Below are positions 1 through 64,000 of a DNA stretch of 64,000 nt, in pieces. A model generated the notes under the pieces. It had not been told where the DNA came from. It saw only the letters and a program-made list of their open reading frames with translations, and made no database searches. Position 1 is the stretch's first letter. The number at the start of each line of letters is the position of its first letter. Position numbers and translations under genes: made by a program. The DNA is from a virus, in IMG/VR virus record IMGVR_UViG_3300032675_000009, positions 19,314-83,313 of that record. One strand, 5' to 3'.

Positions 1-2
1 TG

Positions 3-437
3 TACGTGATCCAGGACGAGGTAACAGCGAACGAAATGAAAACTTTTCAGAAGGACGATTTCGATGATCGATCAGGATCAGCCAGCTTCGGGTTCTTTGA
101 CGATTGCCTTATAAGTGCAATGATCGCACTGTACACGGCCCACGAAACGGACTTCGATGAGAACCTGGGGTACATTCCCATTCGCAAGACGCGGGAGGAA
201 ATTCGGGGTGCTTTTCCATGGGAAATGGAATGCACGCGTTGTGGCGCGACGTGGGGATCGGCCAATCCGAACTCGGAATGGAACTGCCCAAATGAAGACT
301 GCGGCTGCAGGATCCACACCGCTAAGAGGACCGGCGTTGAAGAGAACTTGCCGGCCAAAGTGGATTGGAACGACATGGGGAAAACGGCCGAAGAAATGGC
401 GGCTGAGGGTTTCAAGTTAGACTACGAGATGATGTAG
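3..437 (+). CDS. Terminase large subunit, C-terminal part (5' truncated by window edge)
   Basis: Open frame from the window edge. FDDCLISAMIAL resembles the terminal acidic motif of TerL RNase H-like nuclease domains, followed by a CxxC..CxxxxC Zn-ribbon; lies upstream of the portal gene. Confidence 0.55.
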   Translation, partial: YVIQDEVTANEMKTFQKDDFDDRSGSASFGFFDDCLISAMIALYTAHETDFDENLGYIPIRKTREEIRGAFPWEMECTRCGATWGSANPNSEWNCPNEDCGCRIHTAKRTGVEENLPAKVDWNDMGKTAEEMAAEGFKLDYEMM

Positions 438-456
438 CTGTAGAATGGCTGTGTCC

Positions 457-752
457 GTGAAACACCTTGCGGCTTCTCAGGCAACGCATGAGCTAACAGC
501 CTCTATCTACCCGCCTAAGCACATCCTCACAGCATCGGAAGTTTGCCAGTGTTAGGCAGCCGTCTTCGCGCATCGGCTTGACCTGCCTAGACTGGTCGAA
601 GAACGTTATCGATTTGCGGCATGCATCCCAAGCGCCAATGCGCTCCTCAAGGGCTGCGTTGTAAAGTGTTCGCACGCTTCCCGAAGTTGACCGTCCAGGA
701 ACGCGACCTGCGGCTTCGTCGGGTAGATCCTGTATTTATAGGTGAGCTTCAT
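457..752 (-). pseudogene. tnpB: Internally deleted, frameshifted IS200/IS605-family tnpB remnant
   Basis: MKLTYKYRIYPTKPQ...(frameshift)...LYNAALEER...SITFFDQSRQ...EDVLRRVDR is the typical TnpB N-terminal HTH region. It jumps directly to a right-end-like sequence ...GCGTTGCCTGAGAAGCCGCAAGGTGTTTCAC; the RuvC domain is missing. Confidence 0.8.
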
Positions 753-877
753 GATGGCTTTTGCGGGCACTGTGGCATGTGTGAGCGTAGCTCTCGAACG
801 CCTAATTTCTTTCGGCAATACGGACAGGGGCTCGGAATCTTCTTCCTTCCGCCTCCCGTAGCCCTCTTTCTTTCCAT
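749..877 (-). CDS. 42-aa small Zn-finger protein (CPYC...H...C)
   Basis: Manual translation MERKRATGGGRKKIPSPCPYCRKKLGVRELRSHMPQCPQKPS; its TGA overlaps the tnpB ATG (ATGA). Confidence 0.55.
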   Translation of the reverse strand: MERKRATGGGRKKIPSPCPYCRKKLGVRELRSHMPQCPQKPS

Positions 878-970
878 GCCTAATTGTGACACCAATAAGG
901 ATCAAGCGCAACCTACTCAGAAAAAGAATCCTCAATGCCTTAGAATGAATTCGAGAGGGACAGGGACGCA

Positions 971-1180
971 ATGAACAAGTACGCAGCAAGAACCACCAAT
1001 GGATTTGTTGACATCATCGCTGATAGATTCACCTATACAGACGATGGTTTATTTCTGCACTTCCTTCGCACCACGGATGCGCAGGAGGAGACGGCGGGAT
1101 TGATTGCAGTGGAGTGCTTGGAGCATATGGTGGTCGTGCCACTTGCTAAGAAGCCGGAGACCGCCAATGGCAACCAGTAA
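971..1180 (+). CDS. Hypothetical protein
   Basis: ORF with upstream AGGGA RBS; overlaps the next gene. Confidence 0.6.
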   Translation: MNKYAARTTNGFVDIIADRFTYTDDGLFLHFLRTTDAQEETAGLIAVECLEHMVVVPLAKKPETANGNQ

Positions 1181-1751
1181 AAAAGAAACACAGTTCTCGC
1201 TGAGTATCGCTTTGCGAGAAGACCGCGTTAGCAAGATCGACCGAAGCGTTCAGCAATCTCTTCAGATTGGCGAGAAGGTTGCCGGCATCGCCACCGGCCT
1301 ACTCAACGAACTGGCAGACGGCGGCCTCATGTTGACCGCAGACCAAGCGAGTCGCATTCAGTCCATCCTGGGGGAAACCACCGGTGAGGCAATCATCAAG
1401 GCGGCAGAGAAAGCGGCGGGCCGGCGCGGTGGCGGAGTAGTGGTCGAGTGGGTTGCGGATCCATCCTGGGTAGGATCTTTCGAGGATACTGCCAAGCAGC
1501 AGGGCATTACCCTCAGCGCATTGGTCCAGCAGATGATGGACACCGCTGTCGACAATGGTTGGTTCTACCAGATGTCCATCCAGCCCCGGCGTATCCTACT
1601 GTCGGAAGCGGCCGACCGGTACTTGCGTCAGGTAATGGGTCGCGATGTATTCACCGGTGAGGACATTGTTCAGTTGGTGAAGGAAAAGATCGCAGAGGCG
1701 GACGGCGACCTGTTTGGCTTGGCGACAACCAAAGAGGCGGTTCCGGCGTAA
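1167..1751 (+). CDS. Hypothetical protein, possibly DNA-binding (ribbon-helix-helix-like segment)
   Basis: ATG 1167 with GGAG RBS; segment AKQQGITLSALVQQMM resembles RHH helices; coupled to the next gene (TAATG). Confidence 0.55.
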   Translation: MATSKKETQFSLSIALREDRVSKIDRSVQQSLQIGEKVAGIATGLLNELADGGLMLTADQASRIQSILGETTGEAIIKAAEKAAGRRGGGVVVEWVADPSWVGSFEDTAKQQGITLSALVQQMMDTAVDNGWFYQMSIQPRRILLSEAADRYLRQVMGRDVFTGEDIVQLVKEKIAEADGDLFGLATTKEAVPA

Positions 1752-2158
1752 TGCCGATGTACGAGGGGTATTGCCCCGCGTGCGATCCGGAGTGCCGCAA
1801 TCCGGAAGAGCACTACTACCCGCTATCAACAAGCCCAGAAGCACCATGTTCCGCATGTGGCGGCGAGCGCCGGCGACTGGTTTCCCAGTTCGCCGTTGTG
1901 TTCACCGGGGTGATCTCGACATCTAAGTACGGGGATCCGAGACTGGAACGCTACAACACCAAGGTGGATGGCCACCAAGCGTGGCGCCGGCGAAGCAGCT
2001 TAAGCGGAAAACCGGAGCCCGTCTGGATTGAGACCTTCGAGGACCAAAAGCGTTTCTGCCGCGAAGAGGGTTTGACGAATCCCAAAGACGTCGGGCCCAT
2101 GGAAATCGGTGATGACGGAAAGTCTTACAGTACTCGGGGTATGCCGGGGTGCTGGTGA
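1751..2158 (+). CDS. FmdB-family zinc-ribbon protein
   Basis: MPMYEGYCPAC...PCSACGG..RRLVS pattern, commonly found next to phage portal genes. Confidence 0.75.
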   Translation: MPMYEGYCPACDPECRNPEEHYYPLSTSPEAPCSACGGERRRLVSQFAVVFTGVISTSKYGDPRLERYNTKVDGHQAWRRRSSLSGKPEPVWIETFEDQKRFCREEGLTNPKDVGPMEIGDDGKSYSTRGMPGCW

Positions 2159-2161
2159 GAC

Positions 2162-2170
2162 TGCTAGAAT
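2162..2170 (+). promoter_or_regulatory. Extended -10 promoter element (TGCTAGAAT) before portal
   Basis: Same TGCTAG(A/G)(A/C)T element as at 4083-4091, 4635-4643 and 4830-4838. Confidence 0.45.
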
Positions 2171-2182
2171 AGCGTGGACTGA

Positions 2183-4066
2183 ATGTCCGTAACGCCGATA
2201 CCACGCGCGCCGTACTACCGGGAAAAGTCCGGCTCCGAGATCGCTCCGGACTCGGATTACAAGAGTCGTCTGCTATCGTGGCGGGAATCCGCCAAACAGC
2301 AAGCGATCGTCGAACTCCAGGCGAGTCTTGAGTGGTCGGAAATCGCTTCGTACATTGCGCACTTGAATGGCGATATGTGGCCTCGAGAGCGCGCGAAGTA
2401 CCTATCCTCGTTCGTCGACAACAAGCTGGGAGATTGCCGGCAAGACACATTGGCACAGCTTACCGACATCAATCCGACGATCGACGTATCATCGGCGGTA
2501 GGGGAATATCAGCAGCAAGCCAAGATCATCAACGACGTCATCCATGCGGAATGGTCTCGCCGGAACATGGGGATGAGCCTCATCCAACTGGTCGACCATT
2601 CACTGTTCGGTCGTGGCTTCTGGAAGCTCGGAGCGGTATCGCCAGGGAAATTGATCACGACGGCGTGCGGCATGGATACGGTGCTTCCGATTCAGTGCAA
2701 CGGGGATATCCAGGAATCGAGCGCGGTGCTGTACCGAACCCTAAAGCCGCCGTCGTATTTCAAGAATATCTGGGGGGCCCGGGCAGATGGCATCGAGAAT
2801 CAATCGAGTGCCAACATGCTGGCCACTACCGGCACGAACACATTTCAGCGGCCGGGCAACATGAGCGAGTACACTTGGAATTCGTTGTCGCCAAGTATGC
2901 GCCGGGCGATGGGATCGCGCGTATCACTAAACCCAGCGGCCAATGAAGTACAGACATTCCCGGCGGTGGAACTGCAGGAGTTCTGGGTCGATGATTTCGA
3001 GACCAACAACTCGCAGCACGACGTGTTGGTAAAAAACCCGTACATTTCAGAGGCCCTTCACAATTACCACTACGTGGTGAAACCCGGTCAGCGGCTATGG
3101 CCGCGCAAGCGTCTTATCGTATTCGCGGGCGATCGCATCATGTACGACGGCCCAAGTCCGTACTGGCACGGAAGATTCCCGTTTGCGGAGTTAAGCTTGA
3201 ACCCGGTGGTGTGGGCGCCGGGTGGGGCAAGCAAGTATCGCCCCCTAGTGCCGCTCAACAAAGCGATCAACGACATTGGCGCCGGCACCCTGGACAACAT
3301 CAAGAAGGCCCTGAATCAAACCGTTATCACGCGCAAGGGCGCCATCAACGACGCGGACTGGGAAAAGTACTACCCGAACAGGCCGGGCTCGAAACTCAGG
3401 ATGAATCCAAACGCCAACCCGACCGCTGACCTTCGGTTCAGTGGAGCCGTGGATTTGCCGGGATACGTGTTCCAGTTCCTGTCCCAATACCTGCAGCCCC
3501 GGTTTGACAAGGCGGCCGGCATCCTTGACGTGTCGTCCTTGACAAAGAAGAAACAGGTTCCCGGCGGCGATGCGATCGAGGCAATACGTGATTCACAGAC
3601 TTCTCAATTTCGGCTCGAGAGCAAGTTTATTGCAAACATGCTGACCAAGGCCGGCGAGCAGGCGGTTTCCAATATCATCCAGTACTTCGACCGATCAACC
3701 CGGATGAGGATGCTGGGAGCGGATGGGCAGACCTGGAATGACTTCGATTACAAAGCCGGTAGCCTTGCCCCAGCCATGGGTGACGAGTATGCGCATTGGA
3801 CCAATTTCGCGCTTCGCATATCCGAGGGCTCGCTGGACGGCAGGAGTAAGGATCGAGACAAGACGCTGGCCGCGCAGCTTTACAAGCTTGGCGCCATCTC
3901 CCTGCAGGAACTTCACCGTAAGCTCGGCATCAGCAACTCCCAGCAAATCCTGAAGGAGATGTCCGAGGAGGCCCAAATGGGGCTGCATGGATCCGGGGGT
4001 GGCAAGTCGAGTGGCGGCCGGACCCCGCGCGCAACCAGGGGACAGCGCAACGGTAAGGATGTTTGA
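2183..4066 (+). CDS. Portal protein (P22-like)
   Basis: 627 aa; SPYWHGRFPF, LVPLNKAIN and PGSKLRMN segments and position between terminase and scaffold/capsid match P22-type portals. Confidence 0.85.
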   Translation: MSVTPIPRAPYYREKSGSEIAPDSDYKSRLLSWRESAKQQAIVELQASLEWSEIASYIAHLNGDMWPRERAKYLSSFVDNKLGDCRQDTLAQLTDINPTIDVSSAVGEYQQQAKIINDVIHAEWSRRNMGMSLIQLVDHSLFGRGFWKLGAVSPGKLITTACGMDTVLPIQCNGDIQESSAVLYRTLKPPSYFKNIWGARADGIENQSSANMLATTGTNTFQRPGNMSEYTWNSLSPSMRRAMGSRVSLNPAANEVQTFPAVELQEFWVDDFETNNSQHDVLVKNPYISEALHNYHYVVKPGQRLWPRKRLIVFAGDRIMYDGPSPYWHGRFPFAELSLNPVVWAPGGASKYRPLVPLNKAINDIGAGTLDNIKKALNQTVITRKGAINDADWEKYYPNRPGSKLRMNPNANPTADLRFSGAVDLPGYVFQFLSQYLQPRFDKAAGILDVSSLTKKKQVPGGDAIEAIRDSQTSQFRLESKFIANMLTKAGEQAVSNIIQYFDRSTRMRMLGADGQTWNDFDYKAGSLAPAMGDEYAHWTNFALRISEGSLDGRSKDRDKTLAAQLYKLGAISLQELHRKLGISNSQQILKEMSEEAQMGLHGSGGGKSSGGRTPRATRGQRNGKDV

Positions 4067-4091
4067 CGTCGTTGACGCGACCTGCTAGGAT
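4063..4091 (+). promoter_or_regulatory. sigma70-type promoter TTGACG-17-TAGGAT (extended -10)
   Basis: Direct match with 17-bp spacer. Confidence 0.6.
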
Positions 4092-4101
4092 ACGGGCCGA
4101 T

Positions 4102-4350
4102 ATGCCGCACATTAACGATAGAGTATTGGTATTTTTGGCCTTTCTGACAACTCTTGTCCTCATGGGTATCCTCGTGGCCTCTAAAGGTTGTACCGGGACT
4201 GAGCCGGTAATGCTGGCCCTGGGTACGATCGCCACTACGCTGGCGGGTGTTCTCGGCGGCATTTCGCGCAGTTCACCTGGCGCGACCACTACGACCACTA
4301 CAAGTGACGACAAGCCACCAGTGACCGATACACAGACGAAGACCCAATAA
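4102..4350 (+). CDS. Small two-TM membrane protein (holin-like)
   Basis: Two hydrophobic helices and a polar C-terminus; ATG 4102 just after the promoter. Confidence 0.55.
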   Translation: MPHINDRVLVFLAFLTTLVLMGILVASKGCTGTEPVMLALGTIATTLAGVLGGISRSSPGATTTTTTSDDKPPVTDTQTKTQ

Positions 4351-4448
4351 TGTTCCGGCGGACCGGGCACGCCACACTCCGGTCCTTAATGGCGATACAG
4401 TACTCCCAGCCTTAAGGGCATAACGGGATGGAAAATAACGCCGGACAT
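4351..4448 (+). ncRNA. Candidate structured RNA upstream of tRNA
   Basis: Closing stem 4354-4360/4439-4445, hairpin 4360-4366/4379-4385, loop CGCCA complementary to TGGCG (4390-4394), second hairpin 4404-4428. Confidence 0.4.
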
Positions 4449-4466
4449 GATACATTGGAATTTCGC

Positions 4467-4543
4467 AGCGCGGTAGAGCAGTCAGGTAGCTCGAATGGCT
4501 CATAACCATTAGGCCGCTGGTTCAAATCCAGCCCGCGCCACCA
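4467..4543 (+). tRNA. tRNA-Met(CAT), initiator-like
   Basis: Full cloverleaf, anticodon CAT at 4501-4503, TTCAAAT T-loop, encoded CCA, A1:C72 mismatch, A11:U24 pair. Confidence 0.93.
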
Positions 4544-4569
4544 ACACACCCCATAGCCGATGGCAGTAC

Positions 4570-4612
4570 CCGGCCGACGAACTACGGTAACGTAGCGTCG
4601 GCCGGTTTTTTT
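4570..4612 (+). terminator. Rho-independent terminator
   Basis: CCGGCCGACG...CGTCGGCCGG stem followed by T7. Confidence 0.85.
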
Positions 4613-4614
4613 GT

Positions 4615-4643
4615 TTGACCCTACTTATTTGACCTGCTAGACT
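4615..4643 (+). promoter_or_regulatory. sigma70-type promoter TTGACC-17-TAGACT
   Basis: Direct match with extended -10 TG. Confidence 0.6.
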
Positions 4644-4687
4644 TCCGGGCGATGAATCAACTCTGCCAAGGAAGGAGGGATCCAGAC

Positions 4688-4738
4688 ATGGCAAAGGGTC
4701 GCAAGAAGTCCAAAAGAATGAAGAAGGAGCGCATGTAA
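4688..4738 (+). CDS. 16-aa basic micropeptide MAKGRKKSKRMKKERM
   Basis: Strong RBS (AAGGAGG), own promoter and own terminator. Confidence 0.65.
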   Translation: MAKGRKKSKRMKKERM

Positions 4739-4756
4739 TGCCTTCCCACTTAACCC

Positions 4757-4785
4757 TGGCCGGCCTTCGGGTCGGCCGTTTTTTT
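4757..4785 (+). terminator. Rho-independent terminator (UUCG loop)
   Basis: TGGCCGGCC-TTCG-GGTCGGCCG followed by T7. Confidence 0.85.
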
Positions 4786-4809
4786 GTGACAAACATTTTC
4801 CATTGACAT

Positions 4810-4838
4810 TTGCGATTTAATTATTTCCCTGCTAGAAT
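4810..4838 (+). promoter_or_regulatory. sigma70-type promoter TTGCGA-17-TAGAAT
   Basis: Extended -10 TGCTAGAAT with AT-rich spacer. Confidence 0.55.
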
Positions 4839-4895
4839 CACCGCGACGTTCGTGATAAGTACGCGGGCGAATATAGGGAAAGGGGAGCAACCACC

Positions 4896-4943
4896 ATGGC
4901 ACGCAAAAAGGCCGGCCGCAAGGCCAAGCACGCCCGTAAGTAG
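4896..4943 (+). CDS. 15-aa basic micropeptide MARKKAGRKAKHARK
   Basis: RBS AGGGGAG, promoter upstream, hairpin downstream. Confidence 0.65.
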   Translation: MARKKAGRKAKHARK

Positions 4944-5030
4944 TTTGCCGGGCGTAGTTGAACTAGGGCGGCCCTCTTCCCTTTAGGACGGGCTGCCCGG
5001 CTCACTCTCAGCACAGTGGAAAAGGAAAAC

Positions 5031-5333
5031 ATGCCGAGCAAAAATTTTGACACCATCGGAACGCAACAGGGATTGGGAACCAAGCCTGTCTCTTCTCCGT
5101 CGTCCAACCCCCGGAGTGGCCAGTTCGAGCCCATCGGCACGGAGGCTAGTCTCGGGCGCAAGCCGATCGCCTCGCCTTCAGCAAACCCGAAAAGCGGAGC
5201 GTTTCAGACGATTGGCGAGCAGTCGCCACTGAATCGCGCGCCGCAGAAGGTCTGGAACAGCAATGATCGCATTCCGTTTTCGGAACGTGCGGTCGCGCAG
5301 TCACAGATCTCGGGCAAGGGAAAGCGTAAGTAA
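5031..5333 (+). CDS. Hypothetical protein with three ~26-aa internal repeats
   Basis: FDTIGTQQGLGTKPVSSPSSNPRSGQ / FEPIGTEASLGRKPIASPSANPKSGA / FQTIGEQSPL; AAGGA RBS. Confidence 0.7.
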   Translation: MPSKNFDTIGTQQGLGTKPVSSPSSNPRSGQFEPIGTEASLGRKPIASPSANPKSGAFQTIGEQSPLNRAPQKVWNSNDRIPFSERAVAQSQISGKGKRK

Positions 5334-5750
5334 ATGGCCGATCAGTACACGCCGCCGCAGCCGCCGCAAGTTCGGAGACAGCAAATCTCTCCCATGATGC
5401 TTGCTGCCGCGCAGCATGGATCCGGCGCTCAGCCCGGCACTCAGCAGGCCGGCGGAGAACTGGTCGACCAACTGGGCCAGAAAATCAGCGAGCTTGAGAA
5501 GTGGACGTCCGACGTGAATACGCTGGTGAGTTCTCTCAAGCCTGAACTGAAGGCATTGCTCGGGCCTATCGCTCAAGTAGGCAAAGCCTTTCAGAAGGAA
5601 GTCATGGAAATGAAGAAGCGCGCCGGTCAGAGTGTCCCGGGACAGGCACCCCAGGCAGGAGCGCAGCAAGGTCAGGAGCAGGGAGATGGTGCGGGCGGCG
5701 CCGATGTCCCGAATCCTGCCGAGGGCGCGGCGGTCAACATGGCCGCCTAG
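5334..5750 (+). CDS. Hypothetical head-module protein
   Basis: Adjacent to the previous gene; Q/G/P-rich with a central helix. Confidence 0.7.
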   Translation: MADQYTPPQPPQVRRQQISPMMLAAAQHGSGAQPGTQQAGGELVDQLGQKISELEKWTSDVNTLVSSLKPELKALLGPIAQVGKAFQKEVMEMKKRAGQSVPGQAPQAGAQQGQEQGDGAGGADVPNPAEGAAVNMAA

Positions 5751-5802
5751 TAAGGCATGTCCGGATTCGGACATGGATTTCGAGTAAGGGACAGGGACAA
5801 CC

Positions 5803-6696
5803 ATGGGCATTTTTGACGATGTACTTGCAGAGCAGGTGACGGACTCCACAGACCGCGAGGTACTGGCGGGGTATGCAAAGAAGTATCCAGGCTTGGAAAA
5901 GGCCGTCTTGGCGCAGCGAGAGTTTTCTCGCAGGATGAATGAACTCACCGCCAAGGAGATCGAGTACAAGCAGGACAGGGAACAGTTGACCGCTTGGGAG
6001 GCGTGGCGGGATCAACACTGGGACGGTGAGTCGAAAATGACGAAGGCGCAGAAGGCGGCCTACGATCGACTCAATGCAGCAGAAGCAAGGGTAGCAGAGT
6101 TGATGGCATCACAAGGGACAGGTAACGAAATGACATTTGACGAGATCCAACAGAACCTCGTGCGCGAGGGATACGTGAAGAAGGGCGACATTGAGCAGTT
6201 CGCTAAGCAACTCAATCTCGTCGACTCTAACGGACTCACGACCGGCCTGCAAAACCAGGCAAAGGCGTTCGAGCATATCTACGTGAAGGCGACCCCGTTC
6301 ATCCGGAAGTTCGAGCGGGAATTCAACGAGGACATGGATTTCGAGGCGTTCTACAAGACGATCGCAACACCAGAAGCGATCGCGGACATTCCGGCTGCTT
6401 ACGAGAAGTTCATCGCACCGAAGCGCGCTGAGTTGCAGGTCAAGAAAGCGCAGCAGCAAGTGGAAGAACTGAACAAGCAGATCGAAGAAAAGAAGACCGT
6501 CGCGAACAGCGCCGGCCAGCCTACTGACAACGGAGCGCCCGTAATGGGCCACATGCAGAAGGCGGCGATGGAACGTGCCAAGGGCGGAGACCCGGCCGCA
6601 TCGCTCGACAAGATTACGGCGCCACTCGGTTCTGGCGCCTTGGCGTCGGCCATCGCGGCCGATTACGCAAAGCAAAGCGCCGGAGGAACGGCGTAG
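5803..6696 (+). CDS. Probable capsid scaffolding protein
   Basis: Charged coiled-coil protein immediately upstream of the major capsid gene. Confidence 0.65.
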   Translation: MGIFDDVLAEQVTDSTDREVLAGYAKKYPGLEKAVLAQREFSRRMNELTAKEIEYKQDREQLTAWEAWRDQHWDGESKMTKAQKAAYDRLNAAEARVAELMASQGTGNEMTFDEIQQNLVREGYVKKGDIEQFAKQLNLVDSNGLTTGLQNQAKAFEHIYVKATPFIRKFEREFNEDMDFEAFYKTIATPEAIADIPAAYEKFIAPKRAELQVKKAQQQVEELNKQIEEKKTVANSAGQPTDNGAPVMGHMQKAAMERAKGGDPAASLDKITAPLGSGALASAIAADYAKQSAGGTA

Positions 6697-6847
6697 GGAC
6701 GAACAATGAACTATCGCTCTATTTCATCTCGACACCACGAGCAGGGGACAGTGAGTGGTGGCCGGACTCCCGAGTATCTTGGCGGGGGAAAACCTTTACC
6801 CACAACCCCTAGTTCGCAAGAACTAGTCACTGTCAAGGAGAATTAAC

Positions 6848-7822
6848 GTGGCCCTAACCCTCACGGAAATCAACAGCTACACCGTCCCATTTATCGTACC
6901 CAGGACAAGCGACACAATCTTTAAAAATAGTCCTGTCTTTACGCGCCTTCAGACCAAGCAGCGGCAGCGGTTCACCGGTGGTACGCAAATTCAGCGGCCG
7001 ATCATCGTTGGCGAACTGAACGGTGATTTCGTCAACCGTGGTGAAGCGATGAACATCGACTTCGTGACCACGGACACGGCCCTGGTCAACAACATGAAGC
7101 TGTGCTACGTGACCATCGCGCTGTACGGTTACGACAGCATGCTGAACGACGGGCCGGAGGCGATCTTCAGCCAGGTCGAAACCAAGTTCCTCAACGCGTC
7201 CATGAAGATGGCGAAACTGATGGGGACCAACATGTACCTGGACGGCACGTCGACCAGCGGCCGCACCAAGTACCTGAACGGTTTTTCGGAGTGGATCGAC
7301 GACGGCAACCTGTATCCCTCGGTCGGCGGCATCAACCGTGCGGACATCGTGCCAGTTGGAACGGTCGGTGGCCTGAACGCGTACACCGCGACCATGACCA
7401 GCTTCCAGTTGCAGACCGTGAACTCGGCTTACGGACAAGCGTGGTTCGGCGCCGACCATCCGGATTTGATCCCGTCGACACAGAACGGCTGGAACTTCAT
7501 TTGGAATGCGCTGCAGCCCAGCCAGCGTTACCCTGACCCCAACGGCGACATGGCGACCACCGGGTTCCAGTCGTTCCGATTCAACGCGGCGGATGTCGTG
7601 GTTGACAAGTACATGCCGACCGGCACCTCCGGAGTCATGTTCCTGCTGAACACCGATTACATCGAGTGGTACTTCAGCACCAACCCCAAGTTCCAGTTCG
7701 GATTCACCGGTTTCAAGGAACAGGTCAATTCGATCGACGTGGCCGGAGAATTCCTCTGCGGCTCCAACATCGTGTGCCCCAACCCCAGAACCTCGGCCAA
7801 GATCCTGAGCACGCTGTTCTAA
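6848..7822 (+). CDS. Major capsid protein
   Basis: AAGGAG RBS, GTG start, 324 aa, strongly biased codon usage; DTIFKNSPVFTRL..GGTQIQRPI N-terminus typical of HK97-fold podovirus coats. Confidence 0.88.
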   Translation: MALTLTEINSYTVPFIVPRTSDTIFKNSPVFTRLQTKQRQRFTGGTQIQRPIIVGELNGDFVNRGEAMNIDFVTTDTALVNNMKLCYVTIALYGYDSMLNDGPEAIFSQVETKFLNASMKMAKLMGTNMYLDGTSTSGRTKYLNGFSEWIDDGNLYPSVGGINRADIVPVGTVGGLNAYTATMTSFQLQTVNSAYGQAWFGADHPDLIPSTQNGWNFIWNALQPSQRYPDPNGDMATTGFQSFRFNAADVVVDKYMPTGTSGVMFLLNTDYIEWYFSTNPKFQFGFTGFKEQVNSIDVAGEFLCGSNIVCPNPRTSAKILSTLF

Positions 7823-7850
7823 GGAAGAAAGAGAAAGGAGACCAAAGAAC

Positions 7851-8354
7851 ATGACTATCACAGACGTAGCAGTTGGCCTCGGCGGGTTGGTGACACTTCG
7901 CAAGTTCACCATCCCCTACAACGACCCCAACCTGATCGCGCTTGGAGCGGTGACGGCCGGCAATGTGAACTTGGCGGTGTCGTCCTTGACAAATGCGCCG
8001 ATTCAGCCGACGACAAGCCCAGTGCAGGGATACCTACTGAATCAAGCGGCAAAGATTCTCGGTGTCTGTATTCACCACACCACGGCGTTCACCGGAACGG
8101 GTCCGCTCACTGCCCTCACGGTCAGCGTCGGAAATTCGATCAGTAACACTCAGTTCACCAACACTCAGGACATTTTCCAGGCAACTGGAGACACGGTGCT
8201 GTTGGAAACCGGTGGCCTGTTCAAATGCGGCCAGATCACCCCCAGCCAAGTCTTTGCTCGGTTCACTGCGACAGGCGGAAACCTGAACGTGCTAACGGCC
8301 GGCTCGGTGGATATTTACGTGATGTTTACGGACGTCACCAGTCCAAGTGAATAA
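7851..8354 (+). CDS. Probable capsid decoration/structural protein
   Basis: beta-rich, ends LTAGSVDIYV; follows the capsid gene with a strong RBS. Confidence 0.6.
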   Translation: MTITDVAVGLGGLVTLRKFTIPYNDPNLIALGAVTAGNVNLAVSSLTNAPIQPTTSPVQGYLLNQAAKILGVCIHHTTAFTGTGPLTALTVSVGNSISNTQFTNTQDIFQATGDTVLLETGGLFKCGQITPSQVFARFTATGGNLNVLTAGSVDIYVMFTDVTSPSE

Positions 8355-8363
8355 AGGGGAACC

Positions 8364-8987
8364 ATGGCCGCTCAATACGATCCAGCCAGACTGTTATCCC
8401 CGAATGGGAACAACTCGTGGTACTCGGGCACCGGGTATCCCACACTGTCCACGGACGGTACTTTCGCCCAGGGCGATATCATTTTCAACAAGGCCCCGTC
8501 GGCCACATCGAACGTATTCGCGTGGATCTGCATCACAGGTGGTACGCCGGGAACCTGGCTACCGCTGTCGATCGCAACGAACACCCAGTTCGGCACCAGC
8601 CCGCAACTGATCGGGCACGCGCAGTACAGCTTTGCCAATGATGGCGGGGCGGTCGGCGCGATCACGCCGGCCAACAACGTCACGCTCCCCGCAAACGCGG
8701 TGATCGTGAACGTGTCTATCCAGTCGACCACCGCAGTGACTTCGGGTGGCGCGGCCACGGTTGCAATTGGGACCTCGGCCGGATCGTCCGCAAATTCACT
8801 GCTGGCCGCAACCGGTAAGGCGTCATTTACGGCCGGAGCATTCGTGCAGGGCATTCCGGTTCCGCAAACTGCGTCTACTTGGGTCAAGTTGACCGCAGCC
8901 GGCAGTATCACTGCAACGGTAGCAACGGCCGCATTGACGGCGGGAGTTATCGAGATCTATGTTTTCTACTTCGTCTCCAGCACTTAG
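8364..8987 (+). CDS. Probable capsid decoration/structural protein
   Basis: GDIIFN...WICITGGTPGTW module; C-terminal LTAGVIEIYV similar to the preceding gene. Confidence 0.6.
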   Translation: MAAQYDPARLLSPNGNNSWYSGTGYPTLSTDGTFAQGDIIFNKAPSATSNVFAWICITGGTPGTWLPLSIATNTQFGTSPQLIGHAQYSFANDGGAVGAITPANNVTLPANAVIVNVSIQSTTAVTSGGAATVAIGTSAGSSANSLLAATGKASFTAGAFVQGIPVPQTASTWVKLTAAGSITATVATAALTAGVIEIYVFYFVSST

Positions 8988-9009
8988 ACGGGGGATCGCA
9001 ATCATGATG

Positions 9010-9050
9010 GCCCGCTCTATATCCGGATTCGGACATGGGGCGGGCTTTTT
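9010..9050 (+). terminator. Rho-independent terminator containing a copy of the dispersed motif
   Basis: GCCCGC...GCGGGC plus T5; ATATCCGGATTCGGACAT forms the upper stem-loop. Confidence 0.75.
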
Positions 9051-9067
9051 CAATTAACAGGTACTGA

Positions 9068-10249
9068 ATGGCCATTTATCCAGATACGCTCTCAACGATG
9101 GTTGGACGGGTTCAGCAAATAAAGCCGAACGCCAAGCCCGAGCAGTGCCGTAATTGGCTAAACGATCGGGTGCGGGAAGCGATCGACGCCAGGCCATTCT
9201 GGTCGGACATGATGCGTAATGGCATCATCTCTATCCCCAACCCGTACACGACCGGAACGGTTTCGGCAAGCTATCAATCGAACCTCTTGATCGGAAGTGG
9301 GACCGGGTGGCCGGTGGCGGACCTGGTGAATACGACGCTAACGACCGGAGTGAGCGCGATCGGTTATCAGTGGGTGACCCCAGCGTCCATGAATGGAATC
9401 ACTGGGGATACGCTTCTTCTGGTTGACGCGGGTACGCCATCCCAAGAAGTAGTCTCGGTCGTACAGGTTGGGCAAACATCGTTTTTGGCTCAGTTTCAAT
9501 TCACCCACAACGGCAGCCAGAACAATCCCCAGTCGGGCACCATCGCGACATTGACATGCTCGTCACTGACTCAACTTCAAATCCAGATGGCTTCGTACCA
9601 ACCGATATTCACGGTCAACGCTGTCGTGAGTCCGACTGAGATCATAATGGACCAGCAGTTCGGTGGGCCCAGTGTGAGCGCGACGAACTATTCAATCCTG
9701 AAGGTCTACTGTACGATGCCTTCGGACTTCAAGGACTTCCTCAGTGTCAAGGATCCGGTTCAGGGAATACCGCTCGAGTTCCATGTAAGCCAGCGGCAGA
9801 TCGACTGTATTGACCCACAGCGCAGTTCGAGTGGGGAACCACAATGCTTGGTCGATAGAATCCCGGACAGCAACGGAAACATGCAGTACGAGATTTACCC
9901 GACAAGCGTTTCCGCGCGACAGTTGCCGTACATCTATTGCGCCCAGTGGCCGGAGATGAAAAAGCCCAGCGACAAACCGCCATGGTTCATCAATCCCTCC
10001 GTATTCGTTTATGGCGCCACGGCGGATGCGTTGATCACCAAGCTGGGGAAGACGGACGAATACTACGACCCGGTTGGATCAAAGTATTGGCTTCAGCGCT
10101 TCACTTCCGCGCTCGAGGCCGCCGTTAACGCAGACGAAAGCAAGGCTGTCCGAAATTACACGACGGCGATGGATCAATTGTGGGGCTTCAGCCTGAATAG
10201 TAAGTTCGGCCAGAGCCATGACATCCAAGCGATTCTTGGGTATTTCTAA
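9068..10249 (+). CDS. Head-to-tail adaptor-like protein with inserted beta domain
   Basis: N-terminal WLN helix, MPSDF and IYPT segments, C-terminal VYGA helix pattern of podovirus adaptors. Confidence 0.6.
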   Translation: MAIYPDTLSTMVGRVQQIKPNAKPEQCRNWLNDRVREAIDARPFWSDMMRNGIISIPNPYTTGTVSASYQSNLLIGSGTGWPVADLVNTTLTTGVSAIGYQWVTPASMNGITGDTLLLVDAGTPSQEVVSVVQVGQTSFLAQFQFTHNGSQNNPQSGTIATLTCSSLTQLQIQMASYQPIFTVNAVVSPTEIIMDQQFGGPSVSATNYSILKVYCTMPSDFKDFLSVKDPVQGIPLEFHVSQRQIDCIDPQRSSSGEPQCLVDRIPDSNGNMQYEIYPTSVSARQLPYIYCAQWPEMKKPSDKPPWFINPSVFVYGATADALITKLGKTDEYYDPVGSKYWLQRFTSALEAAVNADESKAVRNYTTAMDQLWGFSLNSKFGQSHDIQAILGYF

Positions 10250-10271
10250 CCAGACGGAGAAAGGGAAGCAC

Positions 10272-10550
10272 ATGAAAAAAGCCAAAGACAACGGGCAATT
10301 GACGGATCGCAGGATGGACGGCAATCTGTCTCCAGTGAACAAGATCCCGGCCGGAATTCACTCTTTCGACCAAGAACGCATTCAAGCCCAAAACCGAATG
10401 CACGCCAACTGTGACGAGGTGAAACGAGGTGGGCCTCCCAACTGGAACGAGCAGACGTTCAGGGATCACCACGTTCTGGAAGAAGGCCGCCGCCGGCATT
10501 ATTCCGGAGCAAGCACGTTCGTTCAAGGGCAGGGTGTCAGGAAGGACTAG
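10272..10550 (+). CDS. Hypothetical protein
   Basis: ATG 10272 with purine-rich RBS. Confidence 0.55.
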   Translation: MKKAKDNGQLTDRRMDGNLSPVNKIPAGIHSFDQERIQAQNRMHANCDEVKRGGPPNWNEQTFRDHHVLEEGRRRHYSGASTFVQGQGVRKD

Positions 10551-10552
10551 TA

Positions 10553-11194
10553 TTGCCCTCGATTCCGCTTTCTGAACTGCAGGCTCGTGTGTATCGAAGG
10601 GTAGAGGATAATTCACTCTTCTACCCTGAGTACCAGGTAACCAATGCGATCAACGAGGCCCTGCAAGTTCTCAATCTGTTCACCGGGTATTACCAGACCA
10701 CCCTGCAGATCGGGCTCAGCGTGGCCAATCGATTTTTCTATAACATCCCGAACAACATGATCTTCCCGATGCAGGTGTACATTGATCAGCGCATGATCTA
10801 CAAGTCGCCGCTGTCGGATACTTGCCGGATGGTGACTAACTTCTTGCGCAATGATCAACTGCAGGACGGGTCTCCGCTGTATTGGGTGCCGATTGGAATT
10901 CGGTTGTTTGTGCTGACGCCGGCGGATACGACGGGTGGCCGGCAACTGGAAGTGGTTGGGGTGGTGGAGCCGCCGGTGCTCGCAGCCAGTACCGACGTGG
11001 CCCAACTTTCAGATAGCTGGATGGAGTTGATCGAGGACTACGCGTTCTATACGTTGGTCCTAACGGAAGGCGGAAAAATCTTTGCCGACGCAAGCAAGCT
11101 GTTTCAGAAGTTTCAAAAGCGCATGGGCGAACTTCAGATGTGGCAATTGCAGATCAACCCTCGATACTTTGTCGAAGTGGAGAATCAAAAATAA
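10553..11194 (+). CDS. Adaptor-like tail protein
   Basis: LSELQARV...INEAL and ELIEDYA adaptor-like pattern; synteny. Confidence 0.6.
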   Translation: MPSIPLSELQARVYRRVEDNSLFYPEYQVTNAINEALQVLNLFTGYYQTTLQIGLSVANRFFYNIPNNMIFPMQVYIDQRMIYKSPLSDTCRMVTNFLRNDQLQDGSPLYWVPIGIRLFVLTPADTTGGRQLEVVGVVEPPVLAASTDVAQLSDSWMELIEDYAFYTLVLTEGGKIFADASKLFQKFQKRMGELQMWQLQINPRYFVEVENQK

Positions 11195-12040
11195 ATGGCT
11201 GTCTTGGTGGGGACCATCATCTCGGCGGTTTGCGATGTCATTCTCGAGCCGTATATCAATGGGGACTTCACTGCCGGCGGAGGGCCGCAACTCGGCATTA
11301 TTACCGAGGCGGACCTGCTGGCCACCTATCAAGTTGTGATCACGGACTTTCTTCAGCAAGCGGGATTGGTCAAGAGGGCATGTGGGATTCTCCAGCAATT
11401 TGGAGTGAGCACCTACAACGTGATCAATTCGGCCAATGATGTCCAGGAGGTATTTTCCGACCAGGTAGCTCTCTTCACCACCGATGGATTCGATCTTGAC
11501 CGAGAGAATCCGGTATGGCAACAGATGGTAGGGACGCCGTGGGAGTGGAGACAGGACAGGACCAAGATGAAAAGCTTCGTTGTTATTCCGGCGCCAGACG
11601 GTACGGGTTCGACCGTATACGAATCAACGGGCTTGGGGGGATACGGAACGCTGTCGGCATTCAACAATGGAACAATTTCCATATCCTTCACCAATGCAGG
11701 CTATGGAACTCTTTCTGCAGACTCCGGAACGATGGCGTTATTGCCGGCCAACCTCGGCATTGGAACGCTGTCCAGTATCATCCCAGCACAGGGCAATTTA
11801 ATGCCGGTGGCAACGGCCGGGCTGAGCACGTCACAAGTGTACATGGGGTCAATCATGGAAGCCCTACCGGACAGCTTCGCGTGCTATATCAAATACGGAA
11901 TTTTGGCTAAATTGTTTTCTGCGGACGGCGAATTGAAAGATAACCAGCGGGCGATTTATTGTCACGCTCGCTACCTGGAGGGGGTCAATATGGCCAAGGC
12001 AATCACTAAGGAAATGATTGGATCGAGAGGAGTGAAATAA
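11195..12040 (+). CDS. Adaptor-like tail protein
   Basis: LPDSF..YIKYGILAKLFS..GE C-terminal pattern; synteny. Confidence 0.55.
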   Translation: MAVLVGTIISAVCDVILEPYINGDFTAGGGPQLGIITEADLLATYQVVITDFLQQAGLVKRACGILQQFGVSTYNVINSANDVQEVFSDQVALFTTDGFDLDRENPVWQQMVGTPWEWRQDRTKMKSFVVIPAPDGTGSTVYESTGLGGYGTLSAFNNGTISISFTNAGYGTLSADSGTMALLPANLGIGTLSSIIPAQGNLMPVATAGLSTSQVYMGSIMEALPDSFACYIKYGILAKLFSADGELKDNQRAIYCHARYLEGVNMAKAITKEMIGSRGVK

Positions 12041-12496
12041 ATGTCTTCAGCGGCGATAGCAACGTTTCGAGAATTGTACCTACAAGACCTCGCAATAGGA
12101 ACGGCAGAGGGGCAAACAGATACGGTTAACGTTCTCGGAGTTGGCCCCACGGCGCTTACCAAGATTACGTTGGCTAGCTTGGCGGCGTCTCTCGTAAACG
12201 CACCAACCGGAGATGCCGCTGCGGGTGCGGCCGGAGTGAGGACTGGGGTTCTGTATGTGGGTCCCGGCGGCGGACTATGCGTGAAGGGCCCAGATGCCGC
12301 CGTCGTGGCCACGGCGAATGGAAGCCAGACTTCTTTTTCCTACACTTTTACAAATGGCTGCTACGCCTGTTTGGGGTTCGTCGGCGGCGCACTGCAGGCG
12401 CCTTCCACTATGGCGGTGGTAAGCGGTGTAGCAACGATGACCCTTGGAACCCCGCCGGCATCTGGAACTCAAATCATATTCGTGAGGACCGCATAA
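12041..12496 (+). CDS. Hypothetical virion protein
   Basis: AGGAG RBS; beta-rich C-terminus. Confidence 0.55.
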   Translation: MSSAAIATFRELYLQDLAIGTAEGQTDTVNVLGVGPTALTKITLASLAASLVNAPTGDAAAGAAGVRTGVLYVGPGGGLCVKGPDAAVVATANGSQTSFSYTFTNGCYACLGFVGGALQAPSTMAVVSGVATMTLGTPPASGTQIIFVRTA

Positions 12497-15400
12497 TGCG
12501 AAAAGTGCTAACGCTTCTCATTGTCATGTCCGGATTCGGACATGCTCAAGCCCCTCCAGCTACTGTGCAGTTGACGCACGTAGACAACATAACTAGCTCG
12601 AGCGGGACAATCATAGACAATCGAAGTGCGGCGTACCGGCAAAACAACGCACACCTGTTTTGCGCGATTGGCCCCGGAACATGGTCGGTGACCATCCAGT
12701 ACCAAGACGGATCGACAACTGGAAGCTGGACAAATTTCTCGGACCCGACTGCAACCGTTGCGGGAAGTCCTCTGTGTGTCGGAGCCGCGAATGGGTATCA
12801 CGATTACATAAGGTTTTCATTTTCCGGAGCTAATGCTTCAACCGTTTCGGTTTCGTATTCAGGGCTGAGGAATGTTTACCAATTGACCTACGCGACATCG
12901 GCATCTGGACCGGCCGGGGGAGATCTATCCGGTTCATATCCGAACCCAACCGTAGCCAAAATCAACGGAACGTCGTTGGCGAGCCTTGCATCAGGGTTGA
13001 TGTTCAACACTAATGGGACCGGCGTTCCATCGATCGTCACGAGCCCCAGCGTGATCATCAGCCTTTTCAGTGGATGCTCGGGCACGCAGTATCTGGGTGC
13101 GGACGGATCATGCCACACGCCGGGCACAATAACCTCAATCACGACCAATTCGCCTGTAACCGGCGGACCCGTAACATCCGGAGCTATCACGCTCGGCTGT
13201 CCCGGTTGCGTGACATCTTACCTGCCTGGAGTCGGCGTTGCTCACTTCGCCGGTGGTAATCAGGTGGTCACTAGTTCCGCTGTCAGCTTGACGGCCGATG
13301 TATCTGGAACGCTTCCAGTGGGTAATGGTGGGACCGGAACAGCAAGCACTCTCACTGGGCTAGTGCGTGGCGGGCCGAGCGCAATGACAGCTTCGGAGTT
13401 GTCAGGAGACGCCACAACGAGCGGCAGTAACGTCGTAACGGTTTCCAGGATCAACGGGACCTCGCTGGCCGGTCTTGCTTCCGGGGTACTATACAACACC
13501 ACAGGCACGGGAATATTGTCGATCGCGCCGGTACAAGGCAATGGATCTAAGGTTCAGTTGAGCACCGGAACCACCACGACTGGCCATTGCGTACAATACG
13601 ACGCAAGCGGCAATACGGTAGATGCCGGCGCATTGTGTGGAACGATAACGGCATTGACCGGTGATGTGGTAGCAAGTGGTCCGGGAAGCTCGGCGGCTAC
13701 AGTAAAGGCCGTAAACGGCACCACGCTAAGTAGCTTGGCAACAGGACTTTACTGGAACACGACGGCTACCGGAGTACCAAGCATAGCAACCGGATCCCAG
13801 GTGTTGGGGGTGATCGGCGCCGGCAATATCGGAAATTCATATTTGACGAATAGCGGCATCACATTCGGTTCTACTGCACAGGCGCTCGGCTCAACGGTAA
13901 CAAACCTAAATGGCGTAAATGTGGGCCCGTCGACACCTGCAACCGGATCCTTCACTTCTCTGTCGGCATCAACGTTGACAGTGAACGGGGCGGCTAGCAG
14001 CCAATTGGTGAGTTACTTCAAAAGCCCAACCGGAAATGCAAGTTACCTGGAAGTAGGAAGCGCTAGCAGTAACTACGCCGAATTAGAAGGGGATTCTTCC
14101 GGCAATTTTCTTCTAGGCCATTATGGCGTCACGAGTGGAGTACTGCAAAGCATTCGATCTGGCGCTGTGTCAGGTACGATCGTAATGCAAAACGGTAACG
14201 TGCGAATGCAAAGCTTGGGGACCGGGCCCGTTGTCAGCAATTCGGGGGTTCTCGGAAATGCGACAGTGGCGAACTACAACGGCATCTTGCCGGTAACGCT
14301 TTGTACGGCGTGCGCGCTCAATGGAACCACGGACGACACCGCAGCGTTTCAGACGTGGCTCAACTCCGTCGCCAACGGCAGTACCCCAGTCACGATCTCT
14401 CTTGCGGGAAAGACGGTGTACCTATCCTCTCCTACGCTTCAGTCTCCGTTTACGATCCCGTCTAATGTGCAATTTATCGGTCCTGGGACTATCAAGGGGA
14501 CGGCCGTAAATGAGACCGGAGGATATCCTCTGCCAACATCGTACATTTCGATTGCTGGCACGTTGGGGACAGCCTACAGCTACGGATCGACCATCGCACA
14601 GGGAACTAGTGCGTTCACGCTGAGCAATGGCTTCAGTGAGGCCCAGATGTTCCTGCTGAGCAATTTCCCCTACGACAGTTCTCACGCAACCGGGACGTAT
14701 CCGCAAGGGTCCGACACTTGCACGTTAGTAACGGGCAATCCCCAAAATCAGTGCTCGTACCCGGTAGCCATTGCAACCACCAAGGGAACGGCATCGGGCT
14801 CGAGCACCACCTTGACGGTTTCATCTGGGGCCGGGACAGCCAACGGTCAGTACATCGCCGGAACAAACATTCCGGCCAATACGACAATCGTAAGTGGTGG
14901 CGGCACAACAACGTGGACGATCAGCAACGCCACAACGGGCGCGATCAGCGGCGCGACCATTAACACTTACGCGACGGCGGCGCTTGCGGTTTTGAATAAC
15001 GATGTGGGTCAAGAAGGGCCAAATAATCAGCGCCAGAATCGGCGCGAAGAAGTCGGCTTAATTCGCTCGGCTACTGGGTCTTCAATATTACTCATGGAGC
15101 CTGTTGTTCAGGCTTATACATCCACCACGGCCCTGCAATTTCAGGTTGTGAATCCGGCTCAAAATATTGAATTTTATGGAGTCACGCTTAGCGGCCTCTG
15201 GATCCAGATGGACCTGAGTAAGAATGTGTCATTTCGCGGCGGCAATTGGTTTCAGACTTCGATCGGATATTCCCGATCGCTGTATGGCACGATGGACCCG
15301 GACTACGACGACGCGCAGAACTGCGATTGCGGCGTAGCCGTGGGACTCGGATCTCGGCACATGGACATTCGCGGAAACTACGGTAACGGAGCAATCAATA

Positions 15401-16551
15401 GCGACAACGGCCTAGTTCGTTGCGACATGTGCTCGGACACCACCATCAACGTGAATCTCGGAGGCACGTCTCAATCTCCATCAGGAGTATCCGGTGGAGA
15501 GGTGATGGAAAACATCATTGTGGACACAGGCTATTTCGAGAATCCGACAGGTTACACCTCGGGGGGAGACTACAACCTCAACATCAAGGCGACGGCGGCG
15601 CAGAATCCTTGTCAGGTCGGCCTTGTGATGTTCGGCTCTTCGCTGGCTCCGATTGAAAACGTTAACATTGAGTGGAACACCGAGGCCGTCCAGGGGACTA
15701 CCTCGACATGTTACGGCGCGGCCGTTCAGATGTCCGGCGTTAGCAGCGGTCGACTGAACATGGAAGACCCTTACGGGACGCTGTATGTGCAGGGAACGCA
15801 CGATGTCAAATTAAGCGGTCATGCTCATCGGTTTTATAGTGCGGCCCCGGTAACGTTGCCCTATGGTTGGGGTTCTTCGTGGAACAACGATGCTCTCGAC
15901 TTCAACGGCATCACGTTTGTTTCTGCTTCCACAGATGGCACAGCAGGAGTTACGCCGATGTACTGCCAGTATTGCGACCATACCAAACTGTCCAATGTTA
16001 CTTTTGACCAGCGCAACTACAACAATGGAGTGAACATCGGGAACACCAGCACAGATATCTGGTATGGAAATGTGAACTGGCTGATGACAGGCGCGGCCAC
16101 GCCGGCGTTTGATTGCTCGGCATTCACTGGGACGCTCCACATTCTAGGCGATGTGCAGTACCAGAACGCTATCAACGTGTCCGACTGTGGGACAACCTCG
16201 ACCTACCTGCACGGGTTCACATCCAACTACGGCGCGACGATCGGAGATCCTACCAGTTCCAGCCAGATCGTAAATATCAGCCGCCATGTGCGGTACGTGA
16301 ACAGTTCATTCAACCCCGGCACCGTCCCGGCCGGAGGGGTATATTCACTTAGTGGGCAATCGCTGTATTCAGTCGCCCTAGGAGAGGCCGTCAGTTGCGG
16401 ATTCTCTGCGCTAACAGGATCGTATTCCGCTATGACTATTGGTGCCAATGTAACGGCATTCGGTACTATCCAGGTAAACCTCTACAACCCGACTGGAAGT
16501 TCTCTAGCGCCTGGTGCCGGCCAAGTAACCTGTGACGCATTCGTTCACTAA
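12496..16551 (+). CDS. Tail fibre/tailspike with pectate-lyase-like beta-helix and signal-peptide-like N-terminus
   Basis: Probable start ATG 12496 (TAATG coupling); G/T/S-rich fibre repeats (GDLSGSYPNPTV, INGTSLA); GTTDDTAAFQ beta-helix entry motif. Confidence 0.75.
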   Translation: MRKVLTLLIVMSGFGHAQAPPATVQLTHVDNITSSSGTIIDNRSAAYRQNNAHLFCAIGPGTWSVTIQYQDGSTTGSWTNFSDPTATVAGSPLCVGAANGYHDYIRFSFSGANASTVSVSYSGLRNVYQLTYATSASGPAGGDLSGSYPNPTVAKINGTSLASLASGLMFNTNGTGVPSIVTSPSVIISLFSGCSGTQYLGADGSCHTPGTITSITTNSPVTGGPVTSGAITLGCPGCVTSYLPGVGVAHFAGGNQVVTSSAVSLTADVSGTLPVGNGGTGTASTLTGLVRGGPSAMTASELSGDATTSGSNVVTVSRINGTSLAGLASGVLYNTTGTGILSIAPVQGNGSKVQLSTGTTTTGHCVQYDASGNTVDAGALCGTITALTGDVVASGPGSSAATVKAVNGTTLSSLATGLYWNTTATGVPSIATGSQVLGVIGAGNIGNSYLTNSGITFGSTAQALGSTVTNLNGVNVGPSTPATGSFTSLSASTLTVNGAASSQLVSYFKSPTGNASYLEVGSASSNYAELEGDSSGNFLLGHYGVTSGVLQSIRSGAVSGTIVMQNGNVRMQSLGTGPVVSNSGVLGNATVANYNGILPVTLCTACALNGTTDDTAAFQTWLNSVANGSTPVTISLAGKTVYLSSPTLQSPFTIPSNVQFIGPGTIKGTAVNETGGYPLPTSYISIAGTLGTAYSYGSTIAQGTSAFTLSNGFSEAQMFLLSNFPYDSSHATGTYPQGSDTCTLVTGNPQNQCSYPVAIATTKGTASGSSTTLTVSSGAGTANGQYIAGTNIPANTTIVSGGGTTTWTISNATTGAISGATINTYATAALAVLNNDVGQEGPNNQRQNRREEVGLIRSATGSSILLMEPVVQAYTSTTALQFQVVNPAQNIEFYGVTLSGLWIQMDLSKNVSFRGGNWFQTSIGYSRSLYGTMDPDYDDAQNCDCGVAVGLGSRHMDIRGNYGNGAINSDNGLVRCDMCSDTTINVNLGGTSQSPSGVSGGEVMENIIVDTGYFENPTGYTSGGDYNLNIKATAAQNPCQVGLVMFGSSLAPIENVNIEWNTEAVQGTTSTCYGAAVQMSGVSSGRLNMEDPYGTLYVQGTHDVKLSGHAHRFYSAAPVTLPYGWGSSWNNDALDFNGITFVSASTDGTAGVTPMYCQYCDHTKLSNVTFDQRNYNNGVNIGNTSTDIWYGNVNWLMTGAATPAFDCSAFTGTLHILGDVQYQNAINVSDCGTTSTYLHGFTSNYGATIGDPTSSSQIVNISRHVRYVNSSFNPGTVPAGGVYSLSGQSLYSVALGEAVSCGFSALTGSYSAMTIGANVTAFGTIQVNLYNPTGSSLAPGAGQVTCDAFVH

Positions 16552-16558
16552 GGAAACA

Positions 16559-19500
16559 ATGGACACTCAAAAAAAAACGGTCGTCCTTAGCAATCATGGA
16601 GTGGTCTTAAAAAAGGACCCTTCGCAACTTCAGGATGGTCAGTATCCGCAGTTACTGAACGTCACCAGCCTGCAGGAAGAGTCGCTCAGTATTCGTTTGG
16701 GATCTCGTAAATACCCTAACTCCGCCAGTCTCGGATTGATTGATTCGCTCGCCAAGCTTAGAATTGGGAGCACGGATTCAGCGAATCCTCGGTACGCATT
16801 CTGTGCTGGCAATCTACAGCGAATCACTGGGCCGTACTCAAGCTATACGCAGGTTAACGCCGGTATTTCACTGGGATCTGGAAGAACCGAAGCGGTTCAG
16901 TACAACGCCGGATCCAGCGGCGATCCCTACATTTTTTTTGCGAACCCGGGTGTGATGCTGAAGGACAACGGGGCCTACGCGCCACTGCATCCGTGGGGAT
17001 ATTTCCCTCCGACCATACCGGTGACTCTTGGATTGGCCAACCCTTCACTCGCTGGATCCGAGGGATTGGTGGTGGAAACTACCCAAGCCGGCGGGTCGGC
17101 ACGAATCAGTGGGGTCACCCTTTCGTCTGTTACCGAGGTCAACAATAACTACTACTCGTTCACCCCGAGCAGCATGAACAATATTCTTCCGGGAATGCTT
17201 GTGTTTGTCGGGGGAGTGCAGGTTTTGATTGATGGCACAAACGTGTCATCGTTTTTTGGGTACATGGCTACGACTCCTTCGCCGGGTGCATCGATCACTA
17301 GTTTCTACGATACTGTGATCACAAAGGTCGGCGGAGGAACAGTCAACCCTCCAGTGGCAGATGGCAGTGCCTACTATTCCCAGTACAATAATGCCGTTGA
17401 TTGGTCACTGAGTGGAACGGCGGCGAACGGTTACAGTTCCGACGACAATGTTCACGTTGGTATTAACCTATCCAGTATCACTGATGTGCAGATGGTTCAA
17501 GTGCTCGTGTTTGTCAATGGGTCGTCAACTGACTATTACGAAGCCACCCTCACTCTTCCTCAGTCCCAAGTAGCCGGGGCATGGTTTGAAGTCGATACGA
17601 TGAAATCAACGTTTGTCGGAGTCGGGCTTGCTGGTAGTGGCGCGTATTCCTGGAAGAACGTGACTGGCGTTCGGGTCTTGGTCACCTCCAATAATGTTTC
17701 CGGAACCCCGACTTTCACGGCCTACGTCGGCGCCATCTATGCTCAGGGTAACCAAGGACCAAATTCTGAAGTAACCGGAGTGTCTCAGCCGTACAACTAC
17801 CTGTATACCTTCCGTAATCCATTGACCGGCGCCGAAAGCAACCCGTGTGTTCCCCAGGTTCTCTCGAGCTACGTGAGTGTTCAGAACCAAGCCGTCCAGG
17901 TCACCGTGTTTGGATGCGGTACGGCCAACCCTGGTGGGCAGCCGGACATTCAAGGCTTCGGCTCAATCGCAATTTACCGGGCCGGTGGCGTGTTCGCGGA
18001 TGGATACTATCGCTTTGTCGGGTATAGCACTAATCCGGGGATTCTAGGGAACAACGTACCCAACTCAATCACCTTCGTTGACAATCAGGCGGATGCCGCG
18101 ATTGCCACCAATCGGCTGATTGCAATGGACAACTACCCTCCCGTAGTGAGCAACCTTCCCATTCCGTTTGCTGGAACGGTGGCAAGCATCACGCTGATTT
18201 CATCGGGCTCCTATGCGGGACTCTATCAGGTGTACCTGCAGGGCTACCCGGGGTACGGAACGACAGATCCGCAGTTGTCTACTTTCTTCGGACCAGGATC
18301 GACTATTTCGATTGGAAACGGGACGAATGTTGAGCAGTGCGTGGTGATCGTGGTGGGGGGCACCGTGGGCGCCGGCACGAACTACGTGACTGTTTTCCTG
18401 CAGGAGTCCCACTACGCGGGAGATCAAGTTACCTGCGATTTCCGAATCGGGCAGCCGTGCGATATCGCCCTTCAGGTGGCGGACAATATTCTGCTGGCCG
18501 GTGATCCCTACAACCCGCACGTTGTCAGTCTTTCCAAGTCGGGGAATCCCGAATCTTTCCCCGTGGAAGTATTGGCCACCGGCATCGTCAACCAAATGAA
18601 CGTTGGCTCTCCTTCGAACCCAGTGTATGGACTTGTGGAGTTCAATGGAGAGATCGTTTCGCTTAATCAGTCTTCGGTCTACACGTTCTACTTGATCCAG
18701 GGTCAAATGACTCCACCGAACGCAAGTCCGGCGAATCGAGGAATGTTCGCCAAGCACTGCTGGTGCCGCGTCGACAACGCGATCTGGTATCTCAGCTACG
18801 ACGGAATTTACGCATGGTCCGGCGGGGAAAGCGCGAAGGTTACCGAGCCCATCAATCCGATATTCACTGGGCAAACGATCAATGGCTATGTTCCATTGGA
18901 TTACACCACGTTTACATCAGGGACGGTCGCCCCGTTCTCGATGTCCTATTACGAGAACTACGTCTGGGTGACTTACATCGGAACCGATGCCAAGAAATAC
19001 ACCATGCGGTACAGCACGATCTACAAGCGCTGGGAACCCATCGGCATCGGCAGTTACGGATCTGGCTCTTCGGGGTACTACATAAGCGCCATGTTGACCG
19101 AGCAGGACACCGGCCGACTAATTGCCGGCGTCTATGAAAACTCCGGTCCGGCCGCATATCTGTACCAGATGGAAAGCGGCACCACCGACGCCAACGATGG
19201 CGGCGCCACTGATGGAATTGATATCGCCTGGAGCGTACAGACGCCAAACTACACCCTTGGTGATCCAGGAGTCCGCAAGCAGTTTACCGACATTTTGGTC
19301 GAAGTTGAAAACGTATACGAAAACATTCAGGTATCAGTGTACGAGGATAACTCTTCAACGCCGACTACGGAAACCACAATCACCACCGGCATACGTCGCG
19401 TGGTTCCAATCCCACTGAATCTTGATGGATCAAATTACGCCAATGGCTTCGAAGCGTACGCCGTGTCCTTCTTGTTCTCTGGCGCCACAGCCAATACGAT

Positions 19501-22402
19501 CGTCCTGCACTCCCTACAGATCTTCTTCAATCCACTGGCGCCTATTCAGCAGGGCCGCATTATGGATTGGTCCGATATCGGACATCCGTACGACAAGCGG
19601 CTGTATGAGGTGACGATCGAGTACAACACGTACGGGCAAAGCGGTGGCGTCCTGTTCGCGATTGACACGTTGAGTGGAATCAATGGAAACACCTACAACG
19701 CGGCGGTCCAGACCTTTACCCTGACAGGAAATCAGCGTAGCAAAATCACCATACCGATCGTCGACGGGACGATCGCCAAGATGGTTCGCCTTCGGAGCGT
19801 TGCCACTGGAGTGAACTACCAAGTGTTCAGCGTGTCTTGGCACAAAGAAAATTACCCGGCCGACACGACGCTCTTCACTGAGTACAGTGATGTTGGGTAT
19901 CCCTACCAGAAGTACGTTCAGCAGGTTGTGTTCGACGTTAACACCAACGGTGTTGCCATCCCGGTTGGAATCGATACGGATGGAACAATTGCTGAGACCT
20001 TGAGTGTCACGGCAACACTGGACACTCGCAAGCAAATATTCACGCTCAACCCAGCGCTCCCGGCGTTCAATATTCGCATTCTCATCAACCCGGCAAACAT
20101 ACCGGCCGGCGGCCAGTTTCAATTGTGGTCTGTAAATTACATCGTTCAACCGGTGAATAAAGGCCCAGTGGGACACTCATTCGGCTGGGACGACCTTGGT
20201 CACCTGTACGACAAGAAGCTTCAAACCGTGACATTCGAGTGGGAGAATGCCGGATCTGGAGTTGTGATCAACGTAGACACTTTATCGGGTATCAATGGGG
20301 GGACAGACACAACAGCCGCCATGACGTTCACGCTTACCGGGAATGGTCGATCAAAAAAAACCTTTCCGATTCCGGACGGAATGATCGTAAAAATGGTCAA
20401 GGTATACCCGGCCACCTCGTTGAGTTCGATGACTAATTTCAACATCTGGGGGTATCACTTCACGAAGATTGACTATCCACCAGACACTGTAAACTTCACG
20501 GACTGGGACGACTTCGGCTACGAGCATCTCAAAATCATTCAGGAGATCGCCTTTGATGTCGACACAAATGGAGTCTCTGCGTCTGTTCAAATTCTGTCGG
20601 ATCAGGGGCAGAGCCAAACCTTAACCGTGACGGCGACGAACTCGACTCGAGAACAGATCGTAACCTTAAACCCGGAAATTGTCGGGAAGAAGTTTCAGTT
20701 GCTAATTACACCCGGATCCGGCGGAAAGTTCCAACTCTTCGGATGGAAACCAAAATTTGAGAAGCAGGATCCCGGCCCCGTGTCTCACAGTTTTTCCTGG
20801 GATGACCTTGGACACATCTACGATAAGAAATTGATCACGGTAGCCTTTGAGTGGCAAAACGCCGGCTCGGGGGTGGTAATGCAAATGGACACGCTTACTG
20901 GGATCGGCGGGAACACTCAGAACACAGCAGTGCAGACGTTCACGCTGACTGGCAATGGGCGCGCCAAGGCCAACTTCCCGATCAGTAACGGCGTCATCGC
21001 CAAGATGGTAAGGGTTTATCCCCAGACGTCTTCAATTCCCTCAAACTTCGGAATCTGGGGATACAAATTCACAAAGATCGACTATCCGCCGGACACCGTG
21101 TATTTCACCGAATGGAACGATTTTGGCTATGAACACGAGAAGATCATCCAGGAAATCGCATTTGATGTGGACACGAATAATGTCGCTGCTGCGGTGGAGA
21201 TTGTTTCCGACGAGGGAACAACACAGACGGTCAACATCACGTCGACCAATGGAACACGCGATCAGATCGTAACCTTAAACCCGGAAATTGTCGGGAAGAA
21301 GTTTCAGTTGCTAATTACACCCGGATCCGGCGGAAAGTTCCAGTTGTTCGACTGGAAACCAAAGTTCATCAAAAACGACCCGGGGCCTGTCGAGCATTCC
21401 TTTTCCTGGGATGACCTCGGATGGCCTTACGACAAGCTACTGCAGACGGTGGTGATCGAGTATGACGTCAAGGGAAGCCCGGTGACCATGCACATGGACA
21501 CAATAACCGGCGATGGCACCGTTCAGAACATCAACGTCCAGCAGTTTCTACTCAAGGGCCCTACCGCAAGCGGAGCAGTAGGCAGAAGCAAGGTGTCGTT
21601 CCCGATCACCGCTGGTACGATCGCCAAAATGGTTCGGCTGTATCCGGTTTCGGACACGACCCTTTTCCAGATGTGGGGCTACAAGTTCACCAAGGTAGAC
21701 TACCCGCCGGACACCGTACTATCAACGGATTGGGAAGACCTTGGGTATGGATGCGACAAGGTATTCCGCGTCTTAACGATCGACGCTGACACTGGAGGTA
21801 TTCCAGCTACTGTAAACTTCCAGGTCGACGGGGTGACTCGGTATACGTTTACCATGACGACCACTTCGATTGACCGACAGAGGATTATCACGTTGCCGTC
21901 GAATCCGGGAGAAATCATGGGTAGAATGGCGCGCTTGGTATTCACGCCCGGGGCAGGTGGGAAGTTTCAGTTGTTCAGCAAGCAGTATCAAATCGTGCGC
22001 GAACCGTGTGCAGTCACCCAGATAGACACGTTGTCGATTGTTCTCGGACAGGCCGGTTGGAAGTTCATCAAGCAAATCTGGATGGAGTATGTATCTGCCG
22101 TTCCTGTCACGTTTTCTATTTTCACGGACAACAACCAAGTGTTTTACACCGCAACGCTTCCAGCCCAAACCTTTCGGGATGTCCAGCGCTTTTATCTCCC
22201 CAACATCAACGAGGCGAACGGTGTTGTCAATAAGTCAAAGCGCTATAGGTTCTTACTGGCGCCGATTGACGGAGTGACTCCTTTCAAGTTTTATTACGAT
22301 GGTAGTCGCATTGAGTACCGGGCGCTCGCAGGAGATCAACGAACGGCGTACCAGCAATTTGTTTTCTCTGAAACCCTAAGCCCAACCGGCAGCGGAACCT
22401 AA
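16559..22402 (+). CDS. Tail nozzle/packaged-DNA stabilisation protein (P22 gp10-like) with tandem C-terminal repeats
   Basis: Propeller-like core (SKSGNPESFP, IWYLSYDGIYAWSG) followed by four ~203-aa repeats (WDDLGH.YDKKL...YPPDT). Confidence 0.65.
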   Translation: MDTQKKTVVLSNHGVVLKKDPSQLQDGQYPQLLNVTSLQEESLSIRLGSRKYPNSASLGLIDSLAKLRIGSTDSANPRYAFCAGNLQRITGPYSSYTQVNAGISLGSGRTEAVQYNAGSSGDPYIFFANPGVMLKDNGAYAPLHPWGYFPPTIPVTLGLANPSLAGSEGLVVETTQAGGSARISGVTLSSVTEVNNNYYSFTPSSMNNILPGMLVFVGGVQVLIDGTNVSSFFGYMATTPSPGASITSFYDTVITKVGGGTVNPPVADGSAYYSQYNNAVDWSLSGTAANGYSSDDNVHVGINLSSITDVQMVQVLVFVNGSSTDYYEATLTLPQSQVAGAWFEVDTMKSTFVGVGLAGSGAYSWKNVTGVRVLVTSNNVSGTPTFTAYVGAIYAQGNQGPNSEVTGVSQPYNYLYTFRNPLTGAESNPCVPQVLSSYVSVQNQAVQVTVFGCGTANPGGQPDIQGFGSIAIYRAGGVFADGYYRFVGYSTNPGILGNNVPNSITFVDNQADAAIATNRLIAMDNYPPVVSNLPIPFAGTVASITLISSGSYAGLYQVYLQGYPGYGTTDPQLSTFFGPGSTISIGNGTNVEQCVVIVVGGTVGAGTNYVTVFLQESHYAGDQVTCDFRIGQPCDIALQVADNILLAGDPYNPHVVSLSKSGNPESFPVEVLATGIVNQMNVGSPSNPVYGLVEFNGEIVSLNQSSVYTFYLIQGQMTPPNASPANRGMFAKHCWCRVDNAIWYLSYDGIYAWSGGESAKVTEPINPIFTGQTINGYVPLDYTTFTSGTVAPFSMSYYENYVWVTYIGTDAKKYTMRYSTIYKRWEPIGIGSYGSGSSGYYISAMLTEQDTGRLIAGVYENSGPAAYLYQMESGTTDANDGGATDGIDIAWSVQTPNYTLGDPGVRKQFTDILVEVENVYENIQVSVYEDNSSTPTTETTITTGIRRVVPIPLNLDGSNYANGFEAYAVSFLFSGATANTIVLHSLQIFFNPLAPIQQGRIMDWSDIGHPYDKRLYEVTIEYNTYGQSGGVLFAIDTLSGINGNTYNAAVQTFTLTGNQRSKITIPIVDGTIAKMVRLRSVATGVNYQVFSVSWHKENYPADTTLFTEYSDVGYPYQKYVQQVVFDVNTNGVAIPVGIDTDGTIAETLSVTATLDTRKQIFTLNPALPAFNIRILINPANIPAGGQFQLWSVNYIVQPVNKGPVGHSFGWDDLGHLYDKKLQTVTFEWENAGSGVVINVDTLSGINGGTDTTAAMTFTLTGNGRSKKTFPIPDGMIVKMVKVYPATSLSSMTNFNIWGYHFTKIDYPPDTVNFTDWDDFGYEHLKIIQEIAFDVDTNGVSASVQILSDQGQSQTLTVTATNSTREQIVTLNPEIVGKKFQLLITPGSGGKFQLFGWKPKFEKQDPGPVSHSFSWDDLGHIYDKKLITVAFEWQNAGSGVVMQMDTLTGIGGNTQNTAVQTFTLTGNGRAKANFPISNGVIAKMVRVYPQTSSIPSNFGIWGYKFTKIDYPPDTVYFTEWNDFGYEHEKIIQEIAFDVDTNNVAAAVEIVSDEGTTQTVNITSTNGTRDQIVTLNPEIVGKKFQLLITPGSGGKFQLFDWKPKFIKNDPGPVEHSFSWDDLGWPYDKLLQTVVIEYDVKGSPVTMHMDTITGDGTVQNINVQQFLLKGPTASGAVGRSKVSFPITAGTIAKMVRLYPVSDTTLFQMWGYKFTKVDYPPDTVLSTDWEDLGYGCDKVFRVLTIDADTGGIPATVNFQVDGVTRYTFTMTTTSIDRQRIITLPSNPGEIMGRMARLVFTPGAGGKFQLFSKQYQIVREPCAVTQIDTLSIVLGQAGWKFIKQIWMEYVSAVPVTFSIFTDNNQVFYTATLPAQTFRDVQRFYLPNINEANGVVNKSKRYRFLLAPIDGVTPFKFYYDGSRIEYRALAGDQRTAYQQFVFSETLSPTGSGT
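20654..21342 (+). repeat. Exact 80-bp direct repeat (20654-20733 and 21263-21342)
   Basis: Identical copies 609 bp apart within the nozzle repeats. Confidence 0.85.
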
Positions 22403-22403
22403 T

Positions 22404-24239
22404 ATGACGACGACTCCAAATCCTGCCCCTGGGTCAGTGCCGTCTGTTTCGAATGGTGCGGTAAATCTTCCGACTGTAACGTCGGCAGATATTCAGGATC
22501 CGAATCTAACTCGGCTGAATCGGGTTTTCAAGCTCATTGGAAACCTGCTAACCAATGTGACCGGCGGTAATGGGCCATTCACGTTCCTGTCAAACATTTC
22601 GGCGCCTTCGATATATAGCACCTTGGGAGATCCTTCGGCAACGCCAAGTGCTAATCAGTTCCTGACATTGGCGGCGGCTGAAAAAATATTTGGCGAGGGG
22701 TCGCAGGGCCCAGCCGGGCCGCCTGGTGCAATCGTAAGCACCGTTGAAATCGAAAGTCGAAAAGGGATAACCCTAACGGGCGCGACGCCAGCGGAGGTGG
22801 CTATTCTCCTGGGAGAGCGACCCTCGCTAAATTCATTCAATGGAGTTGGAGATGGGGCTACGGATAACCGAAACGCGCTTCAGTCTCTAATCAACGCCGT
22901 TAGTGCGATAGGCGGGGGAACAGTCAATATACCAGCCGGCAATTACCTATTGTCAAACTACGTGCTGGTCCCCGGAAATGTGTGGATCGTTGGTTTCGGC
23001 GTGGCGTCACAATTGACGCGGGGCGGCGCGATTACGTCCGGATTCGGACTCCTCACGGTGCAGGCCGGATCCAGTAATGTCCTTTTCAGTAATTTTTTGA
23101 TCGAAGGATCAACCCCAACGCCGACAACGGTTAACTATTCGTCGGTTGTATCTCCCGAGCAGGCGAACTTCATTGCGAATACCTCGATCTGGATACAGCC
23201 TGGCGTGAGTGGATTCATGATGAATTCGGTCACGATACAGCACACCGGTGGATATTCGTGTTTCATTGATGTCCGCACCGCGACAAGTTCCAATTTCAAG
23301 TTCAACCAGTGTTACTTTACCAATAATCGGCCGTTTCTATTCACGGACGGGACCTACACCACCGGTGGATGGCCCGGCGGGATCTACGTGTCCGGGGTGT
23401 GCTCCTCGGGGGCGCCGTACTATCTCAATGGCCTACGTGCAACGGATTGTCACTGGAGTAGAAACGCCGGAACATGCCTGTGGTCGCATTCAAATGATTT
23501 CTATGTTCAGCACCTTCTCTTCCGTGTGAGTGGTTGCACGTTCGAGGACTGCGGGCTCGACGGCGTTCTCTTTGGCAATGTGGCCGGCGGCGGCGTGAGA
23601 GATTGCGATTTTCACCGGATCGGCTACACAACCACTTCGGACACATCGACACCGACGCCCGGATACATCCCCGGCAAGTACGCGGTGGCGATCGACACGG
23701 CTGGCTATGCGACAAACATCTGTCACTCCAACAACACGATGATGTCGATCAACGGCGGGGGATACGACCTAGACGGCATGCGGAATAGCGTTATCCAGGG
23801 CGGCAGTATGTACATTCCGTACCCAACCGATCCACTATACGGGACAGACAGCGTGTCCGAATTCGGATATTTGGTTCTTGGGGTTCAGACACAAGTAACC
23901 AAAGGAATCAACTTCGGGAACACCAATCAAAACGGGGCAGCTAACGGAATCAGCATTCAGGGAGTGCTCATCAACAACATGGGCGAGACTGCGGTTTCCA
24001 TGAGTTACGCAAAGTATTGCGTTGTTCAGGGTTGCAATATTACACATCCGGCAACGGCTCAGACGACACCGGTCGTCTACAACGGAACTACCGGTGGCTC
24101 CCCGGCGGACGAATTTTATTGCTACCTGAACACCGTCACCGGAAACACATTCAACTACGCCGGCGGAAATTTTTGCGTCTCGGAACAAGGTGGCGAGTGT
24201 TCCGGCAATAACACGTACGGGAATATCATAATCGTATGA
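22404..24239 (+). CDS. Tailspike with right-handed beta-helix (Pectate_lyase_3-like)
   Basis: GVGDGATDNRNALQ..GGGTVNIPAGNY motif and parallel beta-helix repeats. Confidence 0.8.
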   Translation: MTTTPNPAPGSVPSVSNGAVNLPTVTSADIQDPNLTRLNRVFKLIGNLLTNVTGGNGPFTFLSNISAPSIYSTLGDPSATPSANQFLTLAAAEKIFGEGSQGPAGPPGAIVSTVEIESRKGITLTGATPAEVAILLGERPSLNSFNGVGDGATDNRNALQSLINAVSAIGGGTVNIPAGNYLLSNYVLVPGNVWIVGFGVASQLTRGGAITSGFGLLTVQAGSSNVLFSNFLIEGSTPTPTTVNYSSVVSPEQANFIANTSIWIQPGVSGFMMNSVTIQHTGGYSCFIDVRTATSSNFKFNQCYFTNNRPFLFTDGTYTTGGWPGGIYVSGVCSSGAPYYLNGLRATDCHWSRNAGTCLWSHSNDFYVQHLLFRVSGCTFEDCGLDGVLFGNVAGGGVRDCDFHRIGYTTTSDTSTPTPGYIPGKYAVAIDTAGYATNICHSNNTMMSINGGGYDLDGMRNSVIQGGSMYIPYPTDPLYGTDSVSEFGYLVLGVQTQVTKGINFGNTNQNGAANGISIQGVLINNMGETAVSMSYAKYCVVQGCNITHPATAQTTPVVYNGTTGGSPADEFYCYLNTVTGNTFNYAGGNFCVSEQGGECSGNNTYGNIIIV

Positions 24240-25678
24240 GCTACGGAGAAATCATAAACGAGTCGGGCTCTGGAAGCTTAAGTACCAGGGTGTACAGTAG
24301 TTTGTCTCCGGGCATCACCGGCGGGCGCCAGCAAATCAATGTTCAGTGCGAGGGGTATGGATCCACGGCGGCGCTCAAGTGGTACAACGTCACCGCGTCT
24401 GGATCTCAACAAATACTTTCACTGGCGGTGGCCGGCGCCAACGGGGGTCCGCTACTCAACGTCAGCGCGGGCGGAGCGGCTGGCACCGGTGCGTTTTCAA
24501 CCGGGAATTTTTCTAGCATTGGAATAGCCAACTCTGTCACCACTCAGCGCTTATTCAGTATTGGGGGATTCATCGCGGCCGAAAATACTGGAACAACCGA
24601 TAGTGCGGCCGCGAACAGTCTCGAGGGGGCAAGCCACAATCCTGCCACGTATGGCCTATTGCAGTACACGGCCGGCGTGTGGCAGCAAAGCGTGGCGACT
24701 GATAGTTCGGCTCATCGCATCTGGACGACGCTTGGAGGAGGGGGCTCATCCGGGGCGGTTGATCTAGTGCAACTCAGCGATGGAAGTGGAGGGTTCACAT
24801 CGTCAGTGAATCTGTTTTTCACTCCAGCATCTCAATTGCTGACGGTTGATGGGATAACGGCAACCGCCGGCATCTACGCAAGCAACTGCTTCATTCAGGC
24901 CGACCAAGGTTTTTACACTACCTCGTCATCCTCTACCGCGATTAATGTGCCTTCTGGCGGAGTAACTGCGCTGTCTCTGATTTCGATACGAAACGACGGA
25001 AGCCCCGGGTTGACAGTTTATGGCAATAGTTCGGCGGCCGTGTCTCTGAATATTCAGAACATTGTGAGCGGGGGGCGGTCGTGGATTCTGGGCACGGCGG
25101 GCACAAGCGGAGTCGCAGCGGTTGGCGACTTGTTCTTGTACGACGCAACAGCCGGGCTCACTCGACTCACGATGGATTCCACGGGCCTTTTGACTGTTGG
25201 AAACTTGACGGCACAGGGAATTACGTGCCAAGGCGTGTCGGCTAAAACGTACACAATCGGAGCCGCTGAGTATGCTTGGTGGAACGGAAGCGGCTATATC
25301 TACGCAGCAAACTCGACGACGAGCGGGAGTCCCTCATCTGTGACGATCAGTGGTGGTATCACCACGGCCATCACTTACGTGTCAGACGCGACCATGAAAA
25401 CCATTCTTTCCCGCCCTCGGTATGGCCTCAAGGATTTGGTCGGCCTGCAGGTGGCGGAGTATGTCTGGAATGATCAATCGCGCGCGCTGTACGGAAACCT
25501 TGGGACCGAGAGAACCATAGGATTTATTGCTCAAGACGTCAAGGATCGGATGCCTGACGCGTGCTTCCTTGATCAGTTCGGAAAAATCGGATTTCACAAA
25601 GACGCCATTCTCGGGGCGCTGGTTAATGCGGTTAATGAATTGAAGCGGGAAATAGGTAAACTGAAAGGGCAAATATGA
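24236..25678 (+). CDS. Tail fibre with C-terminal intramolecular chaperone (Peptidase_S74)
   Basis: SDATMK...IGFIAQDV...LVNAVNEL. Confidence 0.8.
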   Translation: MSYGEIINESGSGSLSTRVYSSLSPGITGGRQQINVQCEGYGSTAALKWYNVTASGSQQILSLAVAGANGGPLLNVSAGGAAGTGAFSTGNFSSIGIANSVTTQRLFSIGGFIAAENTGTTDSAAANSLEGASHNPATYGLLQYTAGVWQQSVATDSSAHRIWTTLGGGGSSGAVDLVQLSDGSGGFTSSVNLFFTPASQLLTVDGITATAGIYASNCFIQADQGFYTTSSSSTAINVPSGGVTALSLISIRNDGSPGLTVYGNSSAAVSLNIQNIVSGGRSWILGTAGTSGVAAVGDLFLYDATAGLTRLTMDSTGLLTVGNLTAQGITCQGVSAKTYTIGAAEYAWWNGSGYIYAANSTTSGSPSSVTISGGITTAITYVSDATMKTILSRPRYGLKDLVGLQVAEYVWNDQSRALYGNLGTERTIGFIAQDVKDRMPDACFLDQFGKIGFHKDAILGALVNAVNELKREIGKLKGQI

Positions 25679-26064
25679 AAAAGCCGGGACTGGTCGACGG
25701 AAAGTCCGCATTGAAAATTGGTCCATTAGGCTGTATCAACCTCATGGAGCTATTGACATTCAAGGGGCCGGCTTCCGAAAAGCAAGTCAGGCTTGACCTG
25801 CACGGATATTTCTCCAAGGAATTGAGGTCGTTCGGGGGGCGGATTGAATACGTCGAAAAGGATGGCAGTATTGGAATCAACTCGGTACTGGCAAAAAAAA
25901 TTGGCGAGGAGTCGGCGTCAATCCCCCTGTCCGGTAACGAATGGGCCGTTCTGAAATCGGTGATGTTGATGCCGGATCGGCCGGTCGGTATTTTTGAAAC
26001 GTGGGATGATCATGTCTTGGCTCAAATCAAAGCTCGCGAAAACTCTCCGGCTCCGACTGCTTAG
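25675..26064 (+). CDS. Hypothetical protein
   Basis: Overlaps the previous stop codon. Confidence 0.6.
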   Translation: MKKPGLVDGKSALKIGPLGCINLMELLTFKGPASEKQVRLDLHGYFSKELRSFGGRIEYVEKDGSIGINSVLAKKIGEESASIPLSGNEWAVLKSVMLMPDRPVGIFETWDDHVLAQIKARENSPAPTA

Positions 26065-26137
26065 GGCGTCGTGGTCTATTCACGACAACTGGCGAGACTG
26101 GTGCGGCCGGTAATGCTTTAGAATAGATGGCGAAGCT

Positions 26138-26725
26138 ATGACCGGACAGACCATAAACTCGCTCGGGGGAACGCTGTTCATCATTAAACGGCCTCCGCAG
26201 GAAGCACTGGCTACAGTCTACATACGACTGAAGCAAGAAGGCCAGCTCGAGCGCGTATGGTATAGCCGGCCAACTAGCTTACTTGACGTCCTGCAGTGGG
26301 CGGCCCTCCCCAACAATATTACCTACGCCGGCTGTTTTCAGAAGACCGGTTCGGACCAAGTAGAATTGTGCGGCATTGGCTGGATCAACGAGGTGACCGC
26401 ACTGGGCGTTGGTAAGTATCGGGGTGAGGTCGGCATGGCATTTCTTCGGGAATGGCAGTACGACAATATTCCATTGGAATTGTGCTCGATGATGATCGAG
26501 GACGGGTTTACTCACGAGGGCCTGGATGTGGTGTTCGGGACCACACCGGTGAAGAATCCGGCGGCGATTCGATTTGTAAAGAAGATTGGGTTTCGCGAGG
26601 TGGGGACTGCACCGCGCTTTGTTTCCTGGAAGGGCGAACCGTGCGACGCGTTGATATCATGCGTCACAAAAGAAGAATGGTTCGGTCAACGTGCATGTCC
26701 GGATTCGGACATGGAGGCGGCATAG
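26138..26725 (+). CDS. GNAT-family acetyltransferase-like protein
   Basis: VFGTTPVKNPAAIRFVKKIGF motif B. Confidence 0.8.
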   Translation: MTGQTINSLGGTLFIIKRPPQEALATVYIRLKQEGQLERVWYSRPTSLLDVLQWAALPNNITYAGCFQKTGSDQVELCGIGWINEVTALGVGKYRGEVGMAFLREWQYDNIPLELCSMMIEDGFTHEGLDVVFGTTPVKNPAAIRFVKKIGFREVGTAPRFVSWKGEPCDALISCVTKEEWFGQRACPDSDMEAA

Positions 26726-26726
26726 C

Positions 26727-27524
26727 ATGGGTGGTCCAAGTCAAGCACAGACGCAGCAGCAAAATATCGCGGCACAGCAGAATCAAGAAGGTCTTGCCCT
26801 CGAACAGCAGTCGCTCAATCTTCAGCAGCAGGGCTTGAACGAAGAGCAGCCGGCCATTAACTATTACACGGCGCTTACCAGCGGGAATCCGAACTTGGCG
26901 CTGTCTGCCGCCGCGCCACAGGTATCGCAGATTTCTAAGTCGGCCAACACCGCGCAGCAGCAGATCGCTGATACGATCGCGCCTGGCGCCGCGCAGCAGA
27001 TCGCGCAGGGGCAGGTCATCCAGGGCGCCAATACCCAACTGGCGAACACGCTGAACACGACCGAGACATCGGCGTTCGACAAGCTGGCGAACTTGGGCGC
27101 GGGCATCGGCGCGTTCTCATTGCAGGACTTGGGCGCCGGCCTCGGTTCGGTGCAAAGTTCCGCGAGCAACTATGGGCAGGTGAGCCAAGAGCAGAACGCA
27201 CAGAAGGCGAGCACACTTGGCCTACTCGGTGGATTGGCTGGAACTGGAGCATCGTTCTTCCCTACCTATTCTGATCGTCGATTGAAAGGAAATGTTGTGT
27301 TTATCGGCCGGATCGGGCCGGTCAACATCTACGAGTTCAAATTCATCGGCCAGTCGCACCGGGAGATTGGCGTCATCGCGCAAGAGGTTCACGCGATCTA
27401 TCCGCAGGTGGTACATGTTGGCGGCGAGGATCCGGCCGTTGATCCTTGGACGGTTGACTACTGGGCGCTCAAGCGAATCATTGGGCAGTTCTACTCGGGG
27501 CGCGTGTTCGGGAAGGCGGCGTAG
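26727..27524 (+). CDS. DNA ejection/pilot protein with Peptidase_S74 domain
   Basis: MGG start, Q/A-rich body, SDRRLK...IGVIAQEV...VDY. Confidence 0.7.
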   Translation: MGGPSQAQTQQQNIAAQQNQEGLALEQQSLNLQQQGLNEEQPAINYYTALTSGNPNLALSAAAPQVSQISKSANTAQQQIADTIAPGAAQQIAQGQVIQGANTQLANTLNTTETSAFDKLANLGAGIGAFSLQDLGAGLGSVQSSASNYGQVSQEQNAQKASTLGLLGGLAGTGASFFPTYSDRRLKGNVVFIGRIGPVNIYEFKFIGQSHREIGVIAQEVHAIYPQVVHVGGEDPAVDPWTVDYWALKRIIGQFYSGRVFGKAA

Positions 27525-27527
27525 GCC

Positions 27528-29360
27528 ATGGGATCCCCGAACAACAGTTTGTATCAGGGACCGTTCAGCGCTCAGTTGGCGCCGATCGTTCCGGAGACGC
27601 CACGGCTGAACCCAAACACGCCTCCGACGAAAGCGGGCGGCGCGTTTTTTCTGGCATCGAAGTTCCTCGAGGGTGCGGCGCAGGCCAAGGCTCGGTCTTT
27701 TGCTCAAAAGGAACAAAAGAAGCAGGAGTATGTAGACAACCTGAATCGAAAAGTTCAAGAGGTGATGTCTGATCCGAAGTACACCGATGAACAAAAGCAT
27801 GCTTATATCCAGGCGGCGAATAATGCAATCGGTCCGCACATCAACGAAACCTTAAAAAAATCGGACAGTAAAAAAAATCCGGTCCTGGGGGCGGCCAAAA
27901 GTCTTTGGGATGGATTGACGGGCGGTAAGTACGAATCGACCAAGCCCGACCCCCAGAGTATTCAAGACTTCATGGCGGGAGCCGGGGAAAATATTCTTCG
28001 TGATCCGAAGGGGCTAAAAGCTACCTACGCGTCTCAATTGACTGGAACGTTCGATCAGGTTTTAGCTGCCCAGCCTCCGGGCACGCCGGTGACATTCGAG
28101 ACGCTAAGGAATCACCCGGATGTCATTAGGGCGATTAACGCAACGCGGCCGTACTTGGGAGACCAAGGCGTTAATGACATCGTAAGCACGTACACCGGAG
28201 CAAGGCAGAAAGAGCCGGCTCCAGGGAGCGTTGAAGCAATCCGTGCTGGCATGCAAAAAAAATACGGCCAGCCACAAACAGTTCCGCCTCCCGGGGCTCC
28301 GGGATCAACAGCACAGCAGCAAAACGCCTTACCCCCACTGGCTCCTGGATCCGCTCCAATACCAACTGCAGAGCCGCCGCTACCACGCAGTTCTACGGCA
28401 ACTCAGCGTCCGGCTGTTTCCGATCAACAAATCCTTGCCGACATGACTGAGGCCGGATGGGCATCAAAGCCCACTTCGGGAATATCGAACGGAAAAGATG
28501 TCAATGCTGTCTACGTGAATAACCCCCTGGACTCCTCGCTTAACGGATATCGCGATGCCAACACCGGTAAGCTGCTGCCAAACTTTTCTCCTGTTCCCAA
28601 GGCCGGCGAAGAGCCGAAGTATGAAAAGGGAGAGCAGACAGAAATCAATGGCAAGGTGTATCAAGTCTACGTCAATCCCAGAAATCCCAAGGAATCGTAT
28701 GTGGACATGGATCATCCGGTCTACAAGGCGCCCAAGGCGACAAAGGGCGGTGGCGGTGGTGGAGAAAAACCGTTAACGCCGGCGCAGAAGCTGAACATCA
28801 CGAATAGCTACAAGGCAGCCTTGACGCGTAATCAGCAGCAGGCGGACGCGGCCGTAGCAAACTACTGGGCCCAGCTAAACAACGACAAAAATCCGCTGTC
28901 CATCAAGTTTACCGCCCAAAACAAAAACAATAACGAAGAGACACTTCAAATGCGCCAGCAGGAACTGGAGCGCTACAAGCGAGATGAGGTGTACGGGCCG
29001 AACGGGATTAAGGCGCGCGCCGATAAGCAGGCCCAGCAGGAGTACTACCAAAGCATCGCAGCGGTCAATCCTAATTTTGTCATCCCCGAGGAAACGACGG
29101 AGCCGCCAAAGCCTCGAGTAAACAAGGAAGCGTCGATCGGCAAGCAGGCGCCGGGTGAGGTAAAAGCGTCGACAGAAGCGCCGCCGACCGCAAAAGGAAT
29201 CGTGCCATCATCTGATCCAAGGCGCGCCGCCCTTAAGGCAAAAACTCCCAACATGGAAGCCCCGGATGACATTCTAAGGAAATACATCATCTTGGCCAGG
29301 CAACACGGTGGCGATTACACTGAAGCGGTGAAGATGATGCAGCAAGACGGATACAGATAG
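27528..29360 (+). CDS. Probable internal virion (ejection) protein
   Basis: Low complexity, synteny with podovirus ejectosome genes. Confidence 0.55.
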   Translation: MGSPNNSLYQGPFSAQLAPIVPETPRLNPNTPPTKAGGAFFLASKFLEGAAQAKARSFAQKEQKKQEYVDNLNRKVQEVMSDPKYTDEQKHAYIQAANNAIGPHINETLKKSDSKKNPVLGAAKSLWDGLTGGKYESTKPDPQSIQDFMAGAGENILRDPKGLKATYASQLTGTFDQVLAAQPPGTPVTFETLRNHPDVIRAINATRPYLGDQGVNDIVSTYTGARQKEPAPGSVEAIRAGMQKKYGQPQTVPPPGAPGSTAQQQNALPPLAPGSAPIPTAEPPLPRSSTATQRPAVSDQQILADMTEAGWASKPTSGISNGKDVNAVYVNNPLDSSLNGYRDANTGKLLPNFSPVPKAGEEPKYEKGEQTEINGKVYQVYVNPRNPKESYVDMDHPVYKAPKATKGGGGGGEKPLTPAQKLNITNSYKAALTRNQQQADAAVANYWAQLNNDKNPLSIKFTAQNKNNNEETLQMRQQELERYKRDEVYGPNGIKARADKQAQQEYYQSIAAVNPNFVIPEETTEPPKPRVNKEASIGKQAPGEVKASTEAPPTAKGIVPSSDPRRAALKAKTPNMEAPDDILRKYIILARQHGGDYTEAVKMMQQDGYR

Positions 29361-29372
29361 AGGACCTAACTC

Positions 29373-32300
29373 ATGGGATCTGCGGTTATTGATTTGGAAA
29401 CCCGCGCTCGTAGAATGGCAGCCACGATGCCTCGAGCGGATTCCACTGCGGATGTGTCATCCGACTTAGAGGCGCGCGCTAAGCGCATGGCCGCGACCAT
29501 GGCCGTAGAGCCGGTCCGGTCACCGAGCAATCAAGAATACGAGAAGCCGCCGTCGCTAATGGAGCGCGCCAAGAAAGTCGGTGGCGAACTCCTGGGGTCA
29601 GCCCAGACGCCGATTCCGGTTACCCTCAACCGGATGCTCGGCACGCCGCAGGAATCGAACCCTATGGCGCAGAGCGGGAAGGCGCTGGGTCACACCATCC
29701 GGCAGGGACTGGGTGAAGCCGCCACCGCGCTCGTTGATATCCCGTTCGGCAAGGGAACAGCCGCGAAGATTGCAAACTATGAACCCGTCAATCCCGCGCT
29801 GAAGCATGTCAAGGACGCTGTGGATTTCGGCGGCGAACTGATTGAGCAGGGCAGTGAGGCGGCCGGTGGCCTGGTTGATTTCATGGCATCACCGCTGGGT
29901 ATTGCCACGGCCGGTGCTGGGATTATCCCGAAGGCGGCCGTCAAAGCGAGCGAGGTGGCGTTCGGCGCGCAGATGACTGGTGCCGCATGGGAGAAGATCA
30001 AAAAGGCAATCGACGACCCCACGGCGCACAACTTAGCTGATGCGCTCGTAGGCACTGTTATGGCGGCGCTGCCGGCAGTGCATGGTGTCAGCGAACACCT
30101 CAACGTCGGCAAGGATCTCAAAACTGAATTCAAGGGGGACGTGACCCCGGAGCCGCCGAAGCCATTGGAGCAGCAGATGTCCAGCGGCGATCTCGCTAAG
30201 GCGCTGAAGTCCGAGAAAGATCCTGCCAAGCTCGACAAGTTGAAGGCGGAAGCAAAGAAGCGACTCCAGGAGCATTACAAGCAGGCGAGTCAGTCCGCAT
30301 CGGTACCGCCTGAAAAGTTGTCCGATGCCGCGCTACAGCAGACGATGCAGGTGGAAACCGGACCGCGCCGGAAGGAACTCGAAGCTGAGGCCCAGAAGCG
30401 CGGCGTGCCCGTCGTTGCGCCGATACCCGCCGCGCAGGCGGCGGCCGAGACGTTCAAACCGATCACCGATTACGACGCACTGTTTGACCAAGCCGATAAG
30501 TTGGAAGCACGCCGGAAACGCGAGAAGCCGACGATTCCCACTGAGGGACCGTCCGACGAGGAGCAGCGCCAAGCGGCGGCGCGCGAGGATGTTTCTTCCC
30601 AGTTGGGCAACACTGTTCCCTACGACCAATTGGAGCCGGAAGAGAAACAGGTCGTCGATGACTTCATTGCAGGTGGGTACATCGGCGTAGGGGCACCGGA
30701 GCGGCCTCCCGCAGCCGCTACGGAAGCGCCCTCAGTGGAACCGCCGAAGCCGCGCAGGTCTACTAAGGTCTACTTGGATGGGCAGCCGAGTTCGCTGATG
30801 TCAGATATTGTAAGTCGTTCAGGCCGTCTTGATATTGGCGCGGAAACTCATGGCGAGGGCGATGCTGGGCACTGGGAAGTCGGGCCAACATCGGAAGAGT
30901 TTGGGCCGACATTCGTACCACGAAAAGTAAACCCGGCGCACTTAGCAACACAGGCGGACAACGCAAGAAATGCAAAGCCGCGAGTTGAAACGAAAGCGGC
31001 AGAACTTGGAACGGCACCGCCCGAACGTGAGACGAAACCCGTAGTTAGTGAAACGAAAGTAGTCTCCGGAGAACCCCCAGCACCGCGCCGAAATAAGAAA
31101 AACCAGCAGGCCAGGGCCAAAGCCGAGAACCTCAAAGGGAAAACCGTTCGCAACTACTTTGGTGAGTTGGATCAGGTGCTGGATGTTACTTTTGACGGCG
31201 AGATACCAATCTACACGGTCAAGGACTTGGCGACCGGAGAGGTGCGCAATCACAGCACCCCAATCAAGGACAGTGACGTTGCGGTCTCCGCTGAACCGCC
31301 AGCTGGAAGGACAAGTGATGTCCATCGCGACCCGGAGACCCTGAAAAGGCTAGGACCGTCCACAGCCATAGACATTCAGCGCGACCAAGAGCCGCCGAAA
31401 AGACTTACGGACATGTCCGAATCCGGACAGGACGCGTCAACCGTTTCACGGGAAACATCAGAGGTCGAACCGAAGGAACAGTCAGAGTACCAAAAGAACT
31501 ACGCTGCATTCAGTGCGGATGCCGGCTCCTACGAAAAGGGTTCTCGCGTCAAGGCGCTGACGGACAAGATCGCGCAGCACGCCAGAACGCTCGGCATGAA
31601 GCCGGAGGAACTGCAAAAGGAGTTGAGTGACGTTTACGGCTGGGCGCCGCGTGACGTCGACATTGCGGTAGGGAAAGCGTTCAAGACATCAGAGGTGTCA
31701 GCCGAGCCACCACCGAAGCGCGCGCGCAAGGGAAGCGGCGGCAAGGTTGTAGTCTCACGACCAACCCAAGAGGCGAGCGTGGAGCCTCCGGCGCCACGAC
31801 GGAGTGGATGGGAAAGTCAGCCCGCCCCGGACTGGTGGAAGAAGGCCCACGGATCGGAGTCGATTACTGAGCCATGGGATACCGTGCGGGACGCCTATGT
31901 CAAGCGCACTCAAACAGATCCGCAATTCCAGCAGACGATGATGGACTACGCCCACGACTGGGCTGACGGCACGGCGGAAGCGGGGCGCGATCGCAGGGCT
32001 ATGTCCGAATCCGGACCTGAGGCCAGCGCTGAGCCACCGGCCAGGTCTGGTTCATTGCTGGACAAAGTGCAGTCCATGGAACCGATCAAAGGCGTTCCGG
32101 TTTCCACGCTTCGCTTGCGTAAGGAGTTCCCGGGGCTCACCAAGGAAGAGTTCGACCAGCAGGCCCTGAGGCTCCGCAAGGAGCAGAAGGTGTTCCTATC
32201 GCAGTACGGGGACAACGTGAACAACCTGAGCCAAGCGGACCGGGACATATTGATTCACGATCCGGCGACCGGCGAGTACTTCGTGGCCGTGGCGGAGCGC

Positions 32301-35165
32301 ACTTCGGATGAAGCGCCAGGTGGAGATGAACCGCCGGAAACGCCGGATCGCAACGGCGATATTCCCGACGACAATCGCAACGTTGTAGGCAATCCGTACA
32401 AGATCAAAGGCAGCAAAATCAGAAAGGGCAACGGGTCGATTGACTTCGGGGCCTACGTTTCCAAGATCAACGATGGCATCAGGGAAGCGTGGGATCGGGT
32501 TCGCCATCCAGACAAATACACCCAGCATTCCAGTGTTAAGGCCAACGTCATGGACTGGATGATCCGAAACCTTTCGGAGTTGTCTGAGGTGGCGCCTGAT
32601 GTTCACACCGATGCGCTGCGTGCGACCGGAAGCAAGGGGCAAGCTAACATCTTGTCTGTCACCGTGCTGCCCAGGATTGCGAAAGCGCTAGAGGGAAGCC
32701 AAATTAGCCCGGATATATTCCTCGCCGCTCTTGAGCAAGACCGTTTGGATGGAATCAAGTCGGGATGGGGAAGACTGGCTGCAGATGTTCGGAGATTGAC
32801 TCCGGATGAGTTCATGGCATCCGCTGGCGCTTACCAGTGGTTTGTCGACGCGATCAAGGACAAAAGCGCGTTCCAGGGTGACACAGTAGCCGAAGCCTAT
32901 CTGCGAGGAATCGGCGGCCGGATGACCCAACTGATCGAGAACAATAAACTCGAAGAAGCCAGAAACCTGGCGGCCGGTGCATATGAACTGGCCGCTCAGA
33001 AAACAGGAACGATCTTTGGCTCGAAGCCGGCTCAGTTGCAGTACTCGAAGATCAGTGTCAATGATCCTCACGTAGCCGAGGCGCTGAAGATTTACAAGGA
33101 GGGCATCGAGGCACCGGCGGCGAAGGCACATAAGCGGAACGAGGGTGTGTTTGCGGATTGGGTGGGGCCGAAGTTCGGCACTTGGGTTCCGCTGTCTGCT
33201 CCTAAGGAAACGGGCATCCGCCGATGGCTGCAAATTCCCGCATCCTCACCGTACAAGAAAGGGCGCAACATCGCCAATTACTTCACGACCGGGTTGAGCA
33301 AGGACTACGACCTGACGTGGCGCGGCATGCTCGAAACTCTTGGGGCGTACAACCGAAACTCCAATATGAATGCGCTCAAAGAAGCCATGGTGCATTTCGG
33401 GATAATCCAAGAGGTAAAGCCATACAAGAGCGCGCCAGCGGAAATATACTATGCCGGTAAAATGGTTCCGGCGGTCGTTATACCCTTGGGGGTTGATCGT
33501 ATCCAGAAGTCCGCCAGCGGAAAACTGAATTTCATCCCTGCTCGAAAAGGCGTAATCCCGGCGACGATCAAAAACGAGATTGATATTTTGCTGAAGCACT
33601 ACAAGGACCCAGCCACTGGTATGGCAGCGGTAGCTGAGGGCATGGCTGCAGTGTTGACCAAAGGCACATTGATGGGGGTAACCGATGCCGAATTCCACTC
33701 CCTGAATTTATTGGGCGGACTCATCGGTAATACCCCATGGCTGGAGAACTCACTGTTTTCAAAAACGGTCGGTGGTTGGTTCCCGATCAAGGCGCTTCAC
33801 GCGATCTACAAGCTCTCCAATATTGACCCGCTGGACCCGAAGTGGGCTAAGTCACTGCAGGAGTTGGCGGACCTTGGTTTGGTGCCAGACAAGTACGGCC
33901 ATGAGACGTACAGCAAGAAACTTGCGGAATTGACTGGTGCTGAAAAGGTTACATTCAGCGCCGGGCCACTGTTGTTCGGCCCAAAGGGCATTGACATCCG
34001 CGCCAGGTTGCTGATGTACGAAATCTCTAAAGAGGTCAACCCTCTGGCGACTCCGCAACAGCACTTCAGGTTTGTCAGTCAGTTGGGAAATTACGTTCGC
34101 GATAATCAAAGTTTCGTGGAGCGCGGTTTGAAAAATGTGAATCTAGGCACGTTCGCCACGGCTGGACTTACCGCTTTCCGGAATGGCGTCAACGCGGCAT
34201 TCAGTACGGGACCGCTTCCGATCAGGCCGGAAATCGAGCGAGCCGCGAATCCGCCGGAATCTTACAAGGGCGACCCCAAGCGCGTCATCGAGATGCAGAA
34301 GATGACGAACGAGGAGTGGCAGTCCCATGCGGCCATGCAGCGTTTCAAGGAGAAGGTGCGGCAGCAGATGACGGTTGGCATAGTCAGCATGGCTGCTACG
34401 GCCCTCATAGCCAACTACGCTGTTCGCCAAAAGTGGGCGTGGGATGATAAAGCCCAACGTTTAGGAAAAGTCATTGCCCCGGACTGGCTCAGACAGAGCA
34501 CGTTCGGAATTAGCTACTGGGGACCGGACCTGAACAAACTTGGCTACTTGGATATCAGAACGTTCAACCCGGATATGTTCCGCGTCTCAGAGATCACGGG
34601 AGTGGAGAATTTTCTCAATACACTGCAAAAAGGTGGCAGCGTGGGAATGGCTAGCGAAGAAGCCAAGCGGCAATTCTACAACTCCGCTATGGCTCCAGTA
34701 ACTCGTAGCCCCGTGGTCAGGTTCGCAACAGTTGCGGCGTTCGGTAAGGAGCCGTACATCACGCAGTTGAGAAATCGGCAGACAGGAGCGCCGGAGGTTA
34801 CTTGGATGTCAGCCTCCAAAACCAAGCAGCCTGGGCTTTCGCAGGAAGCAGAGAACATCAGGGAGGCGTTCGCCGGCATCAACCCCATGGGGCTTCAGTG
34901 GTCGGGTGCGATGGGATTGGGCGAGCGCGGCGAACTGGAAGAATCGTACGGTGGAAAAGCGTGGGTAAGGAATGCAACCGGAATGGTATTTCCCCGCTTC
35001 TTCGCACTAGGGGAAAACCCTGACTTGGAAACCAAGAAGCTGAAGGACCTCCAGAAGCGGATCGATGCAACCGTGAAGAAAGAAGAGACCCCTCCCGAAC
35101 TACGAACGCACGGTCACGCGAATTCCGCCGCGCCGCCGGCACCACGAAGATCGCACCACAAATGA
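29373..35165 (+). CDS. Large internal virion/ejection protein (1930 aa)
   Basis: Largest gene at the end of the late module; disordered P/E-rich centre and helical C-terminus. Confidence 0.6.
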   Translation: MGSAVIDLETRARRMAATMPRADSTADVSSDLEARAKRMAATMAVEPVRSPSNQEYEKPPSLMERAKKVGGELLGSAQTPIPVTLNRMLGTPQESNPMAQSGKALGHTIRQGLGEAATALVDIPFGKGTAAKIANYEPVNPALKHVKDAVDFGGELIEQGSEAAGGLVDFMASPLGIATAGAGIIPKAAVKASEVAFGAQMTGAAWEKIKKAIDDPTAHNLADALVGTVMAALPAVHGVSEHLNVGKDLKTEFKGDVTPEPPKPLEQQMSSGDLAKALKSEKDPAKLDKLKAEAKKRLQEHYKQASQSASVPPEKLSDAALQQTMQVETGPRRKELEAEAQKRGVPVVAPIPAAQAAAETFKPITDYDALFDQADKLEARRKREKPTIPTEGPSDEEQRQAAAREDVSSQLGNTVPYDQLEPEEKQVVDDFIAGGYIGVGAPERPPAAATEAPSVEPPKPRRSTKVYLDGQPSSLMSDIVSRSGRLDIGAETHGEGDAGHWEVGPTSEEFGPTFVPRKVNPAHLATQADNARNAKPRVETKAAELGTAPPERETKPVVSETKVVSGEPPAPRRNKKNQQARAKAENLKGKTVRNYFGELDQVLDVTFDGEIPIYTVKDLATGEVRNHSTPIKDSDVAVSAEPPAGRTSDVHRDPETLKRLGPSTAIDIQRDQEPPKRLTDMSESGQDASTVSRETSEVEPKEQSEYQKNYAAFSADAGSYEKGSRVKALTDKIAQHARTLGMKPEELQKELSDVYGWAPRDVDIAVGKAFKTSEVSAEPPPKRARKGSGGKVVVSRPTQEASVEPPAPRRSGWESQPAPDWWKKAHGSESITEPWDTVRDAYVKRTQTDPQFQQTMMDYAHDWADGTAEAGRDRRAMSESGPEASAEPPARSGSLLDKVQSMEPIKGVPVSTLRLRKEFPGLTKEEFDQQALRLRKEQKVFLSQYGDNVNNLSQADRDILIHDPATGEYFVAVAERTSDEAPGGDEPPETPDRNGDIPDDNRNVVGNPYKIKGSKIRKGNGSIDFGAYVSKINDGIREAWDRVRHPDKYTQHSSVKANVMDWMIRNLSELSEVAPDVHTDALRATGSKGQANILSVTVLPRIAKALEGSQISPDIFLAALEQDRLDGIKSGWGRLAADVRRLTPDEFMASAGAYQWFVDAIKDKSAFQGDTVAEAYLRGIGGRMTQLIENNKLEEARNLAAGAYELAAQKTGTIFGSKPAQLQYSKISVNDPHVAEALKIYKEGIEAPAAKAHKRNEGVFADWVGPKFGTWVPLSAPKETGIRRWLQIPASSPYKKGRNIANYFTTGLSKDYDLTWRGMLETLGAYNRNSNMNALKEAMVHFGIIQEVKPYKSAPAEIYYAGKMVPAVVIPLGVDRIQKSASGKLNFIPARKGVIPATIKNEIDILLKHYKDPATGMAAVAEGMAAVLTKGTLMGVTDAEFHSLNLLGGLIGNTPWLENSLFSKTVGGWFPIKALHAIYKLSNIDPLDPKWAKSLQELADLGLVPDKYGHETYSKKLAELTGAEKVTFSAGPLLFGPKGIDIRARLLMYEISKEVNPLATPQQHFRFVSQLGNYVRDNQSFVERGLKNVNLGTFATAGLTAFRNGVNAAFSTGPLPIRPEIERAANPPESYKGDPKRVIEMQKMTNEEWQSHAAMQRFKEKVRQQMTVGIVSMAATALIANYAVRQKWAWDDKAQRLGKVIAPDWLRQSTFGISYWGPDLNKLGYLDIRTFNPDMFRVSEITGVENFLNTLQKGGSVGMASEEAKRQFYNSAMAPVTRSPVVRFATVAAFGKEPYITQLRNRQTGAPEVTWMSASKTKQPGLSQEAENIREAFAGINPMGLQWSGAMGLGERGELEESYGGKAWVRNATGMVFPRFFALGENPDLETKKLKDLQKRIDATVKKEETPPELRTHGHANSAAPPAPRRSHHK

Positions 35166-35551
35166 GAAAGGAACAACCACGCATGCCCACTGACTACAGA
35201 CACCCTTCGAGCGACGTAGCCCTCAACCTGATGCACTCAGTCGTCCAGCAGTGCTTGTTCAACCGGGCGTTCCCCGCCGAACTAAAGATCTTGGACAGGG
35301 ATATGAAGGTGATTGATCAAGTGCGACTTGTGTCGGCCGAGGACGAATCGATTAAGGCGGCCATGCGGTTGATCCGCCGCACCAGCCAAGCTCACGCGGT
35401 TCGCATTGAGCCTGGCCCCCAGTCAACCGTTGCGGTGAGGTGCTGGATTAAGATCGTCTCGTCATACCAAACGCCGGACGATCGAGCGTCGGCCACGCGC
35501 AGCGTGTGGGAGCGAAATTACGGCATTGACCCGGACGGGCTTACGGCCTGA
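35162..35551 (+). CDS. Hypothetical protein
   Basis: Overlaps the previous stop; last + strand gene before the convergence point. Confidence 0.5.
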   Translation: MRKEQPRMPTDYRHPSSDVALNLMHSVVQQCLFNRAFPAELKILDRDMKVIDQVRLVSAEDESIKAAMRLIRRTSQAHAVRIEPGPQSTVAVRCWIKIVSSYQTPDDRASATRSVWERNYGIDPDGLTA

Positions 35552-35653
35552 CCTGCTTACAACTTAGGTCTCCCCAGTTAACGCCGTCACTGACGCCGCA
35601 CTTCTCGATCGCCACGTCTGTGGCTTGGCGTAGTTTGACTAATTCCTCTCGGT

Positions 35654-35815
35654 TCATTGCGCATACATCCAAGCCTGAACATCGCAGCGAAGGAACTCGG
35701 CTACGGTGCTGTTGTTCCGCACGAACCTGAGAGTGTGCTCCCCGGTTTCGATACTGTCGCATTTTACTGTGAAGGGATTCTCTCGACCCCTGACGTAAAT
35801 CTGGAAGGTGTTCAC
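35654..35815 (-). CDS. 53-aa hypothetical protein
   Basis: GTG start overlapping the Tad1-like stop; manual translation MNTFQIYVRGRENPFTVKCDS... Confidence 0.45.
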   Translation of the reverse strand: MNTFQIYVRGRENPFTVKCDSIETGEHTLRFVRNNSTVAEFLRCDVQAWMYAQ

Positions 35816-36183
35816 TTGACCAACTCTCCCTCAACGCCGCGCGCGATGCGCTCCTTGGTGCGGTTCTGCAGGAACTGCAACCCAATGCCGATGTGCTCCA
35901 AAGCGCAGGCATTTGCCGTACAGGTAAATGGCCCGTCCTGGAACGAGTTCAATCGGTCCATCACGATCGCTAGTAGCGCCTCGTGAGTGAGTCCATTCAC
36001 ACCTGCTTCCTTGATCGGTCCGTTCTGGAATTTAATCAGAACAGACTCCGGGTCATCGTGTCCGAATCCGGACACCAAGTACTCATGGTTCGCCCCGCCG
36101 GCTCCCGGCTCGTCGATCACCTCGATCTTCAACTGATGGTTTGCCGAATCGCCTTCGACAATGTGGTCTGTGATTGTTCTCAT
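35812..36183 (-). CDS. tad1: Tad1/Acb2-family anti-defence signal-sponge protein
   Basis: FQNGPIKEAGVNGLTHEALLAIVMDRLNSFQDGPFTC..N...RTKERIARGVEG matches my recollection of the Tad1 signature (FQxGPIKExGVNG...RLxxFQ...C.EN...RTxxRxxRxVEG). Confidence 0.8.
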   Translation of the reverse strand: MRTITDHIVEGDSANHQLKIEVIDEPGAGGANHEYLVSGFGHDDPESVLIKFQNGPIKEAGVNGLTHEALLAIVMDRLNSFQDGPFTCTANACALEHIGIGLQFLQNRTKERIARGVEGELVK

Positions 36184-36217
36184 GTTAATCGTTTTTCCCT
36201 TCTCTCAAAACTAACTT

Positions 36218-36646
36218 TTATCGAGTCCCTTTCTTCGCTCGCAGGCGAAGTCCGGATTCGGACATGGGAATCGGCCTCGGCATGATCTCGACAACCGTTT
36301 TGTAGTGGTCGGAGATCACCGCCGGCTCAATAATAATACGCCCGTTGTTCCGGGCGATGGAATCGTTCTTCAAGACCTTCATTTTGACAAGGCAATCCAG
36401 GAGCGTGCTGACCATGTTATCTCGATCGCTTCGGCCGTCCGCCACAGTAAACATGAACCAGATGTCCGGGGACTCCAGGTTGAGATCGCGGTACTCGCCC
36501 GGAACCTGCAGCATAATCGCATTCATTGAGTCCTGGGCCTTCTTCGAGTTGGCCACCCGCATCTTGCCGTCCTTGCCTACGAACGGAGTCTTGCTGTTCT
36601 TCTTGGCTTCGACCTTACCGAAGAACTCTAGGGTGATCAGGCTCAT
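36218..36646 (-). CDS. rusA: RusA-like Holliday junction resolvase
   Basis: AKKNS and DRDNMVSTLLDCL...ND catalytic pattern. Confidence 0.8.
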   Translation of the reverse strand: MSLITLEFFGKVEAKKNSKTPFVGKDGKMRVANSKKAQDSMNAIMLQVPGEYRDLNLESPDIWFMFTVADGRSDRDNMVSTLLDCLVKMKVLKNDSIARNNGRIIIEPAVISDHYKTVVEIMPRPIPMSESGLRLRAKKGTR

Positions 36647-37062
36647 GCGATGACCTTCAATCCATGGGCTTTGCCATGACAACCGGCACACAATGCGCGG
36701 AGATTAGATGGCTCGTGCGTTCCACCCTGACTCCTGAATTTCACGTGATGCACCTGAAGCGGTTTGACGCCACCACAGTCCTCGCACCTGTAGTCGCACT
36801 GCTTCAGCCTCAGTTTCTTGTGAAGATCCAAGACCGTCTGGACCAGCACCGCAAGCGCGCCCTTGAGGGTAGTGTCGGTGATCATGACGGCCGTTCCATC
36901 GCAGATCTTCGTGGCCACGGTGAGCATTCTACTGCCAGGCACAGCTGGCAATACCTCGATAGGGTAGCCGATCATCTTCTCGGCGTGCAGGATAGTCACT
37001 ACCAGATCATACGGAATTCGTTGACGGAATGCAAGGGGGGATTTACTCCAGGCCGATCCCAC
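36643..37062 (-). CDS. HNH endonuclease
   Basis: CEDCG..LQVHHVKFRSQGG...NLRALCAGCH; start uncertain. Confidence 0.85.
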   Translation of the reverse strand: MGSAWSKSPLAFRQRIPYDLVVTILHAEKMIGYPIEVLPAVPGSRMLTVATKICDGTAVMITDTTLKGALAVLVQTVLDLHKKLRLKQCDYRCEDCGGVKPLQVHHVKFRSQGGTHEPSNLRALCAGCHGKAHGLKVIA

Positions 37063-37139
37063 TGCGTCCGCTCACCTGGACGGCCCAAAGAGAACACCGT
37101 GCCGGAAGCGGAAGAAACGGCACGCCGATAGGGTATCAC

Positions 37140-37167
37140 AAAAAAGGCCCCCTGTACTAGCGGGGCC
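37140..37167 (-). terminator. Rho-independent terminator
   Basis: GGCCCC...GGGGCC stem followed by a T run on the minus strand. Confidence 0.65.
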
Positions 37168-37197
37168 ATTGCAGTGGTGCTACTCCGTCACCGAAGG

Positions 37198-37950
37198 TCA
37201 GTTGGCATCAACTTCCTTTTCCGATGGGTAGTCGTCATCGTCTTCCTCGGGCTGCTGCTGAAGGCCACTCAGGAATTCTGCCATGACGTACTCTAGAATC
37301 ACCCCGTGGTCCGAACTCGAACAAGCTGATTGAACCGCACCAGAGTTCACGAAATCAGTCCACATATTCGAGATTGCCCGGCTGGTGATGATCGTTATGC
37401 CGTACTTATCCTCGGAGGTGTCGAACAGCTTGCGCTTGACCAGCGCCTCTTTGAGTTCCGCAATCGTGCTGTTCTCTGCGATCGCCAGAAGCTCTTGGTA
37501 ATCCGAGTTCTTCTCGGTCGTCACGCTCGAAAGAATCGACATCGAGACAATGCCGATCTCCGCCTGCTTCTCAACGCTTAAAGACGGGAACGCCAGTGCG
37601 ACCTTCTTGGCCGCGTAGGCATCCGTGCGGGACACACCGAGTTTTTCGACAACTTCTTTCCGCATGAACTGCTCGAAGGACTGGTAGCCCAGTCGAGTGT
37701 AGCTCTCTGGGTTGTCGTGAATAGAAACCAGAAGCCGGCCGATCAGTGGTCGCATTTTGGCTGTGACTTCGCTGGCGCGAACCATGACTCGGCAACAGAC
37801 CGCGAGTGTTTCGTAAAGCGCTTCCGGAGTGAACTCCCGGTCCAAGACGAAATCGATCTTGGAGGTCGGCTCCAGCGCCGCCTTAAACATCTTCGCCTCA
37901 GACGGAGTGAGACTTGCCTGCTTGATGGATGGATCGGGAGTGGGTGCCAT
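37198..37950 (-). CDS. Putative HTH DNA-binding protein (DUF3102/partition-protein-like)
   Basis: IGRLL.....ESYTRLGYQSFEQF....LGVSRTDAY pattern typical of DUF3102-like phage/plasmid proteins. Confidence 0.55.
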   Translation of the reverse strand: MAPTPDPSIKQASLTPSEAKMFKAALEPTSKIDFVLDREFTPEALYETLAVCCRVMVRASEVTAKMRPLIGRLLVSIHDNPESYTRLGYQSFEQFMRKEVVEKLGVSRTDAYAAKKVALAFPSLSVEKQAEIGIVSMSILSSVTTEKNSDYQELLAIAENSTIAELKEALVKRKLFDTSEDKYGITIITSRAISNMWTDFVNSGAVQSACSSSDHGVILEYVMAEFLSGLQQQPEEDDDDYPSEKEVDAN

Positions 37951-37951
37951 G

Positions 37952-38167
37952 TTATTTAAGCGAGTCGATTGCCTTGTATATCTCAGATTCCCCGAGCCAA
38001 AGCCATGCAGGATCTTTGAAGGCATGGCAAGCGAAAACGGCCTTGGCACGATCAAGATCAGGTTCATGGTTCGGCTCATAGGCTATCTGTCTACATGTTG
38101 GCCATAGAATCTCCAGATCAATACGCCGAAGCCTTCGGTACCACCAGTTCAGGATGAGGGTCTTCAT
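37952..38167 (-). CDS. Hypothetical protein
   Basis: ORF in operon. Confidence 0.5.
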   Translation of the reverse strand: MKTLILNWWYRRLRRIDLEILWPTCRQIAYEPNHEPDLDRAKAVFACHAFKDPAWLWLGESEIYKAIDSLK

Positions 38168-38180
38168 CGCAATTCAGGAA

Positions 38181-38450
38181 TTATGATTCCGGTCCCAATG
38201 TAAGCTTAGCGCCGTCAATGCGCCGAGCAAGGGTAACAACCTCGTTGATCCCGTTACTCACGGCAATGGTGGCCGTGTTGATCGCGTCCACCCCTTGCTT
38301 AACCATCGGGCTTAGGCCGTCAATCACCTTGTTCGCCAATGTATCGAGATCCTTGGCCGACTGGGTTTCGAGCGCCGCGATCCGGTCCAGCGCCTCCTGT
38401 AGCATGGTCTGGGTTTTTGCCAAGTCAGCTTGTACGCCAAGGATGTCCAT
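38181..38450 (-). CDS. Hypothetical coiled-coil protein
   Basis: ORF in operon. Confidence 0.55.
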   Translation of the reverse strand: MDILGVQADLAKTQTMLQEALDRIAALETQSAKDLDTLANKVIDGLSPMVKQGVDAINTATIAVSNGINEVVTLARRIDGAKLTLGPES

Positions 38451-38452
38451 CT

Positions 38453-38647
38453 TTATTTACCTGACAACTTTCTGGCCGCCTTAACGATGGCCTGCTTGGT
38501 CGCGTGTGCCGCCTTCCTGCCCTGCTGGATTCGCTCCTTGATCGTCAATAGGTTAACGCCGATGGTGGTGCCGGCCGCTATGCCCGTCAGTGGAACTTTT
38601 GCGTCGCACAAGAGCGCGATGACAAAAAACGCGCAGAGCAGTTTCAT
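38453..38647 (-). CDS. Small exported/membrane protein
   Basis: Hydrophobic N-terminus, basic C-terminus. Confidence 0.55.
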   Translation of the reverse strand: MKLLCAFFVIALLCDAKVPLTGIAAGTTIGVNLLTIKERIQQGRKAAHATKQAIVKAARKLSGK

Positions 38648-38648
38648 C

Positions 38649-39215
38649 CTAGAAAAACTTTCCGATTGAAAGGATCACGTTGGGGGTGACTTGATTTGGG
38701 ACCACGGCCGTCGTTGAGGTAACCGCCGTTATTCCGACCTCAGCTACCACGCTCCACCCGGACAGTTTACCCGAAAGATCGTACTTTCCAAATCCGCCTC
38801 CACTGAAGTTTCCCACGGTTGGAGTGGCCGTTGAGATTCCAGCCGCAAGTAGTCCGCCAAGCGTGAAGTTGCCCGACTTGGCGAACACCTTGGCTACGCC
38901 AGTGTCGACCGTGCTGTAGGTAGAATTGATCCGAAGATGGTTAACCCAGTACGTCCCGCTGCCGGTCCCGATCTCCAGCCATGTTCCAATTACTCCATTG
39001 GCCGCTTGCGGAGTGGAGTTCTGGGTGTAACTGGCACCAAACGTGACACCGTAGGCGAAGTCCTGTGGCGTGCTAACCGGAAGCGTGGGAGCGGCCGGCG
39101 CGGGGTTCGTGACCGTGGTCGTGGTTGCAACTGGGGTTGTGGTGGTTGTTGGGGTTGTGGTTTGAGCGCTCAGGGTGCCCGCGAGGATTAATAAAGCGAT
39201 AGATGGTGTTCTCAT
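38649..39215 (-). CDS. Secreted outer-membrane beta-barrel-like protein
   Basis: Signal peptide ending LSA-Q, T/P linker, alternating amphipathic strands, C-terminal Phe (ILSIGKFF). Confidence 0.6.
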   Translation of the reverse strand: MRTPSIALLILAGTLSAQTTTPTTTTTPVATTTTVTNPAPAAPTLPVSTPQDFAYGVTFGASYTQNSTPQAANGVIGTWLEIGTGSGTYWVNHLRINSTYSTVDTGVAKVFAKSGNFTLGGLLAAGISTATPTVGNFSGGGFGKYDLSGKLSGWSVVAEVGITAVTSTTAVVPNQVTPNVILSIGKFF

Positions 39216-39225
39216 AATTGTTGGT

Positions 39226-39663
39226 CTACTTTCCAAATCGACGTGCGTACTCTTGCCAAAAGTCACCCAGGAAAATGGCTTGACCTTGGGCCAGTGTCAA
39301 TCTCCCGGAGCATACATCCTTCTTCACTGCGGTCTCCAGCCTGTCTTTCTGCCGCGCCTCCGGCCAAATTTGCGGCCAAAGATTCTTGGGGTCCTGGGGC
39401 GCGCCGCCCACCTCGAGGGGTACTCGGTGGTCTTCCTCGTATGACTCCGGTATAGTGATCAGGCGAAGGTCGACCATCTGTTTCAACTTCAGGGAGTCCG
39501 TGAAACTCACTGGCGGCCGAACCGCCTTGGTCCACGATGCCGCACAGATGGTCGTCTTGATATTGGCTTGGGTGACATTGGGATTGATAGCCCCCGGCGT
39601 CCATGACGGTGGCAGGCTGTAATCAGCGGAGGATGCGGCGATCAGTAGGAGAAGTAACTTCAC
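39226..39663 (-). CDS. Secreted HNH-like nuclease domain protein
   Basis: Signal-like MKLLLLLIAAS; YEEDHRVPLEVGG...NLWPQ...KDRLE. Confidence 0.65.
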   Translation of the reverse strand: MKLLLLLIAASSADYSLPPSWTPGAINPNVTQANIKTTICAASWTKAVRPPVSFTDSLKLKQMVDLRLITIPESYEEDHRVPLEVGGAPQDPKNLWPQIWPEARQKDRLETAVKKDVCSGRLTLAQGQAIFLGDFWQEYARRFGK

Positions 39664-39665
39664 GG

Positions 39666-40251
39666 TTAGAGTATAGCCTCCGGGCCGGAAGTCGTCAATG
39701 TGATGTCCGAATCCGGACATGGCTTGAATACGCGTGCGATGTAGTTGGACAACTCAAATGGGATCATCGCCCGTTCCGCCTTCCAGGATGACGACATTGA
39801 TTCCTTGCGCCGCCCCCCCCCCGTTGAACTTGGGTAGCAAAGCCGGAACGTCGCCCCATAAGTACTGGGCTCCGTAGTGAGCTTTGGCTGTACCGAGCCA
39901 TCGCTGGGCCTCGCGAACATTTTCCATGACGATGGGTAGGTTGGCCTCTTTGGCTATCCGCCAGCACGCCTCGATTAACGACAGGTCTGGCAGTGGTGGG
40001 TTACGTGCGCGCGTCCAGGGCATAGCGTGACGGCTAAACTCTTCGCACGGCATAGAGGCCACGATGACCGTACCGTGTCTTAGTTTTGTTCCGTCGATAG
40101 TCCGAACGTCCTGCAAGATGAGATCTCCTGGATACCCGTGGTTGACAACATCAAACCCGATACACCGGTAGCCTTCGGCTTGGAATCCAAGGGTCCAGCC
40201 GCCCTTGCCACAACCAAGATCAATGCAAAGTGGCTTCCGGTGTTCAGGCAT
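39666..40251 (-). CDS. DNA cytosine-methyltransferase-like gene frameshifted at a G10 tract (39813-39822)
   Basis: DLGCGKGG motif I, ASMPCEEFS motif IV, MENV motif VI; the C-terminus (…ERAMIPFELSNYIARVF) continues in another frame after the tract. Confidence 0.7.
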
Positions 40252-40540
40252 ACATAGCCCTCTCTCGTTGCGTCAGAAAACGTCCGGTGTGAGGACAGCG
40301 CGGCGGTTCTGGTGTAGGGTGAAGGCACGCTTGAATCTCGATTAGTAGATGTGGACACGAGCACATTTTGTTAAACAGAGCCATGTGATGAATATGAAAC
40401 CCTGGTCGCGGCGGCCGTCCGGCGGCCAAAGTAAACACCGCACGGTGAAGGTACTGGTCGCGCCATTTTCCCGAATTCATTCGGAAGTATCCTTTGTGGT
40501 TGCGTCTCGCTGATCCAAAAATGGGATGGGTGATGGTCAC
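40244..40540 (-). CDS. HNH-family endonuclease
   Basis: GYFR..YLHRAV...GFHIHH..NK. Confidence 0.65.
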   Translation of the reverse strand: MTITHPIFGSARRNHKGYFRMNSGKWRDQYLHRAVFTLAAGRPPRPGFHIHHMALFNKMCSCPHLLIEIQACLHPTPEPPRCPHTGRFLTQRERAMYA

Positions 40541-40699
40541 TTAGACACTCCGTTTCTTCCGAACTTCCGTCCGGCGCCGCCTACGTTCAGCCACGGCTTT
40601 CTGTCGACATCCAAGGCAACAGTATTTATCGCTAGGAAGTTGCGGCCGGAAATCTTTCTTGCAATGAGAGCAGGGGATTAGCGCGTCGGTAAAACTCAC
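40541..40699 (-). CDS. 52-aa Zn-finger protein
   Basis: CSHC...YCCLGC plus a basic tail (manual translation). Confidence 0.55.
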   Translation of the reverse strand: MSFTDALIPCSHCKKDFRPQLPSDKYCCLGCRQKAVAERRRRRTEVRKKRSV

Positions 40700-41133
40700 A
40701 CCTTCAGACCTTTCGCCAGCCGTCTCCGAATTACCCTGACATACTGAGCCCGATATCCCAACACTGTCTCAATCTCAACCGGCGTTTTCCCGGCCTTGAG
40801 CATGGCAATTATGATCGGCCGCTTGCGATCGTTCTCCGCGCGTTTCTCCGCGTTCGGGTTCCCCGGTTGGTAGTACCGTCCACACTCGCGGCATTTGAAA
40901 CCCTTCTTGCCGGCGGTCGCCATGTCGCCATTGCAGAGGGGGCAGTGAACGCCTGGCACCGGCGTAAACCTAAATGACTTCGGTATCTTGGGCATCTCAA
41001 TGCGGGGTTTATCCGGCGATACCTTCATCGCCTGATCGAGATCCCTGAACACGTCCGGGTCGCGCCAAGTGTCTTTCCAGTGGCGACGTGGCGGCTCCCC
41101 TGTTTCAATCAGACTGGACAGTGAGCTATTCAT
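40696..41133 (-). CDS. Zn-ribbon plus C-terminal HTH protein
   Basis: CPLC..CREC; KTPVEIETVLGYRAQYV. Confidence 0.6.
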   Translation of the reverse strand: MNSSLSSLIETGEPPRRHWKDTWRDPDVFRDLDQAMKVSPDKPRIEMPKIPKSFRFTPVPGVHCPLCNGDMATAGKKGFKCRECGRYYQPGNPNAEKRAENDRKRPIIIAMLKAGKTPVEIETVLGYRAQYVRVIRRRLAKGLKV

Positions 41134-41486
41134 GATAAATTCCTTTCAGGTCTGAAGATAACGATGGCGCTCGGGAACGGAGCGCGTGCGGTGTGGTCGC
41201 GACGATCATTGAAATTCAACCGTCCACGCAGGAATCGAATCTCTCCCCGCATACACAGGGCGTGCCACCAACTGGTATCGGTGCGAGCCGGGAGTAGCAT
41301 CACAACAGTGCAGCCGGCTTTGCTTGTTTCGTAGCCCTTGTGGATCCACCGATCGATCTGCCGGTCGTCAAAACAAAACTCCCGATTCAAAAAGTAAACA
41401 ACGGAATGCGGCGTGGCGTGCTGGTCCGTGATCGACGACATCATACCCGGGTTCCATAATCGGCCAAGACTACTCATCGTCACCAT
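41130..41486 (-). pseudogene. Phage Dam-type N6-adenine methyltransferase with internal deletion
   Basis: Has the ATP...LNREF start and VVMLLPARTDTSWW..IRFLRGRL..APFPS end but lacks the DxCA and NPPY region. Confidence 0.7.
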
Positions 41487-42903
41487 CCTGGTCTTCGTCC
41501 TCGGAGAACGTCAAGGTTTTACCGTTGAAGCGGCCCATGATTGTGCCAAGGGGTCCTGACCGGTTTTTTCGGATAATGAATTCGGCTAGTTGTTTTAGCT
41601 CAGGGCACTGCGGACGGTCCAAGATCTCACGGTAGGGAAAGATCACAACATCAGCCGACTTGGCGATAGCCGAACTCCCGTGAATCATATTAAGGGTTGG
41701 GCGAGGGTCTCCGCCTTTATTGTTCTTGCCGGCTTCCTTCGTCAAGTGACTCAGGGCAACAACTGGAACCTTCAGGCGTTTCGCCATGTTCTTTAAGCTC
41801 GGGGCGATGAAACTCAACGCCTCATTCTCGGAGCGAAAGTCTATGCCGGGATATCCACTTTTGAAATACGAAAGCAACTGCAGTTGGTCTAAGAAGATGG
41901 CCACGGCGCCATGCTTCTTCACTGCTGTTTGAGAAGCCATGTACACAGACTTCATCGTCGGGTATGCTTCGTCAGAAAAATAAAGAGGGTACTCCGCAGC
42001 CCGCCCGGCGGCCGTGGCGATATCAATCCTCTCCTGCTGGTCCAGTTGGCCGTATCGAAACCTATGGAACGAGACGCCAGAGTCACGAGCAATCAGCCTG
42101 AGCGCTTGGTCTTCAGAACTCATTTCCAAACTGAAGAACAATACCGGGCCCTGTGTCTTGACGATATGGATTGCCCACTGAAGGGCTAATGCTGACTTCC
42201 CTTCGGATGTCCTGGCCGCAATGATGATCAGCTTACCCGGATCCAGGCCGAAGATTCGCCGCTGGAGTTTGGGCATGCCGAAATGGAGGCCGCGAATCCG
42301 CAGGTGGGGGCTCAGGAAAGAGTTGATCCCCCCATCGCATCCCTCCATGATCTGCTTTAGTGAACGCAGGCCATGCTCTTCGTTTTCCTCGGTAGCCATC
42401 TCGGCTAGTCCGAGTTCGGCGCTGGCGAGAATGTCGGCCGCGCTGGACTCACCCATCAGCGCGAGATTCATAATGCGCTTTCCGTAATCGATTGCCCGGC
42501 GAAGTGTGGTCTTCTCTCGGAGTAATAAGATGTAGGAATCCAGGTTGGGCAACCGGGGCATGTTCTCATCAAGGGAAATCAAGTACGTGAGTCCACCAAC
42601 GGCTTCGTACTTCTTCGCTCGCTGGAGTTCGGTTGCGACGGTGATGCGGTCAATCTTCTGTTTGCGGTCCGAGATCGTCTTCATCGCCTCCAGGATGAAC
42701 CTGTGTGACTCCAATACGAAATCGTCGCGGTCCAGCCGTCCCGAAACGTCATCCCAGTGAGAGTGATCTAGCAATACAGATCCGAGGACTAAGCGTTCGG
42801 CGTCAAGGGCTTGAGGAAGCCCATGACGCATGGCGATATCTCCAGCCGACCTCTGAGGTTGTTCTTGCTTGCGTGGCTTTCGAATCTCAGGCATGGCGCT
42901 CAC
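41470..42903 (-). CDS. dnaB: Replicative DNA helicase DnaB
   Basis: PQALDAERLVLGSVL N-domain, AARTSEGKS Walker A, FSLEM, KNRSGP. Confidence 0.93.
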   Translation of the reverse strand: MSAMPEIRKPRKQEQPQRSAGDIAMRHGLPQALDAERLVLGSVLLDHSHWDDVSGRLDRDDFVLESHRFILEAMKTISDRKQKIDRITVATELQRAKKYEAVGGLTYLISLDENMPRLPNLDSYILLLREKTTLRRAIDYGKRIMNLALMGESSAADILASAELGLAEMATEENEEHGLRSLKQIMEGCDGGINSFLSPHLRIRGLHFGMPKLQRRIFGLDPGKLIIIAARTSEGKSALALQWAIHIVKTQGPVLFFSLEMSSEDQALRLIARDSGVSFHRFRYGQLDQQERIDIATAAGRAAEYPLYFSDEAYPTMKSVYMASQTAVKKHGAVAIFLDQLQLLSYFKSGYPGIDFRSENEALSFIAPSLKNMAKRLKVPVVALSHLTKEAGKNNKGGDPRPTLNMIHGSSAIAKSADVVIFPYREILDRPQCPELKQLAEFIIRKNRSGPLGTIMGRFNGKTLTFSEDEDQDGDDE

Positions 42904-43540
42904 GGTGGATCGGTTCAGTGCTCAGCCGCATCTCGCCACAGTGGAACGCATTGACTTTGGTTCCCGAGTAGGTGGCGAAGTTGGCGATGTCGGAACCGTC
43001 CTCGAACTTCACCATGAGTTGATTCCAAGCGCAGTCCTTGTAGTAGTCGTCGATCACCGAGCCGGCCTTGTTAGGCGGAAACAATGGGCCGTTATAGTAA
43101 ACGCGGGTGCCGGTCGGGAACTTCTCAGTTAGGGTTTTTCGGATGTGCTCGTTCGCGGTCTTGTTGGCGCATAATTCGCGGTTCCAAACACTTCCACAGG
43201 GGCAACCGTAGTGGTCAGCGCGGGCCTTCCGCTCCGTTTCTTGCTCTCGGTGGCTCTGGTAGGCTCTGCCTTCAAACGGTTCCTTACTCATACGTTCCGC
43301 TTGCCGACGCAGCAAATCCTCCGCTTGCCGACGCAGCAAGTTCCGATCGAAGTAGTAGGGGGTATAGGTTCTGCCGAAGGAATCTGCGGCTTTAGCTTGC
43401 TTCGGAGGGACCGGATCTTGCGCCTGCCCGGCGGCCTCTAGTGCCCGACGCAGTTTCTCTTTCGCGACCCTGCCTTCGGCCTCGGTGCCCGGCCTATCCG
43501 CCAAGGCACGCAGTGCCGCTATTCTTCGGGAGTCCCTCAC
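42887..43540 (-). CDS. Hypothetical protein
   Basis: ORF in operon. Confidence 0.55.
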   Translation of the reverse strand: MRDSRRIAALRALADRPGTEAEGRVAKEKLRRALEAAGQAQDPVPPKQAKAADSFGRTYTPYYFDRNLLRRQAEDLLRRQAERMSKEPFEGRAYQSHREQETERKARADHYGCPCGSVWNRELCANKTANEHIRKTLTEKFPTGTRVYYNGPLFPPNKAGSVIDDYYKDCAWNQLMVKFEDGSDIANFATYSGTKVNAFHCGEMRLSTEPIHRERHA

Positions 43541-43890
43541 TTTTCAACCAACCTCTCCATCCGCAGTGATGCCGAAGAACGACCGTCCGCCGGCGTGAAG
43601 CTGGTTTCGTAAATCTCCCTCACCTGAATCGGTTTCGGAAAGAACTCGCACCGATCCGTTATCTGGGCCACAAGCCATTCCAGGTCACCGGAGTAGCCCT
43701 TTAAGATTGGCGCGTAGTCCCGGTCAATGGCAACCCACTCGTCTGTCTTGAGGCCACGCACGATGCGCGCGACTGCTTTGGCGTACGCGGCCTTCGGCTT
43801 GCTTTCGGTCGGCTTACCTGGCAGGGAAATGCCGTCTATGTGGCTCCAGATCTCGTTCAGAAACTCAGCCGTCAACTTCACCTTACGCAC
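43537..43890 (-). CDS. Hypothetical protein (possible helicase loader/inhibitor)
   Basis: CEFFPKPIQVRE resembles the FxP..xE motif of G39P-like proteins; near dnaB. Confidence 0.45.
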   Translation of the reverse strand: MRKVKLTAEFLNEIWSHIDGISLPGKPTESKPKAAYAKAVARIVRGLKTDEWVAIDRDYAPILKGYSGDLEWLVAQITDRCEFFPKPIQVREIYETSFTPADGRSSASLRMERLVEK

Positions 43891-44494
43891 CCTCCTTTCT
43901 TGGCGGTACGGCTACTTTGTGCTTATAGTCAACACTCCAACACGTAACGGACTCGTTCGCTTTACGGAATGCTTCACATGCGGCCTGCAGTTCTCTGATG
44001 CCATCCAGCCGTTCATAGGCAACATCTTCATCCATCTCGTCACATGCTGACTCAATCAGCCGCTCAATATTTGGGGCCTTGAACGGAAACTCCTCGCAGC
44101 AAAAAACGAACTCAGGCCGGTCCTCGTCAGGGCCGTCGTCTAGGTACTCCGCAAGTTCGTCAATGTCGGCAAAGTAACTATCTCCCAATGATCCGTGTCC
44201 GCCCTCGAAGTAAACTGGGCCCGCGTAATTCGGAACCAACTCTGATCGGTCTAGCATCTCCGCTTCACGTTTCGCGCGGCGCTTAAGTTCACACTCGCGG
44301 TGATACAGTGACCTGACGTTACCTTCAGCGTAAGGAACGCGTTCGTCTTTGGCTAATATTCCTCCGCAGTCATAGCAAGTGCAGCACTTTTGTGAGACGT
44401 CGAAGTTGCCCGGCGCCGCGACCCCACGACACTCCGAACACATAGACCACTTCGTCGGGGTACCGTCCGGGAGATGAAGGAAAAAGGCGTTCAC
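43883..44494 (-). CDS. Hypothetical Cys-rich protein
   Basis: ORF in operon. Confidence 0.55.
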   Translation of the reverse strand: MNAFFLHLPDGTPTKWSMCSECRGVAAPGNFDVSQKCCTCYDCGGILAKDERVPYAEGNVRSLYHRECELKRRAKREAEMLDRSELVPNYAGPVYFEGGHGSLGDSYFADIDELAEYLDDGPDEDRPEFVFCCEEFPFKAPNIERLIESACDEMDEDVAYERLDGIRELQAACEAFRKANESVTCWSVDYKHKVAVPPRKEGA

Positions 44495-44862
44495 TGTTCA
44501 CCGTCTTTATGCTGCGCCAGTAGTGCTGCTGCTTCGGCTACGCAGGTCGGGCAGTATTTGTTCTTGGAATCGTACTCTCCGATGGATACCGCCACGAGTA
44601 CGTATTCGGAGCAGCCGTCGCACGAAACATGCGTCCAAGACAAATTCCCGATGATCGCGTTGATGTCCTGCCACGTGGGGTTGTCCCCAAGTGCGACGAG
44701 TTTATCGTAGATCTCCTTGGAACTGGAACCAATACTGCATTGGTACCGTTTCCAGATCATGTCTGCCGTTTCATAGTACTGTCGCTTCCAGCGCTCGGCA
44801 ACAGTGCTCAATGGCTGCGTGGCAAGTCTTACAAATTTCGGTCGCATTCGTATGTCGCTCAT
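44491..44862 (-). CDS. Hypothetical Zn-finger protein
   Basis: CDGC..CPTC. Confidence 0.55.
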   Translation of the reverse strand: MSDIRMRPKFVRLATQPLSTVAERWKRQYYETADMIWKRYQCSIGSSSKEIYDKLVALGDNPTWQDINAIIGNLSWTHVSCDGCSEYVLVAVSIGEYDSKNKYCPTCVAEAAALLAQHKDGEQ

Positions 44863-45284
44863 TAAATCGTCCCCAATCCATAGGTGAAATCTGGAAGCGC
44901 CGGCTTGCCGTCCATCAGCGCGTACAGGTGAAGGCAGTAGGGGTGCTGATTAATGTAGTCTTTGGCACTCGAAAATACTTGGTAGGCCCAGCGGTCTTCG
45001 CCAATGAAGTCGTGCTTGACCCGCTTGAACTGTTCCCAGTCGGGAAGGAACCAACTGTTCTCACCGCGCCTTCCGCACGCGCTTACATGAATCCAAATGC
45101 GGCCGTCGTCATAACGCTGGACCGTGTACAGCACTTGGATGTTGGCGCGGAAGAACGCTCCACCGTTCGGCATCGCCCGAATCAACTTCCAACTAGGGGG
45201 AACACGCGACATGCAGGCCCGGACAATCTCGGGCTCCACGTAGGCAAGTTTTTCTACCGCGTCTAATTGCTCATCAGTAATCAT
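44862..45284 (-). CDS. Conserved phage hypothetical protein
   Basis: WIHVS...LPDWEQFKRVK..F.GED...YINQHPYCLHL family pattern. Confidence 0.65.
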   Translation of the reverse strand: MITDEQLDAVEKLAYVEPEIVRACMSRVPPSWKLIRAMPNGGAFFRANIQVLYTVQRYDDGRIWIHVSACGRRGENSWFLPDWEQFKRVKHDFIGEDRWAYQVFSSAKDYINQHPYCLHLYALMDGKPALPDFTYGLGTI

Positions 45285-45339
45285 CGACGTCCCTTCTTTT
45301 TGCCCGACTTGCGGGCTTTGGCAACTTCTTCGTTCTCGC

Positions 45340-46653
45340 TCATTCCAATCCGATTTCCTTTCTGAACTCCGCATCTTGATCGACCGTTGACTTGGACTTA
45401 CCGCGTGGCGCCATCCGCCAGTCCAAGTTCCCATCGAGAACCCATTTCCAGTTGGCGCCCTTGTCCGTCGTCTGCAACATCCAGGTGAACGTGATCCATT
45501 CCCCCTGACCGTGGCCCTTCAATTGCTGGACCTTTTCGCATGATCGCTCCCAGCCAGAAACGAACTCCGCCTCGGCGCGCCACGATCGCAGGATTTTATC
45601 CGGGTCGAACTTCGGGTTCCACGTCACCACCGGGTTGCCGCCGGTCACCACCCGGTTCCAGATTTCCGCCTCAACCGGCAACGCGCTAGGAGGCGATTTA
45701 AGGGGCCTGTCACCCGCACTGGCGACTGGAACGTCCTCCACGGCCCCGCCGCGCGCAGGACGCGCCGCTTTTCGGGGTGCAATACCGCCGTCCTCGTCCG
45801 CCAGCCACTTGAAGTACGCCCTCACCCGGTGAATCGGGTCGAAGTCTTTCCAGTAATCGAGATTCATGAAGACGTCAAACGCCTCGACGATCTCGCCCGG
45901 CGTCTTGCCGCACGTCTCGACTTTCTCAGCGAGTACTTTCTTTGCCTCGGCCGGCATCTTGCCGCCCTTGAGTTGCTTGAACCGATACGTCAACACTTTC
46001 ACCGCGTCAACATCATCGCCGAAAGGGGAAGGAGGGGGCTCTGGGGGTGTTGGGGTTTCTTCCCCTGTCTGTATTGCTTCTTCCAGTACAGTTGGTTTTG
46101 AATTTAGGTTTTGTTCTCTAGCTAATAAAGAAACAGGTTGTTCTTCTAATTCTCTATTCTTAAGTACCTTATTAGAGCAGTCCCCCACATCGGCAATTTT
46201 GCCGATGTGGCTGCCGATGTGGCTGCCGATGTGGCTGCCGTCAACAAAATCATCATCGCAATCTTCATCGGCAAAATTGCCGATGACCGAACGCTTCACG
46301 AGCATGGCGTTCAAGCGCTTCACGTTCAGCCGATACTGCTTGATCTTCCCGGCCCGGTCCTGTGTCGATTTCAGTATGCGAAGCTTCTCCAGCATGTCGA
46401 TGCTGATCTGGATTGAGCGAGCGCTGTAGTGACACATCATGCCCTCCACAATCCTGTGCATCGAAGCCTTGATCCATGGGTGACCTTCCTCGTCCGCCAT
46501 CTCCATTCGGTTAAGCTCTCCGTTAGCCAGGAATTCAAACAAAGAAAGCACGGCTGCCGAACAATGGTCGTCACCAAAAAGCTCAGTATAGTCTTCACGG
46601 ATAACTACAACTCGCAACCCCTTCCGGTGTTGAATACAACTTTCGCGTGCCAT
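45340..46653 (-). CDS. Replication initiator (lambda O/DnaD-like)
   Basis: N-terminal winged-helix pattern, internal iterons plus AT-rich stretch, upstream of dnaB. Confidence 0.7.
   Translation of the reverse strand: MARESCIQHRKGLRVVVIREDYTELFGDDHCSAAVLSLFEFLANGELNRMEMADEEGHPWIKASMHRIVEGMMCHYSARSIQISIDMLEKLRILKSTQDRAGKIKQYRLNVKRLNAMLVKRSVIGNFADEDCDDDFVDGSHIGSHIGSHIGKIADVGDCSNKVLKNRELEEQPVSLLAREQNLNSKPTVLEEAIQTGEETPTPPEPPPSPFGDDVDAVKVLTYRFKQLKGGKMPAEAKKVLAEKVETCGKTPGEIVEAFDVFMNLDYWKDFDPIHRVRAYFKWLADEDGGIAPRKAARPARGGAVEDVPVASAGDRPLKSPPSALPVEAEIWNRVVTGGNPVVTWNPKFDPDKILRSWRAEAEFVSGWERSCEKVQQLKGHGQGEWITFTWMLQTTDKGANWKWVLDGNLDWRMAPRGKSKSTVDQDAEFRKEIGLE
46090..46286. other. Putative replication origin (iterons plus AT-rich region)
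   Basis: Inverted repeats 46185-46210 and 46265-46286, GCCGATGTGGCT x3 (46201-46236), AT-rich 46090-46175. Confidence 0.6.
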
Positions 46654-47268
46654 CTAGCCAACCGTCCCGGATTTATGGGAACGTAAAAAGTCAGAGACTA
46701 ATTTCCGCCCCTTGGATATGTTGCATCGAGCGCACGAAAGAACTAGGTTGTCCTTCAGAGAATCCCCGCCTTTCGATTCTGCATAAACATGATCAATATG
46801 CCAACTCCTTCCATCGGGTCCTAGTTCATCAGTCCCCAGGGAATCACAGTAAAAACACTTCCAGCCTTGAGATATTCCCAGACGTGAACGCTGCAAACTT
46901 TTGACCGTCTTGGTTCGTTTCTTGTTGGCCAAAGGCGGCCCTTCGTAGGACGTCTGGGGGTTGCGAGCCTCAAACTTATGTATGAAGTCACGCCTCCATT
47001 CAGCAAGATGGCCATCCCAAGTGTCCTGGTTAGATGTAAGCCTCGCGGCCTCCTCTTCAGCCCGAACGCATTCATCGTAAGGAAGCGAAAGCATATCGGA
47101 AAACTCCCTCGCGCTAAGGGTCTGGTTCTCTTCGCAACACAGATTCAGATACACCTTAGTTATTAAAGAAATATCCGGAGCGGCCATTATCGACCTGTCG
47201 AACATTAGCGGAAGCTTACTGAGAAACTTGGCGCGTGTCCGTACTCTGTTTCCGTTAAGGCTATCCAT
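46654..47268 (-). CDS. HNH endonuclease domain protein
   Basis: CFYC..HIDHV...GG...NLVLSCARCNISK. Confidence 0.85.
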   Translation of the reverse strand: MDSLNGNRVRTRAKFLSKLPLMFDRSIMAAPDISLITKVYLNLCCEENQTLSAREFSDMLSLPYDECVRAEEEAARLTSNQDTWDGHLAEWRRDFIHKFEARNPQTSYEGPPLANKKRTKTVKSLQRSRLGISQGWKCFYCDSLGTDELGPDGRSWHIDHVYAESKGGDSLKDNLVLSCARCNISKGRKLVSDFLRSHKSGTVG

Positions 47269-47454
47269 AAAAGCACAACTCTCCTCGATGTCCGAATCCG
47301 GACATGCTCTGTTTTGATTTAATATGGCGAAGTGATGACATGTTCCCCTCCTACAGGGATTCGGCGGCTGGCGAGGGGTAGGAGATCCTCGCCAGCGCAT
47401 CCGAGTATAAACAGTCCACAGTCTCCCTGGCCGGGGAATGAAAGGAACAAGGTC

Positions 47455-47483
47455 ATCGTATCCTCACGTCAATTATTTGTCAA
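47455..47483 (-). promoter_or_regulatory. sigma70 promoter TTGACA-17-TACGAT
   Basis: Near-consensus, upstream of the replication operon. Confidence 0.7.
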
Positions 47484-47494
47484 TAAGTATTTTG

Positions 47495-47760
47495 CAGAAC
47501 CGTACGGCTACGCTTTGCCGCCCTGATTGAACGAGCCAAAATCCACTAGGTCATGCCGCCTCAAATGGATGTAGTCGGGATATGCCGCGTCGTGCCGCTT
47601 TGCTTAGTAAGGGCTAGGCCATACCGCAAGAATTCGTGAGAGATCAAACTGTAATGCCGAATCGTCTAGTCGTGTACTGCCGCTCCGTGTTGCCCTGACT
47701 TCGCTACGTTCTGCCGCTAAGTAAAGGCTAAGCTAGGGTATGCCGCTGTAATGCCGCTAC
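47495..47760 (-). repeat. Non-coding array of about 10 GCGGCA-anchored units with 5-nt periodicity
   Basis: TGCCGC or 1-mismatch variant on + at 47516, 47554, 47583, 47593, 47622, 47655, 47678, 47712, 47741, 47752; no ORF of 60 aa or more covers it. Confidence 0.6.
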
Positions 47761-47881
47761 GTAACCTTTGGCCCCACTGAGTTCAGAAGTCGATACAGGG
47801 CGAGGCCATCCCTGACATCAATACAGGGCAACTCCAGTTCATCCAGGAAATACCGATGCAGGTGGATGAAGATCTACATTG

Positions 47882-48247
47882 CTATGTTCGCGTACTGCCG
47901 AATCGTGATGCCAAGTAATCGAAGTCACTCGACCTAGTAACTTTGGAATCCTTGTTGTCATCGCCGTACTGCACTTCAGCCCAAGTGACATGGCTAGAAC
48001 CATCTTCGCAGTACTGCTCACGAAGTCTCTTAATGAACTGTTCGCGTCGGGTGTCGCCGTCACTCGATTCCTTCCAGCCATCTTTCGAGCCGTCTGGAGG
48101 AATGAAGAAGCTCCAGTAGTCGTTCACCTGAGAACGTAAAACTGAAGACACCGAAGGAAAGATCCCCGTAGCCAACGCGTGTGCACTCTGTATGTATTCG
48201 TCAGACCAACTGGTTACCACTATTGCGTGGTGACTCATATACCCCAT
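47882..48247 (-). CDS. Hypothetical protein
   Basis: ORF with PDGSKDGWKES motif. Confidence 0.6.
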   Translation of the reverse strand: MGYMSHHAIVVTSWSDEYIQSAHALATGIFPSVSSVLRSQVNDYWSFFIPPDGSKDGWKESSDGDTRREQFIKRLREQYCEDGSSHVTWAEVQYGDDNKDSKVTRSSDFDYLASRFGSTRT

Positions 48248-48968
48248 TCGATACCGTCCCTTTCTTGTGATACATCTGCTTCAAAAACTCCCGCACCGCG
48301 CCGCGTTTGGCGCGTTGAATGATCTGCTTGTTCGGCAGCATCCCAGCCTCATAGACCAGCCTGTCCTCCTCGGAATGCCGGCTGCGCAATGCCTCACGGG
48401 CCGACACTGCGTTCTCGCCGGCCTCGTTACGAATGCACTGTTGATCTAGTTGATCTAAGTACAGGGGATCATTCGTCTCCTGCAGGTGCTCAGCCAAGCG
48501 CAGGCAGAGGTTGTGAAGATCCGGGTCGTAGCATGGACGCGATAGCCAACCAATAGCGTCCGTGTCCGTATCTCCCACCGCGATTCCAATCCGATACCGG
48601 TAAGACTCCGAGCATAGCCACTGCAGGAGTGGCTCGTTGATGACCCGATCTTCTACGCCGACAATCCGCAGGCCACGCCGGACTAACTTCTCGGCGTTCT
48701 TTTGTGAGTACGTCTTGGCGTAATCCATCCCCATGACGCACAACATCTCAGCTTCACAGGAAAATGTTTCCGCATTACAGATCAATCCCAGTGGCTCCAG
48801 GATTGGATCAAAAACATCAGCCAAGTACGATCGCAGCGAGCGGAGTTTCATCTGCATGACTCCATCGGCGCCGCACTCTTTAGGAATCGATGCGATGGCA
48901 TCATCCAGAGCAAAGCAAAGCTTCGCCTTAGCCAACATGTGCCGCTGCTGTTTCGTGTACGAATTCAC
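48201..48968 (-). CDS. Hypothetical protein with possible divergent Nop/IS110-like (TasA-like) C-terminus
   Basis: PCYDPDLHNLCLRL..., RNEAGE...YEAGMLPNKQIIQRAKRGAVREFL; similarity judged by eye only. Confidence 0.45.
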   Translation of the reverse strand: MNSYTKQQRHMLAKAKLCFALDDAIASIPKECGADGVMQMKLRSLRSYLADVFDPILEPLGLICNAETFSCEAEMLCVMGMDYAKTYSQKNAEKLVRRGLRIVGVEDRVINEPLLQWLCSESYRYRIGIAVGDTDTDAIGWLSRPCYDPDLHNLCLRLAEHLQETNDPLYLDQLDQQCIRNEAGENAVSAREALRSRHSEEDRLVYEAGMLPNKQIIQRAKRGAVREFLKQMYHKKGTVSNGVYESPRNSGNQLV

Positions 48969-50794
48969 TTAGGCCCCCCCCCTGCATGTGTGGCCTTGTC
49001 AATCAAACGTGAGATACTTCCCTTCGAGAACGACAGGTTCCCCGCGTCGAATTGAGCCTTGGCAAATTTGTAGAACTCGTGACTGCTCTTGTAGCGCCGC
49101 TTGATGTCCCGATCCCGGTACCAAAGCATGTTGCACTGCTTATCCGTTGGGCCCTCTTTGTGCCACGCCGCATTGGTTTTCAGCAGCACCGTGTCAGCCG
49201 GCGGAACCAATCCATCCGCAATCGCAAAAGCGTTCGGAAGCGAGTCGCAGGTGGTGTGGATTGCCCGCACTCCGTTCTTGGTGTGAGCCACCTCGTACTT
49301 CCCGAGGGCGTCCTCTCGGATCTGCAGTGATGATCCCGTGCTGGCCACGTTGATCGAGTAACAGCCAGGCGCAATCTCCAGCCACGAGAACTTACTGTGC
49401 TTGCGGGCCACCTCCGGGACTACCGGCGGCCGGAACAGGTCAACGTGAAGGACCGCCGACTTGATGTCCTCCAGGTTCGAGTACTGCTTCAGGTCAAGCC
49501 CGGGTTGCTTCTTCTGGATCTCAGCGATCTTAGCCGCAACAGCCGGCGCCGATTCGCCCTTGAGATCGAACTCGGGACGCAGGCCAAACAGGGTTGGAAT
49601 CGTAACCAACGAATGGCGGGCCGAAGAGTCACAGAAATCAATGATCGTCGCAGAGTGCTTGACAAGCGGTGGCATCACCCCGCGCGATCGCAATTCAAGA
49701 TAATCCTCGGGGGATGGAAACGGTCTCAGGACCCGGCCAACTTCCTGGATATATCGAGAACTGCTCTTGGTTGGGCGAGCCATTAGGCCAACAGTCGCCC
49801 TTGGTAGATCACTACCTTCCGAAAGCGCGGCGCAACTCGCGAGACCTCCGGCGGCCCCCTCGTTGAATAGGCGCAAGAACTTCTTTCGCTCTTCAGGTGG
49901 GGTTTTCCCGGATACCGGATAGCAGGAAATGCCGCGTCGAAAAAAGGCCGCCGATATGTCATGGGCGTGCTGGATGTCCACAGTGAAACACATGAACTGC
50001 TGGCCGCCGCCCAGTTCCAAGTACTTATCGACGATGAGATTATTGCGCTCCGGTGTGTTGATCGTCTTCCCGAGGTCCCCAATGTTAAAATCGCCAGCGG
50101 TGATCTTGACATTCTTCAGACTGACATCAGTGTTGACTCGATGCCCGACAGGCTTGGCGAGGTATGGGTACAGGGCCCCCTCGATCATCACTCCATCTTG
50201 GCAAGCTTGCTCAATGCCGTAATCAAAAGTGATCTTGTCGAAGATGACTTCGAGCCCGATATTGTCCGAACGGTTCGGCGTTGCCGTCACCCCAAGCAGC
50301 AACGTGTTCTTGTTGCGCGCCGGGTCACCCTTCATCACCCGAAGGTAACGCAAGATGCGAAGGTAGGTTTCCGCGCAAGCCGCGTGGTGAGCCTCGTCGA
50401 TAACAACGCACACCACCCGGTCAGGATTGATAGACTTGATCCGATCGCAATAGGCGGAGCCGCTTTCGCCGGCCTTGCCGATCGTCTGAACGCTAGCGAC
50501 TATAATGTCCGAATCTGGATCTGATCGGTACTGCGCCTTCTCCATTGAGATCTTGAGGCCAGGGTTATAGCGCTCAAGTTTTTCTACGGACTGAAAAGCT
50601 AATTCATCCCGGTGAACCAGAACCACCATCTGATCGCCCGGCTTAAGGTCCAAGACTTCAGTGGGCAGGTGAGACAGCACCACGGTTTTTCCTAACCCCG
50701 TCGCCATCACAAGCAAGAGCGAGTTGAGCCCGGCCGCCCTGTCTTCGCGTATCGCTTCCAGGGCGTCGTTCTGATACGGTCGGCTTAAGGGCAT
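48965..50794 (-). CDS. SF2 DEAD/DEAH-box helicase
   Basis: RPYQ, ATGLGKT, DEAHH, TAT, QEVGRVLR. Confidence 0.92.
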   Translation of the reverse strand: MPLSRPYQNDALEAIREDRAAGLNSLLLVMATGLGKTVVLSHLPTEVLDLKPGDQMVVLVHRDELAFQSVEKLERYNPGLKISMEKAQYRSDPDSDIIVASVQTIGKAGESGSAYCDRIKSINPDRVVCVVIDEAHHAACAETYLRILRYLRVMKGDPARNKNTLLLGVTATPNRSDNIGLEVIFDKITFDYGIEQACQDGVMIEGALYPYLAKPVGHRVNTDVSLKNVKITAGDFNIGDLGKTINTPERNNLIVDKYLELGGGQQFMCFTVDIQHAHDISAAFFRRGISCYPVSGKTPPEERKKFLRLFNEGAAGGLASCAALSEGSDLPRATVGLMARPTKSSSRYIQEVGRVLRPFPSPEDYLELRSRGVMPPLVKHSATIIDFCDSSARHSLVTIPTLFGLRPEFDLKGESAPAVAAKIAEIQKKQPGLDLKQYSNLEDIKSAVLHVDLFRPPVVPEVARKHSKFSWLEIAPGCYSINVASTGSSLQIREDALGKYEVAHTKNGVRAIHTTCDSLPNAFAIADGLVPPADTVLLKTNAAWHKEGPTDKQCNMLWYRDRDIKRRYKSSHEFYKFAKAQFDAGNLSFSKGSISRLIDKATHAGGGPK

Positions 50795-51123
50795 GTGCGC
50801 ACCCCGGGGCCTATGCGGCGACTCAACTCCTTCTGTAGATCCGCCAGCGCGCTCATACACTTAGCGATGTGTGAGTCTAGGTATTCCGCGACCGAAGCAA
50901 ACTTACCTCGGTGATAGGCGAACACTAGCGCACCAAGTGGGATAGCTGTGACGATCGAAATGGCGTGCAGCCGGTTGGCACCATCAGGGTCTCGCCGCAA
51001 GATGCCCACGAATAGCTCAGCCTCGTGGGGGAAGTTGAACGTGTGGGCCCGCTCAGAAATGTCACATTCCGGGACGGTCCATTCAACACGCATGCCGTTG
51101 ATCTTGAAAGGGGTAGCCAGCAT
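50785..51123 (-). CDS. Hypothetical protein
   Basis: ORF in operon. Confidence 0.5.
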   Translation of the reverse strand: MLATPFKINGMRVEWTVPECDISERAHTFNFPHEAELFVGILRRDPDGANRLHAISIVTAIPLGALVFAYHRGKFASVAEYLDSHIAKCMSALADLQKELSRRIGPGVRTCP

Positions 51124-51125
51124 AC

Positions 51126-51341
51126 TCAGGCCACCTTCCTGGACTCGTACTTACCCTTGATATTGCGGGCAATGTACGATCCAACAGAAGACGATGACAT
51201 CAGGGCGGAGTGTTCCGATTCGGGAACGCCGATGTAGTCATACACCCCACCCTTTAAGAATTCCACTCGCAACGTCTTGGTGTCCTCGTCGTACCCAACG
51301 GCCTTCACGTTGGATGAATTAGCGATTGGCGTCATGTTCAT
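51126..51341 (-). CDS. KTSC domain protein
   Basis: SSNVKAVGYD..TLRVEF..GGVYDYIGVP...SVGSYI..NIKGKY. Confidence 0.9.
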   Translation of the reverse strand: MNMTPIANSSNVKAVGYDEDTKTLRVEFLKGGVYDYIGVPESEHSALMSSSSVGSYIARNIKGKYESRKVA

Positions 51342-51592
51342 TTCTGAAACCTCTTTCTTGTGCGATTCAACAGGTGATCAGCCAAGCAAAACAGAACAGC
51401 AAAAGTCATCGCGGCGGCGTAAACCGGGACCAAGCACAAATCCCAAAACCCGAACTCCTCGTAGGTCTTATCCCAGAAATAGATCAACGCCACGATCCCC
51501 ACCACCTCCCAAACCACCGCAATGCAAAGTAGGGCAATCACGACTTCCTCCCCGAGAACCGGATCTCCTGATGCGCCGAACAGCCAGGCCAC
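51338..51592 (-). CDS. Small membrane protein
   Basis: Two hydrophobic segments; start uncertain. Confidence 0.45.
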   Translation of the reverse strand: MAWLFGASGDPVLGEEVVIALLCIAVVWEVVGIVALIYFWDKTYEEFGFWDLCLVPVYAAAMTFAVLFCLADHLLNRTRKRFQK

Positions 51593-52284
51593 TTAAATTC
51601 ACCCTGGAGCTTCTTCGCCATCTGGTTGATCACGGTCTGATTGAACTCGATCAGGCAGACCTCCTGAACCACGCCCTTGACCGCGACCGAGTGCATCAGT
51701 GGAACCTCACCGGCTGCGATAGCCTTGATGAGAGCCATTGGGTCATTCACGGCGCCGATCCAGGGCATTGATTCGCGTACACCCTCCAGCTTGGGTGTAG
51801 CGGGCTCCTGATGGACGACCGCCGCGCTCTCCTCAACCGCCTGTGTGATCTGTTGAGCTTCCTTGACAAAGCCCTGTTTGATCAACTTGGCCGCCGCCGC
51901 CGCAGCCTGCTCGCGTTCCTTACGGGCCTCCTCGTCGCGTTTGTGCTGCCCGGCTTGGGCCGCCATCAACTGTTGGCGTTTCCAGTCGCCCATCTTGGCT
52001 CCGATCTGCCAGCGAAGATTGTCGAGTGGCTTCTTGAACCGGTTGATCTTGTCACAGATGCTTTTATGGAGCTTGTGCGCCATGTCTCGATCAGGGCCGA
52101 AGAAATCCTCGACCTGCTTCTCGAATGAGGCCACGCGGTTAAGAGCATCGCCGGCCGCCCGGTAGTCATCCTCGCTCTTGATATTGAGGGTAGTAATGGA
52201 AACCTCGACCAAGGCTAACTCGCTTGTCAGTAGCGAGGTGTCCTTCGAGGTGTTGATCGTTACCGTCTCGTTTGTTGTCGTCAA
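51538..52284 (-). CDS. Coiled-coil phage protein of recombination module
   Basis: TTG start overlapping the upstream stop; helical composition. Confidence 0.6.
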   Translation of the reverse strand: MTTTNETVTINTSKDTSLLTSELALVEVSITTLNIKSEDDYRAAGDALNRVASFEKQVEDFFGPDRDMAHKLHKSICDKINRFKKPLDNLRWQIGAKMGDWKRQQLMAAQAGQHKRDEEARKEREQAAAAAAKLIKQGFVKEAQQITQAVEESAAVVHQEPATPKLEGVRESMPWIGAVNDPMALIKAIAAGEVPLMHSVAVKGVVQEVCLIEFNQTVINQMAKKLQGEFKWPGCSAHQEIRFSGRKS

Positions 52285-52886
52285 GGTAGTAGTCCGTTCT
52301 GCTGGCGAAACTTCCAGATCGCCAGCCCGTTGAGCCATAGATTTACCCACTTCTGCTCGGAGTAGTCCACCAAGGTGAACTTTCCGCTCTCTTCAAGGCG
52401 AACCGCCTTCGCCTTGTCGGGCACTAATCCCTTACATTCCCGGAGCATGTGCCGGTACGCCCCGAGTTGAATACCCACTCCAGCCGGCAGGGTCCCGCTC
52501 TTCAGGTCCAGCAGCCAATACTCAGGGCCGACCATGCCGAACTGGTCAAGGGTCCCGGCTGTTGAACTCGCCTTGGAGTAAACGGGCTCCTCACACAGAA
52601 TCGCCTTGAAGCCCGTTTGCTTCAAAAAGTCCTCGTAGGCCCGCACGAACGGAACGATCTTAGGATGCGTTCCGCTTTCACTGTACGTGCCTTCTTGGAC
52701 ATACCGACAGGCCAGGTGTACCGCATGCCCTCGCTTGCGGTACACCTCATCACGTTCCCAAGGCCCGCCCTTGCGGAGCCCCAAGTCCGTCATGATCCTG
52801 CTGACGCCGAACATTTCATTGCCACCGAAATAATACCGGTGCTCGGTCGCGTCGAACTGGATCTCGTCTTGTCCGAATTCGGACAT
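52281..52886 (-). CDS. PD-(D/E)XK (RecB/Cas4-like) exonuclease
   Basis: RGHAVH, E..V, AGTLD, DLKSG, QLGAY. Confidence 0.85.
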   Translation of the reverse strand: MSEFGQDEIQFDATEHRYYFGGNEMFGVSRIMTDLGLRKGGPWERDEVYRKRGHAVHLACRYVQEGTYSESGTHPKIVPFVRAYEDFLKQTGFKAILCEEPVYSKASSTAGTLDQFGMVGPEYWLLDLKSGTLPAGVGIQLGAYRHMLRECKGLVPDKAKAVRLEESGKFTLVDYSEQKWVNLWLNGLAIWKFRQQNGLLP

Positions 52887-52888
52887 GG

Positions 52889-53116
52889 CTACGATTTACC
52901 TCCGGTGCAAATCTCTGTGACTTTGAGCTGTTGCTCGTAGGTGCAGCCATTGTGGACGAAGCGAACGGGAATCCCCGTCGCCTCCTCCAGCCTGAAAGCG
53001 TCACGGGCACCATCCATGACGGTTACCCCGCCGCGTAATTCAAGTGTGATCTTGTATGTTGAAGGAAGTGTCATTACCACTCTTGGGGCTATTCCGATTG
53101 CCTCTCCAATATTCAT
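52889..53116 (-). CDS. Hypothetical protein
   Basis: ORF with AGGA RBS. Confidence 0.5.
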   Translation of the reverse strand: MNIGEAIGIAPRVVMTLPSTYKITLELRGGVTVMDGARDAFRLEEATGIPVRFVHNGCTYEQQLKVTEICTGGKS

Positions 53117-53135
53117 ACTCTGCGTTTCCTTTCTG

Positions 53136-54611
53136 TTACCCGAACGGAAGCTCGTCCGTATCATCGTTTGCGTCATTGGATGCCGCGTCCCCGGACTGCC
53201 GGTTCTTCTCTTCCCGCATCATGGCTTGCGCCAGGCGAACCCCACTGGTGACGGTCTTGCTGTCCAGTTCACCAATAGGCTTGCCGTGAACCTTCTCCAG
53301 ATCAGCGACAAGCTGGGAGACCGAAATCTTGAACTCGTCACTGATCTCCATCAGCAAGTAGGCGTCCCGGCTCACCCGCGAAACCCGGAAGTACTGATAA
53401 GCATCAGCATCCGACAACGCCTTGAGGCCGTTCATGTCGACGTACTTCAGGTAGTCCTCGGGGGTCAACCCGTAGTGCGTCATGCAGTCCTTAGCGAGTT
53501 CAATGGTCTTGTCGGACCACGAGTAACCGCGAAGGGCCTCCTCCAGTACGCCTCCAGAGTGTTTGGCGATGCGCCCGGCGCCACTGGGATCATTCATGAA
53601 CGCGGTAAGCGAGATGGCTAAGGAAGCATGAAGCGATGGGAATCCCACGTTCAGGATCTCATCGATGTTGCACGCGGACATCTTGCTGACACCAAAGAAT
53701 CCCAAAAGAAAATCCTTGATGGCTTTATCAGCCTTGGTCGGGTTCATCTTGGCTTCAAGCAGAAGGTCCTTGGCCTTATTGAATTCGGCTAGGTACAGAT
53801 CCTTAGCGGTGGGTGCTGCCGGCTTCTGATCGGTAGTGGCAGGTGCGGGTGCCGGTTCAGGTGCAGGCTCAGCAGCTTTAGCGACGGGTTCAGGCGCAAC
53901 CGCGTGGGCTATCGGTTCGGCCTTGACTTCGACCACCACCGGGGCAGGTTCGGCCTTCTCCGGTTCTGGTTCAGCAGCCTTGGGTTTGCGCGCTACCACA
54001 AACTCCTCGTTACCGCCGTGCGTGATCTGGTCGGCACGGGCTTGATCGGAAGCAGATGAATCGCCCTCAATGTCCGCAACCTCTTCCGGCGTGTAGAGGT
54101 TTCCGCCGCCGTAATCCGAAGCCAAGGCCCGGAACAGATCACCAATCGCACGGGCCCGGTTCATAGCTCGCGGGTACTTCGTGTGTTGGCCGCCAATCCC
54201 CGCGCGTTTAGTATCAGCAACGTCCCATGTTGCGGTGTATTCGTCGCCGTCAGGGCGGCGGCCGTGGATCTCGCAGCCGTCGTTGTCGCAGCGCTTGAAG
54301 GTCAACTTGATTCCGTTGCGCCTCATGATCACCAGCATCCAGTTTGAGTACAAGGCCAACCGTTTCTGTGGGCTCAGCCAAAAAGCATCGAGACTCTCCA
54401 TCGGTTTCAAGCCCATCTCGCGGCCGCGCAACATCACAGCCATGAGCGTGCCCGGGTGCCCTTGAAGTCCGACTGGCATAAACGGGCTGTCCTTCATTTC
54501 GTTTGCGAAGTTCTTGAGTAGACTCAGAGATGCCGCCGTTGGTAGGCCAATGGCCTGTGCGTCATCCTCTGTGTACACTCGCGTCAGTTTATTCTGTGCT
54601 TCCGGTGTCAT
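53136..54611 (-). CDS. RecT-like single-strand annealing protein
   Basis: GREMGLKPM, KYPRAM.RARA, YTPEE; acidic DELPF tail; adjacent to the exonuclease. Confidence 0.7.
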   Translation of the reverse strand: MTPEAQNKLTRVYTEDDAQAIGLPTAASLSLLKNFANEMKDSPFMPVGLQGHPGTLMAVMLRGREMGLKPMESLDAFWLSPQKRLALYSNWMLVIMRRNGIKLTFKRCDNDGCEIHGRRPDGDEYTATWDVADTKRAGIGGQHTKYPRAMNRARAIGDLFRALASDYGGGNLYTPEEVADIEGDSSASDQARADQITHGGNEEFVVARKPKAAEPEPEKAEPAPVVVEVKAEPIAHAVAPEPVAKAAEPAPEPAPAPATTDQKPAAPTAKDLYLAEFNKAKDLLLEAKMNPTKADKAIKDFLLGFFGVSKMSACNIDEILNVGFPSLHASLAISLTAFMNDPSGAGRIAKHSGGVLEEALRGYSWSDKTIELAKDCMTHYGLTPEDYLKYVDMNGLKALSDADAYQYFRVSRVSRDAYLLMEISDEFKISVSQLVADLEKVHGKPIGELDSKTVTSGVRLAQAMMREEKNRQSGDAASNDANDDTDELPFG

Positions 54612-55251
54612 TTTTACTTCCTTTCCTGCTTTCCTCCCGCTCTTTGGCCAAGCGGTGAAGCTCCAATTCAAACTCTTTCCCTTCCGGCGTTCCGCCCTTC
54701 CACCGCGCGTTGATCTCCGCGCTGCTCAGTGGCTTGCCGTGTCCAAGCCGTGACGGTTTAGCAACCGGGTAGCGGTAGGTATTCACGCCGTACCCTTCGA
54801 TGATGACGAACGGCATTTCAGCCTTGAGCCCAGACCAGTCCACGGTGTAGTCAATGCCGTCGCGCTGAAGGGTCTGGCAGGTATTGACAATAGCCTTCCA
54901 ACATCGCTTGAAGCAATGCAACTCGTCAGCGTAACTGCGACCGCCAATCCAGCGGTGCATCAGGTTCTCATGCGTCGTGTACGTAAACACCTTTGATCGG
55001 TGCTTCACGATGCGCGGAGATTCCACGACGGTAAACCACTGGGGCCAAACCACGCGCACCGCGCGTTCCGCCAAGGCGACCGGGCACTTCGCCTGCGCGG
55101 AAACTACACCGATTGCTTTCTCGGCTGATAGGTTAAAACCACTGAACATAGCCGCCACCATTCGGGCGGTTTCGATAGGCACCGATTCAGGCGTCAAGTG
55201 AATGTTCCTTTCATTGGCCGAAATGCCGGCCTGTTTCAGATGATAATTCAA
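54589..55251 (-). CDS. Hypothetical protein (true start probably downstream of 55240)
   Basis: ORF; a promoter overlaps the annotated start. Confidence 0.5.
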   Translation of the reverse strand: MNYHLKQAGISANERNIHLTPESVPIETARMVAAMFSGFNLSAEKAIGVVSAQAKCPVALAERAVRVVWPQWFTVVESPRIVKHRSKVFTYTTHENLMHRWIGGRSYADELHCFKRCWKAIVNTCQTLQRDGIDYTVDWSGLKAEMPFVIIEGYGVNTYRYPVAKPSRLGHGKPLSSAEINARWKGGTPEGKEFELELHRLAKEREESRKGSKNDTGSTE

Positions 55252-55286
55252 AAAACGGATTCCGTCAACGACAATTTTGATACAAT
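55240..55286. promoter_or_regulatory. Divergent promoters: minus TTGACG-17-TATCAT (55268-55240), plus TGATACAAT (55278-55286)
   Basis: Direct matches. Confidence 0.5.
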
Positions 55287-55460
55287 CGAATCGATGATGA
55301 CCAGGCGCTTATTTGCAGGACTTTTCGCGGCGGCCTCCACCGGTGTCGCCATCCCGCATCCAAACTCATACGGCGGCGGCGCGTTCTTCAACCAATACCC
55401 GGAGTGGAAACAACTGGCTTCCGGTTGGGACCGGCAATCAATGATCGACCGCCCCCGGCT

Positions 55461-55970
55461 CTACTGATAACCCAGGCGCCGCATCTGTTTTTCGAGTATC
55501 GCGACGGCTCGCATCTTGCGGTTCTTGCGAGCTTGCACAGTGCAACCAGTAAATTCGTCTTCAGCTAAGTACGCAAGCATAACATCGCGCAAGATCGGCG
55601 TTTGCTTCTCGATACAAGCCAGCATATCGCGAGACCTCTGTTCTTGATAGGCCACCTGCTCGGGAGAAGGATCCCCGGACCGGCAATCAAAGCCTTCCGC
55701 GAAGGGTATTTCTCGATCATAGTATCGCTTGTGCGGCCGAACAATAGAGCAAGCGCAGTTGACGACGATCGCGTGAACCCACGACGCCAGATTGGCGTCC
55801 TGTCGGAACGTGTGTCGAAACCGCCAGGCGTTGGCGTAGGCATCCTGAACAGCGTCCTCTGCACGGTCCAGGCCAACAGTCCGTGCAGCCACACGCAGAT
55901 GACGTGTGTGGTAGTTGGTAAACACCTCGATGAGTCTGGCTTGCATGTCCGAATCCGGACATCGCGCCAT
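55461..55970 (-). CDS. ECF-type RNA polymerase sigma factor
   Basis: AEDAVQDAY..AW..F...ASWVHAIVVN region 2; region-4-like C-terminus. Confidence 0.8.
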   Translation of the reverse strand: MARCPDSDMQARLIEVFTNYHTRHLRVAARTVGLDRAEDAVQDAYANAWRFRHTFRQDANLASWVHAIVVNCACSIVRPHKRYYDREIPFAEGFDCRSGDPSPEQVAYQEQRSRDMLACIEKQTPILRDVMLAYLAEDEFTGCTVQARKNRKMRAVAILEKQMRRLGYQ

Positions 55971-55977
55971 TTGCGGG

Positions 55978-57018
55978 CTAGTCCCCATCGATGGTGAATT
56001 CCCCCTCGCTGTTCAGTCTATACCAAGTATCCGCCTTCAAATTGCCGTCAGAGCCATCTCCGCAGCCGATCAGCGCGCACCGCATTTCCCCGCGTTCCTC
56101 TTTGGGGTTCCACCAAGCCAAGGCGATACAGCCATACTTGCCGGCCTTAGCTCTACCGTACAGGCCAGTAACTACGGCCGCGCCACTCCATCCGGTGGCG
56201 GAGGCCGCGCCACTCTCTCCGGTGGCGGAGGCCGCGCCCCTCGCTCCGGTGGCGGAGGCCGCGCCACTCGCTCCGGTGGCGGAGGCCGCGCCCCTCGCTC
56301 CGGTGGCGGAGGCCGCGCCCCTCGCTCCGGTGGCGGAGGCCGCGCCCCTCTCTCCGGTGGCGGAGGCCGCGCCACTCCATCCGGTGGCGGAGGCCGCGCC
56401 ACTCCATCCGGTGGCGGAGGCCGCGCCCCTCGCTCCGGTGGCGGAGGCCGCGCCACTCCATCCGGTGGCGGAGGCCGCGCCACTCTCTCTGGTGGCGGAG
56501 GCCGCGCCACTCCATCCGGTGGCGGAGGCCGCGCCACTCTCTCCGGTGGCGGAGGCCGCGCCCCTCGCTCCGGTGGCGGAGGCCGCGCCACTCGCTCCGG
56601 TGGCGGAGGCCGCGCCACTCGCTGAAAGGCTGACAAGATTCATTTGGCCTGCGAGCACAAAAGCTGTCGCTTCAACCCATGAGCCGACAAGGCGAATCAC
56701 GCCACGCTTTGCCTTGCACTTACCGCCAAGATTTACAACATCTTCCGGTTTGGCCCCGAAGACAATCCAGCATGCGGACCATTCGCAGTTTTTCCCGTCG
56801 CCCAAGGATAAACCCCAAGGCCAACCGTGCAAACCGCCACCGCAAGATGGGGTCGTAGTCCAATCCGGCGCCTTAACCTCAGCGCCAATTTCCAGCGGCC
56901 ACTTGAACCCGCCATAGGCTTCCCCTGTGAGGGACACGTGCTTGACGATGAGAACCTCATCGCCGCCGTTGGTCCACTGATGCGCTTCCGATAAACTCCA
57001 GATCTTCTCCTCGTTCAT
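55978..57018 (-). CDS. Phage protein with 16 GAASATGxx repeats
   Basis: CGGGLHG N-domain, 9-aa repeats, LKADTWYRL C-terminus. Confidence 0.8.
   Translation of the reverse strand: MNEEKIWSLSEAHQWTNGGDEVLIVKHVSLTGEAYGGFKWPLEIGAEVKAPDWTTTPSCGGGLHGWPWGLSLGDGKNCEWSACWIVFGAKPEDVVNLGGKCKAKRGVIRLVGSWVEATAFVLAGQMNLVSLSASGAASATGASGAASATGARGAASATGESGAASATGWSGAASATRESGAASATGWSGAASATGARGAASATGWSGAASATGWSGAASATGERGAASATGARGAASATGARGAASATGASGAASATGARGAASATGESGAASATGWSGAAVVTGLYGRAKAGKYGCIALAWWNPKEERGEMRCALIGCGDGSDGNLKADTWYRLNSEGEFTIDGD
56176..56621. repeat. 27-bp tandem repeat, about 16.5 copies
   Basis: GGTGGCGGAGGCCGCGCC(A/C)CTCnnTCC units. Confidence 0.95.
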
Positions 57019-57380
57019 TTCACTCTCCAGTCTTCAGGTAAAACCAAGTTAGACGGCGGATCGGTAAAGAGCCCGCGCATCGTGGATTCATCATAGCCAG
57101 CCAAGCCGCAACCAACTTTGGTCAGCAGGAATTCCATGCCGGAATACTCGAGGCATGTGTGATAAAGTAGATCGCGTGCGATCTGGAGCCGCACATAAGA
57201 CAACTGGCTCAACGTCCTACTCAAAGTAGGGAAGGCGTAGGACTGCCCGGTCATCCCCTCGCCCACTCCGTACTCCGCACCGAACTGTTTGTACGCTTGC
57301 CGTGCCGCGCCTGCGCCATGTCGTCCCGCCAAGTTGGAGCCAAAAACGAAAATCTGATTCGGCTCAAGTTTCTCAATCAC
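57015..57380 (-). CDS. Macro-like (A1S_2505-type) domain protein
   Basis: IFVFGSNLAGRHGAGAA...SYAFPT...TKVGCGLAG. Confidence 0.75.
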   Translation of the reverse strand: MIEKLEPNQIFVFGSNLAGRHGAGAARQAYKQFGAEYGVGEGMTGQSYAFPTLSRTLSQLSYVRLQIARDLLYHTCLEYSGMEFLLTKVGCGLAGYDESTMRGLFTDPPSNLVLPEDWRVK

Positions 57381-57601
57381 TGTTTCGCCTTCGCTTTCTT
57401 TGCTGCTGCTTTCAACTCGCGTTCTTTGGCCGCTTCGATCTTGGCGCCAAACTGGTAGAGCGCGACGGCATCCACCATGAATTCCTTGCGTGTCCGCTCC
57501 AGCCGAACCCCCACCCACGTCGGATGAATCGTGATGATGACGTTGCGTCCACGGTAACTGCTGAATGTCTTCCGGCGAACCGGCTTGAGGGCCTCGGTCA
57601 T
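57377..57601 (-). CDS. Hypothetical protein
   Basis: Coupled ORF. Confidence 0.55.
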   Translation of the reverse strand: MTEALKPVRRKTFSSYRGRNVIITIHPTWVGVRLERTRKEFMVDAVALYQFGAKIEAAKERELKAAAKKAKAKQ

Positions 57602-58236
57602 CGCATCCTCCGGGCCATCTCCATGTCGCTCTCAACCTCAGTGGGAAGCCCGCCCGTAACGGAGCGGGTCGCTGACTTCAATTCCGTGATGTTGATGCGG
57701 AACCGCCGGCCGTCGTGTGAAGCCACAATATCGCCGTCCGAGATAAGGTGCTCATTGGTCACCAAGCCAGCAGATCCACAATGGACCGCCGGTGTGGCTA
57801 TTATGGACTTTTTTCCGATGATGAACGCCGCGTTTAACTCGGCGGCAATCACTGCGACCAAATCATCCGGCGAATTGTACCATCCGCTGGAACTGTCTTG
57901 CGTTCCCCGAACGATCATTTCCGCGCGGTTTTCCCACTCTTGAGCAAGCGTTCCCCGGTCACCCACTGAGGGTATTGGCTGGCCGCTATCTGGCAGTGCG
58001 TCAGGAACCGGAGGAATGATTTGCCCTTTAGGGGCCTTATCGTAGGTTTCGCCGCATTCAACGCAAATGACGTAGCTTTTGCGGCTATCCGTGTTGACGT
58101 GCTGGCAGTGCGGGCACTGCCAGACGATTGGTGGTTTTTGTTCGTCGGAATCGCAGCACTCCGGCGTTGTGTCGATGCATCCATGTGGTGCATTCTCATC
58201 TTTCTCCATCCACTTCGGGCGTTTTCCCTCACTCAT
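57598..58236 (-). CDS. Hypothetical Zn-ribbon protein
   Basis: CPHC..CVEC; AGGAG RBS. Confidence 0.55.
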   Translation of the reverse strand: MSEGKRPKWMEKDENAPHGCIDTTPECCDSDEQKPPIVWQCPHCQHVNTDSRKSYVICVECGETYDKAPKGQIIPPVPDALPDSGQPIPSVGDRGTLAQEWENRAEMIVRGTQDSSSGWYNSPDDLVAVIAAELNAAFIIGKKSIIATPAVHCGSAGLVTNEHLISDGDIVASHDGRRFRINITELKSATRSVTGGLPTEVESDMEMARRMR

Positions 58237-60172
58237 CACTGTTACTCCTTTGTTGGGCAGCGGGTTGCGGATGGCAGTGCTCATGGAGTCTTCGTGAAGC
58301 TAGTTTAGAAATCAAGTAAGCCAGTTCGCCCTCGGGCCCGGCTGGAAAATCAGAGCGAACAGGATGCGCCGATCCCTCAATCCGTAACACTTTCGGCTGC
58401 TCAATGGCTGGCATGGCCTTCGGGTGAATTGGGCAATTCTGCTCACCGGTGTGCTCGTAAACCGACCGGCACAACTCACATTCGATCTTGGCAAGTTCGG
58501 AATCTACGTCTTCGCCTTGACACTGCGAACAGATGCCATCGACGTAATCGCAGCCAGTTGTCCGGCACTTGTAATTGAGTTCCTCGCGGGTCTTGCGCTT
58601 ACTCTTCGGGGTCGGACGGTATTGCTGGGTCCGTTCTCCGATCCAAAGCTTACCGGCCGCAGCGTGCTGGTTAAATCGGTCCAAGAGATCCTTGCGTTTC
58701 CATTTCAGGTGAACCGTTCCCTTCTTGAAGCATCGGATTTCAAAGTATTCCGATTCGGTGAGGGCTCCAGCTTGGGGTCCCTTGTTGATAGCAGCCCCGA
58801 CAGTGAAACACTTGTCGAATGGTTGGCCATCCAACACGCAAAGAATGCGGTCCAGGTCAGAATAAATCCTTGTGGAATCACCCGAATATTGCAGTGCAAC
58901 GCGACCGTTGTAATCCAGTCGGCAGCCCCAAGGGAATACCAGCCGTTCGTTGACCTTGTACGAATCGTTGGTCTTCCAGCCTTCGCTACGCCGGCCCTTG
59001 ATAGTGGATGGCATTACCGGCCCGGATCCGTTCTCTACTGCGTGGCTACAAAGCTCATCGAACACATTCGCAACGGACTCATCGAATAGTTTTGTTCGCG
59101 ACAGGAACACGTTCTCCAGAGTGTTCTTGATATTGTCAGCGGTGAACGGAATCGTAGCGTCGCGCTCAACGTCTTTCATGAACCGTTCCTGCTGTTTACT
59201 GTCCAGCCATCGGCCGAACTCCATCTGCGTGAAAACGCTTTTCCACGCGAGCTTGCGATGCCGCAACAGAAACTCAGCCCTGGCGGAATGAGTGTTAGAA
59301 AGCGCCATGGCCGCAATCTTCCCGAAATTATCCTCGTCGGAATAGTGGTGATCGTTGACCTTGTTCTGAGACATGTACAGGGCGGCCCGGCGCAGCTGCT
59401 CGATGCCTCTGACGAAGTGCTGGTTCGCCATGTTGTACCAATGCTCCATGTTCCCGAGGTTGTCCCGGATAGCGATGAAGTTGATGTCGTCGCCAACTTC
59501 GATGTCGTAAACCTTCTCGCTTGTGCGCTTGGCTTCGCTAGCCCACATATCGGCGGTGTCGTCCGGCGCCGTCTTCTTGAGGTACACCATGGCCACCTCA
59601 ACGTTCGTGCGCCGCTCCGCAGTGTCGAAACAGGTTCCCAGGTACTCTACTTGGCCGGCTGCGGCAATGATGTCAGTCAACCGTTTCCTATCCTCGGTGT
59701 ACGGATTGTCAATCGTCTCCCGATTGAGCAGGCAAACAATCTCTCCATTGTGCAGGAAGTCCCACGCCTTCAGGAGGTGCGCGTCCCCGTTAGAGAACGG
59801 GGGATTCATGATGATCGCGTCGTAGTAGCTTATGCCGCCGTAGTCGAGCCAGTCATAGCCCACAACGGTATACTCCTTGCTACGAAGAACCGCAGCAAGT
59901 TCCGGGTGTGGTTCGATCACGTCGATATTCACCCGGCGATTCTTGTCCTCGTACGCATAGCCATAAAAACGTTCGTGCTTATATTCAGGATGTTCTTCCT
60001 TAAACTCCTCGTAGGTTATCGGCCGCCGAATGACGTCAGCCAAGTCACCCTTGCCGGCGCTAGGCTCCAGGAAATACTTGGCGTCCTTGCTGATCTTCGC
60101 CAGCATCCGCCTCGCGAAAGCGCGTGGCGTTGGGAAGAATTCGGCGGAAAACATATTTCCGTTTCGTTGCAT
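58229..60172 (-). CDS. Class I SAM-dependent N6-adenine methyltransferase with DUF4942-like domain
   Basis: FFPTP, LEPSAGKG, MNPPF; C-terminal YFEIRCFKKGTVHL. Confidence 0.85.
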   Translation of the reverse strand: MQRNGNMFSAEFFPTPRAFARRMLAKISKDAKYFLEPSAGKGDLADVIRRPITYEEFKEEHPEYKHERFYGYAYEDKNRRVNIDVIEPHPELAAVLRSKEYTVVGYDWLDYGGISYYDAIIMNPPFSNGDAHLLKAWDFLHNGEIVCLLNRETIDNPYTEDRKRLTDIIAAAGQVEYLGTCFDTAERRTNVEVAMVYLKKTAPDDTADMWASEAKRTSEKVYDIEVGDDINFIAIRDNLGNMEHWYNMANQHFVRGIEQLRRAALYMSQNKVNDHHYSDEDNFGKIAAMALSNTHSARAEFLLRHRKLAWKSVFTQMEFGRWLDSKQQERFMKDVERDATIPFTADNIKNTLENVFLSRTKLFDESVANVFDELCSHAVENGSGPVMPSTIKGRRSEGWKTNDSYKVNERLVFPWGCRLDYNGRVALQYSGDSTRIYSDLDRILCVLDGQPFDKCFTVGAAINKGPQAGALTESEYFEIRCFKKGTVHLKWKRKDLLDRFNQHAAAGKLWIGERTQQYRPTPKSKRKTREELNYKCRTTGCDYVDGICSQCQGEDVDSELAKIECELCRSVYEHTGEQNCPIHPKAMPAIEQPKVLRIEGSAHPVRSDFPAGPEGELAYLISKLASRRLHEHCHPQPAAQQRSNSDE

Positions 60173-60222
60173 TGAATGAAAACTCCTGATCGGGCAAGTC
60201 GCCCCAAGTAAGACCGCTTCTG

Positions 60223-60251
60223 ATCTTAAACGCGAAATTCGATTGCGTCAA
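60223..60251 (-). promoter_or_regulatory. sigma70 promoter TTGACG-17-TAAGAT
   Basis: Direct match upstream of the methyltransferase. Confidence 0.6.
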
Positions 60252-60259
60252 CAAAAAAA

Positions 60260-60628
60260 TCAGAAGTGGTCAAACTTGATCGGGACCGCTTGTTGTGCCC
60301 GCACTACCCGCGCCTGGTGCTCCCGCTCTTTCGCGAGGCACGCGTGGCAATCCCAGGTTTGGTAATCGCCATCGTAGCTTAGTTCGGCGATGGGATCGCC
60401 CAGGCGCTCGCACTGGCAACATTGCACCAATCCTCGCAATGTCGCGCAGTCGGAGCAGTACCGCGAGATGCCATCTAGCGTCTCGCTGCAATCGTCGGGG
60501 TCGGGATTGTGCCGCTTGCGTGGATCGTGACCCTTCGGCCATCCATCGCACGTGGCGCGATCGCCGGGCTCGTTATCGGCGTAGTCGCGGCGCTGATCTT
60601 CGGAGAGTTGATCGAGGCTGAAGCTCAT
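60260..60628 (-). CDS. Hypothetical Cys-rich protein
   Basis: AGGAGG RBS. Confidence 0.55.
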   Translation of the reverse strand: MSFSLDQLSEDQRRDYADNEPGDRATCDGWPKGHDPRKRHNPDPDDCSETLDGISRYCSDCATLRGLVQCCQCERLGDPIAELSYDGDYQTWDCHACLAKEREHQARVVRAQQAVPIKFDHF

Positions 60629-60818
60629 GATTGCACCTCCTCGCAGATCATTGAGTACGCGTGCCCGTCCATGTCTGGATCGTAAGCGCGCCCGAATACC
60701 GCCGCGAACATCTCCCGAGCGTCAGCCTCGGTTACCTCTACATCCGAGTTCACTATCTCGATTGCTTCGTCTTTTGTCATATCGTCCTCTTTCCGTCTCG
60801 GTTTCCCTCGACTCCTTA

Positions 60819-60848
60819 AGATTAAAACAGCTAGCTGTTTTGTGTCAA
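60819..60848 (-). promoter_or_regulatory. Promoter TTGACA-18-TAATCT with perfect 18-bp palindrome (operator) in the spacer
   Basis: AAAACAGCTAGCTGTTTT at 60824-60841. Confidence 0.6.
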
Positions 60849-60867
60849 GCGAATTCTAAAAATAAAT

Positions 60868-61122
60868 TCAGGGCAGCAATTGAGCAGGCGCTCCGGGATC
60901 GTCGGGGTCAAACCGCAGCGCCTGCCGCTTGCGCCTTAGTTCGCAGGCTTTGCAATTCGCCTTTCCGCACCCGCCGCAAGTCATCGGGCGGCCGCCGGCA
61001 TTAGTCTTGCGCTTTGCCGCATTCCGCCGCGCCCATTCGGATTTGAGCGCGGCATCGGGGATGGTCCCCAACATCCAGCTTTTTCGATAATTCATTTTGC
61101 TCCAATCGCGCGGAGTGGGCAC
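60868..61122 (-). CDS. Small basic Zn-finger protein
   Basis: GGRPMTCGGCGKANCKAC; start uncertain. Confidence 0.5.
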   Translation of the reverse strand: MPTPRDWSKMNYRKSWMLGTIPDAALKSEWARRNAAKRKTNAGGRPMTCGGCGKANCKACELRRKRQALRFDPDDPGAPAQLLP

Positions 61123-61631
61123 CGCGTTGCTTTTTTCTGCCGCTCGTCGTGGGCGATCATGTTCGCTACATCCGCCGCACTGACCCAGAGGTTTCCGCGC
61201 TTGTAAGTGCTTCTAATTACGCCATCTTTCGCGAGTATGAGTATGCGCTCATGGCTCACGTTCAGGAGCTGGGCCGCCCGGTGGGCATCCATCGAATATG
61301 CGGGCTTGCGAGCCTTTACCGATTCGCGCATCTTGCGGCAGATCTCAGCCCGTTTTTTCGCTGGCACTTTCTGCCGCGCGGCGCGGCGAACGTCGGGATC
61401 GGCGCGAAGGCACCCACACGACTTCGTGAGCCCGTGGTGGTGCCCCAGTAACTGGCCGCCGGGGACACGGACGTAATTTCCGCAATCGCATTCACAGCAC
61501 CACCGCGACTTGTGCCACTTATCCGAACCAGCGTAAAAACGAACGACCAATCGGCCAAATCGGCAGCCGATCAAACTCCGCACCCTTGCTGGCATCGGAA
61601 TCGGGTCGGGCAGCACTGATTTTTTACGCAT
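61092..61631 (-). CDS. Homing-endonuclease-associated Zn domain plus excisionase-like HTH protein
   Basis: GCRFGRLVV..WCCECDCG..TKSCGC; AAQLLNVS.....K.G.I. Confidence 0.7.
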   Translation of the reverse strand: MRKKSVLPDPIPMPARVRSLIGCRFGRLVVRFYAGSDKWHKSRWCCECDCGNYVRVPGGQLLGHHHGLTKSCGCLRADPDVRRAARQKVPAKKRAEICRKMRESVKARKPAYSMDAHRAAQLLNVSHERILILAKDGVIRSTYKRGNLWVSAADVANMIAHDERQKKATRCPLRAIGAK

Positions 61632-61799
61632 TGCGCACCGCCGCGAACTTGGCCGCATTGCGCCGGCCGTTCTCGGATGCCAGCACCGGATCGGGGATGC
61701 TGGCGAGATTCCACGTGGGGCGGTACTTCATTTCCGCCGCTTTCCTTTCGGATGTTTTGGTCTGGCCGGAATATTTTTGGGCCTGTTAAGCGATGCCAT

Positions 61800-62024
61800 C
61801 TAGCGAGCCTCCCGCGTGTTCCGCGCGGTGCCGAGGCCGCGACCTTCATCCGGCGTGAAGAATAGCCGATGCTCCACATTGCCGGCGTCCATCTGATTCA
61901 TACGCATAGTGGATTCCGCTTTGCTACTGCTAGAGTATCCCGTGCTTTTCCATCCTTCGGACCGGCGCTTGCCAGTCCATCGGAATTGGATCTCATACAT
62001 TCCTTCAGGTGTTCCGTAGCTCAT
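61800..62024 (-). CDS. Hypothetical protein
   Basis: ATG 62024 with GAGG RBS. Confidence 0.45.
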   Translation of the reverse strand: MSYGTPEGMYEIQFRWTGKRRSEGWKSTGYSSSSKAESTMRMNQMDAGNVEHRLFFTPDEGRGLGTARNTREAR

Positions 62025-62279
62025 CTCGTTTAAATCCTCTCTGATGGCCTCATCAGTCCCGGCATCACCGGGAGACGCCCGAAGGCGTTTCGGCCTTATG
62101 CAACCTCCCACGGCTCCCAGCCAAAATTCCCTACGCAGCTCCAAGCGCGGCGAATGTAAGTGGTGCCCTCGAACTGCACAATGATGTCGCGCGGTGTGTT
62201 CATGTTTTCGTAAACTCGCGCCTTTTCTTGCTTGGTTGCTGCTGCTTTGATTGCTGTCAGTGTCATATCGTTAAACTCC

Positions 62280-62558
62280 TTAACAAGATGCGCCGCGTAA
62301 GTATGAGGCTAATACTATGGCGGACCGCTTCGCTGCGCGCTCTGGCGCGGTCCCAAATATCACCGCGAACCCATCGGTGCCGTCAACTCCGCAATATTGC
62401 ACGGTTTCTTGAGCTACGATGGCGTCGCGTTGCTCAACAATGGCACGCAGGGAATCGTAATTGTACGACCCGGCGGCCTTGAGTTCGGCGATTTTTTCCG
62501 CCTGAAAATTATTCAGATCTTGGATCGTGGGCAGTTTAATTATTTGGTTGTTCGTCAT
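62280..62558 (-). CDS. Hypothetical protein
   Basis: Downstream of the promoter at 62584-62612. Confidence 0.5.
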   Translation of the reverse strand: MTNNQIIKLPTIQDLNNFQAEKIAELKAAGSYNYDSLRAIVEQRDAIVAQETVQYCGVDGTDGFAVIFGTAPERAAKRSAIVLASYLRGASC

Positions 62559-62583
62559 CTCGTTTACATCCTCTCTATTAACT

Positions 62584-62612
62584 ACTTTACAGCATGGTGT
62601 TTTGTATGTCAA
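62584..62612 (-). promoter_or_regulatory. sigma70 promoter TTGACA-17-TAAAGT
   Basis: Near consensus; a copy of the dispersed motif lies 2 bp upstream of the -35. Confidence 0.6.
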
Positions 62613-62971
62613 GAGTGTCCGGATTCGGACACCTCATCCGGCACCGAAGCAGCCAACGCTGGGTTGAGGCCGCGCCGCGCCAGTTCATCACGCGCCGCTT
62701 CACTCAAGTAGAACCGTGGATTTACGGGGTGCGAAACCAGCGCCTTGAGCGTTTCCATTCCTAACCGCAGGTGCTCCATGGCTTCGGCTTCCACGATGTA
62801 GCAGTCCAGGTTGATGAGTTCGCACAGGTCGTCGATCTCAGGGTTCGTGAGGGGTTGACAATCCTCGAAGTGATCGCAACCGTCTTCGTCCTCCCCTATT
62901 CGTTCGATCTGGAACATTCGGAGGGCGTGCAGGATGGTTGCCAGTTCGCTGTCGCTCAGCTTGTGCGCCAT
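62609..62971 (-). CDS. Hypothetical protein
   Basis: Coupled ORF with GGAGG RBS. Confidence 0.6.
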   Translation of the reverse strand: MAHKLSDSELATILHALRMFQIERIGEDEDGCDHFEDCQPLTNPEIDDLCELINLDCYIVEAEAMEHLRLGMETLKALVSHPVNPRFYLSEAARDELARRGLNPALAASVPDEVSESGHS

Positions 62972-63321
62972 TATTCATTACCTCCCGTTGTGATGAAGTG
63001 CTCAACGCGCTGCTTGACTCGCTCCAGATACTCACGGGTTCCAGGGGTGAGGATATAGCCGAGACTGTCAATTACGTCACCAATGGGATTTGCAAACCCC
63101 AAAGGCCAACAATGGGAGTGAAATAAGCGATTCGCTTGTGTGTGTGTAAGTCCCATCAGTTGCCGCGCCCGTTTGGGTACATCGTAGCTAAAGCCATGCT
63201 GAAGCGCACAGTTGCCGGCGATACAGGCAACGGTCCCACACTCGGTTTCGCGGATCCAGTTGTCCATGTCTAACTCTTCGGGCTTCACGTTGACAGCCCG
63301 GCGTATCACGTCTGCGTTCAT
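62971..63321 (-). CDS. Hypothetical phage protein (CGTVACIAG motif)
   Basis: Common phage motif, AGGA RBS. Confidence 0.65.
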   Translation of the reverse strand: MNADVIRRAVNVKPEELDMDNWIRETECGTVACIAGNCALQHGFSYDVPKRARQLMGLTHTQANRLFHSHCWPLGFANPIGDVIDSLGYILTPGTREYLERVKQRVEHFITTGGNE

Positions 63322-63506
63322 ATCGTTCCTTTCTGCTGGTAAATCTCGGTCAAGTCTACGCGACGGGTTTCCCCGGCGTCGTCAATCGTATCGAAAACCG
63401 TTGCGGTGGAGTTGGGATCGCGCTGGATAGCCAGCGCTTCCCGGGCCGCCGCTTCCGCCGTGTCCGCCTTAATGTCAATCGTCCAGGTCACAAGATAATC
63501 AGGCAT
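63318..63506 (-). CDS. Hypothetical protein
   Basis: YLVTWTIDI.A.....AAREAL..QRDP.S.ATVF pattern. Confidence 0.6.
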   Translation of the reverse strand: MPDYLVTWTIDIKADTAEAAAREALAIQRDPNSTATVFDTIDDAGETRRVDLTEIYQQKGTI

Positions 63507-63568
63507 AGGTGACCTCGCTCACTTCGTCCGTAGCGGGAAGCCCAATCTGATCGAATTGCTTGCCTGGC

Positions 63569-64000
63569 TTAGGCATTCGTAACCTCCGGATTCAAGATCT
63601 TGCCTTGTTCCGGGTAAAGTTCCATCCACGCGGCGGCGAGTTCGATGTAGAGCGCGTACTCTTTGATCTGATCGGCAGTGTAGGACTGGCTTCTGCCGAC
63701 TGCCTTGTAATGTTTTCGCCACCAGGCAATGTCATGCTTCATACAGCCGATTTGAAGAACGTTACTGGATGGAATCACAACCAAGTGCTTCGTGCCAGAT
63801 ATGTAAAGCGGATTGATCGTCCAGTTGGCCCCATCCCCGATGCTGGCCGACTCCCCGATGCTGGCCGACTCCCCGATGCTGGCCGACTCCCCGATGCTGG
63901 CCGACTCCCCGATGCTGGCCCCCTTCCCGATGTTGGCCCCCTCCCCGATGCTGGCCCCATCCCCGATGCTGGCCGACTCCCCGATGCTGGCCGACTCCCC
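63569..64000 (-). CDS. Hexapeptide-repeat (left-handed beta-helix-like) protein, 5' truncated
   Basis: 18-bp tandem repeats at 63826-64000 encode (GESASI)n in frame with the LQIGC..H...W C-domain. Confidence 0.75.
   Translation of the reverse strand, partial: GESASIGESASIGDGASIGEGANIGKGASIGESASIGESASIGESASIGESASIGDGANWTINPLYISGTKHLVVIPSSNVLQIGCMKHDIAWWRKHYKAVGRSQSYTADQIKEYALYIELAAAWMELYPEQGKILNPEVTNA

Follow-up and report, generated by a model that had tools for sequence, protein, structure and literature searches.

Short palindromes are dispersed over the chromosomes of a clade of phages, each phage carrying its own version of the repeat, and this comparative result is what is new here. In the uncultured lake phage G000 the repeat is the 14-bp core GTCCGGATTCGGAC, and a dispersed 14-bp dyad of its own was found in eight of the nine capsid-related phages (G000 included). 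We consider it probable that the palindrome is a docking site on double-stranded DNA for a phage-encoded, symmetric (dimeric), sequence-specific protein, most likely one of two ParB/KorB-type HTH proteins of the phage, called candidates A and B below.

Copies of the palindrome and their arrangement

The window analysed here is a 64-kb stretch that runs from base 19314 to base 83313 of the virus record of G000; the record has 83,313 bases and is 82% complete according to CheckV. It holds the 12 exact core matches that the initial annotation had reported, against 0 in 100 dinucleotide-preserving shuffles; the core begins two nucleotides after the 18-mer starts given there. The four reported variants were all recovered as well, two of them with one mismatch (9021, 52871) and two with two (23855, 50507), and two weaker two-mismatch places (20364 and 21642) may be chance. 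A search of the window at up to 2 mismatches returned 32 rows in total vs 0.78 expected. In the whole 83-kb record the core occurs exactly 7 times forward and 6 times in reverse, 13 copies in all, and the reversed control pattern does not occur. The repeat unit spans about 20 bp, CATG-TCCGGATTCGGA-CATG, with the right flank better conserved than the left, and some 16-18 sites over the 83-kb chromosome amount to one per 4-5 kb. The copies and neighbouring features are listed below in window coordinates; genes were called by a home-made heuristic that relies on codon scores, and not by one of the standard gene finders.

5759..5772, plus: exact core in a 52-bp gap, from ORF 5334-5750 to scaffold-like ORF 5803-6696; the major capsid gene lies downstream
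9009..9051, plus: terminator-like stem with U-run around copy 9021 (segment 9000-9055 folds at -28.9 kcal/mol, z -6.2)
9021..9034, plus: 1-mismatch variant (ATCC...) at the apex of the intrinsic-terminator-like hairpin
12528..12541, plus: exact core with full CAT/ATG flanks, past ORF 12041-12496 and ahead of the probable start of a 1424-aa ORF
23036..23049, plus: exact core without CAT/ATG flanks, within tail-spike-like ORF 22404-24239
23855..23868, no strand assigned: 2-mismatch variant with GAATTC centre, within the same tail-spike-like ORF
26697..26710, plus: exact core in the final 10 codons of ORF 26138-26725, next gene directly after
31415..31428, minus: exact core, inverted, within 1930-aa ORF 29373-35165
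32003..32016, minus: exact core, inverted, within the same 1930-aa ORF
36060..36073, minus: exact core within ORF 35812-36183 (minus)
36250..36263, plus: exact core, 32 nt from the 3' end of ORF 36218-36691 (minus), RusA-like by eye
37198..38079, minus: candidate B, a 293-aa ORF (37198-37950 in the initial annotation)
39670..39698, minus: promoter-like TTGACG-N17-TATACT, immediately downstream of copy 39705
39705..39718, minus: exact core, 6 nt upstream of this strong sigma-70-like promoter
47290..47303, minus: exact core in a region of about 1.2 kb without well-scoring ORF (46654-47882)
50507..50520, minus: 2-mismatch variant, possibly a chance match, within helicase ORF 48965-50860
52871..52884, no strand assigned: fully symmetric variant with GAATTC centre, overlapping the ATG of ORF 52281-52886 (minus), GGAGG 10 nt upstream
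55947..55960, minus: exact core between a collagen-like ORF (end 55978) and ATG 55946 of an ECF-sigma-like ORF
62584..62612, minus: promoter-like TTGACA-N17-TAAAGT, adjoining copy 62617
62617..62630, plus: exact core, 4 nt upstream of this promoter-like site

Copies within ORFs occur in different frames and in both orientations (for instance 23036 at offset 632, 26697 at offset 559, and 31415 and 32003 inverted), as had been claimed, and the proximity to start codons and a -35 box noted earlier also holds: 52871 lies on an ATG, 55947 abuts one, and 62617 is 4 nt from TTGACA. Since the copies take several frames and both orientations and sit mostly at gene boundaries, selection seems to act on DNA rather than on protein, which agrees, if indirectly, with the initial annotation.

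The preference for boundaries extends to the relatives. Intergenic sites, together with those no more than 60 nt from a gene end, exceeded expectation in all eight motif genomes (per-genome p 8e-2 to 1e-6; 11 of 18 sites vs 5.0 expected in G000), and many copies are held by very short gaps between co-directional genes. Spacing was more even than chance, with a gap CV below 1 in 8/8 genomes; against a boundary-matched null, p was <0.05 in five of the eight and 0.076 in G000, and the Fisher combined p was 4e-7. There was no strand bias overall, as 49 of 86 asymmetric copies were co-oriented with local genes (p 0.24); the strand split was 9:9 in G007 and 8:8 in G010, and 10 of 14 copies were co-oriented in G000.

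As far as the matches listed go, all of them single copies, the repeat is specific to this phage. Scanning 2.9 million viral contigs turned up 102 stretches, of which 80 were listed, each one single-copy; an exact-match scan with the 16-mer over one genome per species gave at least 120 stretches, and the 80 listed had one match each, in scattered taxa.

Dyads of related phages and the hairpin alternative

The dyads of the capsid-related phages mostly take the form GTCC-N6-GGAC with a phage-specific centre:

G000: GTCCGGATTCGGAC
G003: GTCCAGATCTGGAC, 12 places at up to 2 mismatches
G006: GTCCGAGTTCGGAY, 28 places
G007: GTCCAACRTTGGAC, 29 places
G008: GTMCMACGTGGGAC, 30 places
G010: GTMMAATATTAGAC, 21 places
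G009: GTATT-N4-AATAC, 15 places
G001: CTCCTATATAGGAG, 14 places

No dyad motif was found in G004, the one exception among the nine. Counts of GTCC-N6-GGAC were 18, 7, 9, 27 and 17, vs 1.2-2.8 expected. As the inner 6 bp are private to each relative while the GT..AC frame is conserved, specificity appears to turn over fast. G000 and G001 share one syntenic copy (5759 in G000), located in the intergenic gap that precedes the scaffold-like and capsid genes, although the palindrome sequences differ, and in both phages a copy fills, in the same register, the -35/-10 spacer of a promoter-like site (record position 12126 in G000, 55851 in G001). Four aligned runs from near-identical strains showed just 9 substitutions over 20 kb, with 0 indels.

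It is conceivable, though improbable, that the repeat acts instead as an RNA or single-strand hairpin with an 8-bp stem and a GAUU loop, that is, as a terminator, RNase processing site, mRNA stabiliser or translational-coupling hairpin. On one hand, the G000 20-mer taken as RNA folds at -11.5 kcal/mol (z -4.0), copy 9021 tips a terminator-like hairpin, and the many copies in short co-directional gaps as well as the co-orientation in G000 would suit such a role; moreover, the G001 palindrome holds AGGAG 6-9 nt ahead of start codons, plus the AGGAG complement, and G003 copies lie 7-9 nt ahead of ATGs. On the other hand, co-orientation vanishes over the whole set and in G007 and G010, most copies have no T-run after them, some lie in promoter spacers or immediately upstream of -35 boxes, and the 13 copies are identical in sequence, beyond what pairing alone would need. 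In both G008 and G010 a constant half-site is combined with a degenerate one, so that pairs are broken, and G009 has a free centre between AT-rich arms; judged from these sequences, the degenerate half-site or varying centre in three relatives would weaken or break a hairpin. Taken together, the relatives' own dyads, synteny, boundary positions, even spacing, lack of strand bias and degenerate half-sites argue for a double-stranded protein docking site, and not for an RNA element, a host repeat or a mobile element. The earlier proposal of a site for a symmetric DNA-binding protein is thereby indirectly strengthened, the dyads of the relatives being of the same architecture.

Candidate binding proteins and remaining alternatives

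Candidate A is a 282-aa ParB/Srx-N+HTH protein encoded at record 11003-11851, 7.5 kb ahead of the window start. The protein hits phrog_1033 'ParB-like partition protein' (2.7e-14) and has no match to Pfam ParB_N; a search with its family profile finds ParB 7o0n (8.6e-6) as well as sulfiredoxin, Spo0J and Noc. In the structure model residues 1-150 have a pLDDT of about 76-94, and Foldseek matches include ParB 7bm8 (1.4e-6) and KorB 8qa9 (3.6e-6, rmsd 4.0); the Noc structures matched by profile or Foldseek are 7ng0, 7nfu and 7ol9. The layout runs from an N domain through an HTH and some 60 aa of disordered linker to a C domain. Where ParB has GERRxR and KorB GARRYR, candidate A has DGFHRLAA, and CTP-clamp behaviour cannot therefore be assumed. 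A palindrome lies 7 bp past the end of the candidate A operon in G000, and the homologue in G008 has a copy 7 nt ahead of its start. Homologues occur in five of the nine capsid-related phages; none was found by six-frame hmmsearch (E<10) and motif search in G003, G009 and G001 (94%, 100% and 75% complete), and G003 carries the motif most like that of G000. Among capsid-unrelated phages with a homologue, dyad repeats occurred in only 3 of 7, a count without a matched control set; one of these phages, the GenBank entry MW202545.1, carries one 17-bp palindrome in 8 exact copies, 2 of which are within the homologue gene.

In candidate B the central ~110 residues fold like the DNA-binding domains of ParB, Spo0J, KorB, SopB and VirB, and there is no N domain at all. 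VIA-align placed residues 62-175 on the ParB DNA-binding domain bound to parS (6s6h; Z 6.3, rmsd 3.1, 93 aligned), Spo0J (Z 5.9), KorB (Z 5.7 and 5.1), SopB (Z 4.8) and VirB (Z 4.7), but these scores are middling, a Rubisco chaperone being equally high (Z 6.5), and by the tool's own warning a Z below 8 may mean merely a common helical arrangement. Foldseek gave no matches at E<=0.001. Homologues, usually adjoining DnaB, occur in eight of the nine clade phages; candidate B is present in the motif-less G004 and absent from the incomplete G001. Neither candidate matches the distribution of all motif-bearing phages. The link to the ParB family made in the initial annotation is plausible: candidate A is encoded shortly ahead of the window, and candidate B, which that annotation had itself put forward, has a ParB/KorB-type fold, though at middling scores.

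The misfit of both candidates, together with the idea that differing hosts could explain differing motifs, would suit a host global regulator whose sites the phage exploits, as proposed for the CtrA boxes of alphaproteobacterial phages (PMC9437464). We regard this as slightly less probable even than a hairpin: sites of transcription factors are normally degenerate, whereas 13 copies here are identical over 14 bp; the listed matches of the one-genome-per-species scan (80 of at least 120) were single and scattered; and eight hosts with eight specificities inside one common GT..AC frame would be needed.

A true parS-like centromere array for plasmid-prophage partition, as in the plasmid prophages N15 and P1, is very unlikely. 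The phage does encode a ParB-family protein, and the palindromes are of parS-like length; the likeness to parS pointed out earlier (length, TGT..ACA ends) stands as a resemblance and goes no further. However, the sites do not cluster but are spaced evenly, and neither a ParA-type AAA_31 ATPase nor a tyrosine integrase was found in the G000 record, although at 82% completeness absence of a gene from the record is no proof. With neither found, partition and stoperator-type immunity, both suggested initially, are unsupported. Least probable of all is a selfish or mobile REP-like miniature palindrome that a phage enzyme would spread and that would be tolerated chiefly in the space between genes, for while identical copies in tight intergenic positions and one in a terminator loop would fit, no Y1 transposase (PF01797) was found, the copies are evenly spaced, one position is kept between G000 and G001 although the sequences differ, and the relatives' degenerate half-sites are no hairpins.

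We thus favour a protein docking site. The analysis shows the sites, their statistics, the architecture across relatives and the folds of both candidates; we infer that a protein binds there, which protein it is, and any clamp, sliding or silencing activity it may have. The protein would dock on the palindrome, as KorB does at OB of RK2 or Noc at its sites; in or beside a promoter it would occlude that promoter, and elsewhere it might act at a distance, or coat and organise the chromosome.

Comparison with known systems

Noc is a cellular ParB paralogue without a partition role, which has many palindromic sites over the Bacillus chromosome and tethers DNA to the membrane. A ParB-type candidate and dispersed palindromes are Noc-like; the comparison covers these features and not membrane tethering. 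In the Streptomyces phage phiC31, conserved inverted repeats (CIRs) are bound by the immunity repressor. The likeness lies in a highly conserved inverted repeat that occupies many intergenic regions of one phage; a temperate life and an immunity repressor as binder set phiC31 apart. The stoperators of the temperate Cluster A phages (L5) are, as characterised in PMC4351075 (see also PMC9283540), asymmetric, transcription-oriented sites of a monomeric immunity repressor. They too are numerous and scattered over the genome of a phage, often where the gap between genes is short; the present sites, however, are dyads without orientation bias (49/86 co-oriented), no integrase was found, and the L5-type reading of the initial annotation is not supported by that comparison.

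The closest precedents are KorB-OB of the IncP plasmid RK2 and a 17-bp repeat in mycobacteriophages of Cluster O. RK2 carries 12 OB sites. KorB, as described in PMC11790492, is a ParB-family CTPase clamp with the phosphate motif GARRYR and the partners IncC (ParA) and KorA; it has an N domain, a DNA-binding domain, a long flexible linker and a C domain, binds near-identical palindromes over a ~60-kb replicon, and affects promoters both adjoining and far. Candidate A parallels this layout and matches the structure 8qa9, but has DGFHRLAA, and no ParA was found in the G000 record; candidate B resembles the KorB DNA-binding domain but is without the N domain.

Cluster O mycobacteriophages such as Corndog carry, according to PMC4351075, a 17-bp dyad TGTTCGGNNNCCGAACA with TGT..ACA ends, in 34 copies per ~70-kb phage (14 intergenic, 10 near 5' ends, 10 intragenic), not oriented to transcription and absent from the host and other phages. 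These phages encode no integrase or parAB, yet a ParB-like domain protein, and the authors predicted a dimeric DNA-binding protein whose role is distinct from controlling the initiation of transcription; we found no functional study in the later literature on these repeats. Both systems have a short dispersed palindrome without transcription orientation, no integrase found, and an encoded ParB-like protein. They differ in host phylum and capsid lineage, in the arms and spacer (7-3-7 there vs 5-4-5 plus flanks here) and in density, which is about twice as high there. The Cluster O phages described are near-identical, so that no turnover of specificity is visible among them, whereas here eight relatives carry eight specificities.

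Dispersed palindromes in the phage chromosome

The observation that a palindrome is dispersed over this phage chromosome is solid. Its 14-bp core, GTCCGGATTCGGAC, matches exactly at 12 places in the window and nowhere in shuffled sequences, a 13th exact copy lies at record position 3416, before the window, and the whole record of the phage (G000) holds 21 places when up to two mismatches are allowed. The record, from IMG/VR, is 83,313 bases long, and the window spans its positions 19314-83313. The four variant copies reported in the initial annotation were all recovered, together with two weaker places that may be due to chance. Alignment of the copies extends the repeat unit to about 20 bp, CAT-GTCCGGATTCGGAC-ATG, with 8-bp arms, a non-palindromic GATT centre and a better kept right flank. 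A single replicon bears, in other words, multiple near-identical palindromes in the 13-17-bp range (13 exact 14-mers and variants). A 14-mer scan of 2.9 million viral contigs returned 102 stretches, each of the 80 listed being single-copy. A 16-mer scan for exact matches in one genome per species (185,579 species) gave at least 120 stretches; the 80 listed had one match each, belonged to unrelated taxa and were, by our own rough estimate, about as numerous as chance would allow. Judged by the matches listed, the palindrome is neither a general nor a host repeat.

The record is that of a tailed phage, with virion genes on the plus strand and replication and recombination genes on the minus strand.

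Features of the G000 record (window coordinates unless stated otherwise)
2183-4066, plus strand: portal, virion gene
6848-7822, plus strand: major capsid, virion gene
22404-24239, plus strand: tail-spike-like virion gene
plus strand: three large virion ORFs of 1424-1956 aa
record 15270-15780, before the window: 51-bp tandem repeat, about 10 copies, within the gene of a 791-aa virion protein
39754-40251, minus strand: methyltransferase-like, 165 aa, C5-methylase N-terminal fragment
41130-41486, minus strand: methyltransferase-like, 118-aa Dam-like piece
41470-42903, minus strand: DnaB, replication
48965-50860, minus strand: helicase, replication/recombination
minus strand: RecT-like gene and exonuclease, recombination
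55461-55946, minus strand: ECF-like sigma factor (Pfam Sigma70_r2 1.8e-7; phrog_1740 1.5e-12)
56176-56623: 27-bp tandem repeat, 16.6 copies, within ORF 55978-57018 (minus strand)
58229-60172, minus strand: methyltransferase-like, 647 aa, with a DUF4942 domain

Of roughly 87 called ORFs, 59 distinct ones were scanned against Pfam and/or PHROGs. The best-named PHROG matches of ORF 55978-57018 are tail-fibre families, with a collagen-like minor tail at about 2e-5. In the 647-aa ORF, PHROG DNA-methyltransferase matches fall in the N-terminal ~220 residues, and the Pfam Dam match is sub-threshold (0.0031; 17.6 bits vs a cut-off of 28.1). One palindrome copy abuts the start codon of the ECF-like sigma factor gene. 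PF00940, which bears on the idea of a phage RNA polymerase promoter, had zero matches, and the control profile likewise matched nowhere.

A tandem repeat with the 18-bp unit TCCCCGATGCTGGCCGAC is present at both contig ends (window 63834-64000 and record 24-110), which makes it probable that the assembly represents a circle opened within the repeat and not a fragment of 82%, the completeness which CheckV assigns to it. No close relatives turned up when window 1-25000 was compared by megablast with 50,697 phage records. The phage is present in about 20 metagenome runs, all of lake or freshwater DNA, with no RNA run among the 20, and it is almost clonal in four of them, with 9 substitutions and no indels over window 20300-40299. 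None of these substitutions falls within the 10 motif places there (8 strong copies and the weak places 20364 and 21642), about 0.07 being expected in the 8 strong copies.

Restriction avoidance as the cause of the odd centre in G000 was rejected, as GAATTC was observed 30 times vs 27.6 expected; for GGATCC the numbers were 29 and 25.3. It may apply in the related phage G006, where GAGCTC occurs once vs 28.2 expected. Other 6-bp palindromes are strongly avoided in G000, namely CCGCGG (1 observed vs 30 expected), AGGCCT (3 vs 19) and TTCGAA (4 vs 19), and the avoided palindromes of both phages are a hint at their hosts' restriction systems.

Phage-specific dyads in related genomes

Comparison with relatives gives the decisive evidence. 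The capsid protein as query gave 8 related loci, and a four-capsid alignment query gave 37. Whole records were analysed for eight relatives, G001, G003 and G004 from the first search and G006-G010 from the second, the latter picked as 94-106 kb long and rated complete; G002 and G005 were covered by pattern search only. By simple k-mer and dyad counting, seven of the eight carry a dispersed 14-bp dyad of their own, and none was found in this way in G004.

Dispersed dyads of the relatives (places at up to two mismatches for G003, G006, G007, G008, G010 and G001)
G003: GTCCAGATCTGGAC, 12 places
G006: GTCCGAGTTCGGAY, 28 places
G007: GTCCAACRTTGGAC, 29 places
G008: GTMCMACGTGGGAC, 30 places
G010: GTMMAATATTAGAC, 21 places
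G009: GTATT-N4-AATAC, 15 places
G001: CTCCTATATAGGAG, 14 places

It follows from this set of motifs that a 14-bp dyad architecture with GT..AC ends is conserved and that the inner six bases are phage-specific. The motif of G003 is the closest to that of G000, from which it differs by a symmetric change (G to A in one arm, C to T in the other) and at the centre. G000, G003, G006, G007 and G008 have a 6-15-fold excess of the pattern GTCC-N6-GGAC; G010 has it 4 times vs 1.6 expected, and G001, G004 and G009 show no excess. At an equivalent position, the short interval separating homologous genes immediately upstream of those for the scaffold-like and capsid proteins, G000 (window 5759) and G001 (31846) each carry their own palindrome, and the two sequences differ.

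Some further observations were made in the relatives. G003 has a second dispersed repeat, GTGAGCGAGCCA(TT), which is non-palindromic and present in about 14 copies. The large terminase homologue of G004 (33555-36848) has 1097 aa vs 720-770 aa elsewhere, with what by eye resembles an intein-like insertion. G011 and G012 contain a non-palindromic 18-mer with AGGAG and ATG, in 4-7 copies, which looks start-associated.

With gene calls from our own rough heuristic (longest ORFs by codon score), copies that are intergenic or no more than 60 nt from a gene end exceed expectation in all eight motif genomes. In G000 this holds for 11 of 18 copies vs 5.0 expected (p 3e-3), the enrichment being weakest in G003 (p 0.08) and strongest in G008 (p 1e-6). 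The coefficient of variation of the gaps between copies is below 1 in all eight. Relative to a null model in which the preference for boundaries is retained, spacing is even at p<0.05 in five of the eight (G000 0.076, G003 0.58, G009 0.44), with a Fisher's combined p of 4e-7. A chromosome covered this evenly is more in keeping with a genome-wide role than with local operators.

It is plausible to ask whether the palindrome functions as an RNA hairpin. As RNA, the 20-mer of G000 makes a good hairpin (-11.5 kcal/mol), and copy 9021 caps a terminator-like stem, but the relatives argue against this possibility. The right half of the G008 dyad, ACGTGGGAC, does not vary among 22 copies, whereas its left half reads GTCCC, GTCCA or GTACA; in G010 one half-site, AATATTAGAC, is constant and the other variable in the same manner, and in both phages this degeneracy breaks the hairpin. 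The dyad of G009 has a free centre and AT-rich arms. Moreover, only 49 of 86 asymmetric copies in five genomes are co-oriented with local genes (p 0.24), or 10 of 14 in G000 alone (p 0.18). Strand-independent, half-site-tolerant and sequence-identical sites are what a symmetric protein binding double-stranded DNA would give.

Copies are also found in promoter spacers and by -35 boxes, places where operators occur. The copy at record 12126 fills the spacer of a promoter-like TTGACT-N17-CATTAT, and the different palindrome of G001 lies in the same register inside TTGACC-N18-TAACAT. A copy near a -35 box, as claimed initially, was confirmed at window 62617 and likewise at 39705, 4-6 nt upstream of a strong -35 in each case. 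At record 12115-12235, a terminator-like hairpin with a T-run lies no more than about 100 nt downstream of the palindrome-holding promoter-like site. The stretch contains no ORF and may encode a small RNA.

The idea of a partition centromere, raised in the initial annotation, is unsupported because a ParA/SopA-type ATPase was not found: PF13614 (AAA_31) had zero matches at E<=1 in the 82%-complete record, with the control positive in 14 of 14 genomes. The suggestion of L5-type stoperators, which are asymmetric, point along transcription and belong to temperate phages with an immunity repressor and an integrase, fares no better, given the lack of co-orientation, zero matches to the tyrosine integrase profile PF00589 in the record, and the absence of a classical Cro/CI repressor among the 59 scanned ORFs, where most small ORFs have no family. 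REP elements with a RAYT, for which a Y1 transposase and a hairpin would be required, are unsupported too, as the Y1 transposase profile PF01797 had zero matches in the record and the hairpin is broken in G008 and G010.

Two candidate binding proteins

The best reading of the palindromes is that a ParB-type DNA-binding protein encoded by the phage docks at them throughout the genome; the binding, the identity of the binder and its purpose are what we infer. Two proteins, A and B, each with a predicted ParB-type DNA-binding domain, are candidates of roughly equal weight. Neither has a clean profile, and a third, unrecognised protein or joint action of A and B is conceivable as well.

Candidate A (282 aa, record 11003-11851, 7.5 kb before the window) matches PHROG 1033 (phrog_1033), 'ParB-like partition protein', at 2.7e-14, and Pfam ParB_N has no match to it. 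A profile built from A and three homologues matched ParB (7o0n, 8.6e-6) and also sulfiredoxin, Spo0J and Noc, the Noc and ParB alignments extending to residue ~140. The structural model is confident for the N-terminal 150 residues, and Foldseek returned ParB (1.4e-6), KorB (3.6e-6) and Noc (~1e-6). The order of domains is an N domain, an HTH, a disordered linker of about 60 residues and a C domain, the ParB/Srx N-terminal fold being followed by the HTH DNA-binding domain. According to the KorB study (PMC11790492), the phosphate motif GERRxR (GARRYR in KorB) is needed for CTP binding and clamping. This motif is absent from A, which reads DGFHRLAA in G000 and DG(F/A)HR in all five family members, with only the Gly and the second Arg kept. 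By its residues the A motif looks more like that of sulfiredoxin, and we cannot say that A would be a CTP clamp.

Homologues of A occur in G006, G007, G008 and G010, always in the module upstream of the terminase genes, and were not found in G003, G001, G009 and G004. Of the eight motif genomes five thus encode A, and the only genome without a motif, G004, lacks the protein as well. The main evidence against A, which weakens it, is that G003 (94% complete) and G009 (complete) carry the motif without a homologue. By eye, the slot of A is occupied by a sigma-region-4-like HTH ORF in G001 and by a ribbon-helix-helix-like 65-aa ORF in G003.

No close viral relatives of A were found. Outside the clade, tblastn detected homologues in only two other GenBank phage genomes (MW202545.1 and MT835519.1), with two further matches in two Salisaeta phage records covering residues 41-109 only. 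The unrelated MW202545.1 repeats a 17-bp palindrome of its own in 8 exact copies; among those at 10176, 10203, 49119 and 49148, two lie in the ParB-like gene and two beside the large terminase gene. No dyad repeats were found in MT835519.1. From 27 loci, five further viral records that have a homologue but are capsid-unrelated were selected by length. The first of these contains 10 dyads, dispersed, the second contains 7, which cluster at about 3 kb from the gene, and the remaining three have none. Dyads in three of seven unrelated phages with an A homologue, counted without a control set, make the link to A suggestive only. Counting dyads with exact arms in 20-kb loci was not sensitive enough, and only 10 control loci were usable.

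Candidate B (293 aa, window 37198-38079, minus strand) is the protein whose purification had been proposed in the initial annotation. It has zero useful Pfam, PHROG or PDB sequence matches, and its model (pLDDT 77) gave nothing at E<=0.001 in Foldseek. VIA-align 2 aligned residues 62-175 with ParB on parS (Z 6.3, rmsd 3.1, 93 aligned), followed by Spo0J (5.9), KorB (5.7 and 5.1), SopB (4.8), VirB (4.7) and P1 ParB (4.1), and the C-terminal ~55 residues with ribbon-helix-helix antitoxins (Z 3.4-4.1). These Z values are middling; a Rubisco chaperone scored 6.5, and a common helical arrangement can give such Z. The family, usually beside DnaB, is present in 8 of 9 genomes, namely in seven of the eight with a motif, the incomplete G001 being the exception, and in the motif-less G004.

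By profile search, a 135-aa zinc-ribbon protein (window 1751-2158) is in all eight motif genomes and not in G004, and a 167-aa protein (window 7851-8354) was also found by profile matching across relatives. Both are probably virion or assembly proteins.

Possible roles and known systems

The clade constitutes a natural experiment, in which eight related genomes share one site architecture with eight specificities, and in which the two candidate binders have disagreeing distributions. The speed at which specificity turns over is indicative of conflict among related phages. We consider it possible, though unlikely, that the evenly spaced palindromes form a loading lattice for a ParB-type protein marking the whole chromosome, with their specificity as a self/non-self code between co-infecting relatives. 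In this scenario, a phage protein with a ParB-type DNA-binding domain would load at the lattice and act on the whole phage chromosome, and the fast-changing specificity (eight relatives, eight inner sequences, one frame) would distinguish self from non-self, comparably to plasmid incompatibility or heteroimmunity. In a bolder form, the binder would be the 293-aa protein, whose gene adjoins that of DnaB in relatives, and the sites would be helicase-loading or replication-organising points, not operators.

Among known systems, the phiC31 CIRs and Noc serve for comparison. By analogy, the nearest published case is that of the Cluster O mycobacteriophages, whose dispersed dyads were described in 2015 and left unexplained. 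The study of these repeats (PMC4351075) gives a 17-bp dyad with TGT..ACA ends in 34 copies, of which about one third are intergenic, one third near gene starts and one third within genes, without orientation, in phages that have no integrase or parAB and encode a ParB-like domain protein; no function is assigned to the repeats there. Our literature search found no later functional work on them. G000 resembles these phages in having a 14-17-bp dyad in at least 10 copies, intergenic and intragenic, with no orientation bias, and its motif likewise occurs only as single copies among the matches listed in other genomes. What is new relative to Cluster O is evidence, across a clade, that the architecture of the sites is conserved while their specificity changes fast, the even spacing of copies, evidence against an RNA role, and two candidate binders. 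On the mechanistic side, the nearest model, again by analogy, is KorB with its OB operators, whose domain order, as described in PMC11790492, is that of candidate A. If a ParB-type protein without ParA does organise or silence a lytic phage chromosome, this would be a phage counterpart of the plasmid KorB network, and organising or silencing from evenly spaced sites would be a new function of the ParB fold.
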